Source: a phage. From it: a DNA stretch of 64,000 nt. The position numbers were made by a program, and so were the translations under genes. This document shows, one piece after another, positions 1 to 64,000 of the stretch. Each line of letters starts with the position of its first letter. Position 1 is the first letter of the stretch. The notes below the pieces were generated by a model. It saw only the letters and a program-made list of their open reading frames with translations, did not search any database and was not told the origin of the DNA. Where the stretch lies: the sequence record PQ724393.1, one strand, 5' to 3'.

Positions 1-811
1 GCGAGCCCATAGGGAACTTAATATAAACTACATCATGGCGAGTACGCATCCATGTGCCTTTAATATAAGCCGAATCCAATGGATAAACAATACCACCATA
101 AACGGCATAAAGTCCTGAACGTTCAAAATCTCTGTAACCGGTATCAGTTACAGCATAGTAGTCTTCGAATTCAGGGAAATAATCAACTTCGGCCCCATCA
201 ACATCACCGAGTCCAATGAACGGTCGCATGATATAACGAACTTCAGTTTCAAACTTACGGAAATCTTCTTCATCAACAGGAACCGTGATTTCTATACCGG
301 TTTTGTCACCTGGATTCATAGGTTCAACGAAAGTAGGTTTAATCTGAGGTCCATCACCATCCATATAAGCTACATAACCGCGAACTTCACCATTATGCCA
401 CGAGGTAATATTAAACGTTTCGGTATAACTGAACGGAGATTTTGAACCAAGGCCAAAGCCACCGATGAAATCGTTAGAAGCTGTTTTGGATGATGCGAAA
501 TAAGAGTTATACAAACCTGTTTCGTTTTCATCACCACGAATTTGGAAATCACTCATGCCTGGCCCGAAGTCACGGCATACAAAACGAGGGTCCAGTTTAC
601 CAGGAACCTGTACTTTCCAACGTTCTTTATTACCATTCAGAATATGAGCATCAATCATATTGGTAATTAGTTCACGAACTACAGCACGCACCTTATTACT
701 ATAAAGGTCTGATGAAAGAATTTTAAAGACCTTAGGCGAGGCCTGGATAGTAAAGCCTGTGGACTTAGCGCCATTACCAATGATTTGTTCTTTTTCGGTT
801 TCAATAATCAT
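1..811 (-). CDS. rIIA: rIIA protein, N-terminal part (gene continues beyond window start)
   Basis: Own translation from ATG at 811..809: [60 protein letters not shown]... closely matches recalled T4 rIIA N-terminus; frame open to window edge. Confidence 0.8.
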
Positions 812-818
812 ATTTTTC

Positions 819-1022
819 TCAATTCAGGTTACGTTTAAAAAGGTCTGCTACTTCAAGGAGCTCGTCCTTAGTAGCGATGTCGTTGAGTATTTTATATCTG
901 ATTTCTTTAAAGCGTTCTTTAAAATCCTCAGCTGCATTGATATCAAAAAATCGTTGGATTAACCGGAATTCTTTATGGACGGCTTTATCGAACAAATCAA
1001 TATTCACTTTAAAGTTTGTCAT
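819..1022 (-). CDS. small protein, rIIA.1-like by position
   Basis: 67-aa ORF; SD GAGGTAG 7 nt upstream of ATG; sits between rIIA and gene 39 region. Confidence 0.5.
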
Positions 1023-1332
1023 TTTTAACTACCTCATGTTGAACATATTCTCTGGTAGAACCGAGTTCAGCCAGAATTCTTCTCATAGAACCCATTGTAC
1101 TTTTGTGCTCTCTGTGGCGATACAATATCTCCAGAACCTTTTCCTGGACAACAGGAGAGAGCGCCTGGTTATCTTTAATCTTTAAGGCAATAGATTTTAC
1201 AGCCTTAAGATATTCTAGCCCCTTACCGCTTGTAATCACTACTCCTTCATCTTTACAGTTACGAATAGCGGTTTCCATAAAGGATAAAGCCAGGTTGTCA
1301 GTGTTCACTATACTGTTATCTTGCATAATCAT
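1009..1332 (-). CDS. hypothetical protein (107 aa)
   Basis: Track ORF 1009..1359 starts at GTG inside promoter; in-frame ATG at 1332 has SD GAGGTGA. Confidence 0.5.
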   Translation of the reverse strand: MIMQDNSIVNTDNLALSFMETAIRNCKDEGVVITSGKGLEYLKAVKSIALKIKDNQALSPVVQEKVLEILYRHREHKSTMGSMRRILAELGSTREYVQHEVVKNDKL

Positions 1333-1345
1333 ATTCTCACCTCTA

Positions 1346-1379
1346 GATAATCCTATCACAGTTTTGTTATGTTGTAAAC
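1346..1379 (-). promoter_or_regulatory. putative early sigma70-type promoter
   Basis: Coding strand GTTTAC -35, ~17-nt spacer, weak -10 (TAGGAT); upstream of ORF 1009..1332. Confidence 0.4.
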
Positions 1380-1380
1380 C

Positions 1381-1403
1381 CCGAAAAGGGCCTTGCGGCC
1401 CTT
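1381..1403 (-). terminator. rho-independent terminator
   Basis: Minus strand GGGCCGCAAGGCCC stem-loop followed by T-run. Confidence 0.6.
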
Positions 1404-1405
1404 AA

Positions 1406-1558
1406 TTATTCAATTTTGTAGACTTGTCCTCGAACTTGATAAAATTCGCCTTCCCAGGTTTCTACCATAATGGTCACATACTCTGCGAACAAAGGTCTCT
1501 TCTCGGCCCAGAGATATCCAAATTCACCGGTGGCTAGCGTTATCCAGTACTTTCTCAT
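1406..1558 (-). CDS. hypothetical small protein (50 aa)
   Basis: Internal ATG of track ORF 1406..1693 preceded by AGGAGA; longer form overlaps gene 39 end; followed by hairpin terminator. Confidence 0.35.
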   Translation of the reverse strand: MRKYWITLATGEFGYLWAEKRPLFAEYVTIMVETWEGEFYQVRGQVYKIE

Positions 1559-1601
1559 AAAGTCTCCTAATTGTATGGCACTCATGTACCATACATATTT
1601 A

Positions 1602-3419
1602 TTACGACATCCAGGCCTTACGGAGTTGAGGGTCGTTCCCGAGGAGCATTTCGAACTGTTCTTTCCAATCTTCAGGCAATTGAACCACATCAAATTTAGG
1701 GTCTTGAATCATTCGACGGTATTCAGCCTTCTCAAGAGAACCTAAACCTTTAATATATCGAATAGAATGTTTTGGTAGAGAGTCCTTGGCTTTGGTATAA
1801 CTAGGAACATCATAAAACCATTCCTGTTCTTTACCAATCTGAGCAATAATCACCGGAGTTTTACAGAATCGTACTCGGCCTTGTTCGAATAATTCAGGCC
1901 ATTGGCTAAAGAAGGCTAGCAATGACGGATAAATCGAGCCTGTACCATCCACATCGGCATCAGTCATAATAGCGATATTACGATAGTTAGTTTTATCTGC
2001 AGGTTCGCCAATAACCAGTCCAGTGATTGCACAGATATCAAACAATTCTTTGTTCTTCATGATATCAACTGCAGGCATACCCCAGGTATTCATAACCTTA
2101 CCACGCAATGGATAACCGCCTTGAAGGTCTTTATTACGTACTTCAATGAAAGGACCCATTGCTGAATCACCTTCAGTCAAGAACAGAGTTGTATCGGCAT
2201 CTTTACCATACATATTGGCTTTAATATGCTTATGGACCTTAGCTTTCAAAGCTTTCTTAGCGGCTTTTGTTTCTGCTGCTTTTTCGGCTGCTAATTTACG
2301 TGCTAAAGCAGCTTCGACGATAGGCATAATCAACCCATCGACCTTAAGAATCATCGATGCAATTTTCTTAGCATCAATTTGGATATGGCTACGAATCTCG
2401 CCAAACGGGGAGGTCAAACGCTCTTTAGTCTGGGAATCAAAACGCATATTACTCATATCACGAATGAACATTACCATCGTAAGGCATTCTTTAACACGAG
2501 CCTTAGTTACTTCAATTCCACGATATTTCTTTTTAATACCAGGCAGAAGGTGCTCACAAATGTCATCGAATACACATTCAACGTGGTGGCCACCATTCTT
2601 GGTATGGATATTATTTACATACGTCAGTTGACGGAACCCATCCGGAGAAGGAGTAAATGCCATCGAAACATTATCAGTTTCTTGGATTACAAAGTCATCA
2701 CCAAATTGCTTAGCATACTTTTTAAAGTTGCCATCTACTTTTTTACCATTAAAAGTAAATTGAATATCAGGATAAATTACGGCCAGTGTTTGAAGACGGT
2801 CTAATGTAATATCCAGATAAATTTGGGTCAGGCTATTTTCTTCGAAATGGTTAAAGTCTGGGGTGAATATAACCGAAGTACCCTTACCTTTAGATTTCTT
2901 AGTAGTCCAACCTTTGTTTTCCATTCCGTTAGAACAGTTAACAGTAATCTCATTCTCGCCATCAGAGGTGATGCCTGTGAACAAAACAGAGAAGATATTA
3001 GTTAAACTACTACCGACACCATTCATGCCACCTGTCTTACGCTCTGAGTCATCTCCAAAGTTACCACCGGCCTTTGGAATAGTCCATGCAGCTACAGGAC
3101 CCGGAATTTGTTCGCCATTTTGGTCAGTAACCATTGCTTGTGGAATACCACGGCCATTATCGGAAACTGAAACCTGATTATTCTTAATTCGGACATCAAT
3201 TTTGTTTGCGAATTTAAAATTAGTACGAATAGCTTCATCGACAGAGTTATCAATGATTTCGTCAATTAATTTAACCAGTCCAGGAACATAGTTCACCTGG
3301 GTAAAATTACCAAACAGGAATCGACCGTGAGCTTCATTAGCACTTGAGCCAATATACATCCCACTACGTTTTTTGATATGTTCAATGTCGGACAGTACTT
3401 TAATTTCATTCTTAATCAT
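1602..3419 (-). CDS. 39: DNA topoisomerase II large (ATPase) subunit, gp39, single 605-aa ORF
   Basis: 605 aa; GHKL/GyrB-like N-terminus MIKNEIKVLSDIEHIKKRSGMYIGS; T4 gp39 position after rIIA; length equals unsplit 39+60 form. Confidence 0.95.
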   Translation of the reverse strand: MIKNEIKVLSDIEHIKKRSGMYIGSSANEAHGRFLFGNFTQVNYVPGLVKLIDEIIDNSVDEAIRTNFKFANKIDVRIKNNQVSVSDNGRGIPQAMVTDQNGEQIPGPVAAWTIPKAGGNFGDDSERKTGGMNGVGSSLTNIFSVLFTGITSDGENEITVNCSNGMENKGWTTKKSKGKGTSVIFTPDFNHFEENSLTQIYLDITLDRLQTLAVIYPDIQFTFNGKKVDGNFKKYAKQFGDDFVIQETDNVSMAFTPSPDGFRQLTYVNNIHTKNGGHHVECVFDDICEHLLPGIKKKYRGIEVTKARVKECLTMVMFIRDMSNMRFDSQTKERLTSPFGEIRSHIQIDAKKIASMILKVDGLIMPIVEAALARKLAAEKAAETKAAKKALKAKVHKHIKANMYGKDADTTLFLTEGDSAMGPFIEVRNKDLQGGYPLRGKVMNTWGMPAVDIMKNKELFDICAITGLVIGEPADKTNYRNIAIMTDADVDGTGSIYPSLLAFFSQWPELFEQGRVRFCKTPVIIAQIGKEQEWFYDVPSYTKAKDSLPKHSIRYIKGLGSLEKAEYRRMIQDPKFDVVQLPEDWKEQFEMLLGNDPQLRKAWMS

Positions 3420-3443
3420 GTTATTTCCTCATGTAGTAGGAGA

Positions 3444-3470
3444 ATATTATCCCATTTCACTTAAAGCATA
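3444..3470 (-). promoter_or_regulatory. putative MotA-box middle promoter upstream of gene 39
   Basis: Coding strand TATGCTTTA (MotA-box-like) then ~12 nt then TAATAT. Confidence 0.35.
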
Positions 3471-3488
3471 AAAGGGCCGAAGCCCTTA
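3471..3488 (-). terminator. putative rho-independent terminator
   Basis: AAGGGCTTCGGCCCTT hairpin (UUCG loop) then TTTAT; overlaps lipoprotein stop. Confidence 0.5.
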
Positions 3489-3746
3489 ATCAAATCGAAT
3501 GGTCGACTTTTTAAAGAATAACCCAGAACAAACTGTTCCTTCAACCCTTTTACCTGTCGGCCCTACAGCAATAAAGCCTGTACGCTGGAAATCATCTTCA
3601 GAACAGCCGAATAAGTTGTATCCTGTGATTTGGATTTGTTCGTAGCCATTTGCATCCAATACACGGGTAGCATTATCGGCATCAGTACAACCAACCAACG
3701 AAACTGCTAGTACAAGAGCCGCAATAGAACGATTAACATATTTCAT
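3486..3746 (-). CDS. putative lipoprotein (86 aa)
   Basis: N-terminal signal peptide with lipobox LVGC; terminator hairpin overlaps stop. Confidence 0.6.
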   Translation of the reverse strand: MKYVNRSIAALVLAVSLVGCTDADNATRVLDANGYEQIQITGYNLFGCSEDDFQRTGFIAVGPTGKRVEGTVCSGLFFKKSTIRFD

Positions 3747-3752
3747 AATTTC

Positions 3753-3929
3753 TCACTTAGTTAGCAGGTCATAGAACCCGCCGTTAACATGTTTAGGAGC
3801 TGAAACTAACCGAACAGCCAGCCGATGGCAATCAGGGCAAACATCATTATCTCTTTCAGAGATTTTCTTGATTTTTTCGTATTCTTTTGCACAGTCTTCG
3901 GATTGGCATTTGTAATCATAAAGTGGCAT
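3753..3929 (-). CDS. FmdB-family zinc-ribbon protein (58 aa)
   Basis: Not in ORF track (<60 aa). Own translation MPLYDYKCQSEDCAKEYEKIKKISERDNDVCPDCHRLAVRL...; MPxYxYxC...CPxC signature; SD AAGGAA. Confidence 0.5.
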   Translation of the reverse strand: MPLYDYKCQSEDCAKEYEKIKKISERDNDVCPDCHRLAVRLVSAPKHVNGGFYDLLTK

Positions 3930-3930
3930 A

Positions 3931-4317
3931 TTATTCCTTAAAGTGGGCTTTCAACATCTGGTAAACGGTCCAGGCTTCAGAATTATTGGAGATAGTGATT
4001 TTGGTCAAAGGGAAATCACTTGGTTCATATGGGGCTACATCTTCAGACTGGTCTTCGTCTTCACTGTCAACTTCAACCATTTCTGTAAAGAATTTACGCT
4101 CACTCGCGTATATAACCATATCTTTATTATCACCGTAAACCAGGTCGAAGTTGATTATGCATCCATTTGAAATTTTAACCGGAGAAAAACCTTCACCTTC
4201 AATAATAACATCGGCTACAATATTATTGATATCTCTACGACGGAATTCAGCTTCTGCCGCGTCATCTTTAAAATAGTACCATTTACCTTTTTCAAATTCG
4301 AGTTCTTGATTAAGCAT
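3931..4317 (-). CDS. hypothetical protein (128 aa)
   Basis: Track ORF trimmed to ATG 4317, which overlaps upstream stop (ATGCTTAA arrangement). Confidence 0.5.
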   Translation of the reverse strand: MLNQELEFEKGKWYYFKDDAAEAEFRRRDINNIVADVIIEGEGFSPVKISNGCIINFDLVYGDNKDMVIYASERKFFTEMVEVDSEDEDQSEDVAPYEPSDFPLTKITISNNSEAWTVYQMLKAHFKE

Positions 4318-4531
4318 TGTAAGTTTCCTTCCAGAAGTCGGTGCCTTCAGCAGTGATTTCACGGAACACTGCGTAGATAGGATTTTTATCACCTTGATTT
4401 TCATATACATAAACCGACGATAAATGAGAAAACGTATCAGAATGTTCCTTTTGAACCACGATTAAATCAGGGTTGAACAAAACATCTTCAAATTCTTCAC
4501 GAGTCGAGTTTGCAGTGATTTTAGTAGTCAT
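4310..4531 (-). CDS. hypothetical protein (73 aa)
   Basis: In-frame ATG 4531 preceded by AAGGAGA; track ATG 4549 lies in the SD. Confidence 0.5.
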   Translation of the reverse strand: MTTKITANSTREEFEDVLFNPDLIVVQKEHSDTFSHLSSVYVYENQGDKNPIYAVFREITAEGTDFWKETYNA

Positions 4532-4692
4532 TTTAAATCTCCTTAACAAGCTTTAATTAAAAGATACAGACAGATAACGATAACTGCAATCATAATATAA
4601 GGTGCAAACATTTTTATTCTCCATTTCACTCATTTGTTTTGATAGGGTAATCTTATCACTACCCTACCGTATTGTATACTGTTTTTTAAACT

Positions 4693-5259
4693 TTATGCAC
4701 GGTGAATGTTAGCATATTCAACAATAAAGCTTTCAGGAACAACCTTAAAGGTTCCAAGGAACACGATGTTATAGAGCTTAACGCCACCTTCAACCCACTG
4801 GTCTGTGATGTAACCAGACATGCTACTGGTTTCGTAAGTACCAAAAGGTTCGTCAACATATTTGAACGGTTTAGGAGTATTAAAACACACTCCTCGACCT
4901 AATTTCCATTTGAAATCAACGCCTACATGAGATTGGTCAATAGTTTCAACGTCTTGAGCTACTACGCCACGGATATCATTGCTTTCACATACATACCCAT
5001 CATGAGATTCAACTTCTTCAACTACAGGAGCGATGTATCCGGTAAATTCAGTCGATTCCAGGAATTTAGCGCGCACATAGCCGAATTGGGTTTCAGTCTG
5101 GCGATTTTTAGGAATGATACGAACTTTTACTTCATAATTTTCTTCACTGACACCTTCTTTAAGTTGGATGCTAACAACTTCAACTAAACTGCCCGCAGCT
5201 TTTGAACGAGACTTTTTGGATACACGAACGATACTGCCGATATCGGAAATAGTAATCAT
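4693..5259 (-). CDS. hypothetical protein (188 aa), tandem paralog A
   Basis: C-terminal ~35 aa (YITDQWVEGGVKLYNIVFLGTFKVVP) similar to adjacent ORF 5333..5884; own promoter upstream. Confidence 0.6.
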   Translation of the reverse strand: MITISDIGSIVRVSKKSRSKAAGSLVEVVSIQLKEGVSEENYEVKVRIIPKNRQTETQFGYVRAKFLESTEFTGYIAPVVEEVESHDGYVCESNDIRGVVAQDVETIDQSHVGVDFKWKLGRGVCFNTPKPFKYVDEPFGTYETSSMSGYITDQWVEGGVKLYNIVFLGTFKVVPESFIVEYANIHRA

Positions 5260-5301
5260 AATTTTTCTCTCTTGGTTAAAGGTTTATTCTCCATGAGAGC
5301 C

Positions 5302-5330
5302 ATTATAACATGGCCCTCGATAAAGTAAAC
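5302..5330 (-). promoter_or_regulatory. early promoter (GTTTAC-17-TATAAT)
   Basis: Perfect -35/-10 with 17-nt spacer upstream of ORF 4693..5259. Confidence 0.6.
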
Positions 5331-5332
5331 TA

Positions 5333-5884
5333 TTAATTCAATACGTTAACCACTGCACTACGAGGTACTACACTAAAATCACCAGCATGGACAACGTTCA
5401 GGAGTTCAACACCATCTTCAATCCACTGGTCTGTTACCCAACCGCAGATAGGGTTATCAAAAGGACGACGGATAGCCACAGCAGCACACAGAAGGTCGGT
5501 AGGGTCTTGTTCGACTTCGACTTCACGGAAAAGCCCAAATTCAGCTTCATAGACTAGGATTTTCTCTACTTTGTTATTATCTAACCGGCGGCCATGTATT
5601 ACGTAAGATTTAGTAAACCAGTCACTTTTGGCGAATTCTTCAACAATAAATTCGCCTTCGCCAAAAACATCAGTCAGAGTTTTATAACCGGAAATCAAGG
5701 CCTTAGTTTTAATTTCAGGTTCAACCAGTTTGTAGGTTTTGCCGATTTCGATAGTCTGAGTAGTCATAGCGGTTTCCTTAATTTCCAGTGGTTTAACAGG
5801 GCATACATAAGTGCTTAAAACATCAAAATCAATCAGTTTAGCTGCCGGATTCGGGGTGTATTTAGGGTTGTAATTAAATTTCAT
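5333..5884 (-). CDS. hypothetical protein (183 aa), tandem paralog B
   Basis: C-terminus WVTDQWIEDGVELLNVVHAGDFSVVP; ATGA overlap with upstream ORF. Confidence 0.6.
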   Translation of the reverse strand: MKFNYNPKYTPNPAAKLIDFDVLSTYVCPVKPLEIKETAMTTQTIEIGKTYKLVEPEIKTKALISGYKTLTDVFGEGEFIVEEFAKSDWFTKSYVIHGRRLDNNKVEKILVYEAEFGLFREVEVEQDPTDLLCAAVAIRRPFDNPICGWVTDQWIEDGVELLNVVHAGDFSVVPRSAVVNVLN

Positions 5885-6390
5885 AATTTTCTCATTTCAA
5901 TAAAATCTACGAGTTCGGCATAGGATTTGCGGAACATTACTTGGCGGCCACCAATGACAACCTCATCTTCAGGTATTTCGTAAACAGCAAGGTAGAATCC
6001 TTTAGAAGATAATTCTTCGCGCTCTTCACGAGTGAACCAGCGCATCATATCATACTCACTGGCAAAAGCAAAATGGTAGAGGTTAACAAACCAGCCTGGA
6101 ATATAATCGTCGCAGCCTTCATAATCAGGCCGTTTCCACTTAGTTCTAATGGTTTTATTAGAATTTTCTACCAGCAACGTATCTTGACTTGGTAGTGGGA
6201 TATTTTTATTAATGCTATGATGATGTCTAAAAATAGGTCTGTCTAAACCTACTTCTAATAACCAGCCTTCACTCCACGAGTCTGTTGTACTTCTATACGG
6301 GGTCATTTGAGTACAGAGGTCTCGTCGTATTGTGATAGCGTTTCCATCATCTAAGATACTGAACGATGACTCAACTCGATAAATTTTCAT
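5881..6390 (-). CDS. hypothetical protein (169 aa), MotB-position
   Basis: ORF with SD GAGGAG and conserved early promoter upstream; size and position like T4 motB but identity not verified. Confidence 0.55.
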   Translation of the reverse strand: MKIYRVESSFSILDDGNAITIRRDLCTQMTPYRSTTDSWSEGWLLEVGLDRPIFRHHHSINKNIPLPSQDTLLVENSNKTIRTKWKRPDYEGCDDYIPGWFVNLYHFAFASEYDMMRWFTREEREELSSKGFYLAVYEIPEDEVVIGGRQVMFRKSYAELVDFIEMRKL

Positions 6391-6416
6391 TTTGTTCTCC
6401 TCATGTTGATAGGGTT

Positions 6417-6445
6417 ATAGTATCATGCCATGAGGAGAAGTAAAC
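6417..6445 (-). promoter_or_regulatory. conserved early promoter
   Basis: Coding strand GTTTAC-17-TGATACTAT; arms CTCCTCATG/CATGAGGAG flank the -10 and include the SD. Confidence 0.6.
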
Positions 6446-6449
6446 ACTT

Positions 6450-7124
6450 TTATCGATTTTTTACACTTAATGGGTCTGGATTCTCAGGAACATCTTCCAG
6501 GTTTAAAGCATATCGTTGGGCATATTTAAGCATCAAGATATCCTTAGCACAGTCATGGATAGAGTCATGAGCAACAAAGCCATTCAAGGTTCCGTTAGGC
6601 AGAGGGCACATGCTCAATCCGCGCGTTAGTGAGTACGCTTCAACGGCCGTACGGATATCGCGTTGGTTCCAGAATTTAACCGGTTCTAATTTACTGGTAT
6701 CAATTTCATTCTCAGGAACACCTTCAGAACGATAAGCATCGCGAATAAGGTCGACTAAGATAGGAAAGTCAAATGACATTCCACGACACCACATCTGTGA
6801 TTTCCACTGGTCTACATCATTTTTACGGCAATATTCTAAGAAGTTGCCGATGCCGATAGAAGTGCTCACATCCATTTCGGACGGCGCCAGGTTTTTACGT
6901 GCTTCGGGCCCTTGTTCTTTCCACCACTGTAAAGTGCTTTTAGAAAACAGTCGTTTATCACGTTGAGAAGCTAGGTCAAATTTAATACGAAGGCCTCGTT
7001 GAGTAAGCTCTTCAAACGTTTCTACTACCTCTGGATTTGGGTCGTAAGCAATTACGGCTAGGTCAATAACCGCCGCATTTTGGGTAGTGGCAAAGGTTTC
7101 GAAGTCAATAATTACATCTTTCAT
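6450..7124 (-). CDS. dexA: exonuclease A (DEDDh 3'-5' exonuclease)
   Basis: 224 aa; VIDLAVIAYDPNPEVVETF and FVAHDSIHDCAKDILMLKYA match recalled T4 DexA. Confidence 0.8.
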   Translation of the reverse strand: MKDVIIDFETFATTQNAAVIDLAVIAYDPNPEVVETFEELTQRGLRIKFDLASQRDKRLFSKSTLQWWKEQGPEARKNLAPSEMDVSTSIGIGNFLEYCRKNDVDQWKSQMWCRGMSFDFPILVDLIRDAYRSEGVPENEIDTSKLEPVKFWNQRDIRTAVEAYSLTRGLSMCPLPNGTLNGFVAHDSIHDCAKDILMLKYAQRYALNLEDVPENPDPLSVKNR

Positions 7125-7360
7125 TTAACGTACCTCATAAGGTCACGGATTTGACCAACGGTGTAGTCTTCAATATAAACTGAAGAGATATTGTCGTCCA
7201 TTAGACGCTGTATTGCGATAAAATCACTTTCAATCTCTTTAAGAGAATGCAAGACCTTATGAGCCTTGCCACGGATATTTGTATCGTCTTGGTTGACCTT
7301 AATAATATATTCTGTTTCAAATTTCAACTTATAAAATTGGTCTTTAGTTACTTTAATCAT
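7121..7360 (-). CDS. hypothetical protein (79 aa)
   Basis: In-frame ATG 7360 with SD GAGGA overlapping dda stop; track start extends into dda. Confidence 0.5.
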   Translation of the reverse strand: MIKVTKDQFYKLKFETEYIIKVNQDDTNIRGKAHKVLHSLKEIESDFIAIQRLMDDNISSVYIEDYTVGQIRDLMRYVK

Positions 7361-7367
7361 ATTTTCC

Positions 7368-8699
7368 TCAAACATAGTAGGCATCAGTACGAGCACGAGT
7401 AATACTAACATAAGCTAGCTGTGAAGCTAAATTCGCATCAGCCATGTGCATACATGGGGTATAGATGAAACTGTTCCGGACAGTAAGACCCTGTGATTTA
7501 TGGACGGTACTCACCGGAAGAGCCCGAACCTTAGTGAACATTCGCTTGGCTTTCCAGAAATCAGCCCACTTAGGTTTCTTACCTGTTCCACGCATAGCTT
7601 TGTACTCTGTAGCAACCTTAGCCAAGAAATAATGGAACTTCTCAACTGAAGCCTCATCGATAACCTTTAAATGCTCTACATAGTACTCGTCGTCTTCATC
7701 AACAGATTCTACTTGTAGGTCCCAGTAATTAATCATTTGACGAGTGCCTACGTCCTTAGCAGACAAGAACAATGAGGTATGATTCACATCCAGAATACGA
7801 ACCATTTGCCCGTTATTAAAAATGGTTTCAGAGAATTTCTTACCGTCGTATTCGAGCTCCTTCATAAAAGGCTCTTGCATCACGAGGATTTCACCCTTGA
7901 TATAAGGTGCATCAGTTTCATAAAGCTTTTTACGAATAATGCTATTCAGCTTTTCAACCGATTTATTTGTATAAGCAAACATCCTATTTTCAAATAAGGC
8001 ATCCGCGTCTTTTACGATGGAAAAATAATTCATCATAAAATCTTTTAAAGCCGTTTGAGATTTAAAACCATGGACCCCGTGACCTTCGAATATACAATCT
8101 CGGAACCATCCACCATTACGGATTTCAGTAGCAACCTCAATGATAGGGGCATTACTACGCATTACTTCAGTAAGGTGCAGCTGTTTAATTTTAGGATGAG
8201 TAAAGAACGGAGATAACTGCGGACTACCATCACTTCCAGGTTCTACCGGTTGTAGCTGAGCTCTGTCGCCAATCCCTAATACAGTGCACCATGGTGGCAC
8301 GGAGGATTCAATAATCTTAAACAGCTTACCGTCAATCATCGAGCCTTCATCAACAACTAACACATTGCATTTGCTCAAGTCAGGAGCTTCGCGTTGTTCA
8401 AAGATATCCTGGTCCTCGTATGTAGTAGGGTTAATCTTTAAGATTCGGTGGATTGTTGATGCTTCTTGGCCTGCGAGTTTCGACAATACCTTCTTGGCCG
8501 CATGTGTAGGGGCGGTCAAAATAACTCCGAGTTCACCGTTCTTGACTAAGTGGTCAAGGATAAATTTAGTAAGGGTCGTTTTACCTGTACCCGCAGGACC
8601 ATTCAATGTAATCCATTCGCCCTTACGTCGTTTAATAGCTTCAATGATTTCTTTAAAGGCCGTCCGTTGCCCAATATTCAAGTCTTCAAATGTAATCAT
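7368..8699 (-). CDS. dda: Dda DNA helicase (SF1)
   Basis: 443 aa; Walker A NGPAGTGKTT; N-terminus similar to recalled T4 Dda. Confidence 0.92.
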   Translation of the reverse strand: MITFEDLNIGQRTAFKEIIEAIKRRKGEWITLNGPAGTGKTTLTKFILDHLVKNGELGVILTAPTHAAKKVLSKLAGQEASTIHRILKINPTTYEDQDIFEQREAPDLSKCNVLVVDEGSMIDGKLFKIIESSVPPWCTVLGIGDRAQLQPVEPGSDGSPQLSPFFTHPKIKQLHLTEVMRSNAPIIEVATEIRNGGWFRDCIFEGHGVHGFKSQTALKDFMMNYFSIVKDADALFENRMFAYTNKSVEKLNSIIRKKLYETDAPYIKGEILVMQEPFMKELEYDGKKFSETIFNNGQMVRILDVNHTSLFLSAKDVGTRQMINYWDLQVESVDEDDEYYVEHLKVIDEASVEKFHYFLAKVATEYKAMRGTGKKPKWADFWKAKRMFTKVRALPVSTVHKSQGLTVRNSFIYTPCMHMADANLASQLAYVSITRARTDAYYV

Positions 8700-8995
8700 G
8701 CCAATTTTACTCGCTTAACATATAAAGTGTCTAAAATCAATTTTAATTCTCGGGCCCGTTCTTTGGTAGGAAAAACTGTTTTAGTTTCCCACTTATCAAA
8801 CCACCATTTTCTTGGCGTGCACACTGTTTCAAGGCGTCCAAGCCGAAGATATCTTTTTGTTGAGATTTCATAAGCCTCTAAAGCAGTGTCGGCTCCAATC
8901 TTTGACGAATACAAAGTCACTTCACCGGCATCTTCTAATGGAATTTCATACCCGTCTTTGTCCTTGTGAACTAATACATATGCATAGTACATCAC
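8696..8995 (-). CDS. hypothetical protein (99 aa)
   Basis: ORF coupled to dda by overlapping start/stop. Confidence 0.55.
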   Translation of the reverse strand: MMYYAYVLVHKDKDGYEIPLEDAGEVTLYSSKIGADTALEAYEISTKRYLRLGRLETVCTPRKWWFDKWETKTVFPTKERARELKLILDTLYVKRVKLA

Positions 8996-8996
8996 G

Positions 8997-17559: not shown

Positions 17560-18997
17560 AAAATTTGATAGATGCTGCTAAATCGTCTAAATCGCTTCTA
17601 TTAACACGCGACTGGCGATTGACCTCGGCTTGACGATTCATCTCACCTGTAGCCTCACGAACGGTGTTCACTGGGCCTGGGTTAGAATCATCTTCAACTT
17701 CGTACCAACGTTGATTTCCTTTCTTAACACCAATCTTAAATTTGTTGTAGTAGCTCTTATCGCCATAACGAGATTTAAGCTGCTTAACCATCTGCATACC
17801 CATCTGAGCAAACTCTTCTGTCTCGACCACGCCTAACATGAAGTCTGCAGTATGTGCAATACCAAAGGATTCAGCGATATCAGCCATATCGATTTCGGCT
17901 GCAACGTTCGCGCCACGAGTAGTCTGGGCCGCGGTCCACAGCAATAATTTCTTCTCTACTGCAAGGCCACGTAGTTCTTCGGCAACCATCTTAATCAATC
18001 CGTAACTGTTTTCAGAGAAAACTTTCGTACGAGACGATGCACAGATAGCCAAGTAGTCAACGATAACAACCTGAGGGACAAAGTTTTGTTTGAGCTTGTA
18101 TTCGTTTAATAATGCACGGAAGGTATCAGCATTAGCACCACCAGTAGGATACTGTTTAATCTTTAAACGACCTAAAGTAGCAGTTGAACGCCATTTATCC
18201 ATCTTAGCTTTATATTCGGGCCACGAGACATGACCATCATCGATATCATCCAGTGATACGTCCAGAAGGTTGGCATCAATACGCTTAGCACATACTTCCT
18301 CTGCCATCTCCATGGAGATATAAAGAACATCGTAACCGGATTGAAGGTAATCAGCAGCCAATGAACAAAGACCAAGAGACTTACCTACGTTTGTTCCTGC
18401 CAACAATACGTTTTCAGTACCAAACTCGGCACCGCCCTTGGTAATCTTATTCAGAATATTAAGTCGGAATGGAACTTTACGTGCTTTATCGGAATAACTT
18501 TTGAATCGTTCTTCATAGTCATCCATCCAGTCATGACCTAATTCAGAATCGAAACAAATCGATAATGCATCACGCATGATATCTGGAATAGCACCGATAC
18601 CTGGAAGTTTTCTATTTTGTTGCTCAACCGGAAGGTCGGCATTAGTTTGGATTTCAATGATTTTTGAAGTTGCATTATACATCGCTGCTTTCTGAACGTA
18701 TTTCTCCGTCTCTTTAACCAACCATTCTTGGTCTTCAGGTCCGGCATTCAGCGAACTTAAAAGCTCTTTAGCGCCTTGGTGTTCAACTTCCGAAAGCGTA
18801 CTGTTATCTAATGCAATGCTCAGCGCGTTCTTAGAAGGCACTGCATTATATTCATTGACATGTTTTTTAATTTCTTTGAAAAGGGTCTTTGCAGGACCCT
18901 GGTCAAAATAAGAATCATTCATATAAGGCCAGACCTTAGTGAAATAATCACTATTGCCTAGCAGTTGAGCCAAAATAGTTTCTACCACTTCCACCAC
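17558..18997 (-). CDS. 41: replicative DNA helicase gp41 (DnaB-like)
   Basis: 479 aa; N-terminus and Walker motifs match recalled T4 gp41. Confidence 0.93.
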   Translation of the reverse strand: MVEVVETILAQLLGNSDYFTKVWPYMNDSYFDQGPAKTLFKEIKKHVNEYNAVPSKNALSIALDNSTLSEVEHQGAKELLSSLNAGPEDQEWLVKETEKYVQKAAMYNATSKIIEIQTNADLPVEQQNRKLPGIGAIPDIMRDALSICFDSELGHDWMDDYEERFKSYSDKARKVPFRLNILNKITKGGAEFGTENVLLAGTNVGKSLGLCSLAADYLQSGYDVLYISMEMAEEVCAKRIDANLLDVSLDDIDDGHVSWPEYKAKMDKWRSTATLGRLKIKQYPTGGANADTFRALLNEYKLKQNFVPQVVIVDYLAICASSRTKVFSENSYGLIKMVAEELRGLAVEKKLLLWTAAQTTRGANVAAEIDMADIAESFGIAHTADFMLGVVETEEFAQMGMQMVKQLKSRYGDKSYYNKFKIGVKKGNQRWYEVEDDSNPGPVNTVREATGEMNRQAEVNRQSRVNRSDLDDLAASIKF

Positions 18998-19311
18998 CTC
19001 TTAGATTTAATTTTATCCAGTTCTTCTTGTATTTGCATTGTAACACATTTTTCTACATGAAGCGCTAGCTCTTCTTTTCGGTCTTCGGAAGGTGTTCCGA
19101 AATCAACCGACACTTTTCCATCTTTCTCAATAACAATATTCATCACATAAACGATGTGAGCAGTGCCATCGGGTAAAGTAAGCATAATTTCCTGCTTAAC
19201 CGAACCCATTGACTTACGGATTATATCTAATGATTTCTCATAATAACGAGGGTCACTAGGACCCTCTTCGGTATCTTTAACAAAATTATCTAAATCAGAT
19301 AAATCAGTCAT
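18982..19311 (-). CDS. 40: gp40-like protein (head vertex assembly chaperone position)
   Basis: 109 aa between uvsX and 41 as in T4. Confidence 0.6.
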   Translation of the reverse strand: MTDLSDLDNFVKDTEEGPSDPRYYEKSLDIIRKSMGSVKQEIMLTLPDGTAHIVYVMNIVIEKDGKVSVDFGTPSEDRKEELALHVEKCVTMQIQEELDKIKSKRWWKW

Positions 19312-20485
19312 GGTCGCTCACAAAATTCATATTTTCTAAATCGTTTTCTATATCAGCGGCGCTTTGGGTATTTCCACCTAATTTAACAGCAACGTTCTTA
19401 GAGACACGAGAGTTAATAAGGTCGTTCACCGCATCGTCAACTTCTTTAATAGAATTAATTGCACCGAGCTTATACTTATTCTCGATTGCTTCACGGAACG
19501 GAGCATGTTTAAACAGCGGTCCCCAGAACTCGACACAATCGGTAGCTTTAGCACGCCATGATTTTTCTTCTTGAACCATTTCACCTGTGGTTTCGTCAAG
19601 GAATGCACGATTATACCAACCAGCTTTAGGTTTCACAACAAAGCCAATATCAGTAGCCATTTCAAGCAATCCACTGAATGGGTCGATACCACCTTCAAAG
19701 TTCACAGTAATTGGGAACGTTGATTTCTCTTTAACAGTACGAGATTTTTCGGCCTTCAGGGTGAAGTCATAACCAGTGAGCTCGGTGCCATCTTTAACCT
19801 GACGTTTAGAGATAAAGAATACGGTAGAAGCAGAGTACAGAATACCGGTACCGCCACCCATAATCTCTTTAGGATACATTCCACCAATTTCCATAGCCGT
19901 ATGGTTAATTGCTACACAAGGGATATCCTTGATGGTCAGATAAGGTGTTACGATACGGAACAGAGATTTCAGTGACTTAGCACGGGTCATATCACCTACA
20001 ACTTTCTCGTTCAAAGCATCTTCGGTTTCTTTCTTAGAAGCGGTGTTACCGATGGAGTCGATAAAGATAATAACCTTTTCACCACGAGTAATTTCTTCTA
20101 ATTGGTTGGTCATGTCAACCTTCAGTTGTTCAACTGACTGGATTGGCGTATGAACCACACGTTCCAGGTCAACACCCATTGAACGGAAATAAGATTCTGA
20201 AGCACCGAACTCAGAGTCATAGAACAAGCAAATTGCGTCTGGATATTTCTTCATATATGCCGCAACCATAGTTAATCCAAACAACGTTTTAAAGTGTTTA
20301 GACGGCGCAGCAAAGATTGTCAAACCTGATTGTAAGCCTGCATTCAACGCACCACCCAATGCAATATTAAGCATAGGAATACGAGTAGGAACTTCGTCAC
20401 GACCATTAAACAATTTAGATTTGGTCAGGTCGGCAGTCATTTTAGAAGTAGAAGCTTTAATCAAACGGGATTTTAAATCAGACAT
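19304..20485 (-). CDS. uvsX: UvsX RecA-like recombinase
   Basis: 393 aa; MSDLKSRLIKASTSK N-terminus and RecA core match recalled T4 UvsX. Confidence 0.93.
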   Translation of the reverse strand: MSDLKSRLIKASTSKMTADLTKSKLFNGRDEVPTRIPMLNIALGGALNAGLQSGLTIFAAPSKHFKTLFGLTMVAAYMKKYPDAICLFYDSEFGASESYFRSMGVDLERVVHTPIQSVEQLKVDMTNQLEEITRGEKVIIFIDSIGNTASKKETEDALNEKVVGDMTRAKSLKSLFRIVTPYLTIKDIPCVAINHTAMEIGGMYPKEIMGGGTGILYSASTVFFISKRQVKDGTELTGYDFTLKAEKSRTVKEKSTFPITVNFEGGIDPFSGLLEMATDIGFVVKPKAGWYNRAFLDETTGEMVQEEKSWRAKATDCVEFWGPLFKHAPFREAIENKYKLGAINSIKEVDDAVNDLINSRVSKNVAVKLGGNTQSAADIENDLENMNFVSDHD

Positions 20486-20537
20486 TATATTTTTCCATAG
20501 GCATCATTATATTTTACTCACGTTTTAAGATAGGGTA

Positions 20538-20546
20538 ATTATATCA
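20538..20546 (-). promoter_or_regulatory. putative extended -10 promoter upstream of uvsX
   Basis: Coding strand TGATATAAT about 50 nt upstream of uvsX ATG; no clear -35. Confidence 0.3.
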
Positions 20547-20562
20547 CTTCACATTTACAGCG

Positions 20563-21456
20563 TTAAAGGACCACGTCCTCATAACTTGGCATTTCGTGCC
20601 CAGAATGGATATGGGCACCGAAATAAATGAATTCAGCCAGACCAGGATGGAATACTAAACCTGGGTTCTCATGATAAATGATATGCGGTCTTGATTTCAG
20701 AATCTGATAATACTCAACCTTACTCGGTTTGAATTTAACAATCTCTACATCAGGACGATAGTCTTCACGCTTAAATGAATCATTAGGGTTGGTGATATAA
20801 AGACGAGCACCTTCAGCCGCAGCTTGGTCTACAACTCTTTCGAATTGATAGCACTTATCCGAAATACGGAATGGATGGAAAATACCATCAATTTTAATAG
20901 GCGCTAGACCTTCAGAGTAACGCTCAATTACTGCAGGATTAATTACCTTTTGGTCTACAAAAATCTTATCAGAGGATGCACCTCGTGACACCAGGACGTC
21001 TTTCTGGCATTGATTCAGGACTGTAGTATAAAGTGAACGTTCAACTGAAGCCACATCAATATCAATGAACTCGTCGATATAATAACGAGGAACTTCAGGG
21101 TCCATTGTGATATTAAAGTTGAATTGTACAGTATGAGCACCATCATAACCTGTGATATCGGTTACCAGTCCTGAGCAATCATAGTATTCGATTAGTGAAT
21201 CGACTACAAACTCATTTTCAGACCAGAAATGTTTACGGGTTTCATAAGCATTTTCTTTATACCAAAGTGGTACGAAATTCAGTTCTGGGAATAATTCAAT
21301 GCATTCTTTGATATCGCTCGAATTTCTAGGATAAGCCAGATAATCACCTGGACGAGCACGATTTAAATGGAGTTGAAAATTGCCGTCCTTAAGGACGGCA
21401 TATTCACCTGTTTCGTAACTACGCATACTGAAAATAGGAACGATAAACAAACTCAT
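20563..21456 (-). CDS. hypothetical protein (297 aa) in beta-glucosyltransferase slot
   Basis: No similarity to recalled T4 beta-gt; ATGA-coupled to gene 42 stop. Confidence 0.6.
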   Translation of the reverse strand: MSLFIVPIFSMRSYETGEYAVLKDGNFQLHLNRARPGDYLAYPRNSSDIKECIELFPELNFVPLWYKENAYETRKHFWSENEFVVDSLIEYYDCSGLVTDITGYDGAHTVQFNFNITMDPEVPRYYIDEFIDIDVASVERSLYTTVLNQCQKDVLVSRGASSDKIFVDQKVINPAVIERYSEGLAPIKIDGIFHPFRISDKCYQFERVVDQAAAEGARLYITNPNDSFKREDYRPDVEIVKFKPSKVEYYQILKSRPHIIYHENPGLVFHPGLAEFIYFGAHIHSGHEMPSYEDVVL

Positions 21457-22151
21457 TTCAGGAAACCTCGGACGTAGTCAAAATCACGTTCAAACACGTG
21501 TGCACTTACCATGGTGTGGGAATACGTACCTAAACCAACACCACACTGTTCAGCAATAAATGCCATCAGTTTACCCTGCAGATAGAAATCCAGCTGCATA
21601 ACAACAGCGCAGTTTTGTGAACGCATATGGGTGTGTGCATACAAACGCCCGTCACGAATATAATACGTTACCGAATCGGTGCAAGGGTATTCTAAGGATT
21701 CGTCAGAATCAAGGAGGGCTTGGTCTTGTTCTTGGAGAATCTGGAACACAACTCTTCGCGAGTTGGCCTTTTCTTTAAGCTCTTTAAGTAGGGCTGGGAG
21801 TTGGGCCGCAATTCGAGGTCCATAGAAAGTGTTGAAGTTTGCAGGCAATACGTCACTTTTCGGCTTATCAATGAACTTAGCAACATTAGGGTATTCCTTA
21901 AATGCTTCGGCAGCGTCAGTACCACCAGAAATCATAAATTTCCAAAAGGATTCGGCATATTCATAACTGATACGATTGATACGTGGGTCGGTGAATTTAT
22001 AGGTGCTGACATCCAGTACTTCTATAGAAGCAGAACCAATTTCATAACAACGTCCGATACGAGAATCAACTGCAAACTGTGGAGCTTCCAGGATTTCTTC
22101 GTTCATTTGTTTAAATGCATTTTCAAAACTAACAGCGGTAATGTGTTTCAT
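21453..22151 (-). CDS. 42: dCMP hydroxymethylase-like enzyme (thymidylate synthase fold), gp42 position
   Basis: 232 aa; EYPCTDSVTYYIRD...HMRSQN resembles T4 gp42 FMCTNTVQYLIRD...MRSND; divergent. Confidence 0.7.
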   Translation of the reverse strand: MKHITAVSFENAFKQMNEEILEAPQFAVDSRIGRCYEIGSASIEVLDVSTYKFTDPRINRISYEYAESFWKFMISGGTDAAEAFKEYPNVAKFIDKPKSDVLPANFNTFYGPRIAAQLPALLKELKEKANSRRVVFQILQEQDQALLDSDESLEYPCTDSVTYYIRDGRLYAHTHMRSQNCAVVMQLDFYLQGKLMAFIAEQCGVGLGTYSHTMVSAHVFERDFDYVRGFLK

Positions 22152-22684
22152 TTATTCACCTTATTTTCAATATATTCGTTCAGACGTTTTAATTCTACCA
22201 TATCAACATTAAGCAAATTATTATGGCCGTCATGATTTAAGATTTTAAACACGTTTTCAAAACATGTTTCGTATTGCTGGATAGTTAGGTTGAACTCATC
22301 TTTGGTTAATTTAATAAGGTCATCTTCGAAGTCTTCGTCTAATGGGTTGCGAGTTAAAATAACTTCGATAACGTTAAATTCAGATTTAAACCCTTTCCAA
22401 TCTTCCAGTTCTACATAAGGGTCCATTTCACCACGAAGGAATCCCGAGTAAACAATATTACTAGGATACCCACGGTCTAAGATGTAGACAAAATTAGGGT
22501 CTAAAAACTTATACAGAGTTTCAACTAAAGCCTTGTCATTATCAGTCCCTAATGAAATGCATTTGCCATTAATCTTTTTAGGGAAATCAATAAGACGATA
22601 TTTCTTATCAGATAAAAGTGATTCAATTAAAGTAGACTTCCCGGAATTATCCGGGCCGTCGATAACAATGATTTTTGGTTTCAC
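22148..22684 (-). CDS. P-loop kinase (thymidylate/dNMP-kinase-like)
   Basis: 178 aa; Walker A IIVIDGPDNSGKST, DRGY motif; GTG start overlapping upstream stop. Confidence 0.6.
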   Translation of the reverse strand: MKPKIIVIDGPDNSGKSTLIESLLSDKKYRLIDFPKKINGKCISLGTDNDKALVETLYKFLDPNFVYILDRGYPSNIVYSGFLRGEMDPYVELEDWKGFKSEFNVIEVILTRNPLDEDFEDDLIKLTKDEFNLTIQQYETCFENVFKILNHDGHNNLLNVDMVELKRLNEYIENKVNK

Positions 22685-23064
22685 GGATGATATGCCTTAT
22701 AACTATCAAGAGTTCCTTCACGAACCAATTCTTTAAAGTGGTCTGGACGGATTGCTCGGTCATCGATGATAAAAGTATAACTCGGCTTGTGTGTAAGCAA
22801 ATTGTGATATTTCAATCCAATTTTTTCAAGGTTCTTAACCAATGCAGGAACTACTTCAACCAAGATTCGACCTGGGCCACATGAAGTCATGCCACGGGCA
22901 GTGAATAATGTAATCTCGTACCCTTCATCATAAAGCTTATTAATCATGGACACCATTTCGGTGTCCGGTTTAAAGTTCTCATAATCACGGTCATGGTTCC
23001 AAATCGTGATTGTGTTATCGATATCAAAACATAAATGTGGCTTATTTTCTACTCGATGCGACAT
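22681..23064 (-). CDS. HAD-superfamily phosphatase
   Basis: 127 aa; motif I CFDIDNTIT (DxDxT); start reset to ATG 23064 (TAATG overlap). Confidence 0.6.
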   Translation of the reverse strand: MSHRVENKPHLCFDIDNTITIWNHDRDYENFKPDTEMVSMINKLYDEGYEITLFTARGMTSCGPGRILVEVVPALVKNLEKIGLKYHNLLTHKPSYTFIIDDRAIRPDHFKELVREGTLDSYKAYHP

Positions 23065-24737
23065 TAAATTTTCTTCCATTGTTTGTGGAGTTCAGTAGAA
23101 CCTGTAGGTTTATATTTTACACCAGTTTCCTGGTCAAGCAAAACCCACTTATCAGGACAACGAGTAATAATTTGAGCCGTGATAGGGTCACGAACTTCAT
23201 CGACAAATTCACCAGTAATAAGCTTACGCTTACGAGGATGCCGCTTCAGCAGCACACTCAGTTGGTACAAACCGTTATAATAAGCACCCAGAGCTTTCAG
23301 AGGGTTATTCTTAAAGTAACCTGCCAGAGCCATCCAAATAACAGCAATCCAGAGCTTGTGCTTAAATGTGCACATAGGAATATCGTCTAAAGGCATAACC
23401 TTTTCAATATCAACGAATACACGAGTTCCATTACGAGTTAATCCACCCCATAGAGGGTCTGAGTTAAATTTGTCATAGCCATCGATAGAATAAAGCACCT
23501 TAGCTTCATCATAAATCGCAGGGCCTTTAGAACTATTACCGAAATAACCACGTGGGTCGATGATTTTAATATCACCTTCGTCCGACAGCATAATATTACT
23601 GTAGTGCGGGTCGCCATGAATAAGTTGGTACGGCTCTTTATGTTCAGACAGAATTTCTAGTGCGTGGCGGAGAAGTTTTTCAGGGTCGCCTACTTTGAAA
23701 TCGTTAACATGGGTAATGCCTTGTGGAGCAAAGCCTTCAATCAATCCAGCAATAGAAGCATTACGAATAAGGACCTTGTCCAATACTTCTTTCTTAACAT
23801 CAGAATACCATTGCTCATCGGACGGATTATCGATAGTTCCACCAAATGAACGTAATGCACTAATGACCTTATAAACCATGAGGACTTTAGTTTCTTTAGA
23901 CATAAACCGGTAGGCATCTGCCATGGTGCGACCAAAGATACGTTCCATTTTAATGAATTCGCCTGGAGCAAAGTCTACAATGCTCGGAACAAATTCAGAA
24001 TCAATAGAATTATACCAATTGATTTCTTTAGATTGGATTTCTTTACCTAATTCGTTGGTAGGTACTTTAATAGCCAGATTCTCAGTGAACTCTAATTTAT
24101 TAAATTCACGGTTAATTTCAGAATCTTCATGGGCCCTAGCCAGTTTCAATTTGTCACCGACATCAACCACAAAGTCCAGCTTACGTTCAGTCAAATGGAC
24201 CATCGAATCCAGGTTGTCTGCAAGGTCTTCGCCATAATTAGAACGGTCGAAACCTGTCCAATTAGCCACCTGATACAAACCAACCACACCACCGCCAGTA
24301 CCAATTTCACGCAAGTACGGTTCTTCAAATGTAAAACGACAGTCGGTCCCATAGGTATAACAGTAGTCGTTATCCCACTCAACTTTATGACCTTCAGGAA
24401 TAATATCACACCAGTTAAACAAGACATTATGCCCGATGATATCTTCGGCAATGCAATCGATAGCATGAGCTGAACCGTTGGCCACATCTACGTTACGAAT
24501 AGTGAATTTAGGCTTATCACTGGTAATCATGTTAATGGATTTAATGTAACCCTTAACGAGGTCATTAAATTTGCTGTGAATAACCAGAATAATTTCATCT
24601 GATTGGTTACTATACAAATCATACAAATGTTTTAGTACTGTATGCTGTTTGTAGTTAACCAATACCTTCGGGATTTCGTTAGTAATTGGATACAACCGTG
24701 AGCCAAGACCCGCGCCTAAAATAACAACCTTTTTCAT
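23064..24737 (-). CDS. bifunctional sugar-1-phosphate nucleotidyltransferase / kinase
   Basis: 557 aa; N-terminus VVILGAGLGSRLYPIT (GxGxRL of RmlA/GlmU-type); C-terminus LIHGDPHYSNIMLSDEGDIKIIDPRGYF (HGD..N...D APH/choline-kinase-like); SD GAGGAA before ATG 24737. Confidence 0.7.
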   Translation of the reverse strand: MKKVVILGAGLGSRLYPITNEIPKVLVNYKQHTVLKHLYDLYSNQSDEIILVIHSKFNDLVKGYIKSINMITSDKPKFTIRNVDVANGSAHAIDCIAEDIIGHNVLFNWCDIIPEGHKVEWDNDYCYTYGTDCRFTFEEPYLREIGTGGGVVGLYQVANWTGFDRSNYGEDLADNLDSMVHLTERKLDFVVDVGDKLKLARAHEDSEINREFNKLEFTENLAIKVPTNELGKEIQSKEINWYNSIDSEFVPSIVDFAPGEFIKMERIFGRTMADAYRFMSKETKVLMVYKVISALRSFGGTIDNPSDEQWYSDVKKEVLDKVLIRNASIAGLIEGFAPQGITHVNDFKVGDPEKLLRHALEILSEHKEPYQLIHGDPHYSNIMLSDEGDIKIIDPRGYFGNSSKGPAIYDEAKVLYSIDGYDKFNSDPLWGGLTRNGTRVFVDIEKVMPLDDIPMCTFKHKLWIAVIWMALAGYFKNNPLKALGAYYNGLYQLSVLLKRHPRKRKLITGEFVDEVRDPITAQIITRCPDKWVLLDQETGVKYKPTGSTELHKQWKKI

Positions 24738-24797
24738 TATCTGTTCCTCAAGTGAATGTAGGTACATTATACACTATTTTTAATAAATTGGTATTGC

Positions 24798-25298
24798 TTA
24801 AATCTTATCTTTACCGATTTCAATACACCGTTCTATTGCCGCCGGTACTTTGGTCTTGAGCTTATTGATTTGTTTCTTATAATCACGGGCTTTATCGAAG
24901 CTCTCGGTTTCGAGCATTTCGTAATAACGAGCCTCGTGGATGGAAATCTGTAGATTGATATGGTTTACGCACATCGCATACAGTTTCTGCTTTTTGTACA
25001 AATCATCTTGACGCTTCATTTCTGCCTGGTGTTTGGCTAGTACCGCTTCACGCTTAGACTCTTGTTCACGTTGGAATTCGATTTCCCTTTGAGCATATTT
25101 TGCACAGTTATTACCGCATTGATTATTAGCTCGGGTATACACAAGCCCAGAACCAGCACGGAATTTCATTTCACCGTCATATTGTTTCTGTTCAGCTGCG
25201 ATACGAGCTTTACCAACTTCATCAGCCGAAACTGCATCGCCATATTGGACCGCGCAACCTGATAGGAGCATACTCATTGCGATAATTAACTTTTTCAT
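24798..25298 (-). CDS. putative lipoprotein (166 aa)
   Basis: Signal peptide with lipobox LLSGC; SD AAGGGAA. Confidence 0.6.
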   Translation of the reverse strand: MKKLIIAMSMLLSGCAVQYGDAVSADEVGKARIAAEQKQYDGEMKFRAGSGLVYTRANNQCGNNCAKYAQREIEFQREQESKREAVLAKHQAEMKRQDDLYKKQKLYAMCVNHINLQISIHEARYYEMLETESFDKARDYKKQINKLKTKVPAAIERCIEIGKDKI

Positions 25299-25307
25299 GG
25301 AATTCCC

Positions 25308-25544
25308 TTACTGTTTAACAATAATGATTTGTGCATTTGATTTACGTTCAGCGACGATGGCCCAGATTAAAGCCACTACCCAACCAATCATCGTCCAACC
25401 CAACAGGAGGTTTAGGAAGAAAATTCCGACATTACTACGAGTGCCTCGCAGAAGAGCCAGAATCCATGGTAAAAAGTAACCGATGAACATAATAACCAGA
25501 GAACCGAATCCTAAAACACCAGCACTAACGATTAAAGCTTCCAT
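25308..25544 (-). CDS. two-TM membrane protein, Imm-like (superinfection immunity position)
   Basis: 78 aa, two hydrophobic helices; immediately before gene 43 as T4 imm; promoter and SD GAGGAAA. Confidence 0.55.
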   Translation of the reverse strand: MEALIVSAGVLGFGSLVIMFIGYFLPWILALLRGTRSNVGIFFLNLLLGWTMIGWVVALIWAIVAERKSNAQIIIVKQ

Positions 25545-25574
25545 TGTAATTTCCTCATGTAGTTGATAGGAAGG

Positions 25575-25604
25575 ATACTACCACGTTCCTTGTGGTATGT
25601 AAAC
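25575..25604 (-). promoter_or_regulatory. early promoter upstream of imm-like gene
   Basis: GTTTAC-18-TAGTAT. Confidence 0.5.
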
Positions 25605-25606
25605 AC

Positions 25607-28318
25607 TTAAAAGTCGAACATATCAAATAATGTTGCTTTTTTCTCGTAGTCGATTTTAGCAGACTCAGTAAAACCAGTCAGAGGCTTGATAAAGGTCTTT
25701 TGGAACAGTACGTTGTAGTCCATCCAACGGAGGACTTGGTCACGAATCTGAATCGGAAGTTCAATACCTGACGGCCATGCCATACAAGCTTCACCGAACG
25801 GGTTGCCTTCTTTAAGCGGCAGTACATATACCTTTTCACCATCAACGATACGAGGCATAGTCAAATCACCTGCAGAAGCACGCATGTAAGCTAAGCAACC
25901 TTTGATGTGGTACGGGCATTTAGAACCAGGGAATCCGCCTTCATTATATTTCTCGATGTTGTTAGCACTGGATACTGCTGCAATGCTTACATAGTTGAGT
26001 TCGTTAAATTCCTTATTAAACTGTTTGAAATATTCTTGCAAAGATGCCTCACCTTCCTGAAGCATACGACGGATACATTCCTTCAGAGCTTTCTGAACTG
26101 CTTTAGGTGTACTTGATTTCTGAGTTTCGAGGCCCATGATTTTCAAGTGTGGTTCGGCATAACGAGTACCTTCCATGTCCCAAACGTTCAGTGCATAACG
26201 TTTCTTACCTGTCCAGAATCCACCAAGACCTTTAGAACCAAGTGGAGGACCTGCGATAGCTTCTCGGTCCATGAACATCAAGTGCTGTTTGTTGTTCATG
26301 TACTCGCACATCTCACGGAAGCCTGCATCAATAGCCGGTTCCATACGTTCACGTGCAAATTTATCTAAGAAGTCAACCCAGTGGTTAGTATCACGGAATT
26401 TGTCTTCGCCTACTTTATTGATGATTGCATCAGCCTTAACATAAATGGAGTCAGTATCACCATAGAGCACGAACTTCTGGTTTTCAGTCTTGCACACACC
26501 ATTCAGGTATTCGTTAACCTTACGTTCAATCCATTGGAGGGCCATTTGACCAAACAGTGTGATTGCAGTTGCGTTCCTGAGGTCGTAATAACGGAACCAT
26601 ACGTTACCAAGTGCACCATAAAGGGAGTTGATAAGCAACTTACGGTTAATCTGAGCAGTCATACCTGCAACTTCGGTACGTTCAGCTCTGAACAACATTT
26701 CTCTTAAAGAAGGTGCTGACAGCGTTTTAATCTTGGCTTTGATTTCGTCAGAGAAGTCAAAACGATAATCGATATCCAGTGGACTATCAGCCGAGAGATT
26801 AGGATTTTCTAATGCTTCTTTAATTAACTCACCATTACGTTGAGCTGCAAGCATATAACCTTTATGTTCTTTACGTTGTAAGAACACCTTAGTGATTTCT
26901 GTAGGAATAACACCATCGCGGTCTTTATAGTACATCATGCCGTTAGGAGAGCAACTGTAGACGTCGCTAGGACGCGGAGCTGTTCCGGCAATATATTCAT
27001 GTATCGGTGCGTTAGCGAATGTCCCTGCGATGGTCTCTGGGCTTATATTCACTTGTCGAATGATACTCGGGTACAGAGATGTAAGGTCGAAACTCATTAC
27101 ATATTTGTAAGCGTTAGGAATCGGTTCCTTAACGAAAGCACCAGGATAAGGTTGAACCACGTGTGAACGAGCTTGTGGAATTACCTTGCCTTGTTCTTTA
27201 AGGCTATTAAAGATAATAGCGTCCCAAGTCTTAATTGGACTAAACACCGACTGAATCTGCATCTTGGCATAATAACCCATGTCCAAACTCAGAAGAATGA
27301 ACTGACGCTTCATATCAATCTGCACTACACGATATACGTCGATAATGTTATAGGAAATATATCGTTGGTGGTTCGTCTCACGTAACTTAGAGATTGGACC
27401 ATCATATTTCAACTTACCCACTTTCAATTCATATTCAGAAACATAATCCAGAGAATAAGAAGGCTGGTTGGTGAAGCTGAATTTTTTATAGAGGTCGATA
27501 TAATCCAGAACAGAGATACCGAACAATGTAATGATTTCACGAGCACCGTACATGTTCTCAATAACTTTAACACGAGTTTTACGATGTGGGCTTAATCGCT
27601 TAGCAGTGTTCTCACCGAACAGATTTTTCAGACGGTTATAAACGTACGGTACGTCAAACGACTCAACGTTCCATCCAGTCAAAATCACAGGAGTTTTCTG
27701 TTGCCAGAAATTCAAGTACTCAAGCATCATTTCTTCTTCAGAATTAAACGGAAGATAAACGATTTTGTCAATGATTTCCTGTGGAACTTCGTCACCACCT
27801 TCGTCTTGGAGTTTCTCAGCGATTTTAATCGACCACTCTTCAACAGTACCATAAGGCGAAACTAAAAGGTCGAATACATAGAATTTATCGTCAATCGAGT
27901 CGTAGTGGGTAATGGCATCGATAGGATGTTTAGCCTGAGCTGGTTCAGGGAATCCATCAGGAGATGTTACCTCGATGTCGAAGTTAGCAATACGAATCTT
28001 AGAAGAATCATATTTGATTTCTTTACGATAGGTATCAGACAAATAGGCTAATTTATAGTCGTCCATACCCAGGGCTTCGAGACCCATATCATCCATACGT
28101 TTCATCCATTGGGATGCATCACGCATAGAATCGAATTCTTTCTTAACACAACCCTTACCATAGATATCAATGTATTTTACGGCTTGCTCTGGGTTAGCAT
28201 GCATAAACATTGTGGGCTTGTATGGAACTTCACGACTACGTTCGTTACCATTTTTATCGATGTAACGTTCGAGAATATTATCACCGATTTGTTCGACTGT
28301 CAAATAGAATTCTTGCAT
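25607..28318 (-). CDS. 43: DNA polymerase gp43 (family B, with 3'-5' exonuclease)
   Basis: Start reset to MQEFYLTVEQ... (ATG 28318, SD AAAGGA); exo motif FDIEV; YGDTDS polymerase motif; strong similarity to recalled RB69/T4 gp43. Confidence 0.95.
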   Translation of the reverse strand: MQEFYLTVEQIGDNILERYIDKNGNERSREVPYKPTMFMHANPEQAVKYIDIYGKGCVKKEFDSMRDASQWMKRMDDMGLEALGMDDYKLAYLSDTYRKEIKYDSSKIRIANFDIEVTSPDGFPEPAQAKHPIDAITHYDSIDDKFYVFDLLVSPYGTVEEWSIKIAEKLQDEGGDEVPQEIIDKIVYLPFNSEEEMMLEYLNFWQQKTPVILTGWNVESFDVPYVYNRLKNLFGENTAKRLSPHRKTRVKVIENMYGAREIITLFGISVLDYIDLYKKFSFTNQPSYSLDYVSEYELKVGKLKYDGPISKLRETNHQRYISYNIIDVYRVVQIDMKRQFILLSLDMGYYAKMQIQSVFSPIKTWDAIIFNSLKEQGKVIPQARSHVVQPYPGAFVKEPIPNAYKYVMSFDLTSLYPSIIRQVNISPETIAGTFANAPIHEYIAGTAPRPSDVYSCSPNGMMYYKDRDGVIPTEITKVFLQRKEHKGYMLAAQRNGELIKEALENPNLSADSPLDIDYRFDFSDEIKAKIKTLSAPSLREMLFRAERTEVAGMTAQINRKLLINSLYGALGNVWFRYYDLRNATAITLFGQMALQWIERKVNEYLNGVCKTENQKFVLYGDTDSIYVKADAIINKVGEDKFRDTNHWVDFLDKFARERMEPAIDAGFREMCEYMNNKQHLMFMDREAIAGPPLGSKGLGGFWTGKKRYALNVWDMEGTRYAEPHLKIMGLETQKSSTPKAVQKALKECIRRMLQEGEASLQEYFKQFNKEFNELNYVSIAAVSSANNIEKYNEGGFPGSKCPYHIKGCLAYMRASAGDLTMPRIVDGEKVYVLPLKEGNPFGEACMAWPSGIELPIQIRDQVLRWMDYNVLFQKTFIKPLTGFTESAKIDYEKKATLFDMFDF

Positions 28319-28378
28319 TTCATTTCCTTTATAGACGAGTGATTGTCTTTTGTTTGTTGATGAATCATTATACTCCAA

Positions 28379-28399
28379 AAAGGGACCGAAGTCCCTTTG
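28379..28399 (-). terminator. hairpin/terminator upstream of gene 43
   Basis: GGGAC-TTCG-GTCCC followed by TTTTTGG; may also serve in gp43 translational control. Confidence 0.55.
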
Positions 28400-28400
28400 C

Positions 28401-28616
28401 TTAAATTTCTATTGTTTGACGTTTAATGGTTGAATTACCATCTTCGTCTTTAGTTTTAATCATAGCCTGGAAGACTTTCTGACCTGGATGTAGCAACTTA
28501 TGGAGTTCTTTTTGAAATTCTAGTTGGAGCTCTTCGGAAAGGTCAAAAACAGTTTGAGTTGGTGAAAGTCCGTATACCTCTTTAAGACGTTCACACGTTT
28601 CAATTTCAAGAATCAT
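28401..28616 (-). CDS. hypothetical protein (72 aa)
   Basis: In-frame ATG 28616 directly after regA stop; track form overlaps regA. Confidence 0.45.
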   Translation of the reverse strand: MILEIETCERLKEVYGLSPTQTVFDLSEELQLEFQKELHKLLHPGQKVFQAMIKTKDEDGNSTIKRQTIEI

Positions 28617-28617
28617 A

Positions 28618-28980
28618 TTAATTACCAATGCTATACTTAGACAGTAGTTCCCAGTCATTTTTCTGTTTAAAGGAAATGACACGGAAATTATTAGTGATTT
28701 CGAACAGCTCAGAGTCGTCTACGATATCAATAAGTCCCCAATCCTTAAGAAGCTGGGCGATAGAATCGCGGCGTTGGTAGTCTTCACCATCGATATCTAC
28801 CTGGCGACCGTCCATACGCAACATCTCTTTAAAGTGGACAATATAATACCGTCCTTGCTTTTGCAAAATGTGGCAGGATTGATATAGTTTCTTTTCTTTA
28901 TTATTGGCGATACCCATACGAGTCAGGGTCTCTTTCACTTTTAGGAAGTCTTCAGGTTGCTTCAGAGTAATTTCAATCAT
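28618..28980 (-). CDS. regA: RegA translational repressor
   Basis: 120 aa; MIEITLKQPEDFLKVKETLTRMGIANNK...NNFRVISFKQK near-identical to recalled T4 RegA. Confidence 0.9.
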   Translation of the reverse strand: MIEITLKQPEDFLKVKETLTRMGIANNKEKKLYQSCHILQKQGRYYIVHFKEMLRMDGRQVDIDGEDYQRRDSIAQLLKDWGLIDIVDDSELFEITNNFRVISFKQKNDWELLSKYSIGN

Positions 28981-28986
28981 TTTAAT

Positions 28987-29559
28987 TTACCATTCCAATG
29001 CTTTCTTTTTCAAGTCTTTTTGTTCTTTCACATTTTTGGTCACGGATTTCAAGAACTCGTCCGTAACCAACCCTTTCATCTTCTTAAGCATTGCCGGAAG
29101 ATGGCCTTTAATTTTATAAGTCTCGAGATAACGATAAGCGTCATCATTATTAATTGAATGGTATTTCATCAATAAACGAGTAATAAAAACTACACTAACT
29201 TCATCATCATGGGCCTTAGCCCATTTACCAAATCTCTTACCCTTAGGAACAGCATGTAAAAGATAGTTGAAGTGACTTTGGTCGTCAAGTTTAAGACAGT
29301 TAACCATCGCGGCTTGCATAATGCAATCTACGTGTTGGCTCAAACTATTATCTAGCCAAAATTGATTATAGTTTTCTGATTGGGCCAAGTTACGTTGTTT
29401 TTTACCGTATGTGATATCGTTCATAATGGCAAACAATTCGTTTTCAGCCTTTTCTTTAAATGAATCGGCTAAGGCTTGAATAGCAGCGTCGTTACGTTGT
29501 TTCCAAGCAACTTCATGTTCATTCAGTTCAACGTCATCATCAAAAAGACTTATAGCCAT
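28987..29559 (-). CDS. 62: clamp-loader subunit gp62
   Basis: 190 aa; C-terminus GLVTDEFLKSVTKNVKEQKDLKKKALEW matches recalled T4 gp62. Confidence 0.85.
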   Translation of the reverse strand: MAISLFDDDVELNEHEVAWKQRNDAAIQALADSFKEKAENELFAIMNDITYGKKQRNLAQSENYNQFWLDNSLSQHVDCIMQAAMVNCLKLDDQSHFNYLLHAVPKGKRFGKWAKAHDDEVSVVFITRLLMKYHSINNDDAYRYLETYKIKGHLPAMLKKMKGLVTDEFLKSVTKNVKEQKDLKKKALEW

Positions 29560-30509
29560 TGGAGCTCCAGAGCAAGTTGGATAAACAGATAAGTCAGGTG
29601 AATTTCTGGGTTAGCCGCAATACCATGGTATTGGTTATTTTCACCGACGATTTCATACATTCTAACAATGCTTGGCCCGGGCAATTTACCATAGAGTTCG
29701 TTAGCCAATGTCATAATAAAGTTGGCATAATCATTGACATGACGTGGAGCTAATGCACGGAGTTCTTTAAAGTTTTTATCTTTCAGTGCGGCCACTACTT
29801 CATCAATAGGCGAATTGGTATTCATTACAATACTCAAAATGCCTGTATCGATTTTACCACTTGAGGAATAACGGTCTAGTTGGTTAATTGTTTTACGGAA
29901 GTCAGGGAAGTTTTGTTTAACTAAAGCAGCAATAACTTTAAGGTCTTCGACTTCGATATTTTCGTTTTTACAAATTGCTACTGCACGATGAATCATTTCT
30001 TTCATCATGGCAGTTTGGTCAGCTGGAGTGGCTTCACCAAATTTAATTACACGGCAACGAGATTGAAGTGGACCGATAATACCATCAATATTGTTTGCTG
30101 TAATAATTACAGAACAGTTTGAGGAATAGGCCTCTAAGAATGAACGAAGGTGGCGTTGAGCTTCAGCAACACCAGCACGGTCGAATTCGTCAATAACAAT
30201 TACCTTACGTTTACCTTCGATAGATTTAGAAGATGCAAAACGAGTAAGTTCGTTACGAACGAAATCAATACGGCAGTCAGAACCGTTAACAAACAACATG
30301 TCTGAATTTGTATCAGCACACAATGCTTTAGCTACGGTAGTTTTACCTGTGCCTGGTGAAGCAGAGACTAGGATAATGTTAGGGATTAGGCCCTTATTAA
30401 CAATTGCTTGGAGAGTTTCTTTATCATGAGCAGGCAGAATACACTCAGATAAAGTACCTGGACGATATTTCTGTTCGAACATGAATTCATTATTGTTTAC
30501 TGTAAGCAT
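29550..30509 (-). CDS. 44: clamp-loader ATPase gp44 (AAA+)
   Basis: 319 aa; Walker A SPGTGKTT; high similarity to recalled T4 gp44. Confidence 0.92.
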   Translation of the reverse strand: MLTVNNNEFMFEQKYRPGTLSECILPAHDKETLQAIVNKGLIPNIILVSASPGTGKTTVAKALCADTNSDMLFVNGSDCRIDFVRNELTRFASSKSIEGKRKVIVIDEFDRAGVAEAQRHLRSFLEAYSSNCSVIITANNIDGIIGPLQSRCRVIKFGEATPADQTAMMKEMIHRAVAICKNENIEVEDLKVIAALVKQNFPDFRKTINQLDRYSSSGKIDTGILSIVMNTNSPIDEVVAALKDKNFKELRALAPRHVNDYANFIMTLANELYGKLPGPSIVRMYEIVGENNQYHGIAANPEIHLTYLFIQLALELQWL

Positions 30510-30570
30510 ATTAATTTCCTCAGGTTTGTTTTTACATTATACTCCAAGGGAGGAATATCCTCCCTATGCT

Positions 30571-31269
30571 TTAGAACGAGTGGCTTGAGCCTGCTTCCAT
30601 GGCCAATACATAAGAAGCTTGTGAACCTTCAAACTTAGCTGCAAAACGAGCATCCTGACCTTCACCGCGGGCCCATAACAACACATGATAATCGGCTGGC
30701 ATCATTTTCATATTGGTTTTGTTAATGATGAACTTAAAGTCAGGACCATCATGGTCAGCTACTACCAAAGAATACAGTGGACGAGTTAATTCTTTATCGT
30801 CGACTTGTTTATAACCGTTGATAACAATTTTACCATCGTCTACAGTGATTGCAAATGTATCAATACTCAGACCAGAGGACACTCGCATCAGCTGCTGGTA
30901 ATCTTCGGCTTTAAGGTCGAAAATAACTTCAGCCACAGGGAACGGGATAGCTTTGCTTGGGAATGCGATTGTGCTTGGGTCAGCAATAGGCCACTTAATT
31001 GTTGAACGTTGGTCTTTAATAATTAATGTGGTTTGGTCTTCACTTACCGAAACTTCAGCACTTTCCGATACCAAAGACAGAATACTTAAGAAGCCATTCA
31101 AATCATAGATTGCTGCTTCGATATCGAAGGTGTCGCTTACAGTGGCTTCACCATAACTTGCACCGGTAACAGATCGGGTCAGAATGGTGTTACCCGGTTT
31201 AAGCATAATGCCTGGGTTAATACCGGAGAAGTTTTTAAGAATGTTCAGGGTTTCTTTAGAGAATTTCAT
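30571..31269 (-). CDS. 45: sliding clamp gp45
   Basis: 232 aa; similar along its length to recalled T4 gp45. Confidence 0.92.
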   Translation of the reverse strand: MKFSKETLNILKNFSGINPGIMLKPGNTILTRSVTGASYGEATVSDTFDIEAAIYDLNGFLSILSLVSESAEVSVSEDQTTLIIKDQRSTIKWPIADPSTIAFPSKAIPFPVAEVIFDLKAEDYQQLMRVSSGLSIDTFAITVDDGKIVINGYKQVDDKELTRPLYSLVVADHDGPDFKFIINKTNMKMMPADYHVLLWARGEGQDARFAAKFEGSQASYVLAMEAGSSHSF

Positions 31270-31293
31270 AATGTTTCCTTATCAAGTCAAAAA

Positions 31294-31707
31294 TTAAGCA
31301 ATAACGATCATTTGTTTACGGATTGATTCAGGCAGAGATTCAATATACTCTGGAATCTGGGAAGCAACAATAGCGCCGGCTTCAAGCAACTGCTCATCAG
31401 GGTCGACGCAATAATCATCTTCTAAACGTTCAGAACCGTCGCGGTCGATAACAAGTTTAGCACCTGCAGCCAGTGAATCATTATAATGGCGACGCATAAT
31501 TTCTACCCACTTATCAGATACGTCGTTATCAATAATACCGTAGAGCATGAACTTAGTTTCTTGTGGAAGAGACTGCAATCGACGTGCGGAGTTGGTATCA
31601 ATATTCAGTACCCATGATTTACGGATACGGTTCTGATTATGTGGGTTGGAGTCAGTACGAATGGTTTTAACTTGGATATCTTTAACAGTAATAGCGTTAG
31701 CAAACAT
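31294..31707 (-). CDS. rpbA: RpbA-like protein (position); start uncertain
   Basis: ORF between 45 and 46 as T4 rpbA; three candidate ATGs with weak SDs. Confidence 0.45.
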   Translation of the reverse strand: MFANAITVKDIQVKTIRTDSNPHNQNRIRKSWVLNIDTNSARRLQSLPQETKFMLYGIIDNDVSDKWVEIMRRHYNDSLAAGAKLVIDRDGSERLEDDYCVDPDEQLLEAGAIVASQIPEYIESLPESIRKQMIVIA

Positions 31708-31769
31708 AATATTTTCTCTCATTTGGTTGGTAGATGTATTATAAATCAATATTTTAAAGCACTTAACGT

Positions 31770-31961
31770 TTAATCAAAGTATTCATAAACGAACCAGGCA
31801 GGGTTCCTGTTCGACATGATTCTATCATACTCTGACTTAAAAGCATTTCGGAGATAATCTTCAGTAACAAGATGTTCGTCTCCAGAGAAGTTGTTAACTA
31901 AAACATACCGCTTTAGTTCAGGAACGGCCAACAAATGCTGGCCTGTTATAAAATCACTCAT
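31770..31961 (-). CDS. hypothetical protein (63 aa), 45.2 position
   Basis: Track ORF coupled to gene 46. Confidence 0.5.
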   Translation of the reverse strand: MSDFITGQHLLAVPELKRYVLVNNFSGDEHLVTEDYLRNAFKSEYDRIMSNRNPAWFVYEYFD

Positions 31962-33640
31962 TCTATCACCGTGAATCGTCCAACTTTCTTCATTTGAAGA
32001 TGTTGGCCATAAGCTTGTGGGTCGTGGTCCCTGTGGCTGATTATAAAAACATTACTGTCTTCAAGACTATTAAGAATACTTGCAATCGATTTAACAGCCT
32101 CAGCGTCAACTGCTCCGTCAAAAACTTCATCCAACACTAATGTACTGATGTGGACCCCACTGACTTTTTCAGCAATATCACGCCAGGTAAAAAGTAGTGC
32201 GATATCAATACGTGCTTTCTCACCCTGTGAAAATGAAGCATAACTAAAGTCTTCACGTCCACGTGATTTAATCGTCTCATTGAATTCTTCGTCTAGGGTA
32301 AAGACGTAGTCGGCTTCCATAATCTTCAAATAAGAATTTATCTGCTTATTAAAGATAGGAATGTATTTCTTAATAATGGAACCTTTAATACCGGTATCCT
32401 TCAACATTTCTGTTAGAATTCCACGATGATATTTTTCCATTACCAATGTGGATTTGGTAGAGACGATTTTATCAAGCTCCGCTTGAAGCGCGGCAATCTC
32501 TTCGGCATTACTTACGAACTCAGCAGCGGCTTGGTCGATTAATACTTTAACCTTTTTAGCTTTCTCTACGGCAGTAATGGCTTGTTGCTTATGAGTAGCT
32601 ATCTGGGATTTAATAGCCAGCGCTTTATTACGTTGCTCAGTTACTTGGTCTTTAATAAGTTTAAGCTCTTGGTATTGCTCATTAATCTTATCCAAAGATT
32701 TTTGAAGCTCAAAGTTTTTATCCTTAATTTTAGTAAGGATATTACCATGCTCTTCTAACCCTTGCATACACGTAGGACAATGGCCACCTGTTTCGTATAA
32801 CTTAACCACCTTTGTAAAGGTTGCCATATCATTTTTGATTGCAAATCCTTTATTACTCAGGTCACTCATGGAGTTGCTAGGGTCATCATCTACGATAACA
32901 TTGAGTAATTCATCAGTTAGTTTTTCTATATTGCCCTTCGCAGTCCTGGCTTCTTTAACGAGCTCATCATACATTAATTGCAGACGGGCAGCGTTCTCGC
33001 CGGATAATTTACGTTGACGTTCTTCGTTGTCATTATAAATTTTAATCTGTTGGGTAATAGAATCCTGTTTAACGTCTATTACCTGGATTTGGCTATTAGT
33101 CTCACGAATCAGAGATTTGTTCAACTTATCCATATCCGCTAATACAGAAACCTCTAAAAGGTCTTCCACCAGCTTTCGACGCGCTGGGGTTGACAAACCC
33201 ATGAAGGGGGTATACCCTGCCGTGCCAAGAACGACAATCTGTTTGAAGCTTGCATAGGACATTCCGATAAGCTGTTCAAATTCTGCTTGGAAGTCTTTAC
33301 TGCTGGCAGATTCATCAAGACGTTCACCGCCACAAGAGATTTCAAAAACGTTCGGTTTTTGCCCACGTTTGATGTAGTATTCTTTGCCATCATATTCCAT
33401 CCACAGTTCGACCAAAAGGTCTTTCTTGTTACTTGAATTAATCAACTGCCCTTTCTTAACATCGCGAAAAGGCTTACCGAACAGAGCAAATGTTACGGCT
33501 TCAAGGAACGTAGATTTCCCTGCACCATTTTTACCAGTGACTAAGGTCTTTTGGACCTTGTCGAGTTGGATTGTAATAGGCTGTTGGCCCACTGACATGA
33601 TATTTTTATACGTTACTTTCTTTAACTTAAAAGTCTTCAT
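31958..33640 (-). CDS. 46: recombination endonuclease subunit gp46 (Rad50/SbcC-like)
   Basis: 560 aa; Walker A TGKNGAGKST, coiled coil, C-terminal signature/Walker B LVLDE. Confidence 0.9.
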   Translation of the reverse strand: MKTFKLKKVTYKNIMSVGQQPITIQLDKVQKTLVTGKNGAGKSTFLEAVTFALFGKPFRDVKKGQLINSSNKKDLLVELWMEYDGKEYYIKRGQKPNVFEISCGGERLDESASSKDFQAEFEQLIGMSYASFKQIVVLGTAGYTPFMGLSTPARRKLVEDLLEVSVLADMDKLNKSLIRETNSQIQVIDVKQDSITQQIKIYNDNEERQRKLSGENAARLQLMYDELVKEARTAKGNIEKLTDELLNVIVDDDPSNSMSDLSNKGFAIKNDMATFTKVVKLYETGGHCPTCMQGLEEHGNILTKIKDKNFELQKSLDKINEQYQELKLIKDQVTEQRNKALAIKSQIATHKQQAITAVEKAKKVKVLIDQAAAEFVSNAEEIAALQAELDKIVSTKSTLVMEKYHRGILTEMLKDTGIKGSIIKKYIPIFNKQINSYLKIMEADYVFTLDEEFNETIKSRGREDFSYASFSQGEKARIDIALLFTWRDIAEKVSGVHISTLVLDEVFDGAVDAEAVKSIASILNSLEDSNVFIISHRDHDPQAYGQHLQMKKVGRFTVIE

Positions 33641-33861
33641 GTATTGTTCTCACGAATTGTTTGTTCAGCATATTCTAGCATTTCTTCGGAAGAAGCAAAC
33701 ACGTCGTCAAGTTCCATGGCCCATGAAACACCTTCAGAATATTCAGAAGTGACATACATAGTTCCGGTATACCAAGAACCATCCACGTCCCATTCTACAT
33801 TACCAAACCAGCCATCGCCAATATGAAAATCATGTTTATACATTTTCATCATTATAAGCAT
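33637..33861 (-). CDS. hypothetical protein (74 aa)
   Basis: Track ORF. Confidence 0.5.
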   Translation of the reverse strand: MLIMMKMYKHDFHIGDGWFGNVEWDVDGSWYTGTMYVTSEYSEGVSWAMELDDVFASSEEMLEYAEQTIRENNT

Positions 33862-34099
33862 CCTTGATGCATGATTCAGCCATATGAATTAATGTTTCTG
33901 GAGTATCATCTACCATTACATTAAAGCTAAATTCCACAGCCCAATCAGTGGCAACATAAACTTTAATAAGCTCGTTGGTATCACGAGTGCTCACGGCTTC
34001 AAACCAGAACTTAATAATACTCGTTTGTCCATCGTCATCAATAACTGTGCAGTCATGCTCCAGTTCAAGTCCTGATTTTTTGAATTCATCTAAAGTCAT
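33836..34099 (-). CDS. hypothetical protein (87 aa)
   Basis: Track ORF. Confidence 0.5.
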   Translation of the reverse strand: MTLDEFKKSGLELEHDCTVIDDDGQTSIIKFWFEAVSTRDTNELIKVYVATDWAVEFSFNVMVDDTPETLIHMAESCIKDAYNDENV

Positions 34100-35118
34100 C
34101 GTGTAACCTCATTATAAAGTTGTGCAGCCATAGTCTTAAGGGCTTTAACATCGTCTTCAGTGTGGCCATCAGGAAGGGCATCGATATAGTCATACATCAT
34201 ATCCAAGAGGGACTTGACTTCATCCTCCTCTTCAGAATCATCGATATCAACACTATTATCTACCTTAGACACAATACGTAAAGAATGGACGACCTTTTCA
34301 AGCTCTGATTCGAACTTAGTAAGGCCGTCATCAATTTTATCGACTATAACACGAACTGCGATATTTGTAAAATCTTTGTAATCGATAGTCGCGTTAGGAT
34401 AATGAATCTTACGATGCCAACAGGTTTCATTAATGATGAAATCCATTTTATGAGTTTCGGTATCGAAAATCCAGAAACCACGAGGGTCGTTCTCATCACC
34501 TGCAGTCAGGGTCCATGGAGTACCAATGTACTTAACGTTTGCTGCATCAGAAATAGTGTGGAAGTGGCCTGACCAAACTTGCTTATACTTTTTAAGGAAA
34601 TCAGGTTCTAAACCATGGGATTTCATTCCTTTATAGAAATAGAAACCATTTAATTCCCAATGCCCAATACAGAAATCTGCTGTGGTATTTTTGATATGGT
34701 CCATGATATCGGTCGTGTTTTCTTCACACATCCATGGAATCAAATCAATTTCGGTGCCATCAAAGTTAACCGTAGTAGGTTTTTCAATAACCTTGATATG
34801 GTCATATTTACCCAGAACTTCAGAAGCAGCATTAGGAGTCAAGGTATTTTTGTAGTGCATATCATGATTACCAACAACGGTATACATGGTAATGCCATTA
34901 GCTTTAAGCAAATCAGAGATTTCGCGAGCGAATTCCATGCACTTGTGAGTAATTGCTTTACGAACATCAAAGATATCACCGTATTGAATCCATACAGTAA
35001 TGCCATTTGCTTTAGAATAATCAATAGCGTCTTGGATACCTTGACGTTGGATATTTTGTACCCACACATCATCAGCCTTAACTCCAAGGTGCCAGTCACC
35101 TGTGTTTAATATTTTCAT
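34096..35118 (-). CDS. 47: recombination nuclease subunit gp47 (Mre11/SbcD-like)
   Basis: Start reset to MKILNTGDWHLG (ATG 35118; track start is TTG); phosphoesterase motifs GDWHLG, GNHD, GHFH. Confidence 0.92.
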   Translation of the reverse strand: MKILNTGDWHLGVKADDVWVQNIQRQGIQDAIDYSKANGITVWIQYGDIFDVRKAITHKCMEFAREISDLLKANGITMYTVVGNHDMHYKNTLTPNAASEVLGKYDHIKVIEKPTTVNFDGTEIDLIPWMCEENTTDIMDHIKNTTADFCIGHWELNGFYFYKGMKSHGLEPDFLKKYKQVWSGHFHTISDAANVKYIGTPWTLTAGDENDPRGFWIFDTETHKMDFIINETCWHRKIHYPNATIDYKDFTNIAVRVIVDKIDDGLTKFESELEKVVHSLRIVSKVDNSVDIDDSEEEDEVKSLLDMMYDYIDALPDGHTEDDVKALKTMAAQLYNEVTR

Positions 35119-35258
35119 AAGCCAAGCACCGTTATCGAAATACAAAATAAAATTATTGAAATGAACCCGTCAGAAGTGGAAAAGAATCCTATCCAACAAG
35201 CTCTTGTGAATGTGTAGAATGCCATGAATAACACGACATATCCTAAAAATAATTCCAT
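35115..35258 (-). CDS. small hydrophobic membrane protein (47 aa)
   Basis: Not in track; SD GAGGAGAA; own translation MELFLGYVVLFMAFYTFTRACWIGFF...; stop overlaps gp47 ATG. Confidence 0.4.
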   Translation of the reverse strand: MELFLGYVVLFMAFYTFTRACWIGFFSTSDGFISIILFCISITVLGL

Positions 35259-35300
35259 ATGTTCTCCTCAGTTGGTTCATTTTATCATCCCGAATATAAA

Positions 35301-35328
35301 GCAAAAAAGGAAGCCCTAGGCTTCCTTT
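35301..35328 (-). terminator. rho-independent terminator
   Basis: AGGAAGCC-TAGG-GCTTCCT followed by TTTTTTGC. Confidence 0.65.
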
Positions 35329-35489
35329 CCAATTAATACGCCATACAGAGGTTCGTGATTAGACCTGAACTTGATAGGCTTATAGGTAATAGTACCTTCA
35401 TTTTCTGCTTTAATACGAGCGGCTTCAAATTGAAGTATCATCTCATTTTTGTCAGATTTAATCTTATCAAAATCCATCGAATTCGTCAT
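35316..35489 (-). CDS. hypothetical small protein (57 aa)
   Basis: Not in track; SD AAGAGG; stop inside terminator hairpin. Confidence 0.3.
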   Translation of the reverse strand: MTNSMDFDKIKSDKNEMILQFEAARIKAENEGTITYKPIKFRSNHEPLYGVLIGKEA

Positions 35490-35547
35490 TCATATAACCT
35501 CTTAAACTTTTTCGTATTCGTCATTCATTAGCCTGCAGTCCATGTTA

Positions 35548-35748
35548 TCATCTCTGCCACCACTTCTTAAGTTGATGAGAATCTACCCAAACCTTGGCTA
35601 CGGGCTCAATCTGAAAAATACCATCAGAATATCGGCCCATCATTTTGTATTCGGTTTCGGACTGCTTAATACAGATATTACCGTATGAGCGAAGTCTAAA
35701 GGCGGCTCCAATAAGAAGCCGTTTAAAGGGTTTATTTACCAGAGCCAT
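35548..35748 (-). CDS. hypothetical protein (66 aa)
   Basis: Track ORF. Confidence 0.4.
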   Translation of the reverse strand: MALVNKPFKRLLIGAAFRLRSYGNICIKQSETEYKMMGRYSDGIFQIEPVAKVWVDSHQLKKWWQR

Positions 35749-36043
35749 TGACGATTTCCCAAATTTGTTTGCGGGTGGATTCCCACATCAATTGAACAAG
35801 TTCATCAGTAACAGGTTGACGGTAAATACCACGTAATTTAATTAAAGCGTACTTATATGCTTCAAAGTTGTTTTCAAGTACAGCGCCTTGGGCGTGGAGA
35901 TTTAAACGACGGATTTCACGAGCATTCTTCTTAAGAATCTTAGCCGCTTGAGAATTAGCTTCTTTAATATTGTGCTCTTCTAAACGTTGCTGGGCTTCTT
36001 CAATTTGCTCGTCAGTCAATTGAGAAATGTCATGGCTTTGCAT
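35732..36043 (-). CDS. hypothetical protein (103 aa)
   Basis: Track ORF. Confidence 0.5.
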   Translation of the reverse strand: MQSHDISQLTDEQIEEAQQRLEEHNIKEANSQAAKILKKNAREIRRLNLHAQGAVLENNFEAYKYALIKLRGIYRQPVTDELVQLMWESTRKQIWEIVNGSGK

Positions 36044-36044
36044 A

Positions 36045-36275
36045 TTAATCCTTTGGAGTCAATTCGATAGTGAAGTAGAAATTAGCGTTCTCAACATGAT
36101 AACGATAATCTACGTTATTATCAGGAGAAGTGAATTCAATATTCCTGACGTTAAGTGGGTCAATATCAATAGGAAGGCCTTTAACATCCCGTAATATCAA
36201 TTTAATAAAATAAGGGAGTGCTTCGAAGTCTTCCATTCCATCTAAAAGTGGAGTGATATTAATCTGATGTTCCAT
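36045..36275 (-). CDS. hypothetical protein; start uncertain (ATG 36275 or GTG 36311)
   Basis: Track ORF 36045..36311 overlaps gp55 end. Confidence 0.45.
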
Positions 36276-36816
36276 ATAAAAAATCCAGTTCGCCAACTTT
36301 AGGTTCGGCACTCTTATCAGACCCTGGTGCTTTAGTTAAAGAGGTTTCATACTGTGTCATTTTATCGTAGATATCTTGGATAAAGGTTTCATCTGCAATA
36401 CCTACCATATCGTCATCATTACTGTCATAGACATTATGGACGAAGTAGCTATATTTCTTTGCCATTTCTTTACGTTCTTTTTTGATACGCTGAACGAAGG
36501 CATTAAAACAAGCCATAGTGATATATGCATGTGGGTTGTCGTATTTTGTTTCGTCGAAGTTGTGAAGACCTTTAATCGAAGCTTCGATTCCATCAGCAAT
36601 CATTTCTTGCTTCCAGGATTGGGTATATCCGGAGAAGTTGAAACGCTTACTTAGTCCTTCAGCAATGAGCATAATAGCCAACCCTATAGTATCATTTTGT
36701 CTAATGATTTTATTAGGGTCGGTATTTTCTCTAAGCTCTGTTTTCCATTGGGTAATAGCTTTCAGAAGCTCCTTATTATTTACATAGTTATTTTTAGTCA
36801 GTTTAATTTCGGTCAT
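36259..36816 (-). CDS. 55: late-transcription sigma factor gp55
   Basis: 185 aa; [52 protein letters not shown] essentially matches recalled T4 gp55. Confidence 0.93.
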
Positions 36817-36842
36817 TGTTACCTCAGATAACTCAAATCATA

Positions 36843-36884
36843 GGTCTATTATATCATAGTATTTGAAGACCCGTTTAAAGCATC
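36843..36884 (-). promoter_or_regulatory. putative promoter region upstream of gene 55
   Basis: Coding strand GATGCTTTA (MotA-box-like), 14 nt, TACTAT, then TGATATAAT. Confidence 0.3.
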
Positions 36885-37146
36885 AACGGAGTAAGCAATA
36901 AGCCTGAAATACTGTTTCAAGAATTTTTTTGAACTCTTCGAAGGAAGGGGCTCCTTCAAATCCTTGGCTTTGAATATAAAGGCAGAATTGTTGGTAAAGG
37001 ACTAAATATTCGGATTGGTTGTATTTGGAAATATGAGACTTCCACACTTCAGAAGTCTCTCCGCAAATAAACTCAACATTCATATAGTTATCTATTAAGA
37101 AAAATCCTAAGCCTTCATAAGCTAATGTTATGGATACAGGCGTCAT
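36883..37146 (-). CDS. hypothetical protein (87 aa)
   Basis: Track ORF. Confidence 0.5.
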   Translation of the reverse strand: MTPVSITLAYEGLGFFLIDNYMNVEFICGETSEVWKSHISKYNQSEYLVLYQQFCLYIQSQGFEGAPSFEEFKKILETVFQAYCLLR

Positions 37147-37409
37147 TGTAGGAATCTGGCTCCTTCTAGTGCATCATCAAGATTATCAAACTCATCAACG
37201 TAATCAATACCGCCGACCTCATCTTTAGCGTATAGCCAGTACTGTTTAAATTCATATTCAATAATAAAGTGGTCACCCTCAATCTGGAGAACCCCATCAC
37301 TATTAAATTGAACTGTATAACCGGTAAAGCGGACATCATTCAAGAGTTCTTCTTTCATAGCAATCATTTCCAAGTTTTTATCGTAATTAGAGAGTTTTAT
37401 TTTAATCAT
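37143..37409 (-). CDS. hypothetical protein (88 aa)
   Basis: Track ORF. Confidence 0.5.
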   Translation of the reverse strand: MIKIKLSNYDKNLEMIAMKEELLNDVRFTGYTVQFNSDGVLQIEGDHFIIEYEFKQYWLYAKDEVGGIDYVDEFDNLDDALEGARFLQ

Positions 37410-37650
37410 TTAAATAATCCTCAAATTCATTTAATGTCATGCCTTCGTCCCAAGCTATTTTAGGATCGGGCATTTTCATATAAGTGGTCTTAGAGCTTAT
37501 AGGAAATATCCTGAAATCGCGATGACTTCCACTTAACATATTAGCCGCTTTTATAATAGTTTCACTATTATTCATCATAGGGGTACGTTGGAAACCGGCT
37601 AAAGCTTTAAGGACTATTATAACCGATACATCTTCAGGCAAATTACTCAT
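37402..37650 (-). CDS. hypothetical protein (82 aa)
   Basis: Track ORF. Confidence 0.5.
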   Translation of the reverse strand: MSNLPEDVSVIIVLKALAGFQRTPMMNNSETIIKAANMLSGSHRDFRIFPISSKTTYMKMPDPKIAWDEGMTLNEFEDYLND

Positions 37651-37976
37651 TTCGCAGCCTTAACAATTTTCAGGTCAACGAATTTTTTCTTACGTTGATT
37701 CTTCATACGACGGATGGTTTTGTCTGTGATTTCACCTGGCTGCCAAGCTTTAGATTCAACACCAAAGGCGGCCACATCAAACTCGTCGAGAATATATTGA
37801 ACCAGGATTTCACGAATACCGTTCTTACCAATTTTTTGGTCTTTAGAGTGCATGATTGGTAACAGTTCAGCAACCCATCGGTCAAGAACCTGAGGAGTTA
37901 CAAAGCCGGTTTTCATCAGTTCGTTAACTTTATCGAAAGCGAAAGAGTTCAGTACGTTTTTAATAGCTTGTGACAT
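37647..37976 (-). CDS. hypothetical protein (109 aa)
   Basis: Track ORF. Confidence 0.5.
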   Translation of the reverse strand: MSQAIKNVLNSFAFDKVNELMKTGFVTPQVLDRWVAELLPIMHSKDQKIGKNGIREILVQYILDEFDVAAFGVESKAWQPGEITDKTIRRMKNQRKKKFVDLKIVKAAK

Positions 37977-38044
37977 AATAATTTCCTCAGTTTAAAATTT
38001 ATAATCCATGGGACCATTATACTCTGGTCCCAAGAGTTTGTAAA

Positions 38045-38293
38045 CTATTTTTGTGCTAATGCACCTTTCCAACCTTCGTACATCGCCGCAGCCGATATTA
38101 ATATTGCTCCTGCGCATTTTGAATATTTGTTATTCCAAAACCAGTTTAGAAAAACTTCGTCATCAATACCTTGGGCTATCATATTTTCAAAGAATTGACG
38201 ACGAGCTTCAGCAACACGTTGTGATAATTTAGATTCAGGATTCATTTTAAATTTTCCAGTTACCGTTTTCATCAATAAATTTAATCCAGTCAT
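38045..38293 (-). CDS. hypothetical protein; start uncertain
   Basis: Track ORF; alternative ATG at 38245 lies just after upstream stop. Confidence 0.45.
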   Translation of the reverse strand: MTGLNLLMKTVTGKFKMNPESKLSQRVAEARRQFFENMIAQGIDDEVFLNWFWNNKYSKCAGAILISAAAMYEGWKGALAQK

Positions 38294-38378
38294 TTACTGA
38301 CCACGTGGTTGTATCGCCCTTTGGACTGACATTTAAAGTATACAACCCTTGCTTAAAAAGCATTCGTTTGATATTCAT
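38247..38378 (-). CDS. hypothetical small protein (43 aa)
   Basis: In-frame ATG 38378 with SD GAGGAAAA; longer track form overlaps neighbours. Confidence 0.35.
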   Translation of the reverse strand: MNIKRMLFKQGLYTLNVSPKGDTTTWSVNDWIKFIDENGNWKI

Positions 38379-38385
38379 ATTTTCC

Positions 38386-38679
38386 TCAGCTGTAACGATA
38401 ACATTCGTTTGATTTACGTTTTGCAACTTGATGAGAAGTATTGTAATCAGGTTCATCGTCGTTGTAAACATCTTTTTTCAGCTTTCTCACTTCTTTACGA
38501 AGTTGGCGATTCATTTCATTCTTAACTTCAGAATCAACACCACGCATACGTTTCCACTTGTCAGAACGGAAGATATTTTCCTCAACCAGTTCCTGACTTA
38601 CACCGTCGGGCGCTTTACGGCGTCCGGAATAATAAAAATCTTTTACAGACAATTCTTTACGGCGAATAGTTTTACCCAT
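38386..38679 (-). CDS. hypothetical basic protein (97 aa)
   Basis: Track ORF. Confidence 0.5.
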   Translation of the reverse strand: MGKTIRRKELSVKDFYYSGRRKAPDGVSQELVEENIFRSDKWKRMRGVDSEVKNEMNRQLRKEVRKLKKDVYNDDEPDYNTSHQVAKRKSNECYRYS

Positions 38680-38681
38680 AG

Positions 38682-38936
38682 TTACCTCAGCAGTTTGTAT
38701 CCAATAAGATGTTTAATGTATTGGACATCTTTGACATCCAAATCTAACTTAATATCTTTCAGGCGTTCGGCCAGAGTAAGAAATGTTACGCGTTTCCAAT
38801 TCTTAACAGGGCAACAATAAGTTTTCGGCCCGTTAGCGATTTCAATATTTTTATCTGTGACGGTGATAAAAATCAAACGTTCATCATCGAGATTAAGGGT
38901 GACGACACTTTTGGTTGAATGTAGTTTCAGGCTCAT
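38682..38936 (-). CDS. hypothetical protein (84 aa)
   Basis: Track ORF. Confidence 0.5.
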   Translation of the reverse strand: MSLKLHSTKSVVTLNLDDERLIFITVTDKNIEIANGPKTYCCPVKNWKRVTFLTLAERLKDIKLDLDVKDVQYIKHLIGYKLLR

Positions 38937-39115
38937 AATTTAATTTCCTTAGCTATCGAACAAAACAAACTACGGTCACATACCATCAATGGAATATTTC
39001 TATGGTCTAGTACACGATACCATACGTCTGAATCGCTAGCAGCAATTACACGAACCGCACGCCCATTTACCAAATAATACTGGTCGGCTTTAATTTCTTT
39101 ATCTTGGATAGTCAT
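38933..39115 (-). CDS. hypothetical protein (60 aa)
   Basis: Track ORF; conserved early promoter and SD GAGGAGA upstream. Confidence 0.5.
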   Translation of the reverse strand: MTIQDKEIKADQYYLVNGRAVRVIAASDSDVWYRVLDHRNIPLMVCDRSLFCSIAKEIKL

Positions 39116-39144
39116 AATGTTCTCCTCATGTGTTGATAGGATAG

Positions 39145-39173
39145 ACTATAACACGTGAGGAGAGGAAGTAAAC
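39145..39173 (-). promoter_or_regulatory. conserved early promoter
   Basis: GTTTAC-17-TATAGT; flanking arms CCTCACGTG/CACATGAGG. Confidence 0.55.
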
Positions 39174-39174
39174 A

Positions 39175-39492
39175 CTAATCTTCAATTAAATCTCGGTCAT
39201 AACCAAGTTCAATCAAAAGTGATTTGAAGGTAGGAATATTTTCTATTTTCTTATTATCGACAAATATGACAGGATAGCGTATCGCCAAGCTCTTGAAGCC
39301 TGCACGTTTGGCCAATGATACTATAAGAGGCTTGTCATATACTGCGCCTGACGGCGTCTGGTTAATCACAGGATAGAAAGTATGTGGGATAGAAAGGGAA
39401 TTTAGGAGCGATAGAACAGCAATGCACCCTGGACAGCGCATGACTGTCTCAGGGATACCATAAATCTCAATTTTAGTTAACTTTTGGTCCAC
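39175..39492 (-). CDS. thioredoxin-fold redoxin (CPGC motif), NrdH-like by position
   Basis: 105 aa; RCPGCIA CxxC motif near N-terminus. Confidence 0.5.
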   Translation of the reverse strand: MDQKLTKIEIYGIPETVMRCPGCIAVLSLLNSLSIPHTFYPVINQTPSGAVYDKPLIVSLAKRAGFKSLAIRYPVIFVDNKKIENIPTFKSLLIELGYDRDLIED

Positions 39493-39769
39493 AGGAAATA
39501 ACTCCTTGGTAGTCCCAAGTTTTTAGAACTTCGTCTTCATTAGTTCCGTATGGGACGTAAATCTGGATAAGGAACCCAGTATCATCAAAAGAGAAGTAGA
39601 CGGTAGGTTTAATACCGTGAATCTCTGACAGGGCATAGATGTCCTTGAGGTCGTCTTCCTTACCTTTAAAGAATTCAGGGTTCAGGTCACAGTCATGGAA
39701 GTACCAATCATCACCAAACTTGTCCCATGTGGTCCAATTCAAAGCTACATATTCTTCAAAACGTTTCAT
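39473..39769 (-). CDS. hypothetical protein (98 aa)
   Basis: Track ORF. Confidence 0.5.
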   Translation of the reverse strand: MKRFEEYVALNWTTWDKFGDDWYFHDCDLNPEFFKGKEDDLKDIYALSEIHGIKPTVYFSFDDTGFLIQIYVPYGTNEDEVLKTWDYQGVISCGPKVN

Positions 39770-39981
39770 TCTTTCACCTTCATCATTTTTGCTATAACAC
39801 TATGAACAGCCTGGATTCGTTTGTTGAACTCAGACCCTTCAAGACCTTTTTCAGTACTCAGCGCACCAATAATAACGAACAGCAATCCAAATGGGATGGC
39901 CAGGATTAAAAGGCACACGATAAACAGAACTAATGTAATATTGGCCAGGATATCAGAAACAGCATTACGAAATTTATTCAT
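39766..39981 (-). CDS. small membrane protein
   Basis: Hydrophobic core; start taken at in-frame ATG 39981 (alternative 39993). Confidence 0.45.
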   Translation of the reverse strand: MNKFRNAVSDILANITLVLFIVCLLILAIPFGLLFVIIGALSTEKGLEGSEFNKRIQAVHSVIAKMMKVKE

Positions 39982-40102
39982 TAAAGAACCCACATATTAG
40001 TTACAACAAATAACCATTGAGCAGGATACTCAACACCCATAATACGCACTGCATCGTTCAGAGATTCAGCTAGAGCATAGAATGTGTAGCCATAAAAATT
40101 AA

Positions 40103-40576
40103 TCATTTAAGCGATTTCCTCAGTTGTTTTTTAAATGAATCGACCATTTGTTTCTTTGTGTCAGATTCATTATAAGTCATTCCATGTGAAAGCATTTCAG
40201 CAATCATTTCTTCCTTACCTAATCTACTGAACTCTTTGGTTTTATCAGTTACAAAAGTAGGGTGAATAGGATTCTTGGAGCAATCATTCTCGAGGTACGC
40301 AACTAGATTTTTAAGACACTCGAGGTAGTCGTTGCCACGACCTTTAAGACCAGAGCGTACAAATTGGTGTCTGCTGCGTCCTTCCCAGGCGTTACAAAGA
40401 TTACAGAGCAACCCACGAACTCGTCCGGCTTGTAGCCCTTCTAAATCATGAGAGTGGTCTAAGTGGTTACTTTGAACATCCGTATTTAGATGTTGTTTAC
40501 ATACTAAACACAAGCCCTGTTGGTCTTTGTACATCTGTTCTTTTTGTTCTTTATAAAGCTTGCCAGTCAACAACAT
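40103..40576 (-). CDS. 49: endonuclease VII (Holliday junction resolvase) gp49
   Basis: 157 aa; MLLTGKLYKE...HLDHSHDL...RGLLCNLCNA...NESDTKKQ...FKKQLRKSLK matches recalled T4 endo VII. Confidence 0.92.
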   Translation of the reverse strand: MLLTGKLYKEQKEQMYKDQQGLCLVCKQHLNTDVQSNHLDHSHDLEGLQAGRVRGLLCNLCNAWEGRSRHQFVRSGLKGRGNDYLECLKNLVAYLENDCSKNPIHPTFVTDKTKEFSRLGKEEMIAEMLSHGMTYNESDTKKQMVDSFKKQLRKSLK

Positions 40577-40611
40577 AATAAACCCTTACCATTATTAGAT
40601 AAGGGTATTTA

Positions 40612-40845
40612 TTATTTTTCGAATGTACTATAAAACGAGCGATGTAATCGTTTAAATTGACGCATCATCTTTTTGGTAGGTCGAGTGGACAATCCTACAC
40701 ATGTAGCCATAAACTGGTCAACAGGACTTCCTTTGATAAGAAGTTTCCAGACCTTTGCGCCATTTAATTTTTCAGTATAAATCAGTTCAGTTTTCATAGT
40801 AAAACCCAAACTCCATATCGATGAAATCATTGTTTGAAGGTTCAT
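40612..40845 (-). CDS. small basic protein, PTKRQ-motif family; start uncertain
   Basis: C-terminal STRPTKKMMRQFKRLHRSF. Confidence 0.45.
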   Translation of the reverse strand: MNLQTMISSIWSLGFTMKTELIYTEKLNGAKVWKLLIKGSPVDQFMATCVGLSTRPTKKMMRQFKRLHRSFYSTFEK

Positions 40846-40919
40846 TATACTCTATTTCGGAATCGTTGTAAACAGGTTCCTCTGGCTCGGTAGTTTTCCA
40901 CCGAGCGACATACCATGGC

Positions 40920-41228
40920 TTAACGGTCACACCACCAACTACTTACTTCAAAATCGGGTTCACCGTGTTCCCAGTACCAAGGGCCGATTGGATGCCAATC
41001 GCCATGTTCATCTTCTTCAAATTCTTCAGATTCTAGCCCAACATATTGCCATTGGACTTCATAAGCAGTGCCACCGATTACAACAGTATTCTCGCCATAT
41101 GGGTTAGCCACAACAAAATCAATACCTTCTGCTTTAGCCAACCAAACCATATATTCGTATAGTTTATATTCTAGGTCGTCTTCAGTACCATCGCCTAGAA
41201 AAATGGTTTGTTCATTTAATCCAATCAT
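40920..41228 (-). CDS. hypothetical acidic, Trp-rich protein (102 aa)
   Basis: Track ORF. Confidence 0.5.
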   Translation of the reverse strand: MIGLNEQTIFLGDGTEDDLEYKLYEYMVWLAKAEGIDFVVANPYGENTVVIGGTAYEVQWQYVGLESEEFEEDEHGDWHPIGPWYWEHGEPDFEVSSWWCDR

Positions 41229-41386
41229 TTAAAGTTCCAGAATGAAGCCCCAACCAGAAATAAAGGCCAACAAATCATAGACGTCAGCCACCAACAAAAG
41301 TCACCGGAATCATCTAATTTAGCTAGAGTCTTAGCATAACCAATACCGATGATAAGATACAAAACGACCAACGATAATTCAATCAT
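41225..41386 (-). CDS. small membrane protein (53 aa)
   Basis: Not in track; ATGA overlaps with both neighbours; own translation MIELSLVVLYLIIGIGYAKTLAKLDD... Confidence 0.4.
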   Translation of the reverse strand: MIELSLVVLYLIIGIGYAKTLAKLDDSGDFCWWLTSMICWPLFLVGASFWNFK

Positions 41387-41646
41387 TTGAAGTATGCTCG
41401 CAGTTGGTCAAAGCCGCCAATAGAAGTTCCGTCCGGAGCAAATACCTGAGGCATAGTCAAACCTACCTGAGATTCACGTCCAAGAGCGGCCAGGAGTTCA
41501 GCAATCTTCTCATCATCAAATACACCTTTTTCAGGCATAACATTGATGAATTCATACGGTTGTTTTTTAACGTCAAGTAGACGTTTTGCATTATCACAGA
41601 AAACACAACGATGAATAGATGAATCATAACCATAAACTTTAAACAT
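41383..41646 (-). CDS. nrdC: thioredoxin NrdC
   Basis: 87 aa; MFKVYGYDSSIHRCVFCDNAKRLL...GLTMPQVFAPDG...FDQLRAYFK near-identical to recalled T4 NrdC. Confidence 0.88.
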   Translation of the reverse strand: MFKVYGYDSSIHRCVFCDNAKRLLDVKKQPYEFINVMPEKGVFDDEKIAELLAALGRESQVGLTMPQVFAPDGTSIGGFDQLRAYFK

Positions 41647-41647
41647 T

Positions 41648-41899
41648 TTAAATTCCTAATACTTGTTTGAATGCTTCAGAACGGTCAAGTTCTGTTCCAT
41701 ATTTTTCGAGATGTTCGTATTTTAAATCATACACATCAGATAGTATATTATTATACGAACGAGTTAAAGCAGATTTCAATACTGAATAACTGTCCGGAAA
41801 TTTACCATGCTCTTTATAATAAGCTAGAGTAAGTTCACGAACCGCCTTATCGGCGGCCTCTACATATTCTTTACGCTTTGCCATTTTCGTCTCGCTCAA
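41648..41899 (-). CDS. hypothetical protein (83 aa)
   Basis: Track ORF. Confidence 0.5.
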
Positions 41900-42092
41900 A
41901 TTTGTGCTTACAATGACGGCATTTATACTGAAGAGGGTTATGACGCCAATAAGTCAATTGGACCTGTTCAGTTCCACACATAGGACAGTTCGGAACGTTC
42001 TTAGAAGCTTTTTCACGACGTTCGACAATTTTAATAATGGCATTCCAATCAGGAATACTTTGGTCAATATCGTCAGCTAATTGGTATTTCAT
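41871..42092 (-). CDS. zinc-ribbon protein (73 aa)
   Basis: CPMCG...CRHCKHKF four-Cys motif. Confidence 0.5.
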
Positions 42093-43099
42093 TTCAACAG
42101 CTCCAGAGCTTGTTCAAGACGGTCTAAACGATTGGTAGACTCTTCCCAAAGTTTCTTGGCAGCGGTATATTGCCCGGTCAGTTTTTTGTTAATAGCCAGG
42201 GCATCTTTATATGCTTTTTCTAAGGCAACGACTTCCGGTAACTTGGATTTAGTAATTGGTGTAGGGGCCATGATAGGGCTGTTCAAGTCGTTAATCAAGT
42301 CTTCTAATGTAGCAGGCTCTTTATCAGTATTCACAATTTCCTCACATTTTTCTTGGTAAATTTCAGCGTCAGTTTTTGGAACAGGGCATTTGATTTCGCG
42401 AACTGTTACTAAGACTTCATATCCTTTCCAGCCTAAGTGGTGTTTAACTTCTTGGGTCTCATATTTCTCTACGGTATCCATCAGAGCTAAAGCTTGTTCG
42501 ATAGTATTCAAGGTATCGTAAGCAATATCTTGATACTTTACAACTTCCGCATCATCTTTAGGTTTCCTATTAGGTGACCAAATAACAGAAATAATAGCTT
42601 TTCCTTTATAACTATTTGTTTTAATCATGCAATTAGCCATCGGGTGAATAGTACGACAATCACCGGAAACTATAGTTTTAGAGGCCGCTTTGAGAATTAA
42701 TGCAGAGTTAGCCTTGAATTCGGTAACCCAACGTTGCGGAAATAAACTACTAGGGTCCATACCTTTAATTTTGATATAACCTTTTATGGTATCACCAAAC
42801 CATTTGTAGCTAACAACACGGTTGGAACCTGGATGTTTCTCTTTGCCAAACTCTGAAAGGATGTCCTTATTGACCAGTCGCGAAAGCAGTCGAGAACCTT
42901 TAAATGTTTTAATGATATCATGAATGCACAAACGGCCTGCAATCTTTTCGATTTCAGATTTAAAATACAGTGACAAATCTTCATCAATTTGGTCTACCCA
43001 TTTATTGATATTGGAAACTATCACCTCATACGGGGTTAATGGCGGTGTATTAGCAGTGATATACGTAGTAAAAGCATTGATGTATTCGGTACGGGTCAT
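42089..43099 (-). CDS. hypothetical protein (336 aa)
   Basis: Start reset to ATG 43099; GTTTAC-18-TATAAT promoter just upstream. Confidence 0.55.
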   Translation of the reverse strand: MTRTEYINAFTTYITANTPPLTPYEVIVSNINKWVDQIDEDLSLYFKSEIEKIAGRLCIHDIIKTFKGSRLLSRLVNKDILSEFGKEKHPGSNRVVSYKWFGDTIKGYIKIKGMDPSSLFPQRWVTEFKANSALILKAASKTIVSGDCRTIHPMANCMIKTNSYKGKAIISVIWSPNRKPKDDAEVVKYQDIAYDTLNTIEQALALMDTVEKYETQEVKHHLGWKGYEVLVTVREIKCPVPKTDAEIYQEKCEEIVNTDKEPATLEDLINDLNSPIMAPTPITKSKLPEVVALEKAYKDALAINKKLTGQYTAAKKLWEESTNRLDRLEQALELLK

Positions 43100-43127
43100 G
43101 ATATTCTCCTCAGTAGTTGATAAAAGG

Positions 43128-43157
43128 ATTATACTCCATCCGTCCTTGGATGTAAAC
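43128..43157 (-). promoter_or_regulatory. early promoter (GTTTAC-18-TATAAT)
   Basis: Upstream of ORF 42089..43099. Confidence 0.55.
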
Positions 43158-43158
43158 A

Positions 43159-44052
43159 TTATTTTAGAGCTAATAGTGCCGCGCGAAGCTTGTCACGTTG
43201 GGCTTCCATATTCTTGATGCTATTCAGAACGTCTTGAATACTCTTTTTCTCATCTTCAATCTGACCATTTAAACGGTGGATTGATTCCTGAATGCTATCT
43301 GCATAATAGGTCTCAATAGGTTTCATCGTAGGGTTAGTAACCACCAAAGAATTCTCGGGTTTAATTTTCCAATGATACGGTTCAGAATTGAATGGGCCTG
43401 GCACAGCGGTGGTTTTGAATTTGTCATAAGTAGCATACTGACCTACAGGCCCATATGACGCAGTGGAGATTCGACGTTCCATTTGTGGTTCCTTTTGTTG
43501 TGGTTGATAAGGGGCATAAGACAAAAGATATTCACGAGTTAGTTTAACATTAAAATACACTGCATCAGCCCGTCCAGAACAATCAGCATATTCATCTGTT
43601 GTAACCTTATATGATTCTACAGCCTTAATACGAGTCATTGCCTCTCTGAATAAGGTTTCGAATGCTTCACGAATGGCCTTATTGCCTTTTGAGGTAGGAC
43701 GGAAACGAACTTGAATACCGTCAGGCAGAATATTAATGACTAGGTTACGAGCCGTAAAATTAATATTCTTGATATTAACAGGAACCGTAGAAATACGTCC
43801 TGCAGTAGCCAAGAGGTCTTTGATATTAGCTCGTAATGTTGCACCGAACAGGTGGGCCGGGCAACGGCAATAATCGTTCAAAGAACTAATATAAGTCCCT
43901 TTACGTCCTACACCATAAGTATAATTACCATTACAAATATGACCAAAGTCTGCTAACCGGTCAATAGCGATACGACGAGTAGTGTCATGGTCGTATATAG
44001 AGTATTCTTTACGTGTTTTAATGTTCATATTAAAGTCCAAATAATTTTTCAT
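43159..44052 (-). CDS. hypothetical protein (297 aa)
   Basis: Track ORF; C-terminal coiled-coil-like region. Confidence 0.55.
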   Translation of the reverse strand: MKNYLDFNMNIKTRKEYSIYDHDTTRRIAIDRLADFGHICNGNYTYGVGRKGTYISSLNDYCRCPAHLFGATLRANIKDLLATAGRISTVPVNIKNINFTARNLVINILPDGIQVRFRPTSKGNKAIREAFETLFREAMTRIKAVESYKVTTDEYADCSGRADAVYFNVKLTREYLLSYAPYQPQQKEPQMERRISTASYGPVGQYATYDKFKTTAVPGPFNSEPYHWKIKPENSLVVTNPTMKPIETYYADSIQESIHRLNGQIEDEKKSIQDVLNSIKNMEAQRDKLRAALLALK

Positions 44053-44230
44053 AGAGTTTAGCTAAAGGCCAAGTCACAATAGAAACTATTCCAAATAAAG
44101 CAAGCACTGGCCAAATAAAGGTAGCGAATACTGCTTCGCCACCTGAGCTAATTTCCATATGTTTGCGGCCAATCAGAACAGTAATGAATCCTAATGCAAG
44201 GTACAGAAGAATAAAACCTGCGATTTCCAT
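44030..44230 (-). CDS. small membrane protein (66 aa)
   Basis: Two hydrophobic segments. Confidence 0.45.
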   Translation of the reverse strand: MEIAGFILLYLALGFITVLIGRKHMEISSGGEAVFATFIWPVLALFGIVSIVTWPLAKLYEKLFGL

Positions 44231-44232
44231 AA

Positions 44233-45078
44233 TTAATCCTTAAGAAGATTTAGGATATCGATATATTTCTGGCGTTCAGCCTTAGCTTTGGCATTCAGAC
44301 CAGAGAGTCGGAAAATCTCATCATCTTGTTGTTGAATTGTAACATTCAAGCAAGTAAGCAAATTGCTAAAATACTCGATTTGAGCTTGGTGTTTCTCATT
44401 GCTGCGCACCGGTACAGGTTCCGGTTTAGGAGCTTGTTCTGAAGGCTCTTCAGCCAGGTCTTTAATTTTATAAAGTTTAATACGCTGACCCACTCCAGTT
44501 TCGGCATCACCGAAACTAAGAACACCGTGCTGTTCTAATTCAGACAAGGCCAATCGGAGATGGAACTTCCAGTTGTCGTATTGACACCCACTGTAATGGG
44601 AAATAGTATACTCATTTTCATTTCTGGGGTGGTTAACAATACTAAAGATAATCCAATCACCTGAACCATTAGTCTTAAAGGTCATTTGTTTATCTTGACC
44701 TTTTGCAAGTCGAGCACCAAGAGCCAGTAGACGTCGTTGGTTGGCATGAAGGTCTTGAACAACTTCGTCAAATGACATCGCCGGGATTAAACGACCATAG
44801 AGGTCGTAGCCTTTGTTATAATTTTTAAGAATAATTTTGGCATTAGCACGAGACAACATACCTGTTTTACGAAGAGTTTTCATGACTCGGTCTTCTAACG
44901 TAAACGAACCTTTAGTCTTGTCAAAGATTTTAGTGAAGTCATCTTTAACAGTACAAACGTTGAACTTGTCCCACATCATATATAGAACCTTTTCAACTAC
45001 TTCTTTAGAACTCGGAATACGACCAAATTTAACAACTTTTTTAACTTCAGAACGAATTTGATTAATTGCCTGTGACAT
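44233..45078 (-). CDS. hypothetical protein (281 aa)
   Basis: Track ORF. Confidence 0.55.
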   Translation of the reverse strand: MSQAINQIRSEVKKVVKFGRIPSSKEVVEKVLYMMWDKFNVCTVKDDFTKIFDKTKGSFTLEDRVMKTLRKTGMLSRANAKIILKNYNKGYDLYGRLIPAMSFDEVVQDLHANQRRLLALGARLAKGQDKQMTFKTNGSGDWIIFSIVNHPRNENEYTISHYSGCQYDNWKFHLRLALSELEQHGVLSFGDAETGVGQRIKLYKIKDLAEEPSEQAPKPEPVPVRSNEKHQAQIEYFSNLLTCLNVTIQQQDDEIFRLSGLNAKAKAERQKYIDILNLLKD

Positions 45079-45141
45079 AATAATTTCCTCAGTAAGTAAT
45101 TAAGAACCTAGAACCATTATACCATCCTTGGTATAAAGCGT

Positions 45142-45666
45142 TTATGCGAGAACCGTCTTTAAACGCTCTTCAAATTTCTGAAGCAGAGCTTGGCGTTCAG
45201 CTCGTTGTGATTTGTACTGCTCGATACGACCTGAAGTGAGGGCGTACTGTTCGTTTACTGATTCCCGCATGAATTCAGGAATCTCTTTACAAGCTTTGAT
45301 TTCGTCAAACTTATCAATAACAGCTTGTTGTTCAGCAATCAGATTATCGAAATAAGCGATATCAGATTTAACGTTTGCCAGGTCGGATTCAGTAGGCATT
45401 AAACGTTTGTTACGTTCAGCTTGATAAGCTTGATTGGTTTCACGACTCCAGTGAAGAGTACGTTTTTTGTTAGTGTTTTTATAGAGCTCTACAATACCAA
45501 CTGAATCGATGACTGCAATCCAGTTCCAACGGCTTTTGTAAATCTCTCCTCCAGATACGGTAATCTCATTACCACAAGCAACATCGTTAAAGAACTTGCT
45601 TTGTTTTTCAGATTTGAAATTACCGTTGTTGAAATTAATCAGTGAAAAAATATCTTTAGCGTTCAT
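45142..45666 (-). CDS. hypothetical protein (174 aa)
   Basis: Conserved early promoter and SD upstream. Confidence 0.55.
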   Translation of the reverse strand: MNAKDIFSLINFNNGNFKSEKQSKFFNDVACGNEITVSGGEIYKSRWNWIAVIDSVGIVELYKNTNKKRTLHWSRETNQAYQAERNKRLMPTESDLANVKSDIAYFDNLIAEQQAVIDKFDEIKACKEIPEFMRESVNEQYALTSGRIEQYKSQRAERQALLQKFEERLKTVLA

Positions 45667-45692
45667 GATAACCTCCAGTAGTTGATAGGTCT

Positions 45693-45721
45693 ATAGTATC
45701 ATTTCTACTGGAGATGTAAAC
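45693..45721 (-). promoter_or_regulatory. conserved early promoter
   Basis: GTTTAC-17-TGATACTATAGACCTATCAAC; arms CTCCAGTAG/CTACTGGAG. Confidence 0.6.
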
Positions 45722-45723
45722 AA

Positions 45724-46065
45724 CTAATAAAAACTTTTTTCACCTGCTTGCCCACTAAACCATGCGGATTGAGTGTTCTCTTTCCGTTGGTGTTTAATAC
45801 GAATAAGGTATTCGTTCCTGATGGCGCAGAGTTCATCTCTGAAGTCGACTGCCAACTTAACCTGCTTACGGTCTAGATTTATTAAGGCCTGCGTCTTCGC
45901 GGCCAAGGCCAGTCTCTTGTAGTCTCCTTCTTCACAATCGGTTTTGTAAACCTTCTCGGCGAATTGGTGTTTAAATTCATTATCATAGTCTTCAATAGAC
46001 TGTTTCATGGCATTAGAGTATTTCAACTCTGCTTTTATAAGGTCATAACTAAATTGTTCGAACAT
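45724..46065 (-). CDS. hypothetical protein (113 aa)
   Basis: Track ORF. Confidence 0.5.
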   Translation of the reverse strand: MFEQFSYDLIKAELKYSNAMKQSIEDYDNEFKHQFAEKVYKTDCEEGDYKRLALAAKTQALINLDRKQVKLAVDFRDELCAIRNEYLIRIKHQRKENTQSAWFSGQAGEKSFY

Positions 46066-46075
46066 AATTTCACCT

Positions 46076-47056
46076 TTATTTCAGAAGTGTAACTTCAGCG
46101 ATTTCGCTCCAGTCATTTTTATCGGTGGCAATGAAGTCCGCCAGATAAAGAGCCGTACGTAATGATACGTTACGAAGACGAGATACATTGGCCTTCATCC
46201 AGGACAGTGCTTGATAAGTCTCAGCATCAGTCAGACCTCGATTTTGCAACATATCAGTGGAAAGGATAACGTCTTCAACACGAACCATAATCTCTTCGTT
46301 AGAGTGAACTCCGAGGTCTAAGTAAACTGAACGAGATACTAAAGCCTGGAGGTGTGGAGCAAGTTTAGTGCCACGTTCTAATTCACGGTCAATATCAACG
46401 TTGGTGATGAACACGATGGTGCCTTCATATTCGAATTCTTTATCGATATTTTTATCATCGAGGTAAGAACTTGAAGTGCTCCAGCACACCTTACGTTTTT
46501 CACCGGTATCCAATGCCGCTTTTAACAGGTTCAGGATATCCATATCAGAGAATACATCGACATCATCGATAAGAAGAACACTATTAGGGCCGCGGTTATT
46601 CCAAAGCTGCTCGTAAAGACCGATTCCACTAATCTTTCCGTTGATTGATTTATATTCGATAGTTTCATTTTCGTGGGCATTCTGTAATGCTTTATCCAAA
46701 GAATACGTTTTACCAATACCTGCGGCACCAGAGATGATAAGGGAACGAATTTTACCATCGATGATTCCGTTAGTCATCATGTTCATTACTTTAAAACGTT
46801 TGTTGATGCGATGCTTCATTTCTTCAGCGGATTCAGTAACCATTGCAGGAGCTTCAGCACCTTCCATTTCAACATCACATTTGAACACCCATATACCACG
46901 TTCAACACCATCAATCTGTACGAATACCTTACCATCACCGAGGTGAGCTTCGGATTCATGAATTTTGTTAGGGAACCAGGTTTTACCTGAACTCATGAAC
47001 GTACCAGAGATTTCATTACCGCGATAGATACCTTTGTTGATTTTGATAGTTAACAT
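46076..47056 (-). CDS. P-loop NTPase (Walker A/B), family unassigned
   Basis: Start reset to ATG 47056 (SD GGAGAA); Walker A ISGAAGIGKT, Walker B VLLIDDVD. Confidence 0.6.
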   Translation of the reverse strand: MLTIKINKGIYRGNEISGTFMSSGKTWFPNKIHESEAHLGDGKVFVQIDGVERGIWVFKCDVEMEGAEAPAMVTESAEEMKHRINKRFKVMNMMTNGIIDGKIRSLIISGAAGIGKTYSLDKALQNAHENETIEYKSINGKISGIGLYEQLWNNRGPNSVLLIDDVDVFSDMDILNLLKAALDTGEKRKVCWSTSSSYLDDKNIDKEFEYEGTIVFITNVDIDRELERGTKLAPHLQALVSRSVYLDLGVHSNEEIMVRVEDVILSTDMLQNRGLTDAETYQALSWMKANVSRLRNVSLRTALYLADFIATDKNDWSEIAEVTLLK

Positions 47057-47093
47057 TATATTCTCCGTTTCACTCAGTAGATTTGATAGGTCC

Positions 47094-47122
47094 ATAATAA
47101 CATGCTCTACGAGGTTGTAAAC
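47094..47122 (-). promoter_or_regulatory. putative early promoter
   Basis: GTTTAC-17-TATTAT upstream of P-loop NTPase gene. Confidence 0.45.
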
Positions 47123-47140
47123 ACTTTTTTGCACTAAACC

Positions 47141-47165
47141 CAAAAAAGGACCCCGAAGGGTCCTA
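47141..47165 (-). terminator. rho-independent terminator
   Basis: AGGACCC-TTCG-GGGTCCT followed by TTTTTTGGG. Confidence 0.7.
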
Positions 47166-47387
47166 AATTGCGCTCCAATAATTATGGAAGCGGATATTAT
47201 TGATAGCCCAGTTAATACAACGTCTTATCTGCTTAGTCGTAGGCTTGCATACGTACTTGAAATTGATTCTTCTACCGGTTTCTCTACAAACTACTTCAAG
47301 ATACCAACGACAGGTTTTATGAGGTCTTCCATATGACAGGAAAACCTTGATTTCTTCTTTAACGGTAATAAGAGTTGTGGTTGTCAA
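47163..47387 (-). CDS. small basic protein, PTKRQ-motif family
   Basis: CKPTTKQIRRCINW; stop inside terminator hairpin. Confidence 0.45.
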   Translation of the reverse strand: MTTTTLITVKEEIKVFLSYGRPHKTCRWYLEVVCRETGRRINFKYVCKPTTKQIRRCINWAINNIRFHNYWSAI

Positions 47388-48369
47388 GATACACCTCTTC
47401 GACGAACTTGTCCCAGAACTTCATGTCCACCTTCGCAGGCATACCGTTCTTAGCAGCCCAGATGGCATTGGTTTCGACTTCGTCTACAATAGCTTCAAGT
47501 TCGGCCTGCACATCTTTAAAAGCATGTAACCCCTGTTTGATTTCAAGGATAAATGGCGCAGTACGTAAAGGGTATTGAAGGTCACCAGTTTGATAGATTT
47601 CCTTCAACTGGTATCCGGCCCTATAAGCATGACTCAGAGCTTTCCAGTCAATACCTTCATTGGCTTCTGCCTTACGAGCACGTTCACCATATTCGGCGTC
47701 AAGCTTATTCAGAGATTGCTTGAGCTCGATTAATGACAAAGTAGTCTGATATTTACGTCCGAGAACAGTATAGAACGTTTGTGGGCCTGTTTTCTCATGG
47801 TTATGGAATACCCATTCACAGAATTCGTTTTCAGGGAGCCGATGTTTGATATCTTCTACCTTAGTGCGACGAAGACGGTCCGGAATTCCTTCTTGATAAT
47901 CAACCCATTGTTCAGGAATCTGGTTGACTATTGCCAATACACCACGCAGAGCAGCCAGTCGAGAACCTTTAACACCATATTTGGAAGCTTGCTTGCGGAC
48001 ATACCCTAAATAGGCTTTCATGTTGGTTGTATAGAACCGTGAACGGTTGTCTTGGATAAATTTCCATACGTCAGGTAAATCGGATTTGACAACCAGGTCA
48101 GCCGGTGTGTGAATCATGTCCAGGGCAACGGTTTCGCCATCGGCTGCCAGTTTAAAGAAATATTTCAGACTATAAAGTTCATGGTCAACATCATCTTTTG
48201 TATTTTTGGTAGCCGTGTTATTCGTGTTCAGGTTTGTATGGTTCATAGCCGTACCTAACAGAATATCACGCGGATGTGGAACAAAGATTTCTTTAAAATC
48301 GATATCAGATTCCGGAGTACTTGTTCCATAAAGGTGGGAGCCAAAATATCCCTTCATAACTGTTCTCAT
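47359..48369 (-). CDS. nucleotidyltransferase-fold protein (Pol-beta superfamily)
   Basis: 336 aa; N-terminal FGSHLYGTSTPESDIDF (GS-x9-13-DxD signature). Confidence 0.6.
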   Translation of the reverse strand: MRTVMKGYFGSHLYGTSTPESDIDFKEIFVPHPRDILLGTAMNHTNLNTNNTATKNTKDDVDHELYSLKYFFKLAADGETVALDMIHTPADLVVKSDLPDVWKFIQDNRSRFYTTNMKAYLGYVRKQASKYGVKGSRLAALRGVLAIVNQIPEQWVDYQEGIPDRLRRTKVEDIKHRLPENEFCEWVFHNHEKTGPQTFYTVLGRKYQTTLSLIELKQSLNKLDAEYGERARKAEANEGIDWKALSHAYRAGYQLKEIYQTGDLQYPLRTAPFILEIKQGLHAFKDVQAELEAIVDEVETNAIWAAKNGMPAKVDMKFWDKFVEEVYLDNHNSYYR

Positions 48370-49133
48370 TATTCACCTCTTTCATAGTCTTCAATAAATT
48401 GCATAATTAAACGTTGATAGTTGGATTTGGGATATCCTAATTTACTAATATAGGTTCCGAAAGCTCCACGCTTAGGCCTATTTAATTTAACCCATAAAGA
48501 ATAAAGCAAATCATAATCTTGCCAATGTTTCCCTATTCTTTGCTTTGCTTTAGAAGCATCAGATTGCCTCTTTTTAGTCTCTGGATTATTTAGAGATTTC
48601 TTAACAGCATTCGAATGCCTTTCTCTAACATCAGGGCGTTTAAATGCTTCTTTAATAGCTTTAGAAATTTTCTCTTTAACTTCAGGACGGTTTTGAGCTT
48701 CTATTTGAGCCGCCGACATTTTATCTTTTATTTCTGGTAGACTCATAGTTATAGAACGTTTATTTCTATATTCTTCAGTCTTCCATATTTCTTTCATCGT
48801 ATTTGAGTGAATTTCTGAAAATTTTTCTCTAACTAATTGATACCCTCTAGAAGTTAGTTTAAGATTTCTTCCTAAAGAATCCTCGCCAAAGTTATAAAAT
48901 GACCACCAGGCATAAATTAATCCTGAAGAATCAGAATGAATTCTAGCTAGAAGCCAGTGTGCTATAAAATGTTCTCTAGCTGTCAACAGAACCAAATTAT
49001 TAGGTTCATCACTCCCGCCAATACATGACGGGATTATATGATGGGACTCTGTATAAAAATTTAATTTGGATTTGTCTAATCCTCTAAGTTTACCTCTTTG
49101 GATTAGACTATCATAAAGCTTGGTATAATTCAT
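48369..49133 (-). CDS. HNH homing endonuclease (Mob-like)
   Basis: HNH core ESHHIIPSCIGGSDEPNNLVLLTAREHFIAH; repetitive basic C-terminus; no SD before ATG 49133. Confidence 0.7.
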   Translation of the reverse strand: MNYTKLYDSLIQRGKLRGLDKSKLNFYTESHHIIPSCIGGSDEPNNLVLLTAREHFIAHWLLARIHSDSSGLIYAWWSFYNFGEDSLGRNLKLTSRGYQLVREKFSEIHSNTMKEIWKTEEYRNKRSITMSLPEIKDKMSAAQIEAQNRPEVKEKISKAIKEAFKRPDVRERHSNAVKKSLNNPETKKRQSDASKAKQRIGKHWQDYDLLYSLWVKLNRPKRGAFGTYISKLGYPKSNYQRLIMQFIEDYERGE

Positions 49134-49591
49134 TATGGATTTGTTTTGTCCTCGAAGTGGATTACAGGACACATCTTAGATTTACGAGCTTTAATGTATT
49201 GAATAACGATATTTTCTTTAGTTTCTCGGCCTTCACGCTCAGCTTGAATACGTTGCCATTCCTTTTCTTCTCTACGGGCATCATACCATGCGTGTAAATT
49301 CATCGCACCAAATGCCAAACCGATGGATAGTGCAATAATAAGAGCTATTACAATCAACCCTAAAACAAACCCTAGACTCAACAGAACAGGAGTACTTAAT
49401 ACAAAGAAATGCTCTAATACACCAGCTCCTGCAACAGTTAATCCAAAAAGCGTACTACCTGCAACAACAGCACAAGCAAAACAAGCCCAAATCATTTTCC
49501 AGAAATATGCACATAAAGAGTGTGGTCGAGAATGGCTGTCATAAAAACGGTCGTGTAATTTAACGTGCCAAGAGTTTGAATTGATAATCAT
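49133..49591 (-). CDS. membrane protein (152 aa)
   Basis: SD AAGGAAA; long hydrophobic segments then basic tail. Confidence 0.55.
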   Translation of the reverse strand: MIINSNSWHVKLHDRFYDSHSRPHSLCAYFWKMIWACFACAVVAGSTLFGLTVAGAGVLEHFFVLSTPVLLSLGFVLGLIVIALIIALSIGLAFGAMNLHAWYDARREEKEWQRIQAEREGRETKENIVIQYIKARKSKMCPVIHFEDKTNP

Positions 49592-49601
49592 AATATTTTC
49601 C

Positions 49602-50162
49602 TTAAGAGTTCATAGTTGGGATAACAGAGTTCAGATAAGAGACTAAAGCCTTAAGCTCGTCCTTAGTAAATACCACTTCATTTTCACCGTCATGTCTTTG
49701 GACAATGGACAACAAATCACGACCCTGATGTTGATACACGGATAATTCGGTATCATAATCCAGTTCTTCTTCATCACCTTCAAATGTTTCACTAGAACGA
49801 ATTACAGCATCTTGTCCAGGGACTTTCCATTCAACTTCTGGCTTGCATTCTTCCTGGAAGAGTTTGAAAATACATTTAAAGAAATTACTAGAATCGCTAA
49901 TGCTTAGGCATTCCGTATCAGTTTCGATATTAAACCCGTTGTCATGGTTATAAATCTGGGCCCACATATCATCATTAATATCAAATACACCTCTAAAACT
50001 ACCATTAAGATATTCGTGTTTGTCCAAAACCTTTAAATCGTAAAGTGGTTTGATATCTTGGATAGTCAGTACGATTTTATCGTCTTCTTGTGAAAGCACA
50101 ATTGCATTATCAACTACTTCAGCGGTCAGGTCACCAAACAGCCCAGATGTTTCAATAATCAT
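49602..50162 (-). CDS. hypothetical acidic protein (186 aa)
   Basis: Track ORF. Confidence 0.5.
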   Translation of the reverse strand: MIIETSGLFGDLTAEVVDNAIVLSQEDDKIVLTIQDIKPLYDLKVLDKHEYLNGSFRGVFDINDDMWAQIYNHDNGFNIETDTECLSISDSSNFFKCIFKLFQEECKPEVEWKVPGQDAVIRSSETFEGDEEELDYDTELSVYQHQGRDLLSIVQRHDGENEVVFTKDELKALVSYLNSVIPTMNS

Positions 50163-50172
50163 TTTCCGTTCC

Positions 50173-50355
50173 TCATTTCACATTTTGTTTAATAAAATTT
50201 AACAACTCTTTAAGAGCTTCATCTTCTTCTTTAGAAAGCCTGCTGCATTCACTAGCTGGGTAATCATTGCAAAACGCAGTTTCAAATCTAGCAACTGTAC
50301 CTGCATAGGCCTCGATAAGCTCTTCAAGCTTTAAATGCTTTTCTTCGGTTTTCAT
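50173..50355 (-). CDS. small acidic protein (60 aa)
   Basis: Resembles other ~60-aa acidic ORFs at 50676, 52822, 53016. Confidence 0.45.
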   Translation of the reverse strand: MKTEEKHLKLEELIEAYAGTVARFETAFCNDYPASECSRLSKEEDEALKELLNFIKQNVK

Positions 50356-50358
50356 AAA

Positions 50359-50556
50359 TCACCGGTTATGTTTTAAAATACTATAAAGCTCTTCGACCTG
50401 GCTCGCATTCAGACAAATCATATCATTTTCTTGTTGGAGCGTAATTCCACCTTTTTCTTCCCAATCTTTAACAAAGATGTCATCGTCAGATTCTTCAACA
50501 TCTGCCAAGAGGACAATAATACCGTCTTCAGAATTACCACTTGGGTCGTATAACAT
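50359..50556 (-). CDS. hypothetical acidic protein (65 aa)
   Basis: Start reset to ATG 50556 with SD GAGGAAA. Confidence 0.45.
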   Translation of the reverse strand: MLYDPSGNSEDGIIVLLADVEESDDDIFVKDWEEKGGITLQQENDMICLNASQVEELYSILKHNR

Positions 50557-50675
50557 TACAGTTTCCTCGCTAACCATGAAAAGAATAAACCAATTAAAAC
50601 AGGCCCTATAAGCATTGTTAACCAAGCCCAGGGTTCTAAGTAATAAATCATCTCATACTCCTGTGCCATCAGCCA

Positions 50676-50858
50676 TTATGCTTTCAACTCATTAAGATAC
50701 TCAACCAATGCAGCTTTAGAATTAGCCAAATCTCGTTTACACTGCTCTATTCCGGAATATGAATAGCCTTCACAATATTCAACGGCCAGGTCATTGGATG
50801 CGTTTTCAATGTGCTGGGCGAGTTTAAGGATTTGTTCAATCTGTTCAGTAGTTAACAT
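50676..50858 (-). CDS. small acidic protein (60 aa)
   Basis: Track ORF; paralog family. Confidence 0.45.
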   Translation of the reverse strand: MLTTEQIEQILKLAQHIENASNDLAVEYCEGYSYSGIEQCKRDLANSKAALVEYLNELKA

Positions 50859-50862
50859 AATA

Positions 50863-51099
50863 TCACCAGTATTTGTTGATAGTAGAAATTAATTCTTGGG
50901 CTTGGGTGGTTTTCAGTTTACATCCACAACCCTTTAATGTGTCTTTAAGGAGCCACGGTTCCTTGAGCTCGTCTTTTTCTAGGCGAATTCTATATCCTCG
51001 ATAATCGGCAAAGATACTTCGGTCGTCGAATATCTTAATCTCAAGGATACGACCGTTGATTTCATATTCTAATGAAACCGTAGTACTTGTAAGTTTCAC
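50863..51099 (-). CDS. hypothetical protein (78 aa), GTG start
   Basis: SD GAGGAGAA before GTG; conserved promoter upstream. Confidence 0.5.
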   Translation of the reverse strand: MKLTSTTVSLEYEINGRILEIKIFDDRSIFADYRGYRIRLEKDELKEPWLLKDTLKGCGCKLKTTQAQELISTINKYW

Positions 51100-51127
51100 A
51101 CCGTTCTCCTCATTAGTTGATAGGTCT

Positions 51128-51156
51128 ATAGTATCACGTTCCTAGAGGATGTAAAT
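51128..51156 (-). promoter_or_regulatory. conserved early promoter (variant -35 ATTTAC)
   Basis: ATTTAC-17-TGATACTATAGACCTATCAAC. Confidence 0.55.
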
Positions 51157-51162
51157 ACCTAA

Positions 51163-51193
51163 ACGAAAAAAAGGTCCCACCGAAGTGAGACCT
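51163..51193 (-). terminator. rho-independent terminator
   Basis: AGGTCTCAC-TTCG-GTGGGACCT followed by TTTTTTTCG. Confidence 0.65.
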
Positions 51194-51197
51194 TTGA

Positions 51198-51581
51198 TTA
51201 TTCTAACGTTAACAAATATTTAGTCTGGTAAAAGACCCCAGTGATATCGTCCAAAGTCGACTGGATGGCCTTAGGAAGGGTATCATAGATTTTATCAGAT
51301 GCTTTAAGAAGCTCGTCAAGGAAATCTACAGGGTCCTTAGGCAAGTCTGAAGCAGACGGTAATGATGCTTTATATTCTTTGCCACTGAATCCAAGATATT
51401 GCTCACTAAATTGGTCCAGCGGTCCTTGAACTTCTACATAATAGAAGTCATACGCTTTGTGTCTTGCATAGCTTTTGGTTTCTAAATGGGCTGACTTAAA
51501 ATAGGCTAAAGAAACCAGTAGCCAACCAATATAAGAATCCACTTCAGACCCTCGACCGGGTACGAAATCATTGAACTTCAT
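51198..51581 (-). CDS. hypothetical protein (127 aa)
   Basis: Track ORF; terminator downstream. Confidence 0.5.
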   Translation of the reverse strand: MKFNDFVPGRGSEVDSYIGWLLVSLAYFKSAHLETKSYARHKAYDFYYVEVQGPLDQFSEQYLGFSGKEYKASLPSASDLPKDPVDFLDELLKASDKIYDTLPKAIQSTLDDITGVFYQTKYLLTLE

Positions 51582-51861
51582 CTTCCACCTTCATTAGTTT
51601 TGCATAACGCTCTCCGATGGCACGACCCTCAATTGAGCACGCTTCTATAGTCCGACAACTTGATATCTTCCAAGAAGCCGTAACATAGGCCCAATAGTCT
51701 TCGGAGGCCTTTATGCTAGGTCTACTCATTTGCGCATAAACAGGCATCGCACTACTAGCAAATGCATCCATCAATTTATCGTGAGTATTATTTGCTAGTG
51801 AAACTGTAGGGCTTAAACATCCCGCCATAAGGATACAAGCCGCTGTACGGAAAATATCCAT
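51568..51861 (-). CDS. putative secreted/lipoprotein (97 aa)
   Basis: Signal peptide with LMAGC lipobox-like motif. Confidence 0.5.
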   Translation of the reverse strand: MDIFRTAACILMAGCLSPTVSLANNTHDKLMDAFASSAMPVYAQMSRPSIKASEDYWAYVTASWKISSCRTIEACSIEGRAIGERYAKLMKVEDEVQ

Positions 51862-51953
51862 ACAAAAGTCCTTTGTTGTTTTATACTATTTGCCTTTCGG
51901 CCTTAACCGATAGCGATTACCAAAAGCTAAAGCTCTACGGTTAGTATTATTAT

Positions 51954-52232
51954 TTATAGCTTTTTAAGCTTACGACAATAAGAATAGAACACGTCGTTAA
52001 AATTATGCTCAACCCAATTCCTCTGTATAGGCGAGGTAATGGAAAGCATATAATGGGCTTTAATTAAATCCATCCCATTTTTATTAGGACATTCTTTATT
52101 ATTAGCATTATACGTCGCCGCTACAACCTCTATCTCTCTTTTGTAAGCCACATCATCCATGATAGGCGAAAGAACAATATAAGAAATAGCCACAGCGAAC
52201 GCTAGAATTAAAATCTTTGAATTTAGGTCCAT
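51954..52232 (-). CDS. small membrane protein (92 aa)
   Basis: N-terminal TM helix. Confidence 0.5.
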   Translation of the reverse strand: MDLNSKILILAFAVAISYIVLSPIMDDVAYKREIEVVAATYNANNKECPNKNGMDLIKAHYMLSITSPIQRNWVEHNFNDVFYSYCRKLKKL

Positions 52233-52239
52233 AGTACCC

Positions 52240-52812
52240 TCAACTCGTTATTTCTATCCAGTGCTTCCTGCACAATGACACGTAAGAATCGTTGCCACCT
52301 ATAGAAACTTGGGCTCCGTCCTTAATTGCGACACCATCTTGGACCCTAGCAGTCATAGTAGCTTTACGGCCGCAATGGCACACACCTTTGTACTCAACGA
52401 GCTTATCTGCTGTAGCGAGTAATTCAGCAGAGCCAGGAAACAGTTTACCCTGAAAATCAGTTCTTAGTCCATAACACATAACTGGAACATTATAATTGTC
52501 TACTATCTTCGCCAGTTGTTTTATCTGTGCAGGTTCTAAGAACTGTGCTTCATCCACAAATACGCAGTGGATATCTTTTTGAGATTCAGCCCAACGATAG
52601 AACTCGTATAGGTCCATATCCGGAGTCACTGCATTAGCCTCTTGACTAATCCCTATACGAGACGAAATGGTATGGCTTGATTCTCTATTGTCTATCGCAG
52701 GCTTTAAAAGGAGTACGCCCATACCACGTTCTTTGTAGTTATGAGCTGCCGTTAGCAATGAAGCTGTCTTACCTGAGTTCATTGCCGCATAGTGAAACAT
52801 CAAACTTGCCAT
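52240..52812 (-). CDS. tk: thymidine kinase
   Basis: 190 aa; MASLMFHYAAMNSGKTASLL...VFVDEAQF...CHCG matches recalled T4 Tk. Confidence 0.9.
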   Translation of the reverse strand: MASLMFHYAAMNSGKTASLLTAAHNYKERGMGVLLLKPAIDNRESSHTISSRIGISQEANAVTPDMDLYEFYRWAESQKDIHCVFVDEAQFLEPAQIKQLAKIVDNYNVPVMCYGLRTDFQGKLFPGSAELLATADKLVEYKGVCHCGRKATMTARVQDGVAIKDGAQVSIGGNDSYVSLCRKHWIEITS

Positions 52813-52821
52813 ATCACCTTC

Positions 52822-53007
52822 TTATTCTGTAATACTTTCCAGATAATTTTCTAAATCGTCTGAAGCCTTATTAAGGGCTTCTAGCGCTTTATAATAGTCT
52901 TCACGGGAGTAATATTCTGTATGAAGTTCTTCGTCGTATTCGCTTTTAGCATCAACAACAGTTTCAATCATATCCAGAATTTTATTTTTCTGTTCTTTAG
53001 TAATCAT
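52822..53007 (-). CDS. small acidic protein (61 aa)
   Basis: Paralog of 53016..53201. Confidence 0.45.
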   Translation of the reverse strand: MITKEQKNKILDMIETVVDAKSEYDEELHTEYYSREDYYKALEALNKASDDLENYLESITE

Positions 53008-53015
53008 AATATACC

Positions 53016-53201
53016 CTAAAGCGTATTCACATAAGCAATTAATTCGTTTTCTTTCTCATCAAATCTATTAGCAAATTCTTCCAGACGTTCGGCATCTATC
53101 GGGCCGTATTCATCGTAAAAAGCGTTTGCTTCGGTATGTTCATCCAAAAGCTCATGAATAAGCTCAAACAATCTACTTTTCTGACTAATACTTAAACTCA
53201 T
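53016..53201 (-). CDS. small acidic protein (61 aa)
   Basis: Paralog of 52822..53007. Confidence 0.45.
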   Translation of the reverse strand: MSLSISQKSRLFELIHELLDEHTEANAFYDEYGPIDAERLEEFANRFDEKENELIAYVNTL

Positions 53202-53404
53202 TTAGGTTCACCATATCGCACAAATTTAGGATGTTCGCAATAACCGGAATGAAAACCTTCACCCTTATGATTAGAACATCCTTTATTAGAACAGTACCAC
53301 CAGTAATCATATTCGCAATTCATTTCATCATTGCATAAAGCTGCGATTACCGGCCATTCACATTTTTCACATTTAGCCGTTTTAAGAATTCTAGCTTGGC
53401 TCAT
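53198..53404 (-). CDS. cysteine-rich small protein (68 aa)
   Basis: Start reset to ATG 53404 (ATGA overlap); multiple Cys pairs. Confidence 0.45.
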   Translation of the reverse strand: MSQARILKTAKCEKCEWPVIAALCNDEMNCEYDYWWYCSNKGCSNHKGEGFHSGYCEHPKFVRYGEPK

Positions 53405-53613
53405 AACCATTGCACCTTTAAGCAATATTCTTCTACATGCTGTTTACGTTTATTTTTATCTATAAAAGTATATTCAACATATTCACCGATATACCATTTA
53501 TCAGTGTTGTGTTGACTTTTTATAGGGCATTTAGTTACTCGGGTTTCGGTCCAGCGCCGAATAATTTCAGCTTTATTTTTAGGGTCAAACGGATGCGGGT
53601 AATGTGCTTTCAT
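53401..53613 (-). CDS. hypothetical protein (70 aa)
   Basis: Track ORF; SD GGTGGA. Confidence 0.45.
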   Translation of the reverse strand: MKAHYPHPFDPKNKAEIIRRWTETRVTKCPIKSQHNTDKWYIGEYVEYTFIDKNKRKQHVEEYCLKVQWL

Positions 53614-54064
53614 AATCCACCACTATTAAATCAATATCAGGGGTAAACATGTCGATTAATTTAGAAACCTTTTCCCAATCACCGCCAGCAATACCACAAC
53701 CGATGCGAGGAATATAAATTCTTGGTTTAAACAAAAGGGTTTCTGCTTGTAGATTTAATTCTATCATACAGTTTACTAAAGCACCGTAATCAAGATTAGG
53801 GCCGGGTTCGTATTGGGTGTATAAATTATAGCACATTGCAAATCCATTAGGCTTATGTTTAAAAACAATAGACATATCGCCTAATTTATCACGAGAACCG
53901 TATTCAGTAGTGGTCTTATCAATTTCTAAGATTTTAGGATAGGCTCTTGCTAATTGACCGGCCACGCCTGAACCCATAGTATGAAAACAGTTGCACCCAT
54001 GTGCAATAATATTACCTTGGAGAAACAGGGCGACGATATCGCCCTTAATATAATCAATAATCAT
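53585..54064 (-). CDS. macro-domain protein (ADP-ribose binding/hydrolase fold)
   Basis: 159 aa; NIIAHGCNCFHTMGSGVAGQL and PRIGCGIAGGDW match macro-domain signatures. Confidence 0.65.
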   Translation of the reverse strand: MIIDYIKGDIVALFLQGNIIAHGCNCFHTMGSGVAGQLARAYPKILEIDKTTTEYGSRDKLGDMSIVFKHKPNGFAMCYNLYTQYEPGPNLDYGALVNCMIELNLQAETLLFKPRIYIPRIGCGIAGGDWEKVSKLIDMFTPDIDLIVVDYESTLPASV

Positions 54065-54417
54065 TTAGAGTTTAATCCTCGGTTGTAGGAGTCAACGAGT
54101 CTGTCTACCATAGACGCGCACATTTCTTTGTACTTTTTATCAGACGGAACACATTCAGTAACGTTTAGACGTTGCTCGTATCTTTTAGAAAGAGTTTTCT
54201 CTTTCATTCGGCGATGCTCGACGTCGTTCTGTCCATCTTTAAAAGCAGCTGTTATTTTTGAACTGAATTCAATAACGCATTCAGTATTACTCGGATGACA
54301 ATAATCTTTTGCTGTACGGGTGGCATACTCAACAATTGAATTATTTGTATCATCAACTTGTGACGCTAATACTCCCGGAGCAATCAACATAAGCGCTATA
54401 GTCATCTGCTTAATCAT
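54061..54417 (-). CDS. secreted cysteine-containing protein (118 aa)
   Basis: N-terminal signal peptide (cleavage near LAS-Q). Confidence 0.5.
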   Translation of the reverse strand: MIKQMTIALMLIAPGVLASQVDDTNNSIVEYATRTAKDYCHPSNTECVIEFSSKITAAFKDGQNDVEHRRMKEKTLSKRYEQRLNVTECVPSDKKYKEMCASMVDRLVDSYNRGLNSK

Positions 54418-54957
54418 TTAATACACCGCCTCAAACATCTTTTTAGATTTTAGATAATTGGCCTTTTCTAGAACTTCAGAAGCATATTTACTGCCTGCTT
54501 TGACGTCCCAGCCCGCATTATAAGAAGCAATCGCTTTTCTCAGGTCACCTTTGTGAACATCAATCCAATAAGACAGTTCAATGTAGGCCCAAGAGGCACT
54601 GTTCTGTCGTTTTTGGACCATACGAATTATTTCTTTGTCTGACATCTTCCAACCTACCTGTTGAACACGACTTCTTAACGTAGGCAAGTAATTTTGGAAC
54701 ATGCCATAAGCATGGTGCTTATCTTTATTTAAACCCTGATTAATTCCGGCGGATGATTCCTGCCATAGTAATCCGGCCATGATATATCCTAATCCTTTTT
54801 GATTAGGGTTTTCTTTGAACTTTCCCGACTTTTGGTATTGTTCACCGAAAGCATACGCATAATGCAAATTGTCGAGTTGCTCACTGTTGAAAGTAGGCTC
54901 TACGCTATAGGCAGACATACTAACTGTCAATAGTAAAGTGGCTAATACTTTTTTCAT
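54418..54957 (-). CDS. secreted lytic-transglycosylase-like protein (SLT domain)
   Basis: Signal peptide; LWQESS catalytic-Glu motif, AYGMFQ, SYNAG. Confidence 0.55.
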   Translation of the reverse strand: MKKVLATLLLTVSMSAYSVEPTFNSEQLDNLHYAYAFGEQYQKSGKFKENPNQKGLGYIMAGLLWQESSAGINQGLNKDKHHAYGMFQNYLPTLRSRVQQVGWKMSDKEIIRMVQKRQNSASWAYIELSYWIDVHKGDLRKAIASYNAGWDVKAGSKYASEVLEKANYLKSKKMFEAVY

Positions 54958-54969
54958 GAGACCTCATTA

Positions 54970-55428
54970 TTAAAGATAGATTACTTTCGTGCTGGTTTTA
55001 CCTTCTAAACGTTTAGAGTTAACAAATGCCATACGACATTTTAATGAATATCCTTTATCAGGATGTTTACGATCTACGGTCATACCCAACCATAAGGTTT
55101 TATCAGTAATCTCGAGACGCAGCGGACGATACACTTTACCTGGGACAATTTCAGATTCTATGTCAGGAAGAGGCTCCTGGATTAAAAATTCATGGATTTC
55201 TTTAACATGGTTATGGAGTTGCTTGAATAAAGCAAAAACGTATTTTTCGTCAATTTCACGTTGGATAGCACGGTCCAACAAGTGATTAGAGTACTTAATA
55301 AAGAAAGCTGGGACCCCGCTCTTGATGGCGGCTTTTTTGATGGACGCGTTAAGTTCACGAAATTCGGTTTCGAACTGACGACGTAATTTGTTGCGGCGGA
55401 TGAATACTTCTGAATTAATTTCTGACAT
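54970..55428 (-). CDS. regB: RegB endoribonuclease
   Basis: Start reset to MSEINSEVFIRRNKLRR...; 153 aa; strong similarity to recalled T4 RegB; promoter and SD AGGAGA upstream. Confidence 0.8.
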   Translation of the reverse strand: MSEINSEVFIRRNKLRRQFETEFRELNASIKKAAIKSGVPAFFIKYSNHLLDRAIQREIDEKYVFALFKQLHNHVKEIHEFLIQEPLPDIESEIVPGKVYRPLRLEITDKTLWLGMTVDRKHPDKGYSLKCRMAFVNSKRLEGKTSTKVIYL

Positions 55429-55456
55429 TTTGTAATCTCCTGTAGTTGATAGGTCT

Positions 55457-55485
55457 ATAGTATCATGTCTACAGGAGATGTAAAC
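55457..55485 (-). promoter_or_regulatory. conserved early promoter upstream of regB
   Basis: GTTTAC-17-TGATACTATAGACCTATCAAC; arms CTCCTGTAG/CTACAGGAG. Confidence 0.65.
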
Positions 55486-55490
55486 TGCTT

Positions 55491-55769
55491 TTAGTATTTT
55501 TCCTCGGGTTGGAAAACAGAACGACAGGCCCACATGGATGCTTCTTTCAAGCGTTCGATTGCCGTACGAATCTGGGTAATGCGTTCATGAGCCTGGTCTA
55601 GTTCTTGTTCAGAAACCTCTTCGGCATCTAAGTTCATATAATAGGTAACATGTTCTTCTTCTAATGCTTTAAAGATTAAGCCTAATCGAACTTCAGCATC
55701 TTTAATGGCATTCACTTTACTGATTTTATCGTCGGTATGTGACTTGTAACCTTTGATATCTTCAATCAT
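55491..55769 (-). CDS. hypothetical protein (92 aa)
   Basis: Track ORF. Confidence 0.5.
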   Translation of the reverse strand: MIEDIKGYKSHTDDKISKVNAIKDAEVRLGLIFKALEEEHVTYYMNLDAEEVSEQELDQAHERITQIRTAIERLKEASMWACRSVFQPEEKY

Positions 55770-55984
55770 TTCACTTCCTCATCAGATGCAATATCATATT
55801 CTACAAAACGAAGGCCATCGTATCCACCACTAACAGAGATATACGTAGTCGGGTAAACAATTTCTTTACCATTCCATTGACCGCCGTCCCAACATTCCAT
55901 AAAGCCTTGTTCGCCCTGTTCGTGGAACCAGTCAACAAACATCTTCAGAGCTTCATCAGAGCCTTCAATTGTCAATTTAGACAT
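55766..55984 (-). CDS. hypothetical protein (72 aa)
   Basis: Track ORF. Confidence 0.5.
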   Translation of the reverse strand: MSKLTIEGSDEALKMFVDWFHEQGEQGFMECWDGGQWNGKEIVYPTTYISVSGGYDGLRFVEYDIASDEEVK

Positions 55985-56273
55985 ATTTTTTCCAGTCAGA
56001 AATCATATGAATCTCTTGGTCATACGTCAAGAGACTGCGAGTAATAATACCCTTGCACGGCCCAGAGATGAACTCGAGAGTGAAGTAAGGAACCTGTTTC
56101 ATTAATCGGATGCTTGGGGCATGGCATCTAAAACGAGAGCCCTTAAAGGGCCCTGACATGAATACATATTCTAATGGATAGAAATAAGCATATTCGAAAT
56201 TTGCAGTAAGGTCCTCTCTTCGAACCTTACGTGAGAAATAACAGAACTCAAAAAGTTCTTCATCAGTCATCAT
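55977..56273 (-). CDS. hypothetical protein (98 aa)
   Basis: Track ORF. Confidence 0.5.
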   Translation of the reverse strand: MMTDEELFEFCYFSRKVRREDLTANFEYAYFYPLEYVFMSGPFKGSRFRCHAPSIRLMKQVPYFTLEFISGPCKGIITRSLLTYDQEIHMISDWKKYV

Positions 56274-56797
56274 TGCATTCCTATCACAAAGAACAGCGGC
56301 AGAGGTTTAGAACCCTGGCACATAAATTTGTTAATCATTACCTGGTAAGCTTCATAGAACTTATCCATCGATGGAAGGCGCATTGGCTCTTCGATAATAA
56401 TCAATAATCGAGTAACTGATAGACCACGATACTTATGGAAGTTATCTTCGTCTAAAAATGATCGCACGGTATCATATACAATAAACCCAGGACCTTCTAC
56501 TTGAAGATGTGGATGAGCCTTAGAAACCCTTTTTATTACATTACAGATTTCGCGTGACCGGTGCGAAGAACTCGACATAACAATCACATCATTACCCTTG
56601 GAAACCCAATCAGCTGCGAACTGGGCAAGGGCACTTGTTTTACCTGTTTGGCGTCCGCCGTCAAGTCGAAGAGTACCAAACTCTTGCATTCTTGAAGTAG
56701 GTTCGTACCAGGTGTATTGGTTTGAGTCTAATCGTTCAATGGCGCGTTCAGCGAAGGCGTGCATTAAGGTTAGATAAATGGGAGTTAAAAATTTCAT
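56270..56797 (-). CDS. P-loop NTPase-like protein (175 aa)
   Basis: Walker A GGRQTGKTSA; Walker B-like LLIIIEEP. Confidence 0.5.
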   Translation of the reverse strand: MKFLTPIYLTLMHAFAERAIERLDSNQYTWYEPTSRMQEFGTLRLDGGRQTGKTSALAQFAADWVSKGNDVIVMSSSSHRSREICNVIKRVSKAHPHLQVEGPGFIVYDTVRSFLDEDNFHKYRGLSVTRLLIIIEEPMRLPSMDKFYEAYQVMINKFMCQGSKPLPLFFVIGMQ

Positions 56798-56946
56798 AGT
56801 GGTCTCTTAGTTGTGGGGCCATTCCTTGGCACATAATTCATCCCTTTCTGCATTTACCCATTACCGCACTTGGGCTCGACCTTATTACAGGTTGGTGGGA
56901 GTCCCTCACGGAATTGTGAGGTCCAGGTTGCTCCCATTTTTAAAGA

Positions 56947-57306
56947 TTAAAGATGGTCGAGTGCCGGATTATGAGGCTTTTCTGCTTTAGCAGTATTTTT
57001 GTGCCAATCCGATTTAGAAACACGAATTGCATCCGCACCGTAAGAGCTCTTAAGGAGGCCCTTTTTATTGTAAACACTTATAGAAGTAAGGGTGTCACCA
57101 TTCCAAGTAGCATGGACGAAGTTGGATTTAGATTTAAGTTCTTTAGCCAGGCTCTGGTTGGTAGCCATAGAAGCAAAGTCTTTACCTGTAACTTTAAAAA
57201 CTTCAGATGGGTTCAGCCCTTCTTTAGCCTTAGCCAATTGTTCAGGAGACATAGCTTCGTTAATGCGCTGAGTAGATTCAGTAATAAATTGTTGGTAAGT
57301 TTTCAT
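56947..57306 (-). CDS. ipII: internal head protein, IpII-like
   Basis: N-terminal MKTYQQFITE matches T4 capsid-targeting sequence (MKTYQEFIAE); 119 aa. Confidence 0.6.
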   Translation of the reverse strand: MKTYQQFITESTQRINEAMSPEQLAKAKEGLNPSEVFKVTGKDFASMATNQSLAKELKSKSNFVHATWNGDTLTSISVYNKKGLLKSSYGADAIRVSKSDWHKNTAKAEKPHNPALDHL

Positions 57307-57320
57307 ATTATTCCTTAAGT

Positions 57321-57350
57321 TGATAGAAGTATTCTACCACGGATTTAATT
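57321..57350 (-). promoter_or_regulatory. putative promoter upstream of ipII-like gene
   Basis: ATTTAC-18-TAGAAT. Confidence 0.45.
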
Positions 57351-57765
57351 AAGCGTAAATAGCCTTGCCATAGTGTTTGTACCAGGTAGGACGTTGTGCA
57401 ATTTTTTCATCCAAACGGGTTTGTGAAATAGCGATAGAAGCTTCGTGAGGAGCATAATCACCACGGAATTCCTGAGGAATATCACTAATGTCCTGGACCG
57501 TAGTATCTTTGATATTAAAGCCACGTTTTAAACATTCGGCTATAAGCTCGATTTGACGCTTACGTAAAAATTCAAGCTTATCGTAAAAGAATGTAACATG
57601 GCCTGCGCCAAGGATAAAAGTAGGACTGATTTTGAAATCACGGACACGTTTACCATTAGCAACATGCTTACGAACTGCACCGAAAACACGTGGTAATTCA
57701 CGATATTCAGCCATTAAGTGTTGGTCAGCCAATTCAGATACTAAGGTAAGGTTGATACGAGTCAT
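57349..57765 (-). CDS. denV: endonuclease V (pyrimidine-dimer DNA glycosylase)
   Basis: 138 aa; [67 protein letters not shown]... nearly identical to recalled T4 DenV. Confidence 0.95.
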
Positions 57766-57792
57766 TTTTAATCTCCTGTAGTTGATAGGTCT

Positions 57793-57821
57793 ATAGTATC
57801 ATGTCTACAGGAGATGTAAAC
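57793..57821 (-). promoter_or_regulatory. conserved early promoter upstream of denV
   Basis: Same 41-nt block as 55457 promoter. Confidence 0.65.
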
Positions 57822-57845
57822 AACTTTTATCAAGTATCGGCTTTA

Positions 57846-58442
57846 TTAATTACCACGGGCTGCATTAGCAACGGCGTAAGCGTACTGAACATTAGCGTCT
57901 TTAAACGTACCTTTAGAGGTATCTATTTCTGCCTTAAAGCCACCTTTAGCCATAACATCAGCAAATTCTTTACGGAAAGCCATTGCATCAAGACCTTTCC
58001 ATGATGATTTGTGCTTGGCAAATTCAAGACCGGCGAAGTTGACAGCCTTAGCCAATTTATTATCAATAGTCCATTTACCTGCTTTAGGTACAACTACCGG
58101 GCCTTTTTGTTTAGAGAACAGTTTTAAATTCCAGCGACGAAGGTCGCCGTCAGCTTTAACAAAAGCTGCGTCCAAGTTACTAGCAACAACATCCTGAATA
58201 TGGCCAAATTTAAGCCCATCAGCTTCAATATTTAGGTCGTTACGCCAGCGAAGTCCTTCCCAGGCGAAAGCTTTAAAGTCAGAAGCTTTTGTAGCTAAAT
58301 ACCGTTCAATAGGAGCTGTTTTAGCGTCAAAACCATTTCCTGGGTTGTCAACGCCATTTCCTCGGTAGGTCCACTCATCTTTATTAATGCCTTGGACCTT
58401 TCCTACAGAAGCTTCGGCGATAAATTCTTTATACGTTTTCAT
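57846..58442 (-). CDS. ipIII: internal head protein, IpIII-like
   Basis: 198 aa; N-terminal MKTYKEFIAEA capsid-targeting sequence. Confidence 0.65.
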   Translation of the reverse strand: MKTYKEFIAEASVGKVQGINKDEWTYRGNGVDNPGNGFDAKTAPIERYLATKASDFKAFAWEGLRWRNDLNIEADGLKFGHIQDVVASNLDAAFVKADGDLRRWNLKLFSKQKGPVVVPKAGKWTIDNKLAKAVNFAGLEFAKHKSSWKGLDAMAFRKEFADVMAKGGFKAEIDTSKGTFKDANVQYAYAVANAARGN

Positions 58443-58495
58443 ACGGGTTCCTTAAAGGTAAATATTTTAATTAGTCTGTTCAATTAACTGTAGAT

Positions 58496-58524
58496 ATACT
58501 ATCACAATTCTAGGAGATGTAAAC
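58496..58524 (-). promoter_or_regulatory. early promoter upstream of ipIII-like gene
   Basis: GTTTAC-17-TGATAGTAT. Confidence 0.5.
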
Positions 58525-58529
58525 TGCTT

Positions 58530-59018
58530 TTATCTATAAGCGGCCCAAGTACCTGTTTTAAATGTTGAAATCACGCGCTTAGCACGGTTAGGGGTTTGCT
58601 TGTACCAACGAGATTGAGCCAGGTTAACTGCCGCATCGTTCCAACGTTTCTGTTGGAGCATACGTAAAGAGTTAGTGAACCCTGCTACACCTGCTTCACC
58701 CATTTGGAAGACCATGTTAATTAAAGCACAACGACGAACTTCATCGAGCACATCATAAACAGGTTTCAATTTAGGATTACGCAGAATAGCTCTACGAGCA
58801 TTATCAACCGACCGGTTAAAGAGTTGTTCTGCTTCAGCCATAGTAATACGACCATTACAAACTCGACCCATAAGCTTATCAAGTTCAGCGCGGGCAACAT
58901 CTTTAGATGGGTTCTTGGTAACTAACTGGCCAATACCAATAGTCCAATAACCTTCAGTGTCTTTATAAAGATTTAAATCAAGACCTTCGTCTTGACGTAA
59001 CATATCAAAAATATCCAT
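58530..59018 (-). CDS. e: lysozyme (endolysin) e
   Basis: 162 aa; [51 protein letters not shown] match recalled T4 lysozyme; SD AGGAGG. Confidence 0.95.
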
Positions 59019-59020
59019 AA

Positions 59021-59048
59021 TACCTCCTGAGTATAGGAGGTATTTATA
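59021..59048 (-). promoter_or_regulatory. gene e late promoter (TATAAATA) plus RBS-sequestering hairpin
   Basis: Coding strand GATATAAATA then ACCTCCT-ATACTC-AGGAGGT, where the second arm is the SD of e. Confidence 0.6.
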
Positions 59049-59498
59049 TCAAAAGAGCGAATCTAAAACCTTAAACATCGACGGGCCCATGACATATTTC
59101 CATTGTGGACGTTTAATCAAGGCAAAAGCATCGAATTCAGGAATCGTACGACCATCAGGGAACGTATGGTAAGCTGTACATTTGCAATTCTTGAACTGCT
59201 CGTGTTCCACAGGCACTGTATATAAGAACAGATGTAGATTCTTATTGCTTGAATATTTGAACTCACCTAGGTCTTTCAGGAATGCAGGATCGTATGCCGT
59301 GAATCCAATCTCTTCTTCGGTTTCACGCATTGCGGCTTGAATAGGCTCTTCGCCTGGTTCTACATGACCTTTAGGAATGTCCCATTTATGACGCATGTTC
59401 TCTGGATTACGAGAGCCTGTTACACGACCCATAACTAGTTCTTTATCAACGGTCATGAACAAAATACCGGCAGATAGTTCTTTAACTTTCTTACTCAT
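59049..59498 (-). CDS. nudE: Nudix hydrolase NudE (e.1)
   Basis: Start reset to ATG 59498 (8-nt overlap with upstream stop); Nudix box GHVEPGEEPIQAAMRETEEEIG. Confidence 0.8.
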   Translation of the reverse strand: MSKKVKELSAGILFMTVDKELVMGRVTGSRNPENMRHKWDIPKGHVEPGEEPIQAAMRETEEEIGFTAYDPAFLKDLGEFKYSSNKNLHLFLYTVPVEHEQFKNCKCTAYHTFPDGRTIPEFDAFALIKRPQWKYVMGPSMFKVLDSLF

Positions 59499-59727
59499 CG
59501 TCTCGTTCCCACGATTGTTTAAAGATATCTTGCATAATAATTTGAAGTCTATTTTCTGATGATGGACTTTCACTATCAGACACTTGAAGCATATAGTCAC
59601 CAATAGGACAGAACATATCCATATCGCTTTCTAAGTCTTCTTTGATTTTCTCTTCTGACGTTCCGGTATCATAGGAATACAGATAAGAATCACATGACTC
59701 AGATTTAATATAAATTGCAATACTCAT
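59491..59727 (-). CDS. hypothetical acidic protein (78 aa)
   Basis: Track ORF. Confidence 0.45.
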   Translation of the reverse strand: MSIAIYIKSESCDSYLYSYDTGTSEEKIKEDLESDMDMFCPIGDYMLQVSDSESPSSENRLQIIMQDIFKQSWERDDE

Positions 59728-60317
59728 TTACGGCATTCCTTAATAAACTCATTTAAATTATGTTTGTTTTTACCTTCGTCGTAAAGACGTTGTTGACGAC
59801 GTAAACGCCATGGCATTTCAATAGCCAAGCACCAAATACTTAAAGCAGCGCCAGCTGTGAAAAGATTCATTAATCCGGCGCCAATAATAGTTCGTTCTAG
59901 CGCATCATTCCAGTTAGCATCGATTAAAAATGAACTCAACACTAACATTGGAAGTAAAGTAATAAAATACGCTACAACATATCGTCCGAACGTAAGCCAT
60001 TCAGTATCGATGAGCTTAGCCTTTCCATCTTGGAGACAAATATACTTATCGTCAGTGCGGGTGATTTTCTTTACCGGTTGCCAACCATTTACGATATAAC
60101 CCATTCTGAACTCCTCAATTAAAAGCTGTTTCATTTCGGCAGTACAACCTGACCAATCTATTGTACTGGCTGAAATTCCTTCATCACAGTCATCGATATT
60201 TCGCCAGGACTTTTTAATAATCATATGTTCACCACTTGGGATAATAATTCCAGCATTTTCCGACCGACGGATGAAGTTTGTATCAATACCCATACAACCA
60301 GGTTCATAAAGGGCCAT
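59724..60317 (-). CDS. membrane protein (197 aa)
   Basis: Two C-terminal TM helices. Confidence 0.5.
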   Translation of the reverse strand: MALYEPGCMGIDTNFIRRSENAGIIIPSGEHMIIKKSWRNIDDCDEGISASTIDWSGCTAEMKQLLIEEFRMGYIVNGWQPVKKITRTDDKYICLQDGKAKLIDTEWLTFGRYVVAYFITLLPMLVLSSFLIDANWNDALERTIIGAGLMNLFTAGAALSIWCLAIEMPWRLRRQQRLYDEGKNKHNLNEFIKECRK

Positions 60318-61003
60318 TACCAGCCCTCCATAGGAAATTCCAGATATACTTGAGCATTAACGCGGATTTCATTTGTAATCTTTTTAACACGGTCGGTATT
60401 ACGAGACACACGACCAAACCAGCGCCACCCGTTACTTACTGCACGAGAACCTGTATGCCATGTTTGCCAATCAAACTGGAGTAACGTGCGGTCAGGAGCA
60501 TCCCACTTGGTTAATTCATTGGACTCAATTTTTTCCAGAACTTCTTTATGCCACTGGCGATAGATAAGTTCGCCTTCAGGAATCTGACTGAACTGTGCAG
60601 TTCCGGTTGCAAAATGAGTAGGACACACATCAGCATTAACAAGACCAAGAATATGTTCAGAATGGTATCGAGGATTATCATAATCAGGTTGCCCTGCGGT
60701 AATAAAGTGTTGACCCACCGGAATATCTGGACGTGGTACATCATCATGGTGGAAGCCTGGAATTGCAGGGTACCAGCCGGGCATTAACATGTGTACACGG
60801 GAATCAAATACGCATTCAACGGCTTTCCACTCATCAGGGAGATTAGTAATAAAGCTACGAGTAATAGGACCACCATTTTGTGCAGCAAAATTCAAATCAC
60901 AGTTAAAGAACATAGGCTCGTTTTTAATATCATCATTAGAAATATGACCTGCAAAACCACCTACTGCACGAGCTTTAGAATTAAAAGTTTTTGGACCGTT
61001 CAT
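60317..61003 (-). CDS. putative Fe(II)/2-oxoglutarate-dependent oxygenase-like protein
   Basis: 228 aa; candidate HxD (GFHHDD) and distal His/Arg (WHTGSRAVSNGWRWFGRVS); SD GAGGAAAA. Confidence 0.5.
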   Translation of the reverse strand: MNGPKTFNSKARAVGGFAGHISNDDIKNEPMFFNCDLNFAAQNGGPITRSFITNLPDEWKAVECVFDSRVHMLMPGWYPAIPGFHHDDVPRPDIPVGQHFITAGQPDYDNPRYHSEHILGLVNADVCPTHFATGTAQFSQIPEGELIYRQWHKEVLEKIESNELTKWDAPDRTLLQFDWQTWHTGSRAVSNGWRWFGRVSRNTDRVKKITNEIRVNAQVYLEFPMEGW

Positions 61004-61017
61004 AATATTTTCCTCAC

Positions 61018-61230
61018 TTACTTTTTGTTGAAAAAGTACATTTTACCTTTAGGAGATAAGGATACACGAAGGGCGTTACCAATACCAACTGAACATTTAA
61101 CCAGGTCAGCAGATTTCAATTCACCAAATGCTTGACGAAGGTCTCCATCACGAGTGTTAACCATCAGGCATTTAGCACCAGCTGCACGAACTTCGTTTAA
61201 CATGTTGATTGCTTGGTTAGAAAGTTTCAT
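61018..61230 (-). CDS. hypothetical protein (70 aa)
   Basis: Start reset to ATG 61230 with SD GGAGAA; track start lies in promoter. Confidence 0.5.
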   Translation of the reverse strand: MKLSNQAINMLNEVRAAGAKCLMVNTRDGDLRQAFGELKSADLVKCSVGIGNALRVSLSPKGKMYFFNKK

Positions 61231-61267
61231 TTTATTCTCCATTTCACTCTGTTGTTTTGATAGGTCT

Positions 61268-61296
61268 ATAGTATCACACCTATAGACCTTGTACAC
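61268..61296 (-). promoter_or_regulatory. conserved early promoter (variant -35 GTGTAC)
   Basis: GTGTAC-17-TGATACTATAGACCTATCAAAAC; inverted repeat GGTCTATAG/CTATAGACC. Confidence 0.5.
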
Positions 61297-61308
61297 TGTT
61301 TTGTGCAA

Positions 61309-62268
61309 TTATTTTTCGAAAGGACGAATTAAATGATGGTTATCTTGGAAACGCTTGATGTAGTCGTTTTCACCTAAAGTCTTATACATATTCACTACAG
61401 CTTGGTAGTTTTCCCAGGCGTACTCGCGGAACCAACCTGAAGTGATTGAGGTACACACTTTCTCAAGAGCCATATAAAAACTTAATGATGGTGAAATATT
61501 GAAGTCATTAGGAACCTGTGAACGTTCTAGTGCCAGGACACAAGTTTCTTCATATACACCAGCCAGTTTAATAGCTTCGGGCAAAGCCTCGAACTTCTCA
61601 CGAGAGGTCATGACTTCAGAACCTTCCTTCATATAAAAGGTATATGCAGGGCGTCCAGCCAATGCTACTGCTTCATGAATAGAGTCATGGTCCAGCGTAT
61701 AAATGGTATCATTAAAGAACGATGATTTGTTTACGTCCAATTTAGGGTGAGAATAGCTCAACGTTTCTTTTTGACGTTGCAACATAATTTCCCGGAGTTC
61801 TTCGTTCAGGGTGATACCTTTATTACGAAGGTATTTGATGTGGGACATAGTTTTCAAGAAGAACGGATTATTCTTCAGGAAACGATGAGAGGTTTTGATA
61901 GCCAGACAGATATCAGGCGTTGCCCAATAGAAACCAGTAAGACGGTCCTTTTTAATATGATTTTCAGCATATTTCAGGAGACGATAACTTGAAGTGAAAT
62001 CTTCGTCTTGAAGCTCGCCAGTAATTTCTCGTACGTTAGTCAGAGCACGGACAATATAAGCTTCAAAATAGGTTTCTTTACCATTGTACATACATTTAAA
62101 GGCCTGGACATCAGGATTATCCACAGGAACATGAGCGCCGAACATCCGGGCTTTAAAGTGATTCCATGAGCCTTGGTCGGCAATGAAATCCCAATCAGAA
62201 TTTTCGATATGCTTACTTTCAATCAGACCAGCGTGGTGCAGTGCACGAGAACCAATAACTAGCATCAT
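61309..62268 (-). CDS. nucleotidyltransferase-fold protein (319 aa)
   Basis: N-terminal IGSRALHHAGLIESKHIENSDWDF fits hGSxAxG...SDxDh minimal NTase signature; SD GAGGAAAA. Confidence 0.5.
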   Translation of the reverse strand: MMLVIGSRALHHAGLIESKHIENSDWDFIADQGSWNHFKARMFGAHVPVDNPDVQAFKCMYNGKETYFEAYIVRALTNVREITGELQDEDFTSSYRLLKYAENHIKKDRLTGFYWATPDICLAIKTSHRFLKNNPFFLKTMSHIKYLRNKGITLNEELREIMLQRQKETLSYSHPKLDVNKSSFFNDTIYTLDHDSIHEAVALAGRPAYTFYMKEGSEVMTSREKFEALPEAIKLAGVYEETCVLALERSQVPNDFNISPSLSFYMALEKVCTSITSGWFREYAWENYQAVVNMYKTLGENDYIKRFQDNHHLIRPFEK

Positions 62269-62281
62269 AATATTTTCCTCA

Positions 62282-62449
62282 TTAATAAAGACGAGTTACT
62301 TCATATTTACCCAGTTCAGATTTTTTTGCTTCAATACGCGTTGCGGCTAGATTAGCAGCCTCTAGTGAAGAAAATTGGACCACTTGGGAAGTATTCTGCC
62401 TTACGCCACCTTGTGGGTGAGTAACAAAAACAATAAGAACATTATACAT
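62282..62449 (-). CDS. hypothetical small protein (55 aa)
   Basis: Not in track; SD GAGGAAAA; own translation MYNVLIVFVTHPQGGVRQNTSQVVQF... Confidence 0.4.
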   Translation of the reverse strand: MYNVLIVFVTHPQGGVRQNTSQVVQFSSLEAANLAATRIEAKKSELGKYEVTRLY

Positions 62450-62470
62450 AATATTTTCCTCAGAGTAAAC

Positions 62471-62710
62471 TTAAATTTCAGCAACGTAATCGTTATGCAA
62501 TTCCCACATATCATCAGAATTATTCTTAATGATAGGAATTATCTCATTAGAGATTTCTTCTGCATAAGGGTCATTGATACAGTGGGCATCTTCAAAACGA
62601 ACACCGTAATCAGACTTCTTATAGGCAAAGCCATAAATCTTTTTAAACTTGGCACGACTAATTCGTACCGGCTCATCAGACTTATCAGACAATGGAGAGT
62701 AATACCACAT
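62471..62710 (-). CDS. hypothetical protein (79 aa)
   Basis: Track ORF. Confidence 0.5.
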   Translation of the reverse strand: MWYYSPLSDKSDEPVRISRAKFKKIYGFAYKKSDYGVRFEDAHCINDPYAEEISNEIIPIIKNNSDDMWELHNDYVAEI

Positions 62711-62753
62711 ATGTTCTCCTCATGTTTGTGTAGGGTAATAGTAACATGATTTT

Positions 62754-64000: not shown

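Follow-up and report, generated by a model that had tools for sequence, protein, structure and literature searches.

Strong early promoters are well known in T4-like phages. Those of T4 carry GTTTAC at -36 to -31, an A-rich block at -40 to -44 and C-rich positions at -3 to -1 (PMC1524935), and have been called "uber" UP/-35/TGn/-10 promoters (PMC2988021); the PST/T4 early consensus is TTTACW-N17-TAYWAT (PMC4122927). In RB49/phi1, PST/T4 and nt-1/KVP40, promoters of this kind belong to promoter-early stem-loop (PeSL) cassettes, which are present in many repeats, have stem-loops in the spacer, over the -10 box or upstream, and are tied to gene gain, loss and replacement. The RB49/phi1 stem-loops lie between -35 and -10 or overlap the -10 box, recombination crossovers were mapped in or beside them, and the PeSL211/210 stem-loop reduced the expression of a lacZ gene placed after it to about the same degree as rrnB T1 (PMC2839356).

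We analyzed a stretch of 64,000 nucleotides of phage DNA (record PQ724393.1; hereafter the window). It is the prereplicative, early-gene region of a Tevenvirinae (T-even) coliphage of the Dhakavirus group: its early-region genes include ipIII, tk, e, regB, vs and denV, and around gene 43 it shares 98.8% identity with phage LQ5 and about 97% with Dhakavirus members. A family of repeated elements in the window shares with PeSL cassettes the many repeats, the stem-loop positions and the tie to gene gain, loss and replacement, as well as their AT-rich block, sigma-70-type early promoter, stem-loop, Shine-Dalgarno sequence and start codon. These copies are very probably T4-type sigma-70 early promoters organized as published PeSL cassettes, which is the best explanation of the family as a whole. 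The finding is real but ordinary, being known in kind.

The repeated motif on the minus strand

The motif family occurs in the window far beyond chance, on the strand and at the positions first given for it. Pattern searches returned seven exact matches to GTTTAC-N13-15-TGATACTAT and, allowing at most 3 mismatches, nine matches to ATGATACTATAGACCTATCAAC; every match lay on the minus strand, and 0.00 were expected in both cases. An nhmmer profile built from 19 hand-picked copies, which match it by construction, gave 22 matches at E<0.01 and two more at E 0.011-0.034, again all on the minus strand, whereas the best plus-strand match in the window had E=1.7. Matches beyond the seed copies were those at 51156, 61296, 38469 and 4679 (copies are named by their higher coordinate). 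These numbers bear out the sequence-only reading, which had placed about 20 copies upstream of minus-strand genes: a start codon on the same strand lies 17-61 nt downstream of 22 of the 24 copies, and in most copies 24-30 nt separate it from the -10 hexamer. A generic sigma-70 scan of the window showed no enrichment (52 found, 54.6 expected); discrimination comes only from the phage-specific extended motif.

Other details of that reading needed correction. Its literal pattern, searched as GTTTAC-N16-19-TGATACTAT, has no match, because the spacer of 17-18 nt had been counted to the -10 hexamer TACTAT and not to TGATACTAT; the true spacing is GTTTAC-N14-TGATACTAT, a difference of 3 nt. The proposed span, 5302-61296, begins at the last -10 base of the 5330 copy and ends at the first -35 base of the 61296 copy, but copies at 4679 and 1379 and a weak one at 62470 fall outside it. 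The description "near-identical" holds for sub-groups (copies 57821 and 55485 share 53 consecutive identical nt, counted from the -35 G), but not for the family as a whole, because spacers and 5'UTRs vary from copy to copy. The 45721 copy, for example, matches the 57821 copy at 51 of 60 positions. The candidate early promoters are:

62441..62470, minus strand: doubtful copy, GTTTAC/18/TATAAT, poor profile score (E=0.72), no clear start codon downstream
61268..61296, minus strand: promoter, GTGTAC/17 with TGn/TACTAT, before 70-aa ORF 61018-61230
58496..58524, minus strand: promoter, GTTTAC/17/TAGTAT, before ipIII orthologue (ATG 58442), positional orthologue of T4 site 66498
57793..57821, minus strand: promoter, GTTTAC/17/TACTAT, before denV (ATG 57765), sequence type as T4 denV site 65413
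57331..57360, minus strand: weaker promoter, ATTTAC/18/TAGAAT (E=0.011), before 119-aa internal-protein-like gene (ATG 57306)
55457..55485, minus strand: promoter before regB (ATG 55428), the 53-nt twin of the 57821 copy
51128..51156, minus strand: promoter, ATTTAC/17/TACTAT, before 78-aa ORF, terminator 51170-51195 upstream
47094..47122, minus strand: promoter, GTTTAC/17/TATTAT, before nrdC.10 orthologue, terminator 47147-47164 upstream
45693..45721, minus strand: promoter before nrdC.8 orthologue (ATG 45666)
43128..43157, minus strand: promoter, GTTTAC/18/TATAAT, before nrdC.4 orthologue
39145..39173, minus strand: promoter, GTTTAC/17/TATAGT, before 55.6 orthologue
38440..38469, minus strand: weak candidate, GTTTAC/18/TACAAT without TGn (E=7e-4), 61 nt to 55.4 orthologue start
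38016..38045, minus strand: promoter, GTTTAC/18/TATAAT, before 55.2 orthologue, 40 nt equal to T4 motB promoter-like site
25575..25604, minus strand: promoter, GTTTAC/18/TAGTAT, just downstream of gene 43, before imm orthologue
17500..17528, minus strand: promoter just downstream of gene 41, terminator 17542-17559 upstream
16542..16571, minus strand: promoter, GTTTAC/18/TACTAT, before sp orthologue
12998..13027, minus strand: promoter, GTTTAC/18/TAAGAT, before mrh.2 orthologue, terminator 13042-13061 upstream
11151..11179, minus strand: promoter, GTTTAC/17/TATAAT, before ModB-like gene
10525..10554, minus strand: promoter, GTTTAC/18/TACTAT, before second Mod-like gene
9787..9815, minus strand: promoter before srd orthologue
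6417..6445, minus strand: promoter before motB.2 orthologue (ATG 6390)
5302..5330, minus strand: promoter, GTTTAC/17/TATAAT, before motB orthologue
4650..4679, minus strand: promoter, GTATAC/18/TAAGAT, before 22-codon hydrophobic mini-ORF, then 73-aa ORF
1350..1379, minus strand: promoter, GTTTAC/18/TAGGAT, downstream of gene 39, hairpin and T-run 1388-1401 upstream

Three copies are weak (62470, 38469 and 57360). The first start codon downstream of copy 4679 is that of the 22-codon mini-ORF.

Short, similar and partly palindromic copies might suggest a CRISPR-like or other regularly spaced array, but this is hardly conceivable here: the variation lies within the "repeat" itself, and an array is refuted by the irregular distances of 0.4-13 kb between copies, with whole genes in between. 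The sequence-only reading was thus right to dismiss it, each copy standing before a gene. An Rfam search of the window gave no match.

A reading of the copies as middle (MotA/AsiA-dependent) promoters is also very improbable, and so is one as dispersed repeats without promoter function, for example remnants of mobile DNA. MotA-box-like sites do exist in the window (10 against 3.0 expected), but they are located elsewhere, and the copies have GTTTAC at -35, not the TGCTTtA MotA box at -30. Cassettes do move between loci, but the copies share the orientation of a gene that follows immediately and has a Shine-Dalgarno sequence (22 of 24 stand before a start codon), and their positions are common to T4 early promoter-like sites.

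Promoter anatomy, T4 counterparts and cassette exchange

The consensus order is an A-rich upstream block, GTTTAC, a spacer of 17-18 nt ending in TGn, TACTAT or TATAAT, CCTATCAAC and a GGAG Shine-Dalgarno sequence. CCTATCAAC is located at the predicted transcription start, which would be the A of CCT-ATCAAC. Judged by sequence, position and the literature, these are early promoters that unmodified host sigma-70 RNA polymerase would read right after DNA injection, with a UP-like A-rich block just upstream of the -35 GTTTAC and an extended -10 TGn. The predicted 5'UTR of about 18-36 nt would include the GGAG Shine-Dalgarno sequence, and with this promoter, start and Shine-Dalgarno anatomy each cassette would open a further early transcription unit, headed by the gene immediately after it. 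The anatomy agrees with published descriptions of T4 early promoters and supports the T4-type reading made at the outset.

The same profile run on T4 bases 1-72000 found 21 sites, all on the early-gene strand; the T4 RefSeq record has no annotated promoter features. For 13 window sites, the T4 orthologue of the gene downstream also has a matching promoter-like site in front of it. T4 early promoters (Pe) and the window copies thus share, besides these 13 sites, the GTTTAC -35, the TGn extended -10, a TAnnnT -10, the A-rich UP-like block, a conserved start region and placement on the early-gene strand before early genes (PMC1524935, PMC2988021). The two sets differ in spacing, GTTTAC and the -10 hexamer being 17 nt apart in 13 of 24 copies here and 18 nt apart in 20 of 21 T4 sites. 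By sequence, the window copies prefer TACTAT at -10, and TGATACTATAGACCTATCAAC is their dominant sub-family.

Several observations link the cassettes to exchange between loci. In the window the promoters of regB and denV share an identical stretch of 53 nt, but in T4 they differ. A 40-nt identity also links the promoter before the 55.2 orthologue with the T4 motB site. Against fDHCT2, the closest relative, colinearity is lost at 57768 and 57832, the two ends of the denV cassette; against T4, it is lost at 57821 and 57809. The cassettes thus behave like published PeSL modules: copies are exchanged or homogenized between loci, and colinearity with relatives is lost at the cassette edges.

Hairpins around the -10 box

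Roughly half of the copies have a spacer complementary to sequence further downstream in the same copy. The 5' arm lies in the spacer and the 3' arm downstream of the -10 box, which is placed in the loop of a predicted hairpin:

57771..57815, minus strand: type A hairpin, 11-bp stem ATCTCCTGTAG/CTACAGGAGAT, -10 box in loop, Shine-Dalgarno in 3' arm; -19.3 kcal/mol, z=-3.9
55435..55479, minus strand: type A hairpin before regB, arms as in 57821 copy; -19.4 kcal/mol, z=-4.2
45671..45715, minus strand: type A hairpin, ATCTCCAGTAG/CTACTGGAGGT, compensatory T-A to A-T change relative to 57821 copy
39121..39163, minus strand: type A hairpin, CTCCTCA.GTGT pairing with ACAC.TGAGGAG including Shine-Dalgarno; -22.6 kcal/mol, z=-4.9
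6395..6439, minus strand: type A hairpin, TTCTCCTCATG/CATGAGGAGAA, four compensated positions relative to 57821 copy; -19.5 kcal/mol, z=-4.6
61262..61289, minus strand: type B hairpin, AGGTCTATAG/CTATAGACCT around -10 box; -15.4 kcal/mol, z=-2.9
38009..38032, minus strand: type B hairpin, GGGACCAG/(A)TGGTCCC around -10 box
16537..16562, minus strand: type B hairpin, GGTCTATGGTG/TACTATAGACC around -10 box
5282..5330, minus strand: type B hairpin, GAGGGCCAT/ATGGCTCTC and outer stem around -10 box, Shine-Dalgarno free; -21.7 kcal/mol, z=-3.7
4641..4668, minus strand: type B hairpin, GGTAGGGTA/TACCCTATC, position as in 61296 copy with different arm sequences; -16.1 kcal/mol, z=-3.5

The arms co-vary. 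Pairing with the own arm compared with other arms gave z=-7.0 in the window and z=-7.2 in T4. Among 67 non-redundant promoters of other T-even phages (about 25 genomes) own pairing averaged -11.2 kcal/mol against -7.5 when permuted (sd 0.30), and 0 of 5000 permutations reached the observed average. The regB promoter comes in six sequence versions that differ from one another, all of them self-complementary, and 5 pairs of the 11-pair type A stem show compensatory changes, with 97% of cells paired among rows preselected for pairing. Read-through RNA is predicted to fold at energies between -15 and -22.6 kcal/mol; z ranges from -2.8 to -4.9 in 9 of 10 copies and is -1.8 in 38045.

That the inverted repeat works as DNA, as a cruciform or other structure that tunes promoter melting, a binding target of a dimeric protein or a favored spot for cassette recombination, seems unlikely. 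Loops of 8-24 nt, as found here, disfavor cruciform extrusion. Arm sequences vary between copies and orthologues, which speaks against binding by a sequence-specific protein, and the interior stem mismatches comprise 8 G·T and 0 A·C, so that pairing is kept on the sense strand only. On the other side, the repeat is centered on the -10 box and cassette edges coincide with colinearity breaks, and crossovers lie in or beside RB49/phi1 stem-loops (PMC2839356). Interior mismatches of the G·T kind only point to sense-strand read-through RNA, and on that strand all changes among the motB promoter variants are to wobble pairs. The energy advantage of sense over antisense is significant in the window and T4 (p=0.003), but not in the broader promoter set (p=0.07; G·U counts 31 vs 28).

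Published PST/T4 stem-loops are terminators upstream of the promoter (PMC4122927), whereas the co-varying repeat around -10 is an additional feature of about half of the promoters in the window and in T4. Stems in RB49 are polyG/polyC and those in the window are not; in a subset of the window copies, furthermore, the 3' arm is the Shine-Dalgarno sequence.

Candidate roles of the hairpins

Because the 5' arm precedes the cassette's own start site, the hairpin would form only in RNA reading through from an upstream promoter, and we infer that it may insulate neighboring early units. The predicted read-through RNA has the Shine-Dalgarno sequence fully paired in copies 57821, 55485, 45721, 39173 and 6445. 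With GGAG buried in this way, transcripts from their own promoters would account for most of the translation of the five genes (denV, regB, nrdC.8-like, 55.6-like and motB.2-like) and for most of their exposure to RegB. Masking is not family-wide: spacer swaps between copies left the mean unpaired probability unchanged (0.27 vs 0.25, p=0.64), and type B hairpins leave the Shine-Dalgarno sequence free. In the remaining copies the hairpin would serve as an attenuator or a stabilizing structure.

Alternatively, the -10 repeat may mainly attenuate or terminate polymerases arriving from upstream, as in the original PeSL reading, with Shine-Dalgarno masking incidental; we regard this as possible, though somewhat doubtful. 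RB49/phi1 stem-loops occupy the same places and one of them cut lacZ expression as rrnB T1 does (PMC2839356), type B hairpins do not touch the Shine-Dalgarno sequence, and G·T-only mismatches are consistent with a role at the RNA level. However, the 3' arms are not followed by a U-run, so the -10 hairpins are not canonical intrinsic terminators. In this they are unlike the true terminators that lie just upstream of four or five cassettes:

51170..51195, minus strand: intrinsic-terminator-like hairpin directly upstream of promoter 51156
47147..47164, minus strand: intrinsic-terminator-like hairpin directly upstream of promoter 47122
17542..17559, minus strand: intrinsic-terminator-like hairpin with TTCG loop and T-run, directly upstream of promoter 17528
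13042..13061, minus strand: intrinsic-terminator-like hairpin directly upstream of promoter 13027

Nor are upstream terminators and -10-enclosing hairpins distributed in a significantly complementary, mutually exclusive manner (p=0.25).

Returning to insulation with Shine-Dalgarno masking in five copies, two T4 systems are comparable. The RegB/S1 strong-site consensus of early T4 mRNAs is GGAGRAYARAA, cleaved as GG*AGRAYARAA (PMC3014915), and the cassettes share with it a GGAG Shine-Dalgarno followed by A-rich sequence. The exact consensus occurs four times in the window (0.53 expected), all four in cassette 5'UTRs; most cassettes fit it only partly, and by sequence alone these are candidate sites. 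The other system is the set of T4 initiation hairpins with a late promoter (e, soc, 49 and I-TevI), in which long read-through transcripts are masked and those started inside are open (PMC3014915). There, too, the promoter lies inside the hairpin and the Shine-Dalgarno sequence in the 3' arm, but the embedded promoter is a late TATAAATA, whereas in the cassettes it is an early sigma-70 one; the likeness covers only about 5 of 24 copies, with a putative translational effect. A T4 e-type hairpin with its late promoter is itself kept in the window, at about 59016-59048.

Predicted early promoters and their counterparts in T4

The sequence-only reading had described about 20 near-identical early promoters in which GTTTAC and TGATACTAT are separated by 17-18 nt. 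Searched literally, a gap of N16-19 gave no matches in the window, whereas GTTTAC-N13-15-TGATACTAT gave seven exact matches, all seven on the minus strand, with 0.00 expected. The 17-18 nt spacer thus ends at the -10 hexamer TACTAT, with TGA forming part of the spacer, and with this correction the proposed spacing stands. The 22-mer ATGATACTATAGACCTATCAAC, allowing up to three mismatches, matched nine times, again only on the minus strand (9/9; 0.00 expected in the window). A profile was seeded with the 19 obvious copies found in a listing of every GTTTAC with its context. It matched 22 sites in the window at E<0.01 and two more at E 0.011-0.034; every one of these lies on the minus strand, and the best plus-strand match in the window had E=1.7; the seed copies are recovered by construction, so the independent evidence lies in the strand bias and the exact-pattern counts. 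Copies are named here by the first base of the -35 element on the minus strand. Of the three regions offered earlier as identical examples, the denV (57821) and regB (55485) promoters do have a 53-nt minus-strand string, GTTTACATCTCCTGTAGACATGATACTATAGACCTATCAACTACAGGAGATTA, in common, and the nrdC.8 promoter (45721) is a close variant only. A CRISPR array, already discounted in that reading, is rejected: the copies lie 0.4-13 kb apart with genes in between, and regular short spacers are not seen.

GTTTAC (-36 to -31) is exact in 19 of 24 copies and carries one mismatch in the other five (ATTTAC, GTGTAC, GTATAC). A TAnnnT -10 hexamer, mostly TACTAT or TATAAT, follows in all 24 after 17 nt (13 copies) or 18 nt (11 copies), and an extended -10 TG is found at -15/-14 in 21 copies, with AG, GA and AT in the remaining three. 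Upstream of the -35 element there is an A-rich, UP-like block (consensus aaaaA at about -44 to -40), replaced by a T-run in copies that lie behind a terminator; downstream of the -10 hexamer the consensus (a/g)gaCCTATCAAC leads to a GGAG-type Shine-Dalgarno sequence and a start codon, mostly 24-30 nt past the hexamer. This consensus agrees with the published anatomy of T4 early promoters, which have GTTTAC at -36 to -31, an A-rich block at -40 to -44 and a C-rich segment at -3 to -1 (PMC1524935) and have been termed "uber" UP/-35/TGn/-10 promoters (PMC2988021). A generic sigma-70 promoter and terminator scan was dropped as evidence, neither type of site being enriched over shuffles.

The window belongs to a close relative of known T4-like coliphages. 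The best match of the 50-60 kb stretch is phage fDHCT2 (97.7%), where the genes under the match carry the annotations ipIII, tk, e, regB and vs. In the DNA polymerase gene region, identity is 98.8% with phage LQ5 and about 97% with QL01 and WG01; another close match there is AnYang, classified as Dhakavirus, Tevenvirinae. Every gene in the window runs along the minus strand, an arrangement matching the early region of T4. The same profile, run on T4 bases 1-72000, matched 21 sites, all on the early-gene strand (the T4 RefSeq record holds no promoter features). A tblastn comparison of the downstream proteins placed 13 window sites before orthologues of genes that stand behind T4 profile sites (ipIII, denV, regB, nrdC.10, nrdC.8, nrdC.4, 55.6, imm, sp, mrh.2, modB, motB.2 and motB), and three others agree with T4 in their position alone, namely those behind gene 41 and behind gene 39/60 and a terminator-plus-promoter before a 78-aa ORF. 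Anatomy, orientation along the gene strand and these common positions support the earlier assignment of the copies as predicted T4-type early promoters. They provide a map of about 22 predicted early transcription units for the PQ724393.1 phage, and GTTTAC-N14-TGATACTAT with its variants is specific enough to flag the early regions of T-even phages in raw sequence.

Gene content differs from T4 in several places. Two adjacent Mod-like (ADP-ribosyltransferase) paralogues at 10499-11179 are preceded by one early promoter each (11179 and 10554), whereas T4 has a profile site before modB only. A 605-aa topoisomerase large-subunit ORF (1602-3419) can be aligned with T4 gene 60 as well as with T4 gene 39, so this gene appears to be unsplit, apparently without the mobA insertion and gene 60 arrangement of T4. 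A segment of 775 bp (48370-49145), missing from the closest relative fDHCT2, is colinear with T4 nrdC.11/mobD; it holds most of a 267-aa ORF (48369-49172), which is probably a mobD-like homing endonuclease.

Middle-promoter-like sites with a MotA box (TGCTTNA, 11-13 nt, TAnnnT) number 10 in the window against 3.0 expected, of which eight are on the gene strand. The replication-gene block (about 26-38 kb), where no early promoter copy is present, holds several. The sites include:

3444-3468, minus strand, MotA-like site
22192-22215, minus strand, MotA-like site
31738-31761, minus strand, MotA-like site
35279-35303, minus strand, MotA-like site
48484-48508, minus strand, MotA-like site
53758-53783, minus strand, MotA-like site

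The first lies upstream of gene 39, with a terminator-like hairpin (3472-3487) directly ahead of it, resembling the "PmSL" arrangement of phage nt-1.

Promoter cassettes and exchange between loci

Both the promoter family and the cassette concept have already been published for T4 and its relatives, and the family as such adds nothing new. Arbiol et al. and Comeau et al. described promoter-early stem-loop (PeSL) cassettes, consisting of an AT-rich block, early promoter, stem-loop, Shine-Dalgarno sequence and start codon, which are repeated and mediate gene shuffling (PMC2839356, PMC4122927). Termination or attenuation of upstream transcription by the stem-loop, and mini-circles arising from recombination between copies, were reported for RB49/phi1 only (PMC2839356). 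The published stem-loops of PST and T4 are upstream terminators (PMC4122927), and those of RB49/phi1 occupy the spacer or overlap the -10 box (PMC2839356).

The window copies fit the cassette description. A duplex between the spacer and the downstream sequence of the same copy reaches -10 kcal/mol or lower in 12 of 24 copies, terminators stand upstream at four sites, and a GGAG-type Shine-Dalgarno sequence and start codon close the cassettes. The terminator-like hairpins are as follows:

directly before promoter 17528, minus strand, intrinsic-terminator-like hairpin with TTCG loop and T-run
directly before promoter 13027 (mrh.2), minus strand, the same
directly before promoter 51156, minus strand, the same
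directly before promoter 47122 (nrdC.10), minus strand, the same
1388-1401, fifth hairpin with a shorter T-run, preceding copy 1379

Behind promoter 4679 the first ORF (4543-4611, minus strand) is a strongly hydrophobic one of just 22 codons (MFAPYIMIAVIVICLYLLIKAC), after which come a second Shine-Dalgarno sequence and a 73-aa ORF.

Comparisons between phages indicate exchange of promoter copies among loci. The regB and denV promoters, identical over 53 nt in the window, have different sequences in T4, and the promoter of the 55.2 orthologue equals the T4 motB site over 40 nt, a site from which the window's own motB promoter differs in its spacer. Colinearity with fDHCT2 breaks at 57768 and 57832, which are the two edges of the denV cassette, and fDHCT2 carries ipII and a different denV promoter at this position; the internal-protein-like gene behind promoter 57360 is also replaced there. 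With T4, the breaks in colinearity are at 57821 and 57809. At the individual loci compared, clear cases of cassette-associated replacement are the denV/internal-protein locus and the promoter swaps.

Downstream of denV the window has a 119-aa gene (56947-57306) with its own promoter, in whose position fDHCT2 has a different gene. Its N-terminus, MKTYQQFITE, resembles that of the window's ipIII orthologue (MKTYKEFIAE). Unlike in T4 and fDHCT2, ipII is absent between ipIII and denV.

Inverted repeats around the -10 box

Many copies have, at the start of the spacer, a stretch complementary to sequence that follows the -10 box. We scored the duplex energy of every copy's spacer against every copy's downstream region and compared own with permuted pairs. 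Own pairs in the window averaged -10.8 kcal/mol versus -7.1 for permuted pairs (z=-7.0; 0 of 20000 permutations as low), and those in T4 -10.2 versus -6.4 kcal/mol (z=-7.2). A collection scan with the pattern GTTTAC-N17/18-TAYWAT-N3-CCTATCAAC returned 68 stretches, most of them in contigs as large as a T4-like genome (about 165-173 kb); among the 67 non-redundant promoters, own pairs again were the stronger (-11.2 versus -7.5 kcal/mol, sd 0.30), with 54% of own and 22% of mismatched pairs at -10 kcal/mol or lower. At the regB position, different phages have six promoter versions, each with its own inverted repeat. Roughly half of the early promoters in T4 and related phages carry this repeat, which keeps its structure while changing its sequence.

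Two hairpin geometries can be distinguished:

57821, minus strand, denV promoter, type A (3' arm is the Shine-Dalgarno region)
55485, minus strand, regB promoter, type A
45721, minus strand, nrdC.8 promoter, type A
39173, minus strand, 55.6 promoter, type A
6445, minus strand, motB.2 promoter, type A
11179, minus strand, ModB-like gene promoter, weaker type A
61296, minus strand, promoter, type B (3' arm covers the last part of the -10 box plus the start region)
16571, minus strand, sp promoter, type B
38045, minus strand, 55.2 promoter, type B
5330, minus strand, motB promoter, type B
4679, minus strand, promoter, type B
17528, minus strand, promoter, partly type B
25604, minus strand, imm promoter, weakly type B
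13027, minus strand, mrh.2 promoter, weakly type B

Among 15 sequences in the type A register, 97% of cells are paired and 5 of 11 pairs have undergone compensatory changes; the rows were preselected for at least 9/11 pairs, and only the covariation counts carry weight. Cassettes of the form TGATAC...CCTATCAAC (for example 57779-57802) have a conserved TGATA (-15 to -11) complementary to TATCA at the predicted start, the two forming an inner 5-bp helix in predicted folds; their correlation is confounded, the comparison set having been selected on CCTATCAAC.

Interior mismatches in long ungapped stems of the collection sample comprise eight G·T, no A·C and two others, and the changes among motB promoter variants all keep wobble pairing on the sense strand. 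Both observations favour a single-stranded sense molecule. Since the predicted transcription start lies downstream of the 5' arm, the folding molecule would be read-through RNA, arriving from an upstream promoter. Folding energy was set aside as a test of strand: the difference between sense and antisense in window plus T4 (p=0.003) was not significant in the broader collection set (p=0.07), and the count of mismatch types is the cleaner test. Predicted read-through folds have energies of -15 to -22.6 kcal/mol, and nine of ten copies tested have z=-2.8 to -4.9; the tenth, 38045, folds at -17.1 kcal/mol without significance (z=-1.8). An Rfam search of the window at gathering thresholds and a tRNA search gave no match, which places the hairpins outside the curated RNA families.

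Among the papers and reviews covered by our literature search, none described the prevalence or covariation of -10-enclosing repeats in T-even early promoters, or a subset pairing with the Shine-Dalgarno sequence; for earlier accounts of such repeats in T4 the search gave the PeSL papers only. We regard the -10-enclosing hairpin as a modest lead.

Predicted effects on read-through RNA

The stems around the -10 box are not followed by a U-run, and the hairpins are therefore not canonical intrinsic terminators. Nor do they appear to replace terminators, as the distributions of upstream terminators and -10-enclosing hairpins are not significantly linked (p=0.25). The predicted unpaired fraction of the Shine-Dalgarno sequence is lower in read-through RNA than in the promoters' own transcripts (0.27 versus 0.52, p=0.0005), which might be taken as masking throughout the family, but the effect is gone under a control in which each spacer is exchanged for that of another copy (0.27 versus 0.25, p=0.64). 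In five type A copies (57821, 55485, 45721, 39173 and 6445) the Shine-Dalgarno sequence is predicted to be 0.00 unpaired, versus 0.16-0.36 in chimeras, and type B hairpins by prediction tend to free it. Lost family-wide and strong in type A, predicted masking is thus a property of a subset of five copies.

The strong-site consensus of RegB/S1, GGAGRAYARAA, has four exact matches against 0.53 expected, all four in Shine-Dalgarno regions of cassette 5'UTRs:

4612-4622, minus strand, RegB/S1 consensus match
6390-6400, minus strand, RegB/S1 consensus match
17475-17485, minus strand, RegB/S1 consensus match
61230-61240, minus strand, RegB/S1 consensus match

RNA structure guards against RegB (PMC3014915), so type A stems would also hide GGAG in read-through RNA. 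Hairpins may insulate adjacent early units from each other, which could explain how such densely packed units are kept apart, and in the type A subset they may gate translation. Tentatively, and we hold this reading to be doubtful, the co-varying -10 repeat could be an RNA device acting on read-through transcripts only, with the type A subset confining translation and RegB exposure to transcripts from the own promoter. If so, the regB, denV, motB.2, nrdC.8 and 55.6 orthologues would receive a sharp early pulse, and a logic known from the masking hairpins of T4 e, soc, 49 and I-TevI, each with a late promoter inside (PMC3014915), would extend to the early promoters of the whole subfamily. By prediction, the parallel with these genes holds for the five type A copies.

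The arrangement at T4 gene e is itself conserved in the window. The late promoter TATAAATA (59041-59048, minus strand) overlaps the 5' arm of the hairpin ATACCTCC/GGAGGTAT, the whole site spanning 59016-59048, and this hairpin buries the Shine-Dalgarno sequence of lysozyme gene e (ATG 59018). Further TATAAATA sites are found at 13331-13338, before a soc-like ORF, and at 15392-15399 and 51951-51958.

Follow-up and report, generated by a model that had tools for sequence, protein, structure and literature searches.

The known systems nearest to the locus studied here include the arabinosyl-5-hydroxycytosine clusters of Mosigviruses (RB69 gp45-gp55, the Afh genes of HY126, and those of Bas46, Bas47 and NP), whose DNA is mono- plus di-arabinosylated and which carry two transferases. 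Work on related phages elucidated the pathway in 2025-2026, with Dhakaviruses named among the syntenic carriers of the arabinosylation cluster (Lee et al., NAR 2026); since it is already published, the Dhakavirus cassette described below is not an undescribed system. The Shewanella phage Thanatos (TH1_060-063) has one GT-B transferase of about 300 aa adjoining a thymidylate-synthase homologue, together with a fusion enzyme of about 560 aa. One pentose per cytosine is reported for both Thanatos and Prodigiosinella phage LC53, which differ from Dhakaviruses in genus and host; both are described as mono-arabinosylated, Thanatos with a single arabinosyltransferase. Acinetobacter phage DLP3 (gp76-gp83) and Rhizobium phage RL38J1 share with Dhakaviruses a conserved core made up of a D169N thymidylate-synthase homologue, a GT-B transferase and a TMPK-like kinase. 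DLP3 tri-arabinosylates with three transferases, and RL38J1 attaches galactose and glucose. T4 relies on folate-dependent hydroxymethylation by gp42 and on alpha-gt and beta-gt, and it needs no sugar-activation genes because it uses host UDP-glucose. In contrast, the Dhakavirus locus holds a hydroxylase-type enzyme and three genes that would build the sugar donor.

The 64,000-nucleotide stretch of phage DNA analysed (PQ724393.1; hereafter the window) comes from a T4-like coliphage of the genus Dhakavirus, being 96.5% identical to CLB_P2, JS10 and JS98 over positions 20400-24900. The cassette consists of five translationally coupled ORFs flanked by uvsX and imm/gene 43. The coordinates of every described ORF were confirmed, all on the minus strand, as were the tight junctions that an earlier note on this DNA had pointed out, namely ATGA, ATGA, GTGA, and then either a 16-nt overlap or TAATG. 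That note's account of T4 also holds, the order there being 43, imm.1, imm, 42, beta-gt, then segA and uvsX; in the window, imm and a lipoprotein gene separate gene 43 from the cassette. Each of the five ORFs has a colinear orthologue in the RB69 and HY126 arabinosylation cluster, with E values of 1e-30 to 1e-147, well past chance, and this orthology lends support to arabinose, which the earlier note had offered as a guess. The Mosigvirus cluster likewise lies between gene 43 and uvsX, and gp56 is present in both, but the kinase gene is found next to uvsX in Mosigviruses and between the HAD phosphatase gene and the thymidylate-synthase homologue in Dhakaviruses. The gp56 dCTPase/dUTPase, correctly reported as present, is encoded at 13344..13862 (minus strand), is 95% identical to RB69 gp56 by tblastn, and corresponds to gene 56 of the JS10 annotation. 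This gene, accessory to the pathway, sits outside the coordinates given in the earlier note.

The ORF at 20563..21456 (minus strand) encodes a 297-aa protein with the two Rossmann domains of a compact GT-B glycosyltransferase. Its orthologues are RB69 gp46:47 (70% identity to gp47, 62% to gp46), the HY126 299-aa protein (66%), DLP3 gp79 and Thanatos TH1_063, and related proteins occur in Serratia phage 92A1, Acj61 and Acj9, among others. It is both orthologous to and syntenic with the transferase adjoining the thymidylate-synthase homologue. By this orthology, we predict the 297-aa protein to be the first (base-proximal) DNA arabinofuranosyltransferase. Single DLP3 transferases were inactive on 5hoC DNA in vitro (PMC13326640).

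Three Mosigvirus components have no counterpart here: the arabinose-5-phosphate isomerase (gp55), the U32-family protein (gp50) and the second transferase, which is encoded near rIIA (gp3). No gp3-like GT4 transferase, the second-transferase type of di- and tri-arabinosylating systems to which DLP3 gp76-77 are also assigned, was matched by tblastn or phmmer in the window or in JS10, and gp3-like genes, in 212 phage records, come only from Mosigvirus-like coliphages, Acinetobacter phages and one Tegunavirus. T4 alpha-gt and beta-gt match nothing in the window, as the earlier note had said, and searches of the window and of the complete JS10 genome turned up neither homologues of these two enzymes nor a paralogue of the 297-aa family. 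Both the U32-family gene and an isomerase homologue went undetected in the window and in Dhakavirus JS10. The Dhakavirus cassette is thus minimal, from which we predict that Dhakavirus DNA is mono-arabinosylated by a single transferase fed by host KdsD/GutQ. A further transferase, dissimilar in sequence to the known ones, could be encoded elsewhere in the genome.

A P-loop kinase of 178 aa, beginning at a GTG, is encoded at 22148..22684 (minus strand), and the Walker A motif that the earlier note had read from the sequence is present (GPDNSGKS at residue 10). The protein matches PHROG 761 ("thymidylate kinase") at 5.5e-40 and is 38% identical to both RB69 gp45 and a HY126 182-aa protein; DLP3 gp78 is a further orthologue. 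It does not fall in the TMPK family proper, as it scores 15.1 bits against a cut-off of 27 for PF02223 and 19 bits against 83 for TIGR00041, with only the P-loop region aligning. Based on these matches, the 178-aa protein appears to belong to a phage-specific TMPK-like group, a member of which recurs in every cluster of this type.

Activation of the sugar would fall to two further proteins. The larger, a fusion protein encoded at 23064..24737 (557 aa) or 23064..24767 (567 aa), both on the minus strand, carries GAGLGSR at residue 18 in its N-terminal domain, conforming to the nucleotidyltransferase motif G-x-G-x-(G/S)-x-R, and HGDPHYSN at residue 384 in its C-terminal domain, conforming to the APH-type kinase motif H-x-D-x4-N. 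We favour the start at 24737, which has a GAGGAA ribosome-binding site, agrees with the JS10 annotation and coincides with the beginning of homology to HY126. Pfam models exceeded their gathering scores for this protein (PF00483 NTP_transferase, 3e-08; PF01636 APH, 8e-06) and for the 232-aa protein discussed below, whereas the 297-aa and 132-aa proteins returned nothing. The fusion protein also matches PHROG 4098 (6.5e-269) and aligns colinearly over its full length with the HY126 562-aa protein (42.5% identity, 576 aligned positions, E 8e-143), which in turn corresponds to RB69 gp53+gp52 at 95-99% identity. The text of PMC13326640 equates the HY126 562-aa ORF with AfhE, and, as that paper relays it, AfhE/AfhF produce UDP-arabinose from arabinose 5-phosphate; the primary biochemistry is that of He et al. 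(2026) and Mahler et al. (2025). We therefore predict, on homology, an AfhE-like enzyme combining arabinose-5-phosphate 1-kinase and UDP-arabinofuranose pyrophosphorylase activities.

The smaller of the two proteins, 132 aa, is encoded at 22681..23079 (minus strand), or alternatively as 127 aa from the ATG at 23064. Its HAD motif I (DxDxT), also recognised in the earlier note, was found as DIDNT at residue 19. Identity reaches 63% with the HY126 128-aa protein and 62% with RB69 gp51, and the protein matches PDB 9iqw (E 2.8e-54), which we take to be the HY126 phosphatase, and 1xpj (E 9e-12). A match to the EcbF/BcbF capsule phosphatases (TIGR01689, 6e-15) reaches 55.3 bits against a cut-off of 162, indicating a related fold but not membership. 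Homology thus points to an AfhF-like arabinofuranose-1,5-bisphosphate 5-phosphatase, in keeping with the function that PMC13326640 gives for the HY126 orthologue. As to whether the phosphatase or the kinase acts first, Table 1 and the text of PMC13326640 disagree where they touch on the order.

We are less sure which sugar is attached than which base carries it, because the fusion enzyme shares only 42.5% identity with its characterised HY126 counterpart and there is no phage isomerase. One unlikely outcome is that the stripped-down Dhakavirus pathway differs chemically from its relatives, either by placing a non-arabinose pentose on 5-hydroxycytosine, given the absent isomerase and the divergent activating enzyme, or by adding the first sugar at the nucleotide level before replication, given the conserved TMPK-like kinase. 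That 5-hydroxycytosine carries another pentose, such as ribose or xylose, is in itself decidedly improbable. An isomerase homologue, missing here, is present in 276 phage records, conservation among the sugar-branch enzymes is lowest for the fusion enzyme, at 42.5%, and UDP-xylose pyrophosphorylase activity in vitro has been reported for the 297-aa protein's homologue in Thanatos. Nevertheless, E. coli itself makes arabinose 5-phosphate, via KdsD/GutQ for Kdo synthesis, and the phosphatase (63%) and transferase (66-70%), which must both recognise the sugar, are close to arabinose enzymes. Lee et al., moreover, colour the Dhakavirus cluster as arabinosylation and treat Thanatos as mono-arabinosylated. 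We found no chemical analysis of Dhakavirus DNA in the accessible literature.

The base-modifying enzyme is a 232-aa protein encoded at 21453..22151 (minus strand). The earlier note called it gp42-like; it belongs to the thymidylate synthase family (PF00303, E 3.6e-13; 49.7 bits, cut-off 24.3) but is not a functional gp42. It matches PDB entries 9iqu, 9iqc and 9ir2 at E 1e-125, along with MilA and thymidylate synthase structures, and 9iqu is the HY126-encoded enzyme (100% tblastn match). Both RB69 gp48 and the HY126 enzyme share 80% identity with it, as against just 24.5% over 159 residues for T4 gp42 (E 2e-09); PDB 1b49 was matched at E 2.8e-04 only. We aligned the protein by MAFFT with E. 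coli ThyA (264 aa), JS10 td, T4 gp42, RB69 gp48 and the HY126 enzyme. In ThyA numbering, it has the catalytic C146, L143E, the dCMP-specifying N177D, D169N and W80A. N169 lies within the motif RSQN, where T4 gp42, td and ThyA have D; T4 gp42 retains both D169 and the folate-site W80, which is lost in the 232-aa protein. D169N is the diagnostic signature of 5hodCMP synthases, and RB69 gp48 and the HY126 enzyme hydroxylate dCMP at C5 by means of flavin and O2 (PMC13326640). For RB69 gp48, production of 5hodCMP is established by NMR/MS, 18O2 incorporation and heterologous expression, and in RB69 DNA an ether bond joins the sugar directly to C5. The 232-aa enzyme is accordingly a predicted flavin/O2-dependent dCMP 5-hydroxylase, and because of this resemblance, the sugar is most likely ether-linked to 5-hydroxycytosine as the acceptor base.

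The alternative in which a divergent gp42 makes 5-hydroxymethyl-dCMP, so that arabinose sits on hydroxymethylcytosine, was the view of 2018 and of the earlier note, whose activated-sugar unit for a modified cytosine stands by orthology while its hydroxymethylated base most likely does not. C146, L143(D/E) and N177D are indeed shared with T4 gp42, the gene is named dCMP hydroxymethyltransferase in several database records, and RB69 DNA was first described as carrying arabinosyl-hmC (PMC6024577). An independent study, however, terms that assignment erroneous, and with the residue, identity and experimental evidence given above, we regard this alternative as very improbable. Scarcely credible is an auxiliary role in capsule/LPS sugar synthesis plus ordinary nucleotide metabolism, suggested by the weak TIGR01689 match and by relatives' annotations ("capsule biosynthesis protein", "phosphoheptose isomerase", "thymidylate kinase", "thymidylate synthase"), since these names derive from sub-threshold similarity, the phage separately encodes a bona fide thymidylate synthase (td) and a gp1 kinase, the cassette occupies the exact site of T4 gene 42 and beta-gt, and its orthologues are tied to DNA modification by experiment.

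We thus consider it highly probable that with this cassette Dhakaviruses carry their own form of the phage pathway in which arabinofuranosyl-5-hydroxycytosine takes the place of cytosine. The gp56 dCTPase would remove dCTP and supply dCMP, which the 232-aa enzyme would hydroxylate at C5 with flavin and O2 instead of folate. The phage dNMP kinase gp1, whose gene lies beyond the window, would then act with host NDP kinase to make 5-hydroxy-dCTP, which the gp43 polymerase would incorporate. In the sugar branch, D-arabinose 5-phosphate would come from the host, as the absent isomerase suggests. By orthology with AfhE/AfhF, the C-terminal kinase domain of the fusion enzyme would make arabinofuranose 1,5-bisphosphate, the HAD phosphatase would remove the 5-phosphate, and the N-terminal nucleotidyltransferase domain would yield UDP-arabinofuranose. 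The 297-aa GT-B enzyme would finally place arabinofuranose, its probable substrate, on the 5-hydroxyl. Such a modification would protect the DNA of the phage against cleavage by restriction and CRISPR nucleases.

The window comes from a T4-like Dhakavirus, and its 20400-24900 region shares 96.5% identity with the phages CLB_P2, JS10, and JS98. Five ORFs which the earlier note had read as a cassette for activating a sugar and attaching it to hydroxymethylated DNA were all located on the minus strand, with uvsX (19304-20485) on one side and imm (25308-25544), followed by gene 43 (25607-28378), on the other. They encode proteins of 297 aa (20563-21456), 232 aa (21453-22151), 178 aa (22148-22684), 132 aa (22681-23079), and 557 aa (23064-24737). 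The tight coupling claimed for them was borne out, with junctions of ATGA, ATGA, GTGA, and then TAATG (or a 16-nt overlap), and the motifs quoted from their translations were all found. The T4 layout had also been given correctly (gene 43, imm.1, imm, 42, b-gt, then segA and uvsX), and the dCTPase gp56 is indeed present at 13344-13862. A 567-aa reading of the last ORF from an ATG at 24767 was judged less likely; the start at 24737 was preferred because a GAGGAA ribosome-binding site, the JS10 annotation, and the onset of homology agree there. A promoter and terminator scan of 20300-25700 gave counts not above those in shuffled sequence (17 vs 15.5 and 3 vs 3.4, respectively). An extended -10-like element, TGTATAAT, lies at 24766-24773 (minus strand), ~30 nt upstream of the 557-aa start and with the alternative ATG inside it; no recognizable -35 or MotA box was found nearby, and the element may be a promoter for the cassette.

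Pfam searches assigned a thymidylate synthase domain to the 232-aa protein and NTP_transferase and APH kinase domains to the 557-aa fusion protein, returned sub-threshold P-loop matches only for the 178-aa protein, and matched no family for the 297-aa and 132-aa proteins. Two of these were settled by comparison to solved structures: the 232-aa protein matches PDB entries 9iqu, 9iqc, and 9ir2 (E 1e-125) and the 132-aa HAD phosphatase matches 9iqw (E 2.8e-54). A tblastn search traced the 9iqu sequence (100% identity) to Escherichia phage HY126, a Mosigvirus near RB69, and the HY126 and RB69 loci were retrieved and all their proteins compared with the window ORFs. The 297-aa protein is 66% identical to a 299-aa HY126 protein, 70% to RB69 gp47, and 62% to RB69 gp46, the two RB69 products being a single gene broken by a sequencing error (PMC13326640). 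The 132-aa protein is 62-63% identical to RB69 gp51, and the 557-aa protein is 42.5% identical over its full length to a 562-aa HY126 protein (RB69 gp53 plus gp52). The 178-aa protein is 38% identical to RB69 gp45, an orthologue already modelled by Lee et al.; this TMPK-like kinase is kept in the RB69, DLP3, and RL38J1 clusters (PMC13326640). The names given to cassette genes in public records of close relatives (at 23453-24384 in L002, the JS10 record, and elsewhere) mislead: the HAD phosphatase is listed as "phosphoheptose isomerase" or "capsule biosynthesis protein", the 232-aa protein's counterparts as "thymidylate synthase" or "deoxycytidylate 5-hydroxymethyltransferase", and the transferase as "hypothetical protein".

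The chemistry made by these relatives has been published. RB69 and Acinetobacter phage DLP3 DNA contains mono- and poly-arabinosylated 5-hydroxycytosine, with the sugar ether-linked straight to C5, and RB69 gp48 and DLP3 gp80 convert dCMP to 5-hydroxy-dCMP (5hodCMP) using O2-derived oxygen and a bound flavin (Lee et al. NAR 2026, PMC13326640). An independent study of Mosigvirus NP confirmed 5-ara-dC and 5-ara-ara-dC and rejected as erroneous the ara-hmC previously assigned to RB69. What marks the hydroxylase is an Asn at the position of Asp169 in E. coli ThyA, a diagnostic signature that held up in nine additional homologues (PMC13326640). In an alignment with RB69 gp48, the HY126 enzyme, T4 gp42, E. 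coli ThyA, and the td of the phage itself, the 232-aa protein carries C146, L143E, N177D, D169N, and W80A, whereas T4 gp42 retains D169 and W80. With these residues, it has by sequence every hallmark of a 5hodCMP synthase and lacks those of a gp42-type hydroxymethylase. It is 80% identical to RB69 gp48 and only 24.5% identical to T4 gp42, and the base is thus most likely 5-hydroxycytosine rather than hydroxymethylcytosine, a point on which the earlier note was not borne out. The remainder of that interpretation (sugar activation, sugar transfer, and arabinose) stood, with the exception of its novelty: the cassette is a known system, and Lee et al. already name the Dhakaviruses as one of about eleven Straboviridae groups in which a syntenic cluster occurs (PMC13326640).

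The 297-aa ORF yielded 92 homologues, none with a name and every one from a T4-like phage or a metagenome; Serratia phage 92A1, Acj61, and Acj9 are among the sources, and 37 of the homologues were aligned. Its predicted structure is confident (pLDDT 95.1, pTM 0.90) and shows a GT-B fold, with BshA, PimA, and WaaG named alongside it. Together, the thymidylate-synthase homologue and this transferase fill the slot of T4 gene 42 and b-gt.

The Mosigvirus order is gene 43, arabinose-5-phosphate isomerase, fusion, HAD, U32-family protein, thymidylate-synthase homologue, transferase, kinase, and uvsX, with a second transferase (gp3) near rIIA. In contrast, the order here is gene 43, imm, a 166-aa lipoprotein gene, fusion, HAD, kinase, thymidylate-synthase homologue, transferase, and uvsX, and the Dhakavirus cassette is without the isomerase, the U32 protein, and gp3. 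Searches of the window for these three and for T4 a-gt and b-gt (tblastn at E <=10, and phmmer) returned only noise, in line with the earlier note, in which neither T4 transferase was recognizable there. The same was true of the whole JS10 genome, put together from four pieces (tblastn at E <=1, or <=10 for a-gt, and phmmer). An HMM of the 297-aa family gave only noise in the window and JS10, and Pfam detected no glycosyltransferase or SIS domain in ten other large unannotated ORFs of the window. Across the phage collection, the hydroxylase query matched 463 records, the isomerase query 276, and the gp3-like transferase query 212, the last from Mosigvirus-like coliphages, Acinetobacter phages, and one Tegunavirus. 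This five-gene minimal form is the sole mildly new point.

The U32-family gp50 of RB69 lies at 26492-27661 of its record (L005) and is not matched in the window. Among U32 proteins are hydroxylases that work without oxygen, namely RlhA (5-hydroxycytidine in rRNA), TrhP, and UbiU/V, so one could speculate that Mosigviruses have an anaerobic route to 5-hydroxycytosine which Dhakaviruses lack.

We infer that this phage would make mono-arabinofuranosyl-5-hydroxycytosine. Judging by homology, gp56 would supply dCMP, and the 232-aa enzyme, given its strong homology and its signature residue, very likely converts it to 5hodCMP; by analogy, gp1, encoded outside the window, and host NDK would then form the triphosphate for incorporation by gp43. 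For the sugar, in the account of He et al. (Nat Chem Biol 2026) relayed by Lee et al., the HY126 fusion AfhE phosphorylates arabinose 5-phosphate and later forms UDP-arabinose, while the HAD protein AfhF strips the 5-phosphate from the 1,5-bisphosphate; the text of the Lee et al. paper and its Table 1 put the kinase and phosphatase steps in different orders (PMC13326640). Orthology to AfhE and AfhF suggests that the kinase domain, the HAD phosphatase, and then the nucleotidyltransferase domain would yield UDP-arabinofuranose here, and the 297-aa protein would presumably move the sugar onto the base. Lee et al. were unable to say if the first arabinose joins the mononucleotide or DNA (PMC13326640). 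Since neither isomerase nor gp3 was detected, arabinose 5-phosphate is predicted to be drawn from the host isomerases KdsD and GutQ, enzymes of Kdo synthesis, and a single arabinose is expected: Thanatos, with one reported arabinosyltransferase, and LC53 are reported to be mono-arabinosylated, Mosigviruses with two transferases carry di-arabinosylated DNA, and DLP3 carries tri-arabinosylated DNA. Because the fusion enzyme shares only 42.5% identity with its characterized counterpart and no phage isomerase was found, the sugar could be a different pentose, which we regard as very improbable beside arabinose.

The 166-aa ORF between imm and the cassette (24798-25298, minus strand) starts with MKKLIIAMSMLLSGC, a lipobox-containing lipoprotein signal. 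Its match is to PHROG 1754 (function unknown), with no Pfam family, and it has no counterpart in the Mosigvirus cluster; its product may serve in the envelope or in superinfection exclusion and not in DNA modification. Relative to JS10, the window is short of ~129 bp between uvsX and the transferase gene (20486-20562) and of ~145 bp with a 36-aa ORF from the lipoprotein gene to imm (25299-25311). Conversely, ~770 bp at 48371-49144 is missing from JS10; a 267-aa ORF there (48369-49172, minus strand) has a weak HNH endonuclease match, and a homing endonuclease has probably inserted here, after the nrdC.11 homologue. A 355-aa ORF at 46076-47143 (minus strand), corresponding to the nrdC.10 region of JS10, has sub-threshold AAA/STAND NTPase matches and a C-terminal helix-turn-helix match.

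The modification decides to which restriction, CRISPR, and type IV systems these phages are vulnerable, blocks recombination with glucosyl-hmC phages, and complicates the sequencing and engineering of therapeutic phages; Dhakaviruses are in use, and have been suggested, as phage therapy against E. coli diarrhoea. Our literature search found no chemical analysis of Dhakavirus DNA. The current picture of the pathway is unchanged, and the predictions for Dhakaviruses are practical and testable: their DNA would carry mono-arabosyl-5-hydroxycytosine, not hmC, and the pathway would rely on host arabinose 5-phosphate and require molecular oxygen.

Follow-up and report, generated by a model that had tools for sequence, protein, structure and literature searches.

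A probable base-proximal glycosyltransferase for 5-hydroxycytosine hypermodification encoded in the beta-gt slot of a JS10/JS98-type phage

Gene organisation around the 297-aa ORF

The DNA analysed here, a stretch of 64,000 nucleotides from a phage (sequence record PQ724393.1; hereafter the window), shows 93-96% DNA identity to coliphage JS10 (genus Dhakavirus) and is of the JS10/JS98 type. The 297-aa ORF singled out by the initial annotation was matched exactly in the ORF listing and is encoded on the minus strand (Table 1). It closes a block of five minus-strand genes with successive overlaps of 16, 4, 4 and 4 nt. The ATG start of the ORF (21456-21454) shares bases with the TGA stop (21455-21453) of the 232-aa ThyA-family ORF that precedes it, the plus-strand tcat at this point being ATGA on the coding strand, and a GAGG Shine-Dalgarno sequence lies 9 nt 5' of the ATG. 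The tight junction between the ThyA homolog and the 297-aa-type ORF is kept in eight related phage loci; it takes the form ATGA in JS10, TAATG in RB69, NRG-P0074, HY126, LC53 and Thanatos, and a 3-nt gap in DLP2. The start/stop overlap claimed in the initial annotation is thus present in the sequence and, together with the linkage conserved across phages, supports the suggested co-expression with a base-modification enzyme.

Beyond the ORF, after a gap of 77 nt, lies uvsX. The gene order in T4 is 42, b-gt, segA, uvsX; flanked by the ThyA-family gene on one side and uvsX on the other, the ORF thus sits where beta-gt does in T4, as had been annotated. With phage homologs, a match to PHROG 3891 and a confident AlphaFold2 model, the 297-aa ORF is a real gene. 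A promoter and terminator scan gave no enrichment over shuffles and nothing worth interpreting inside the five-gene block.

Table 1. Genes and sequence features at the locus
Feature	Position	Strand	Basis or remark
uvsX	19304..20485		Pfam T4_UVSX_C, E 1.4e-36
Putative glycosyltransferase ORF, 297 aa, ATG start	20563..21456	minus	ORF listing
ATGA start/stop overlap of the ThyA-family gene and the putative transferase gene	21453..21456	minus	Sequence; translational coupling
GAGG Shine-Dalgarno	21466..21469	minus	Sequence; within the 3' end of the ThyA-family gene
ThyA-family enzyme, 5-hydroxy-dCMP synthase type, 232 aa	21453..22151	minus	Sequence homology
P-loop Tmk-like nucleotide kinase, 178 aa	22148..22684	minus	RB69 gp45 homolog
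HAD-type phosphatase, 132 aa	22681..23079	minus	RB69 gp51, HY126 AfhF homolog
NTP-transferase + APH-type kinase (NTK), bifunctional, 567 aa	23064..24767	minus	RB69 gp53:52, HY126 AfhE homolog

The ThyA-family neighbour and the sugar-supply genes

The gene preceding the ORF had been called gene 42. Its 232-aa product shares 80% identity with RB69 gp48, while T4 gp42 aligns over 159 aa at just 24.5% identity. The best PDB matches were 9iqu, 9iqc and 9ir2 (E ~1e-125), whereas T4 dCMP hydroxymethylase (1b49) was matched only at 2.8e-4. Alignment in E. coli ThyA numbering showed that the catalytic Cys146 is kept, with D169N and the cytosine-specifying N177D; N is also found at position 169 in RB69, LC53, DLP2 and Thanatos, in contrast to D in T4 gp42. 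D169N is the signature of 5-hydroxy-dCMP synthase activity, and RB69 gp48 and DLP3 gp80 were shown to be flavin-associated 5-hydroxy-dCMP synthases (PMC13326640). In the same work, a ThyA homolog and a gp1-type kinase put 5hodC into E. coli DNA, and the arabinose in RB69 and DLP3 DNA was ether-linked directly to cytosine C5-O, with no hydroxymethyl between (PMC13326640). The upstream gene thus corresponds to gene 42 in position and by homology, but it does not encode a dCMP hydroxymethylase and so is not gene 42 in function. Since the partner enzyme is of the 5-hydroxy-dCMP synthase type, the acceptor would be 5-hydroxycytosine (5hoC), and the substrate for an assay of the 297-aa enzyme would be 5hoC or 5hodCMP rather than the hmC DNA proposed earlier.

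The remaining genes of the block resemble a nucleotide-sugar supply set and a nucleotide kinase. NTK matches Pfam NTP_transferase (3e-8) and APH (8e-6), and the HAD phosphatase is 62% identical to RB69 gp51 and matches PDB 9iqw at E 2.8e-54. The Tmk-like kinase has a GTG start within a GTGA overlap with the HAD gene, matches PHROG 761 (E 5.5e-40) and is 38% identical to RB69 gp45. According to He et al. 2026, as summarised in PMC13326640, HY126 AfhE is a sugar kinase and UDP-arabinose pyrophosphorylase, AfhF converts Araf-1,5-bisphosphate to Araf-1-phosphate, and the two together take arabinose 5-phosphate to UDP-arabinofuranose. The attached sugar in the window phage is probably arabinofuranose provided by the three upstream genes, not glucose from host UDP-glucose.

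Of the NDP-arabinose genes, NTK and HAD are present, the isomerase is absent and NTK is divergent. We found no arabinose-5-phosphate isomerase in the window or in the Dhakavirus lineage, and Klebsiella and Proteus phages generally lack it as well; U32-like and chorismate-mutase-like genes are absent from the Dhakavirus cluster. The window NTK shares 41-44% identity with that of RB69 and 42-44% with the copies of Mosigvirus, LC53, DLP2 and Thanatos. Those copies show 53-72% identity among themselves, and the window NTK falls in a separate clade common to Klebsiella PWKp16 (80%) and Proteus SJ_PmiM (71%). The Tmk-like kinase likewise shares 38-44% identity with those of other lineages, compared to 40-68% among themselves. 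The Dhakavirus cluster is a minimal one: compared to the RB69, DLP3 and HY126 clusters, it also has no gp3-type transferase, and its kinase gene precedes the hydroxylase gene instead of following the transferase gene. With the isomerase absent and NTK only 42-44% identical to characterised copies, the term arabinose is an extrapolation for this phage. The missing isomerase, the separate NTK clade and the absent U32-like and chorismate-mutase-like genes all raise the possibility that the cluster variant of Dhakavirus, Klebsiella and Proteus phages attaches a different sugar, so that the 297-aa protein would be a genuine base-proximal transferase for a sugar other than D-arabinofuranose. We consider this unlikely. 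The identities to RB69 of the transferase (67%), HAD (62%) and hydroxylase (80%) reflect ordinary phylogenetic distance; Thanatos is likewise without the isomerase, yet its DNA bears a pentose; and arabinose 5-phosphate is available from the host, which produces it for Kdo synthesis. Dhakaviruses have also been placed among the lineages with a syntenic arabinosylation cluster (PMC13326640). A 166-aa ORF at 24798-25298 was considered as an isomerase substitute and rejected because it encodes a lipoprotein (signal peptide and LLSGC lipobox) whose homolog is an LC53 signal-peptide protein. No chemical analysis of Dhakavirus DNA was found in the literature.

Family membership and predicted fold

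Full-length homologs of the 297-aa ORF were found in 353 phage records, and residues 1-296 match PHROG 3891 ('unknown function') at E 9e-158. Identity is 70% to RB69 gp47 and 63% to RB69 gp46 (67% to RB69 overall), 51% to Thanatos TH1_063 (E 1e-97) and 50% to the DLP2 homolog. RB69 ORFs 47 and 46 are a single gene split through a sequencing error (Lee et al. NAR 2026, PMC13326640); compared to RB69 gp46:47, DLP3 gp79 and HY126 XAN60474, the ORF is intact here and split in the RB69 reference. These identities indicate that the ORF is the ortholog of RB69 gp47+gp46, DLP3 gp79 and Thanatos TH1_063. RB69 gp46:47 and DLP3 gp79 have been modelled as 'arabinosyltransferase 1', which is proposed to initiate the transfer, and the gene family, its position, fold and proposed role are thus already published as a prediction (PMC13326640, 2026), within a pathway whose description dates from 2025-26. 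In most of the records listed, the homologs are entered as 'hypothetical protein', and some are mis-annotated.

At the sequence level the family is isolated. A Pfam scan of the ORF returned no family at E <= 0.1, and PDB sequences compared with a 53-sequence family profile gave only noise (E >= 0.098). An exhaustive search of the profile against 1.84 billion protein representatives yielded only 239 clusters and did not reach the canonical GT4/GT1 families; the ORF has neither a match to CAZy GT4/PF00534 (Glycos_transf_1) nor the E-x7-E motif. As noted in the initial annotation, the ORF does not resemble T4 beta-gt: blastp gave no match and hhalign a probability of 0.1%. As a control, the genuine beta-gt of phage VP8 matched PF09198 at 1.8e-92, and neither the 297-aa ORF nor its VP8 relative did so. 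No relationship to RB69 gp3 was detected (hhalign probability 0.2%).

The AlphaFold2 model of the ORF (pLDDT 95.4) predicts a compact GT-B fold of two Rossmann-like beta/alpha/beta domains with an inter-domain cleft. The structural neighbours of the model were all GT-B enzymes, with structural comparison figures of 17.9 for sucrose-phosphate synthase 6kih, 17.0 for BshA 6n1x, 16.2 for PimA 2gej, 14.1 for the HY126 phage transferase 9iqz and 13.4 for T4 alpha-GT 1y6f, and Foldseek agreed. The remote-homology and fold search that the initial annotation had proposed as a check thus points to a glycosyltransferase fold class. The N-domain spans approximately residues 1-185 and the C-domain residues 186-297. 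By analogy with the usual GT-B layout, the N-domain would be the acceptor side and the C-domain the donor side; the donor side has only ~110 residues, which accounts for the short protein. Residues invariant also in 30-40%-identical relatives are SMRS 10-13, D24-G25-N26, Y66, R74 and R124 in the N-domain, and F193-x-P-F-R197-x-S-D200, T222-x-P-N225, K246, H270 and E275 in the C-domain.

In comparison with retaining GT4-type GT-B enzymes (6kih, 6n1x, 2gej and MshA 3c4q), the ORF shows 7-11% identity and differs in its short donor domain, in an SMRS loop instead of a glycine-rich loop, and in the family-invariant V-x-H270-x4-E275 where GT4 enzymes carry E-x7-E. The base-proximal arabinose has been reported to have an alpha linkage (PMC13326640), and judging from the model, closest structural relatives of the retaining GT4 type would fit this. 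The fold by itself does not determine stereochemistry. At the top of the Foldseek list are non-hydrolysing UDP-GlcNAc 2-epimerases (7vza, E 3.4e-6; 1f6d). The segment H270-x-G-x-x-E275 also appears to resemble the S-G-G-x-x-E-E motif of these epimerases. Both observations could indicate a GT-B enzyme that modifies or hydrolyses a nucleotide sugar, for example in the manner of a UDP-sugar 2-epimerase, with no transfer to a base, a reading that we regard as improbable next to a glycosyltransferase function.

The ORF shares with T4 beta-glucosyltransferase (PF09198, GT-B, inverting) its slot, its general fold class and, on the reading that we prefer, the placing of a sugar on a C5 hydroxyl. The two differ in length (297 vs 351 aa), in pI (5.0 vs 9.05), in the predicted acceptor (5-OH-C vs 5-CH2OH-C) and in the donor, which would be phage-made rather than host UDP-glucose, and have no detectable sequence relationship. 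Nor is there sequence similarity to RB69 gp3, the HY126 enzymes (9iqz, 9ir0), Bas46 Aat or DLP3 gp76 and gp77. These gp3-type enzymes, in contrast, are 366 aa, classical GT4-like, and restricted to phages whose DNA carries two or three arabinoses; they have been shown to act on already arabinosylated DNA, and are absent from the PQ724393.1 lineage.

Predicted role in glycosylation and the nature of the acceptor

The distribution of the two transferase types was compared with the number of sugars per cytosine. The RB69-gp3-type transferase was found in 212 records, confined to Mosigvirus-type coliphages (>=95% identity) and Acinetobacter phages (two copies each), with none in Dhakavirus, Serratia or Shewanella phages. 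LC53 DNA carries mono-arabinosyl-5hoC and Bas46 DNA di-arabinosyl-5hoC (bioRxiv 2025.12.19.695335), Thanatos DNA has one pentose per cytosine (PMC12838424, PMC13326640), and up to two arabinoses are found in RB69 and NP and up to three in DLP3 (PMC13326640 for RB69 and DLP3). The gp3-type copy number therefore equals the number of sugars minus one, and the 297-aa ORF family is constant, with one copy wherever the hydroxylase occurs. DLP3 gp76+gp77 act on RB69 DNA, at later arabinosylation steps (PMC13326640). The synteny comparison across T4-like genomes, likewise suggested by the initial annotation, showed that the linkage of ThyA homolog and transferase is conserved in 5hoC loci. The window has no homolog of RB69 gp3, DLP2 047/048, TAGT, beta-gt or a GT47-like enzyme and no second transferase.

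Taken together, these results suggest that the 297-aa ORF most likely encodes the base-proximal (first) glycosyltransferase of a glycosyl-5-hydroxycytosine DNA hypermodification pathway. From the gene structure, orthology, fold, operon, comparative distribution and fusions (described below) we infer the catalytic activity, donor identity and acceptor state of the enzyme. The initial proposal of a DNA sugar transferase is upheld in kind by the fold, the orthology, the linkage and the fact that the window encodes no glycosyltransferase of another type, and is set aside as regards the hmC acceptor. In the proposed pathway, the ThyA-family enzyme would hydroxylate dCMP at C5, an activity shown for its 80%-identical RB69 ortholog, and NTK and the HAD phosphatase would make an NDP-pentose, as published for the HY126 homologs in the account summarised above. 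The small C-terminal Rossmann domain may bind the NDP-sugar through R197, K201, T222-N225, K246, H270 and E275, and the sugar would be passed to the 5-OH of 5-hydroxycytosine in the larger, highly conserved N-terminal domain, yielding 5-O-glycosyl-cytosine. Since no gp3-type second transferase is present, a single sugar per cytosine is predicted in the DNA of the PQ724393.1 phage.

Several results stand against the proposed assignment. Purified single DLP3 transferases did not arabinosylate 5hoC-DNA with UDP-Araf or UDP-Arap (PMC13326640), and Thanatos TH1_063 did not modify DNA, dCMP or dCTP (PMC12838424). The papers available to us give no demonstration of catalytic activity for any family member. 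The lack of a Pfam family, the profile isolation, H-x4-E in place of E-x7-E and the absent isomerase were counted on the same side. TH1_063, at 300 aa a true homolog that also follows a ThyA homolog (TH1_062), was moreover reported as a UDP-xylose pyrophosphorylase: the His-tagged protein with UTP and xylose-1-phosphate gave UDP-xylose by LC-MS/MS, and no transfer was detected (PMC12838424). The 297-aa ORF would then be an NDP-pentose pyrophosphorylase (sugar-1-phosphate uridylyltransferase). We regard this as very improbable. The predicted fold is GT-B and not that of a nucleotidyltransferase, and the ORF has no NTP_transferase match, that domain lying in the 567-aa neighbour, whose HY126 homolog is, in the summary of He et al. 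given by PMC13326640, a UDP-arabinose pyrophosphorylase. TH1_063 is also the only transferase-like gene in Thanatos, and on the pyrophosphorylase reading mono-glycosylated phages such as LC53 and Thanatos would be left with no transferase. Since the control described for the TH1_063 assay was a no-enzyme one (PMC12838424), a co-purified host uridylyltransferase could have produced the UDP-xylose. The pyrophosphorylase assignment of TH1_063, which conflicts with the fold, the dedicated pyrophosphorylase domain and the absence of another transferase, is therefore unlikely to be correct.

As the predicted first transferase, the family would carry out the decisive reaction by which the hydroxylated base becomes committed to glycosylation. 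Glycosylated 5hoC shields phage DNA from type II restriction, DNA glycosylases and some CRISPR systems and exposes it to type IV enzymes, and so bears on the choice and engineering of therapeutic T4-like phages. In genome scanning, a ThyA-family gene with D169N followed by a 297-aa-type ORF is a reliable sign of a non-hmC T4-like phage.

The acceptor could be 5hoC already in phage DNA, following the T4 paradigm, or 5-hydroxy-dCMP before incorporation. We lean towards DNA, by a modest degree; the authors of PMC13326640 state that their own data do not distinguish a mononucleotide from DNA. In the nucleotide variant of the glycosyltransferase reading, free 5-hydroxy-dCMP would be glycosylated, the Tmk-like kinase would phosphorylate the product and the polymerase would insert it, so that the sugar-bearing base would be built before replication. 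We hold this variant to be a serious but less favoured one. The gp1-type dNMP kinase already makes 5hodCDP from 5hodCMP (PMC13326640), so that no substrate is left to assign to the Tmk-like kinase, yet the latter adjoins the transferase in every 5hoC locus examined. The inactivity of single transferases on 5hoC-DNA would also be accounted for. The acceptor domain is acidic, with a net charge of -13 here and a family median of -6, compared to +3 for T4 beta-gt and -2 to +2 for the DNA-acting gp3-type enzymes, and the invariant R12, R74 and R124 could hold a phosphate. In addition, 5-hydroxycytosine arises in DNA as an oxidative lesion; it is mutagenic, and host glycosylases remove it.

Against the nucleotide variant, DNA binding is poorly predicted by overall charge: as a test, whole-protein pI is blunted by the DNA-acting gp3-type enzymes being mildly acidic too, and domain-level charge is more distinctive but still weak. 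To our knowledge, all phage DNA glycosylations that have been characterised take place after replication, and transfer to the free nucleotide would be without precedent as a pre-replicative route to a glycosylated phage DNA base. The later arabinosylations by DLP3 gp76+gp77 are included in this, and the ThyA homolog and gp1-type kinase suffice for 5hodC in DNA (PMC13326640).

Gene fusions bear on the same question. Among the best 150 of the 239 representatives, seven carry a transferase-kinase fusion and one a kinase-transferase fusion; fusions with the kinase thus occur in at least eight representative clusters and in both domain orders, in favour of the nucleotide variant. The fused kinase domain is related to the window-type kinase family by profile-profile comparison (hhalign probability 96%, E 3.6e-9), and phmmer gave no link between the fused kinase domains and the window kinase. 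Eight HAD-transferase fusions were found in metagenomic relatives, and in one metagenomic protein an arabinose-5-phosphate isomerase domain, matching RB69 gp55 at E 8.7e-19, is joined to the transferase. The fusions connect the transferase family with each other pathway component, the arabinose branch included. Since HAD and the isomerase are non-sequential partners, the fusions point to a common pathway and not to substrate channelling, which weighs against the nucleotide variant. The conserved coupling and fusion with a nucleotide kinase make the choice between DNA and nucleotide directly testable.

More distant members extend the family. Those with 35-40% identity, on contigs of 356 kb and 383 kb, have the ThyA homolog (N169), the transferase and a Tmk-like kinase together. 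In the Muldoonvirus VP8, a 23%-identical relative lies between a gp42-type hydroxymethylase and TAGT + beta-gt. The VP8 hydroxymethylase is of the genuine gp42 type (60% identity to T4 gp42, D169), and the broader family is therefore one of 'ThyA-adjacent' transferases, not confined to 5hoC phages. The occurrence of this distant homolog in hmC-type Muldoonviruses with no adjacent kinase is a further point against the nucleotide variant. In one distant-member locus, a Flavodoxin_2 gene lies two genes upstream of the ThyA homolog.

The ThyA-family hydroxylase and the Tmk-like kinase

The 'gene 42' homolog of the window carries Asn at the position of E. coli ThyA D169 and retains both Cys146 and N177D, which is the signature of a 5-hydroxy-dCMP synthase. 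It is 80% identical to RB69 gp48. Among the matches listed, several related GenBank records name the same gene thymidylate synthase or dCMP hydroxymethylase. The Tmk-like kinase lies on the other side of this gene from the transferase, whereas in RB69, LC53, DLP2, Thanatos and HY126 it is found downstream of the transferase. Since 5-hydroxy-dCMP has been reported to be phosphorylated by the gp1-type dNMP kinase (PMC13326640), the Tmk-like kinase is left with no assigned substrate.

Both this kinase and the sugar kinase/NDP-sugar pyrophosphorylase (NTK) of Dhakavirus are outliers. Compared with the copies of Mosigvirus, Winklervirus, Acinetobacter and Shewanella phages, the Dhakavirus proteins show identities of 42-44% (NTK) and 38-44% (kinase); the copies of those phages are 53-72% and 40-68% identical to each other, respectively. 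The NTKs of Klebsiella PWKp16 (80%) and Proteus SJ_PmiM (71%) fall in the Dhakavirus clade, and an arabinose-5-phosphate isomerase is absent from all three lineages. The cluster of this type may be a variant that uses a different precursor or sugar. Two products are misnamed in the NRG-P0074 record: 'dCMP deaminase' stands for the NTK and 'phosphoheptose isomerase' for the HAD phosphatase.

Features of the window and of the comparison loci
Feature	Location	Strand	Remarks
ThyA-family 'gene 42' homolog	window 21453-22151	-	5-hydroxy-dCMP synthase signature
Tmk-like kinase	window 22148-22684	-	between HAD phosphatase and hydroxylase
NTK and Tmk-like kinase	within window 22148-24767	-	both compared with NRG-P0074 (L001), LC53 (L006) and two other phage loci (L007, L009)
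Predicted lipoprotein, 166 aa, MKKLIIAMSMLLSGC...	window 24798-25298	-	PHROG 1754 match
DUF7367 protein, 116 aa	window 1009-1359	-	between rIIA.1 and topoisomerase gene 39
Promoter-like site, TTAACG-17-TATAAT, TG upstream	window 20566..20538	-	in transferase-uvsX spacer
Transferase-uvsX spacer	window, region 20486-20566		77 nt
Relative of the transferase, 308 aa	within L014 3215-6925		Cronobacter phage VP8, Muldoonvirus; 23% identity
Flavodoxin_2 gene and ThyA homolog-transferase-kinase triad	L010 4426-7576		383-kb contig
Transferase-isomerase fusion cluster	L016 1-13782; also L017		
Transferase ortholog	L006 7001-7912		LC53
Misnamed NTK and HAD phosphatase	L001 1017-2702 and 3414-3788		NRG-P0074

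Relatives of the transferase in other loci

The VP8 relative is flanked on one side by a hydroxymethylase and on the other by TAGT and beta-gt, and no kinase adjoins it at that locus. The hydroxymethylase is of the genuine gp42 type, with D169 and 60% identity to T4 gp42. The relative might be the first (alpha-gt-like) transferase that is otherwise missing from these Muldoonvirus hmC phages. The 383-kb contig carries a gene for a Flavodoxin_2 protein (flavin reductase-like) two genes upstream of the triad, in keeping with the flavin dependence published for the hydroxylase.

Among metagenomic relatives, the transferase is fused to the Tmk-like kinase, in both domain orders (P0191, P0193, P0195, P0209, P0215, P0221, P0180 and P0192), to a KdsC-like HAD phosphatase (P0108, P0123, P0125, P0147, P0148, P0133, P0194 and P0169) and, once, to an arabinose-5-phosphate isomerase (SIS) domain (P0229). 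The cluster around the transferase-isomerase fusion encodes a dUTPase, a DAHP_synth_1 protein resembling Kdo-8-phosphate synthase (KdsA-like), a chorismate-mutase-like protein, a dCMP deaminase, a 549-aa protein, a Tmk-like kinase and a U32-like protein. Because this KdsA-like gene occurs here and KdsC-like HAD fusions occur elsewhere, a Kdo-type sugar in some lineages can be raised, as pure speculation.

Other features of the window

The 166-aa ORF, with the sugar-activation gene on one side and the DNA polymerase region on the other, was considered as a sugar enzyme and rejected, being a predicted lipoprotein; LC53 has a homologous signal-peptide protein in the same location. Between rIIA.1 and gene 39, where RB69 has its second arabinosyltransferase (gp3), the window has only the DUF7367 protein. 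The transferase-uvsX spacer of JS10 contains ~125 extra nt that are absent from the window. The LC53 ortholog of the 297-aa transferase is wrongly named 'putative RNA polymerase binding protein'.

Follow-up and report, generated by a model that had tools for sequence, protein, structure and literature searches.

The stretch of phage DNA analysed here (the window; 64,000 nucleotides at its full length) belongs to a Dhakavirus, i.e. a JS98/JS10-like T-even phage. In the interval between DNA polymerase and uvsX, at the gene-42 position, it carries an open reading frame for a 232-aa protein that lies within five closely packed genes on the same strand. The features of the locus are listed below; signature residues are numbered according to E. 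coli ThyA, as mapped from an alignment with ThyA and T4 gp42, and conservation was counted over 121 homologues, down to 49% identity.

13341-13862, minus strand: gp56-type dCTPase/dUTPase, supplying dCMP and removing dCTP (PF08761 dUTPase_2; CLB_P2 homologue annotated dCTPase)
20563-21456, minus strand: putative DNA 5hoC arabinosyltransferase 1 (RB69 gp46:47-like), 297 aa (PHROG 3891, E=9e-158)
21453-22151, minus strand: very probable dCMP 5-hydroxylase, ATG start, 232 aa, thymidylate synthase (TS) fold; orthologue of HY126 AfhB and RB69 gp48
21588-21590, minus strand: codon of Asp188 (ThyA N177, T4 D179; N177D), the pyrimidine specificity residue (alignment; 121/121 homologues)
21612-21614, minus strand: codon of Asn180 (ThyA D169; D169N; alignment; 121/121 homologues)
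21681-21683, minus strand: TGC codon of Cys157, the catalytic nucleophile (ThyA C146, T4 gp42 C148; alignment; 121/121 homologues)
21690-21692, minus strand: codon of Glu154 (ThyA L143; L143E; alignment; 121/121 homologues)
21813-21866, minus strand: family-specific, almost invariant loop K96-R113, KPKSDVLPANFNTFYGPR (conservation counts)
22148-22684, minus strand: thymidylate-kinase-like P-loop nucleotide kinase (RB69 gp45-like), 178 aa (PHROG 761, E=5.5e-40)
22157-22162, minus strand: Shine-Dalgarno-like AAGGTG, 5 nt 5' of the hydroxylase ATG (direct sequence reading)
22681-23079, minus strand: HAD-family sugar phosphatase (HY126 AfhF/RB69 gp51-like), 132 aa (TIGR01689 capsule biosynthesis phosphatase, E=6e-15)
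23064-24737, minus strand: AfhE-like enzyme with an N-terminal sugar-1-P nucleotidyltransferase and a C-terminal APH-type sugar kinase, 557 aa from the MKKVV start (PF00483, PF01636)

ATGA stop/start overlaps flank the 232-aa reading frame on both sides, with the stop of the kinase at 22148-22151 and with the start of the glycosyltransferase at 21453-21456, and translational coupling links it to the genes for the AfhE-like and AfhF-like enzymes, the kinase and the glycosyltransferase. This arrangement bears out an earlier first-pass annotation of the DNA, which had placed the gene inside a putative hypermodification cassette. Between 19 and 26 kb, scanned promoters and terminators were no more numerous than in shuffles.

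The reading frame is a genuine gene whose product has a thymidylate synthase fold. Pfam PF00303 (Thymidylat_synt) matches the protein with E=3.6e-13 (49.7 bits against a cut-off of 24.3), over residues 116-229 only, and PHROG 160 'thymidylate synthase' does so with E=1.5e-40. An AF2 model, with a pLDDT of 87.7, was matched by Foldseek to TS-family structures with a probability of 1.00, the best being 9iqc (TM 0.96, rmsd 1.5 A) and 9iqu. The first-pass assignment to the TS-fold enzymes is confirmed.

The catalytic cysteine context and the MRS..N/D region, both said earlier to be kept, were found as EYPCTDSVTYYIRD at residues 154-167 and as MRSQN at residues 176-180. The alignment with T4 gp42 and ThyA, which had been proposed as the check on specificity, places Asp188 at ThyA N177 and so points to a dCMP-specific enzyme, since Asp at this position selects cytosine. 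The view that an Asp/Asn residue sets dCMP versus dUMP therefore stands, but not the choice between hmC and hmU that was derived from it: the predicted product is 5-hydroxy-dCMP, and the protein is 80% identical to AfhB and gp48. Nor is the asparagine of the MRS..N/D region the specificity residue. Asn180 replaces ThyA Asp169, and the Asn of MRSQN is the cofactor-switch signature of the hydroxylase branch; D169N is diagnostic of 5hodCMP synthases and correctly predicted nine additional active enzymes, and an acidic residue at the ThyA-143 position is a signature of non-methylating TS homologues (PMC13326640). The loop K96-R113 has a pLDDT of 53-56 in the AF2 model. In the crystal structures of the HY126 homologue, 217 residues are resolved with dCMP only (9IQU) versus 234 with dCMP and FAD (9IQC), and it is tempting to regard the loop as a candidate cofactor lid.

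Taken together, the product of 21453-22151 is very probably a flavin-/O2-dependent dCMP 5-hydroxylase (5-hydroxy-dCMP synthase), the Dhakavirus orthologue of HY126 AfhB and RB69 gp48. This analysis established the orthology, the signature residues, the fold, the gene context and the lack of a second gene-42-type enzyme; flavin binding and the use of O2 are predicted from the homologues. BLASTP identity is 80.1% to HY126 AfhB over the full length, 79.7% to RB69 gp48 and 70.6% to the Acinetobacter phage Maestro protein. Among PDB sequences, phmmer matched 9iqu_A and 9iqc_A over the full length with E=1e-125, compared with 5e-13 for MilA and 2.8e-4 for T4 gp42. The PDB titles read 'phage HY126 dCMP hydroxylase-AfhB with substrate dCMP' (9IQU) and 'Monooxygenase dependent on riboflavin with dCMP and FAD' (9IQC). 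He et al. 2026 is reportedly the primary paper on AfhB, and Mahler et al. 2025 is said to deal with arabinosyl-hydroxy-cytosine phages.

The homologues are well characterized: expression of RB69 gp48 and of gp80 from the Acinetobacter phage DLP3 in E. coli yielded 5hodC, of 243 Da (Lee et al., NAR 2026, PMC13326640), the hydroxyl oxygen comes from O2, as 18O2 labels the 5hodC product, and an FMN-like flavin co-purifies with the 5hodCMP synthase (PMC13326640). D169N, N177D and L143E, present in gp48 and gp80, all recur in the window protein, which thus unites the marks of the 5hodCMP synthase branch (TS fold, Cys157, D169N, N177D, an acidic residue at ThyA-143 and a close characterized relative) with the genomic association of the branch, namely a dCTPase, a dNMP kinase, NDP-sugar genes and a DNA glycosyltransferase. 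The branch itself has already been described (2025-2026), and the gene is a known feature that introduces no new principle. In the literature searched, no experimental data were found on the window protein or on any Dhakavirus DNA, nucleoside analysis included.

The neighbouring genes match a UDP-arabinose and arabinosyltransferase module. The glycosyltransferase, the HAD phosphatase and the AfhE-like enzyme are shared with the HY126 cluster; they are 66% (to XAN60474), 63% and 42.5% identical to their HY126 counterparts, respectively, and the AfhE-like enzyme is 43% identical to that of Maestro. By clade distribution, this last enzyme belongs to a divergent Dhaka/Marfa subtype. The 297-aa glycosyltransferase occupies the position of T4 beta-gt, and no similarity to T4 beta-gt was found; the role of arabinosyltransferase 1 was assigned by fold (PMC13326640 Table 1), and that of AfhF in the module is taken from the same source. 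The 178-aa kinase, with weak Pfam/NCBIfam kinase matches and 37.6% identity to its HY126 homologue, is encoded upstream of the hydroxylase in the window but downstream of the glycosyltransferase in HY126. A smaller difference lies in the annotated start of HY126 AfhB, which gives that protein, of the same length class and with the same signature residues, six extra N-terminal residues. In RB69, as in the window, the hydroxylase gene lies in the DNA polymerase-uvsX interval alongside UDP-arabinose genes.

The name 'thymidylate synthase', given by Pfam, NCBIfam and many GenBank records, invites the reading that the gene encodes an ordinary thymidylate synthase, or else an enzyme specific for dUMP that makes hmU or 5-hydroxy-dUMP. 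With ThyA and td the protein does share the fold, the catalytic Cys, the phosphate-binding arginines and an equivalent of Tyr94 (Tyr110, by alignment). Conversely, it lacks their Asn177, Asp169 and Leu143; it ends early, so that the C-terminal ~40 residues of ThyA, the folate-closing tail, are missing; and its scores against the NCBIfam TS equivalogs all fall far under the cut-offs (e.g. 58 vs 174 bits and 39 vs 327 bits). JS98 moreover has a full-length td, 47% identical to E. coli ThyA. The signature residues, the sub-threshold equivalog scores and the separate JS98 td lead us to reject the ordinary thymidylate synthase, and we regard either form of this reading as next to impossible. The first-pass annotation had held that an ordinary ThyA together with a separate gene 42 elsewhere would overturn it; what was found is a protein that is not an ordinary ThyA and a phage type in which td is a separate gene. 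In the 64-kb window, tblastn with T4 gp42, ThyA and family members found no second TS-fold gene, and in JS98, where 95-170 kb searched by tblastn returned td only and 65-95 kb was checked by annotation, no T4-type gene 42 was found. A divergent, folate-dependent dCMP hydroxymethylase, i.e. a functional gene 42 making 5-hydroxymethyl-dCMP, is what older annotations assumed; several GenBank records carry the name 'deoxycytidylate 5-hydroxymethyltransferase', and Petrov et al. 2010 credited JS98 with a gene 42 allele. Indeed, T4 gp42 (PDB 1B5D/1B5E/6A9B) resembles the window protein in its TS fold, Cys nucleophile (Cys148), specificity Asp (Asp179), acidic ThyA-143 residue (Asp145), dCMP substrate and map position, and MilA likewise has the fold, the Cys and both acidic positions. 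The downstream logic of T4 is similar too, with a gp1 kinase, a gp56 dCTPase and post-replicative glycosylation. However, Asn180 stands where T4 gp42 (Asp171), ThyA and MilA keep Asp, and the folate-pocket residues Trp80/Trp83 of ThyA, the former kept as Trp82 in T4 gp42, correspond to Ala91/Ile94 in a weakly aligned, alignment-dependent region of the N-terminal half, which as a whole aligns only weakly to ThyA. Similarity of an orthologous kind is also missing: identity to T4 gp42 is 24.5-25% over 159 of 232 aa, with a phmmer score weaker than those to MilA and many ThyA proteins, as against 80% to enzymes yielding 5hodC and not 5hmdC. The earlier remark that the protein diverges from T4 more than its neighbours do is borne out by the 67% (UvsX), 65% (gp41), 61% (gp43) and 67% (gp44) identity of the latter. 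T4 gp42 adds CH2OH from methylene-THF, whereas the window enzyme is predicted to add OH by way of flavin and O2. MilA, a Streptomyces CMP 5-hydroxymethylase (PDB 5JNH, 5B6D), is the nearest solved structure outside the family (Foldseek TM 0.84) and is cytosine-specific with an Asp specificity residue, but it is ~25% identical, folate-dependent and partial to ribonucleotides, and its chains of 325 and 342 aa exceed the window protein by ~90-110 residues. Furthermore, the hmC-arabinose assignment of RB69 has since been corrected in the literature. On the strength of Asn180, the low identity and the phmmer score, the T4-type hydroxymethylase is rejected as the best reading, and we hold it to be very improbable.

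If the protein is a dCMP 5-hydroxylase, as we prefer, the sugar placed on its product may be considered separately, and it is a less secure prediction than the hydroxylation, as the AfhE-like enzyme has no more than 42.5% identity to the characterized AfhE and no phage arabinose-5-phosphate isomerase is present. Dhakaviruses and Marfaviruses might decorate the 5-OH with a sugar other than arabinose, or with a different number of sugars, through a separate module subtype. Their AfhE-like enzyme is 42-46% identical to that of every studied phage, against 53% identity between the enzymes of HY126 and Maestro. HY126 further carries genes for an arabinose-5-P isomerase and a Peptidase_U32 protein, for which the window has no counterpart. 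A SIS-domain arabinose-5-P isomerase is missing from the module, as is, in Dhakavirus, a U32-family gene; neither of these, nor a second glycosyltransferase, was found in the window or in Dhakavirus loci. Mosigviruses encode their second arabinosyltransferase between rIIA and gp39 (in RB69, gp3 near rIIA), an interval in which no glycosyltransferase was found here. Against another sugar, the AfhE-like enzyme has the same domain architecture as AfhE, and the HAD phosphatase and glycosyltransferase are close to those of HY126. Arabinose-5-phosphate is available in E. coli from KdsD/GutQ, which also counts against it. Dhakaviruses are among the phages listed with the syntenic cluster and are grouped with the arabinosylation clusters (PMC13326640), and on balance we judge a different sugar or sugar number to be very improbable. 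A broader proposal, which we consider improbable, is that Dhakaviruses, Marfaviruses and some Providencia phages share a second subtype of 5-hydroxycytosine glycosylation module, with an AfhE-like enzyme ~43% identical to the studied ones, no isomerase, one glycosyltransferase and, in Dhakavirus, no U32 gene, and with a 5-O-glycosyl-cytosine that may differ in sugar identity or chain length from the known arabinosylated forms. Even then, the hydroxylase would be an ordinary member of its family.

A plausible reaction course for the dCMP 5-hydroxylase can be drawn from its homologues, for which crystal structures with dCMP and FAD exist. The phosphate of dCMP would be held by Arg31, Arg132/Arg133, Arg177 and Ser178, with Arg132/Arg133 probably contributed by the partner subunit of a dimer, and Asp188 would read the N3/N4 face of the cytosine. 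Attack of Cys157 on C6, as throughout the TS-family enzymes, would render C5 nucleophilic. This carbon would then attack an oxygen delivered by reduced flavin and O2, presumably as a flavin hydroperoxide, in place of methylene-tetrahydrofolate, the flavin occupying the site where TS binds folate. Elimination of Cys157 would release 5-hydroxy-dCMP, which phage gp1 dNMP kinase and host NDP kinase could convert to the triphosphate, with gp56 dCTPase excluding dCTP from the pool; the gene complement of JS98 includes gene 1, together with td, frd, cd, alc, denA and denB. During synthesis by the DNA polymerase, 5-hydroxy-dC would replace dC. After replication, the adjacent 297-aa glycosyltransferase may join a sugar to the 5-OH by an ether bond; arabinofuranose is the likeliest candidate, with UDP-Ara as a donor that the AfhE-like and AfhF-like neighbours would make. 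For Dhakavirus, we infer the chemical steps, the flavin-hydroperoxide intermediate, and the identity and number of the sugars.

The assignment matters chiefly for the annotation of this gene, which GenBank records call either a thymidylate synthase or a dCMP hydroxymethylase, or leave as a hypothetical protein. In the hydroxylase branch, the sugar decoration of phage DNA is anchored on a hydroxyl put on dCMP, and not on a hydroxymethyl. DNA of JS98-type phages is accordingly expected to contain 5-O-glycosyl-5-hydroxycytosine, not hydroxymethylcytosine. This changed expectation bears on the choice of restriction, Type IV and CRISPR systems that should be active against JS98-type phages, which have served as therapy candidates.

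We predict, from sequence comparison and a structural model, that the TS-fold (thymidylate synthase) ORF at 21453..22151, 232 codons on the minus strand, encodes a dCMP-specific hydroxylase of the modification cassette rather than a hydroxymethylase. Its coordinates are identical to those of the first-pass annotation; it starts with ATG, and a Shine-Dalgarno-like AAGGTG is read 5 nt upstream. The window is from a Dhakavirus, a T-even phage like JS98 and JS10, the 4.5-kb region around the gene being 96% identical to fDHCT2, CLB_P2, JS10 and JS98. In a PDB sequence search, 9IQU/9IQC/9IR2 were the best matches over the full length (E=1e-125), followed by Streptomyces MilA (5e-13), with T4 dCMP hydroxymethylase reaching only E=2.8e-4. 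An AlphaFold2 model (59 homologues as input, pLDDT 87.7) matched 9IQC, ‘Monooxygenase dependent on riboflavin with dCMP and FAD’ (TM 0.96, 1.5 A), then 9IQU, ‘phage HY126 dCMP hydroxylase-AfhB with substrate dCMP’, and later MilA (TM 0.84) and ordinary thymidylate synthases. Identity to the product is 80.1% for HY126 AfhB, 79.7% for RB69 gp48, 70.6% for the Acinetobacter phage Maestro homologue and 29.6% for that of Rhizobium phage RHph_I46.

Hydroxylases of this family have been described before, and for Dhakavirus the feature has been predicted in print. RB69 gp48 and DLP3 gp80 convert dCMP to 5-hydroxy-dCMP, with O2 as the oxygen source by 18O2 labelling, and an FMN-like flavin co-purifies with these 5hodCMP synthases (Lee et al., NAR 2026, PMC13326640). 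The same paper gives ThyA Asp169 to Asn, alongside N177D and L143E, as the diagnostic signature, reports nine further active enzymes correctly predicted from D169N, and names Dhakaviruses among carriers of the syntenic cluster. As cited there, He et al. (Nat Chem Biol 2026) describe an HY126 crystal structure with flavin and in vitro reconstitution. RB69 was formerly credited with arabosyl-hydroxymethyl-cytosine, which is today considered an error. GenBank names for the same gene in close relatives conflict (‘hypothetical protein’, ‘thymidylate synthase’, ‘putative thymidylate synthase’, ‘dCMP hydroxymethylase’, ‘deoxycytidylate 5-hydroxymethyltransferase’), and ‘hydroxylase’ is the gene name in none of the records examined.

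The window protein was aligned with HY126, RB69, Maestro, RHph_I46, T4 gp42 and E. coli ThyA; its T4 numbering recovers the literature Cys148, Asp179 and Glu60, so that the alignment is validated at these residues.

Residues of the window protein and their ThyA equivalents
Tyr110 (Y94), kept
Arg132/Arg133 (R126/R127), phosphate binding
Glu154 (L143), acidic, like non-methylating homologues
Cys157 (C146), catalytic nucleophile
Arg177/Ser178 (R166/S167), phosphate binding
Asn180 (D169), hydroxylase signature
Asp188 (N177), cytosine specificity
His218 (H207), kept

The catalytic Cys context and MRS..N/D motif noted in the first-pass annotation are indeed present, as EYPCTDSVTYYIRD (residues 154-167, with Cys157) and MRSQN (residues 176-180), and Glu154, Cys157, Arg177, Ser178, Asn180 and Asp188 are invariant in 121 homologues, at identities down to 49%. 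That annotation also looked to a specificity residue to decide between hmC and hmU. Asp188 occupies this position, and dCMP is therefore the expected substrate; the Asn of MRSQN, however, lies at a different position, where T4 gp42, ThyA and MilA (MRAND) have Asp, and marks the switch from folate to flavin as cofactor. The first-pass interpretation is partly supported: a TS-fold, dCMP-specific enzyme is retained, whereas the proposed hydroxymethylase gives way, since 80.1% identity to AfhB and the Asn180 signature point to a hydroxylase. ThyA folate-pocket residues Trp80 and Trp83 become Ala91 and Ile94 in a weakly aligned region, and the ThyA C-terminal tail is missing. For the Glu58 equivalent, MAFFT and HMMER differ by two residues (Phe69 versus Glu67); Glu67 is found in 87 of 121 relatives. 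Loop K96-R113 (KPKSDVLPANFNTFYGPR; window 21813..21866, minus strand) is family-specific and nearly invariant in the 121 homologues, with pLDDT of 53-56 across residues 96-113. The structure with dCMP alone (9IQU) resolves 217 residues, 17 fewer than the 234 of the dCMP and FAD form (9IQC). We put the loop forward as a candidate mobile cofactor lid, covering the flavin.

An ordinary thymidylate synthase is the reading to which family-level matches might lead: PF00303 (Thymidylat_synt) covers the C-terminal half (residues 116-229, E=3.6e-13, Pfam), and the PHROGs match is ‘thymidylate synthase’ (E=1.5e-40). We reject it on scores far under the cut-offs of all NCBIfam thymidylate-synthase equivalog models, on Asp188, Asn180 and Glu154, on the missing tail and on the separate td of JS98. 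The window holds one TS-fold locus, which occupies the gene-42 position in the DNA polymerase-uvsX interval. Elsewhere in the JS98 genome lie a canonical td, whose product shares 47% identity with E. coli ThyA, the dNMP kinase gene 1, and frd, cd, alc, denA and denB; a T4-type gene 42 was not found (tblastn, 95-170 kb; annotation, 65-95 kb). An ordinary ThyA beside a separate gene 42, the finding that would have overturned the initial reading, therefore did not turn up in the window or in these parts of JS98. The divergence from T4 gp42 noted at the outset is borne out, at 25% identity over 159 residues, against 67% for UvsX, 65% for gp41, 61% for gp43 and 67% for gp44 with their T4 counterparts.

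The predicted hydroxylase gene does lie inside a hypermodification cassette, as first proposed, and is translationally coupled to both neighbours through ATGA overlaps.

Cassette and associated genes (identity to HY126 counterpart)
23064..24737, minus, AfhE-like nucleotidyltransferase + kinase (42.5%)
22681..23079, minus, HAD phosphatase, AfhF-like (63%)
22148..22684, minus, thymidylate-kinase-like kinase (37.6%)
21453..22151, minus, predicted hydroxylase (80.1%)
20563..21456, minus, putative arabinosyltransferase 1, 297 aa (66%)
13341..13862, gp56-type dCTPase

Although the 297-aa gene takes the place of beta-gt, pairwise comparison of its product with T4 beta-glucosyltransferase showed no similarity. 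In the window and in Klebsiella phage Marfa, the kinase gene lies upstream of the hydroxylase; in RB69 and HY126 its place is downstream of the glycosyltransferase. RB69 already has an enzyme that phosphorylates 5hodCMP, its gp1-type dNMP kinase.

In the mechanism that we propose, an arginine cluster would hold dCMP, Asp188 would read the base and Cys157 would attack C6. In the former folate pocket, O2 would react with reduced flavin, probably through a flavin-hydroperoxide, C5 would be hydroxylated, and elimination of Cys157 would free 5-hydroxy-dCMP. The Cys157 addition and elimination would be standard TS-superfamily chemistry, backed by the conserved residues; the C5 hydroxylation is proposed from experiments on homologues. 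In this phage, gp1 and host NDP kinase would then make the triphosphate, gp56 would remove dCTP, DNA polymerase would build in the modified nucleotide, and the adjacent glycosyltransferase would attach a sugar, using the NDP-sugar that the AfhE/AfhF-like enzymes produce.

The Dhakavirus sugar module is a distinct subtype, its AfhE-like protein forming a separate clade among the genes compared (window 23064..24737, minus strand; HY126, L001:5414-7102; a further relative, L005:3945-5618; Marfa, L011:5001-6665). Identity of at least 95% occurs only inside Dhakavirus, with 80% in Marfavirus, 71.5% in one Providencia phage (PSTCR6) and 42-46% to every experimentally studied phage, for which arabinosyl-5-hydroxycytosine was determined; HY126 and Maestro homologues share 53% across genera. 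The clade may reflect a different substrate or merely a long branch. RB69 (L004:10964-11599) and HY126 (L001:4597-5232) encode an isomerase in the stretch that separates gene 43 from the AfhE gene, whereas in Marfa the AfhE-like gene directly follows gene 43. The SIS-domain arabinose-5-phosphate isomerase is absent from the Dhaka/Marfa-type cluster, including window 24798..25607, and tblastn against CLB_P2 40.6-85.2 kb and JS98 95-170 kb gave no match; arabinose-5-phosphate is presumably supplied by host KdsD/GutQ. Mosigviruses encode a second DNA arabinosyltransferase between rIIA and gene 39, but this interval (rIIA/rIIA.1-gene 39; window 1..1600 and, in a relative, L007:1-1232) holds no glycosyltransferase and only small ORFs (<=116 aa), which suggests that Dhakavirus has one such enzyme. 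Most simply, the pathway would be a minimal one that adds a single arabinose, with host-derived arabinose-5-phosphate; a sugar other than arabinose is possible. The part of the literature searched contained no nucleoside analysis of any Dhakavirus.

A Peptidase_U32 (PF01136) gene adjoins the hydroxylase in HY126 (L001:7543-8703), Marfa (L011:7787-8947) and RB69 (gp50, L004:7493-8662), but is not in the window or the Dhakavirus loci examined, an absence which suggests that the core pathway can do without it. The U32 family also includes RlhA and TrhP, which are RNA pyrimidine-5-hydroxylases. In the position of the relatives’ isomerase, the window has a 166-aa ORF (24798..25298, minus strand) with no Pfam family over threshold and a lipoprotein-like N-terminus (MKKLIIAMSMLLSGC...). 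In Erwinia and Proteus relatives, a ‘chorismate mutase’ is annotated beside the TS-like gene.
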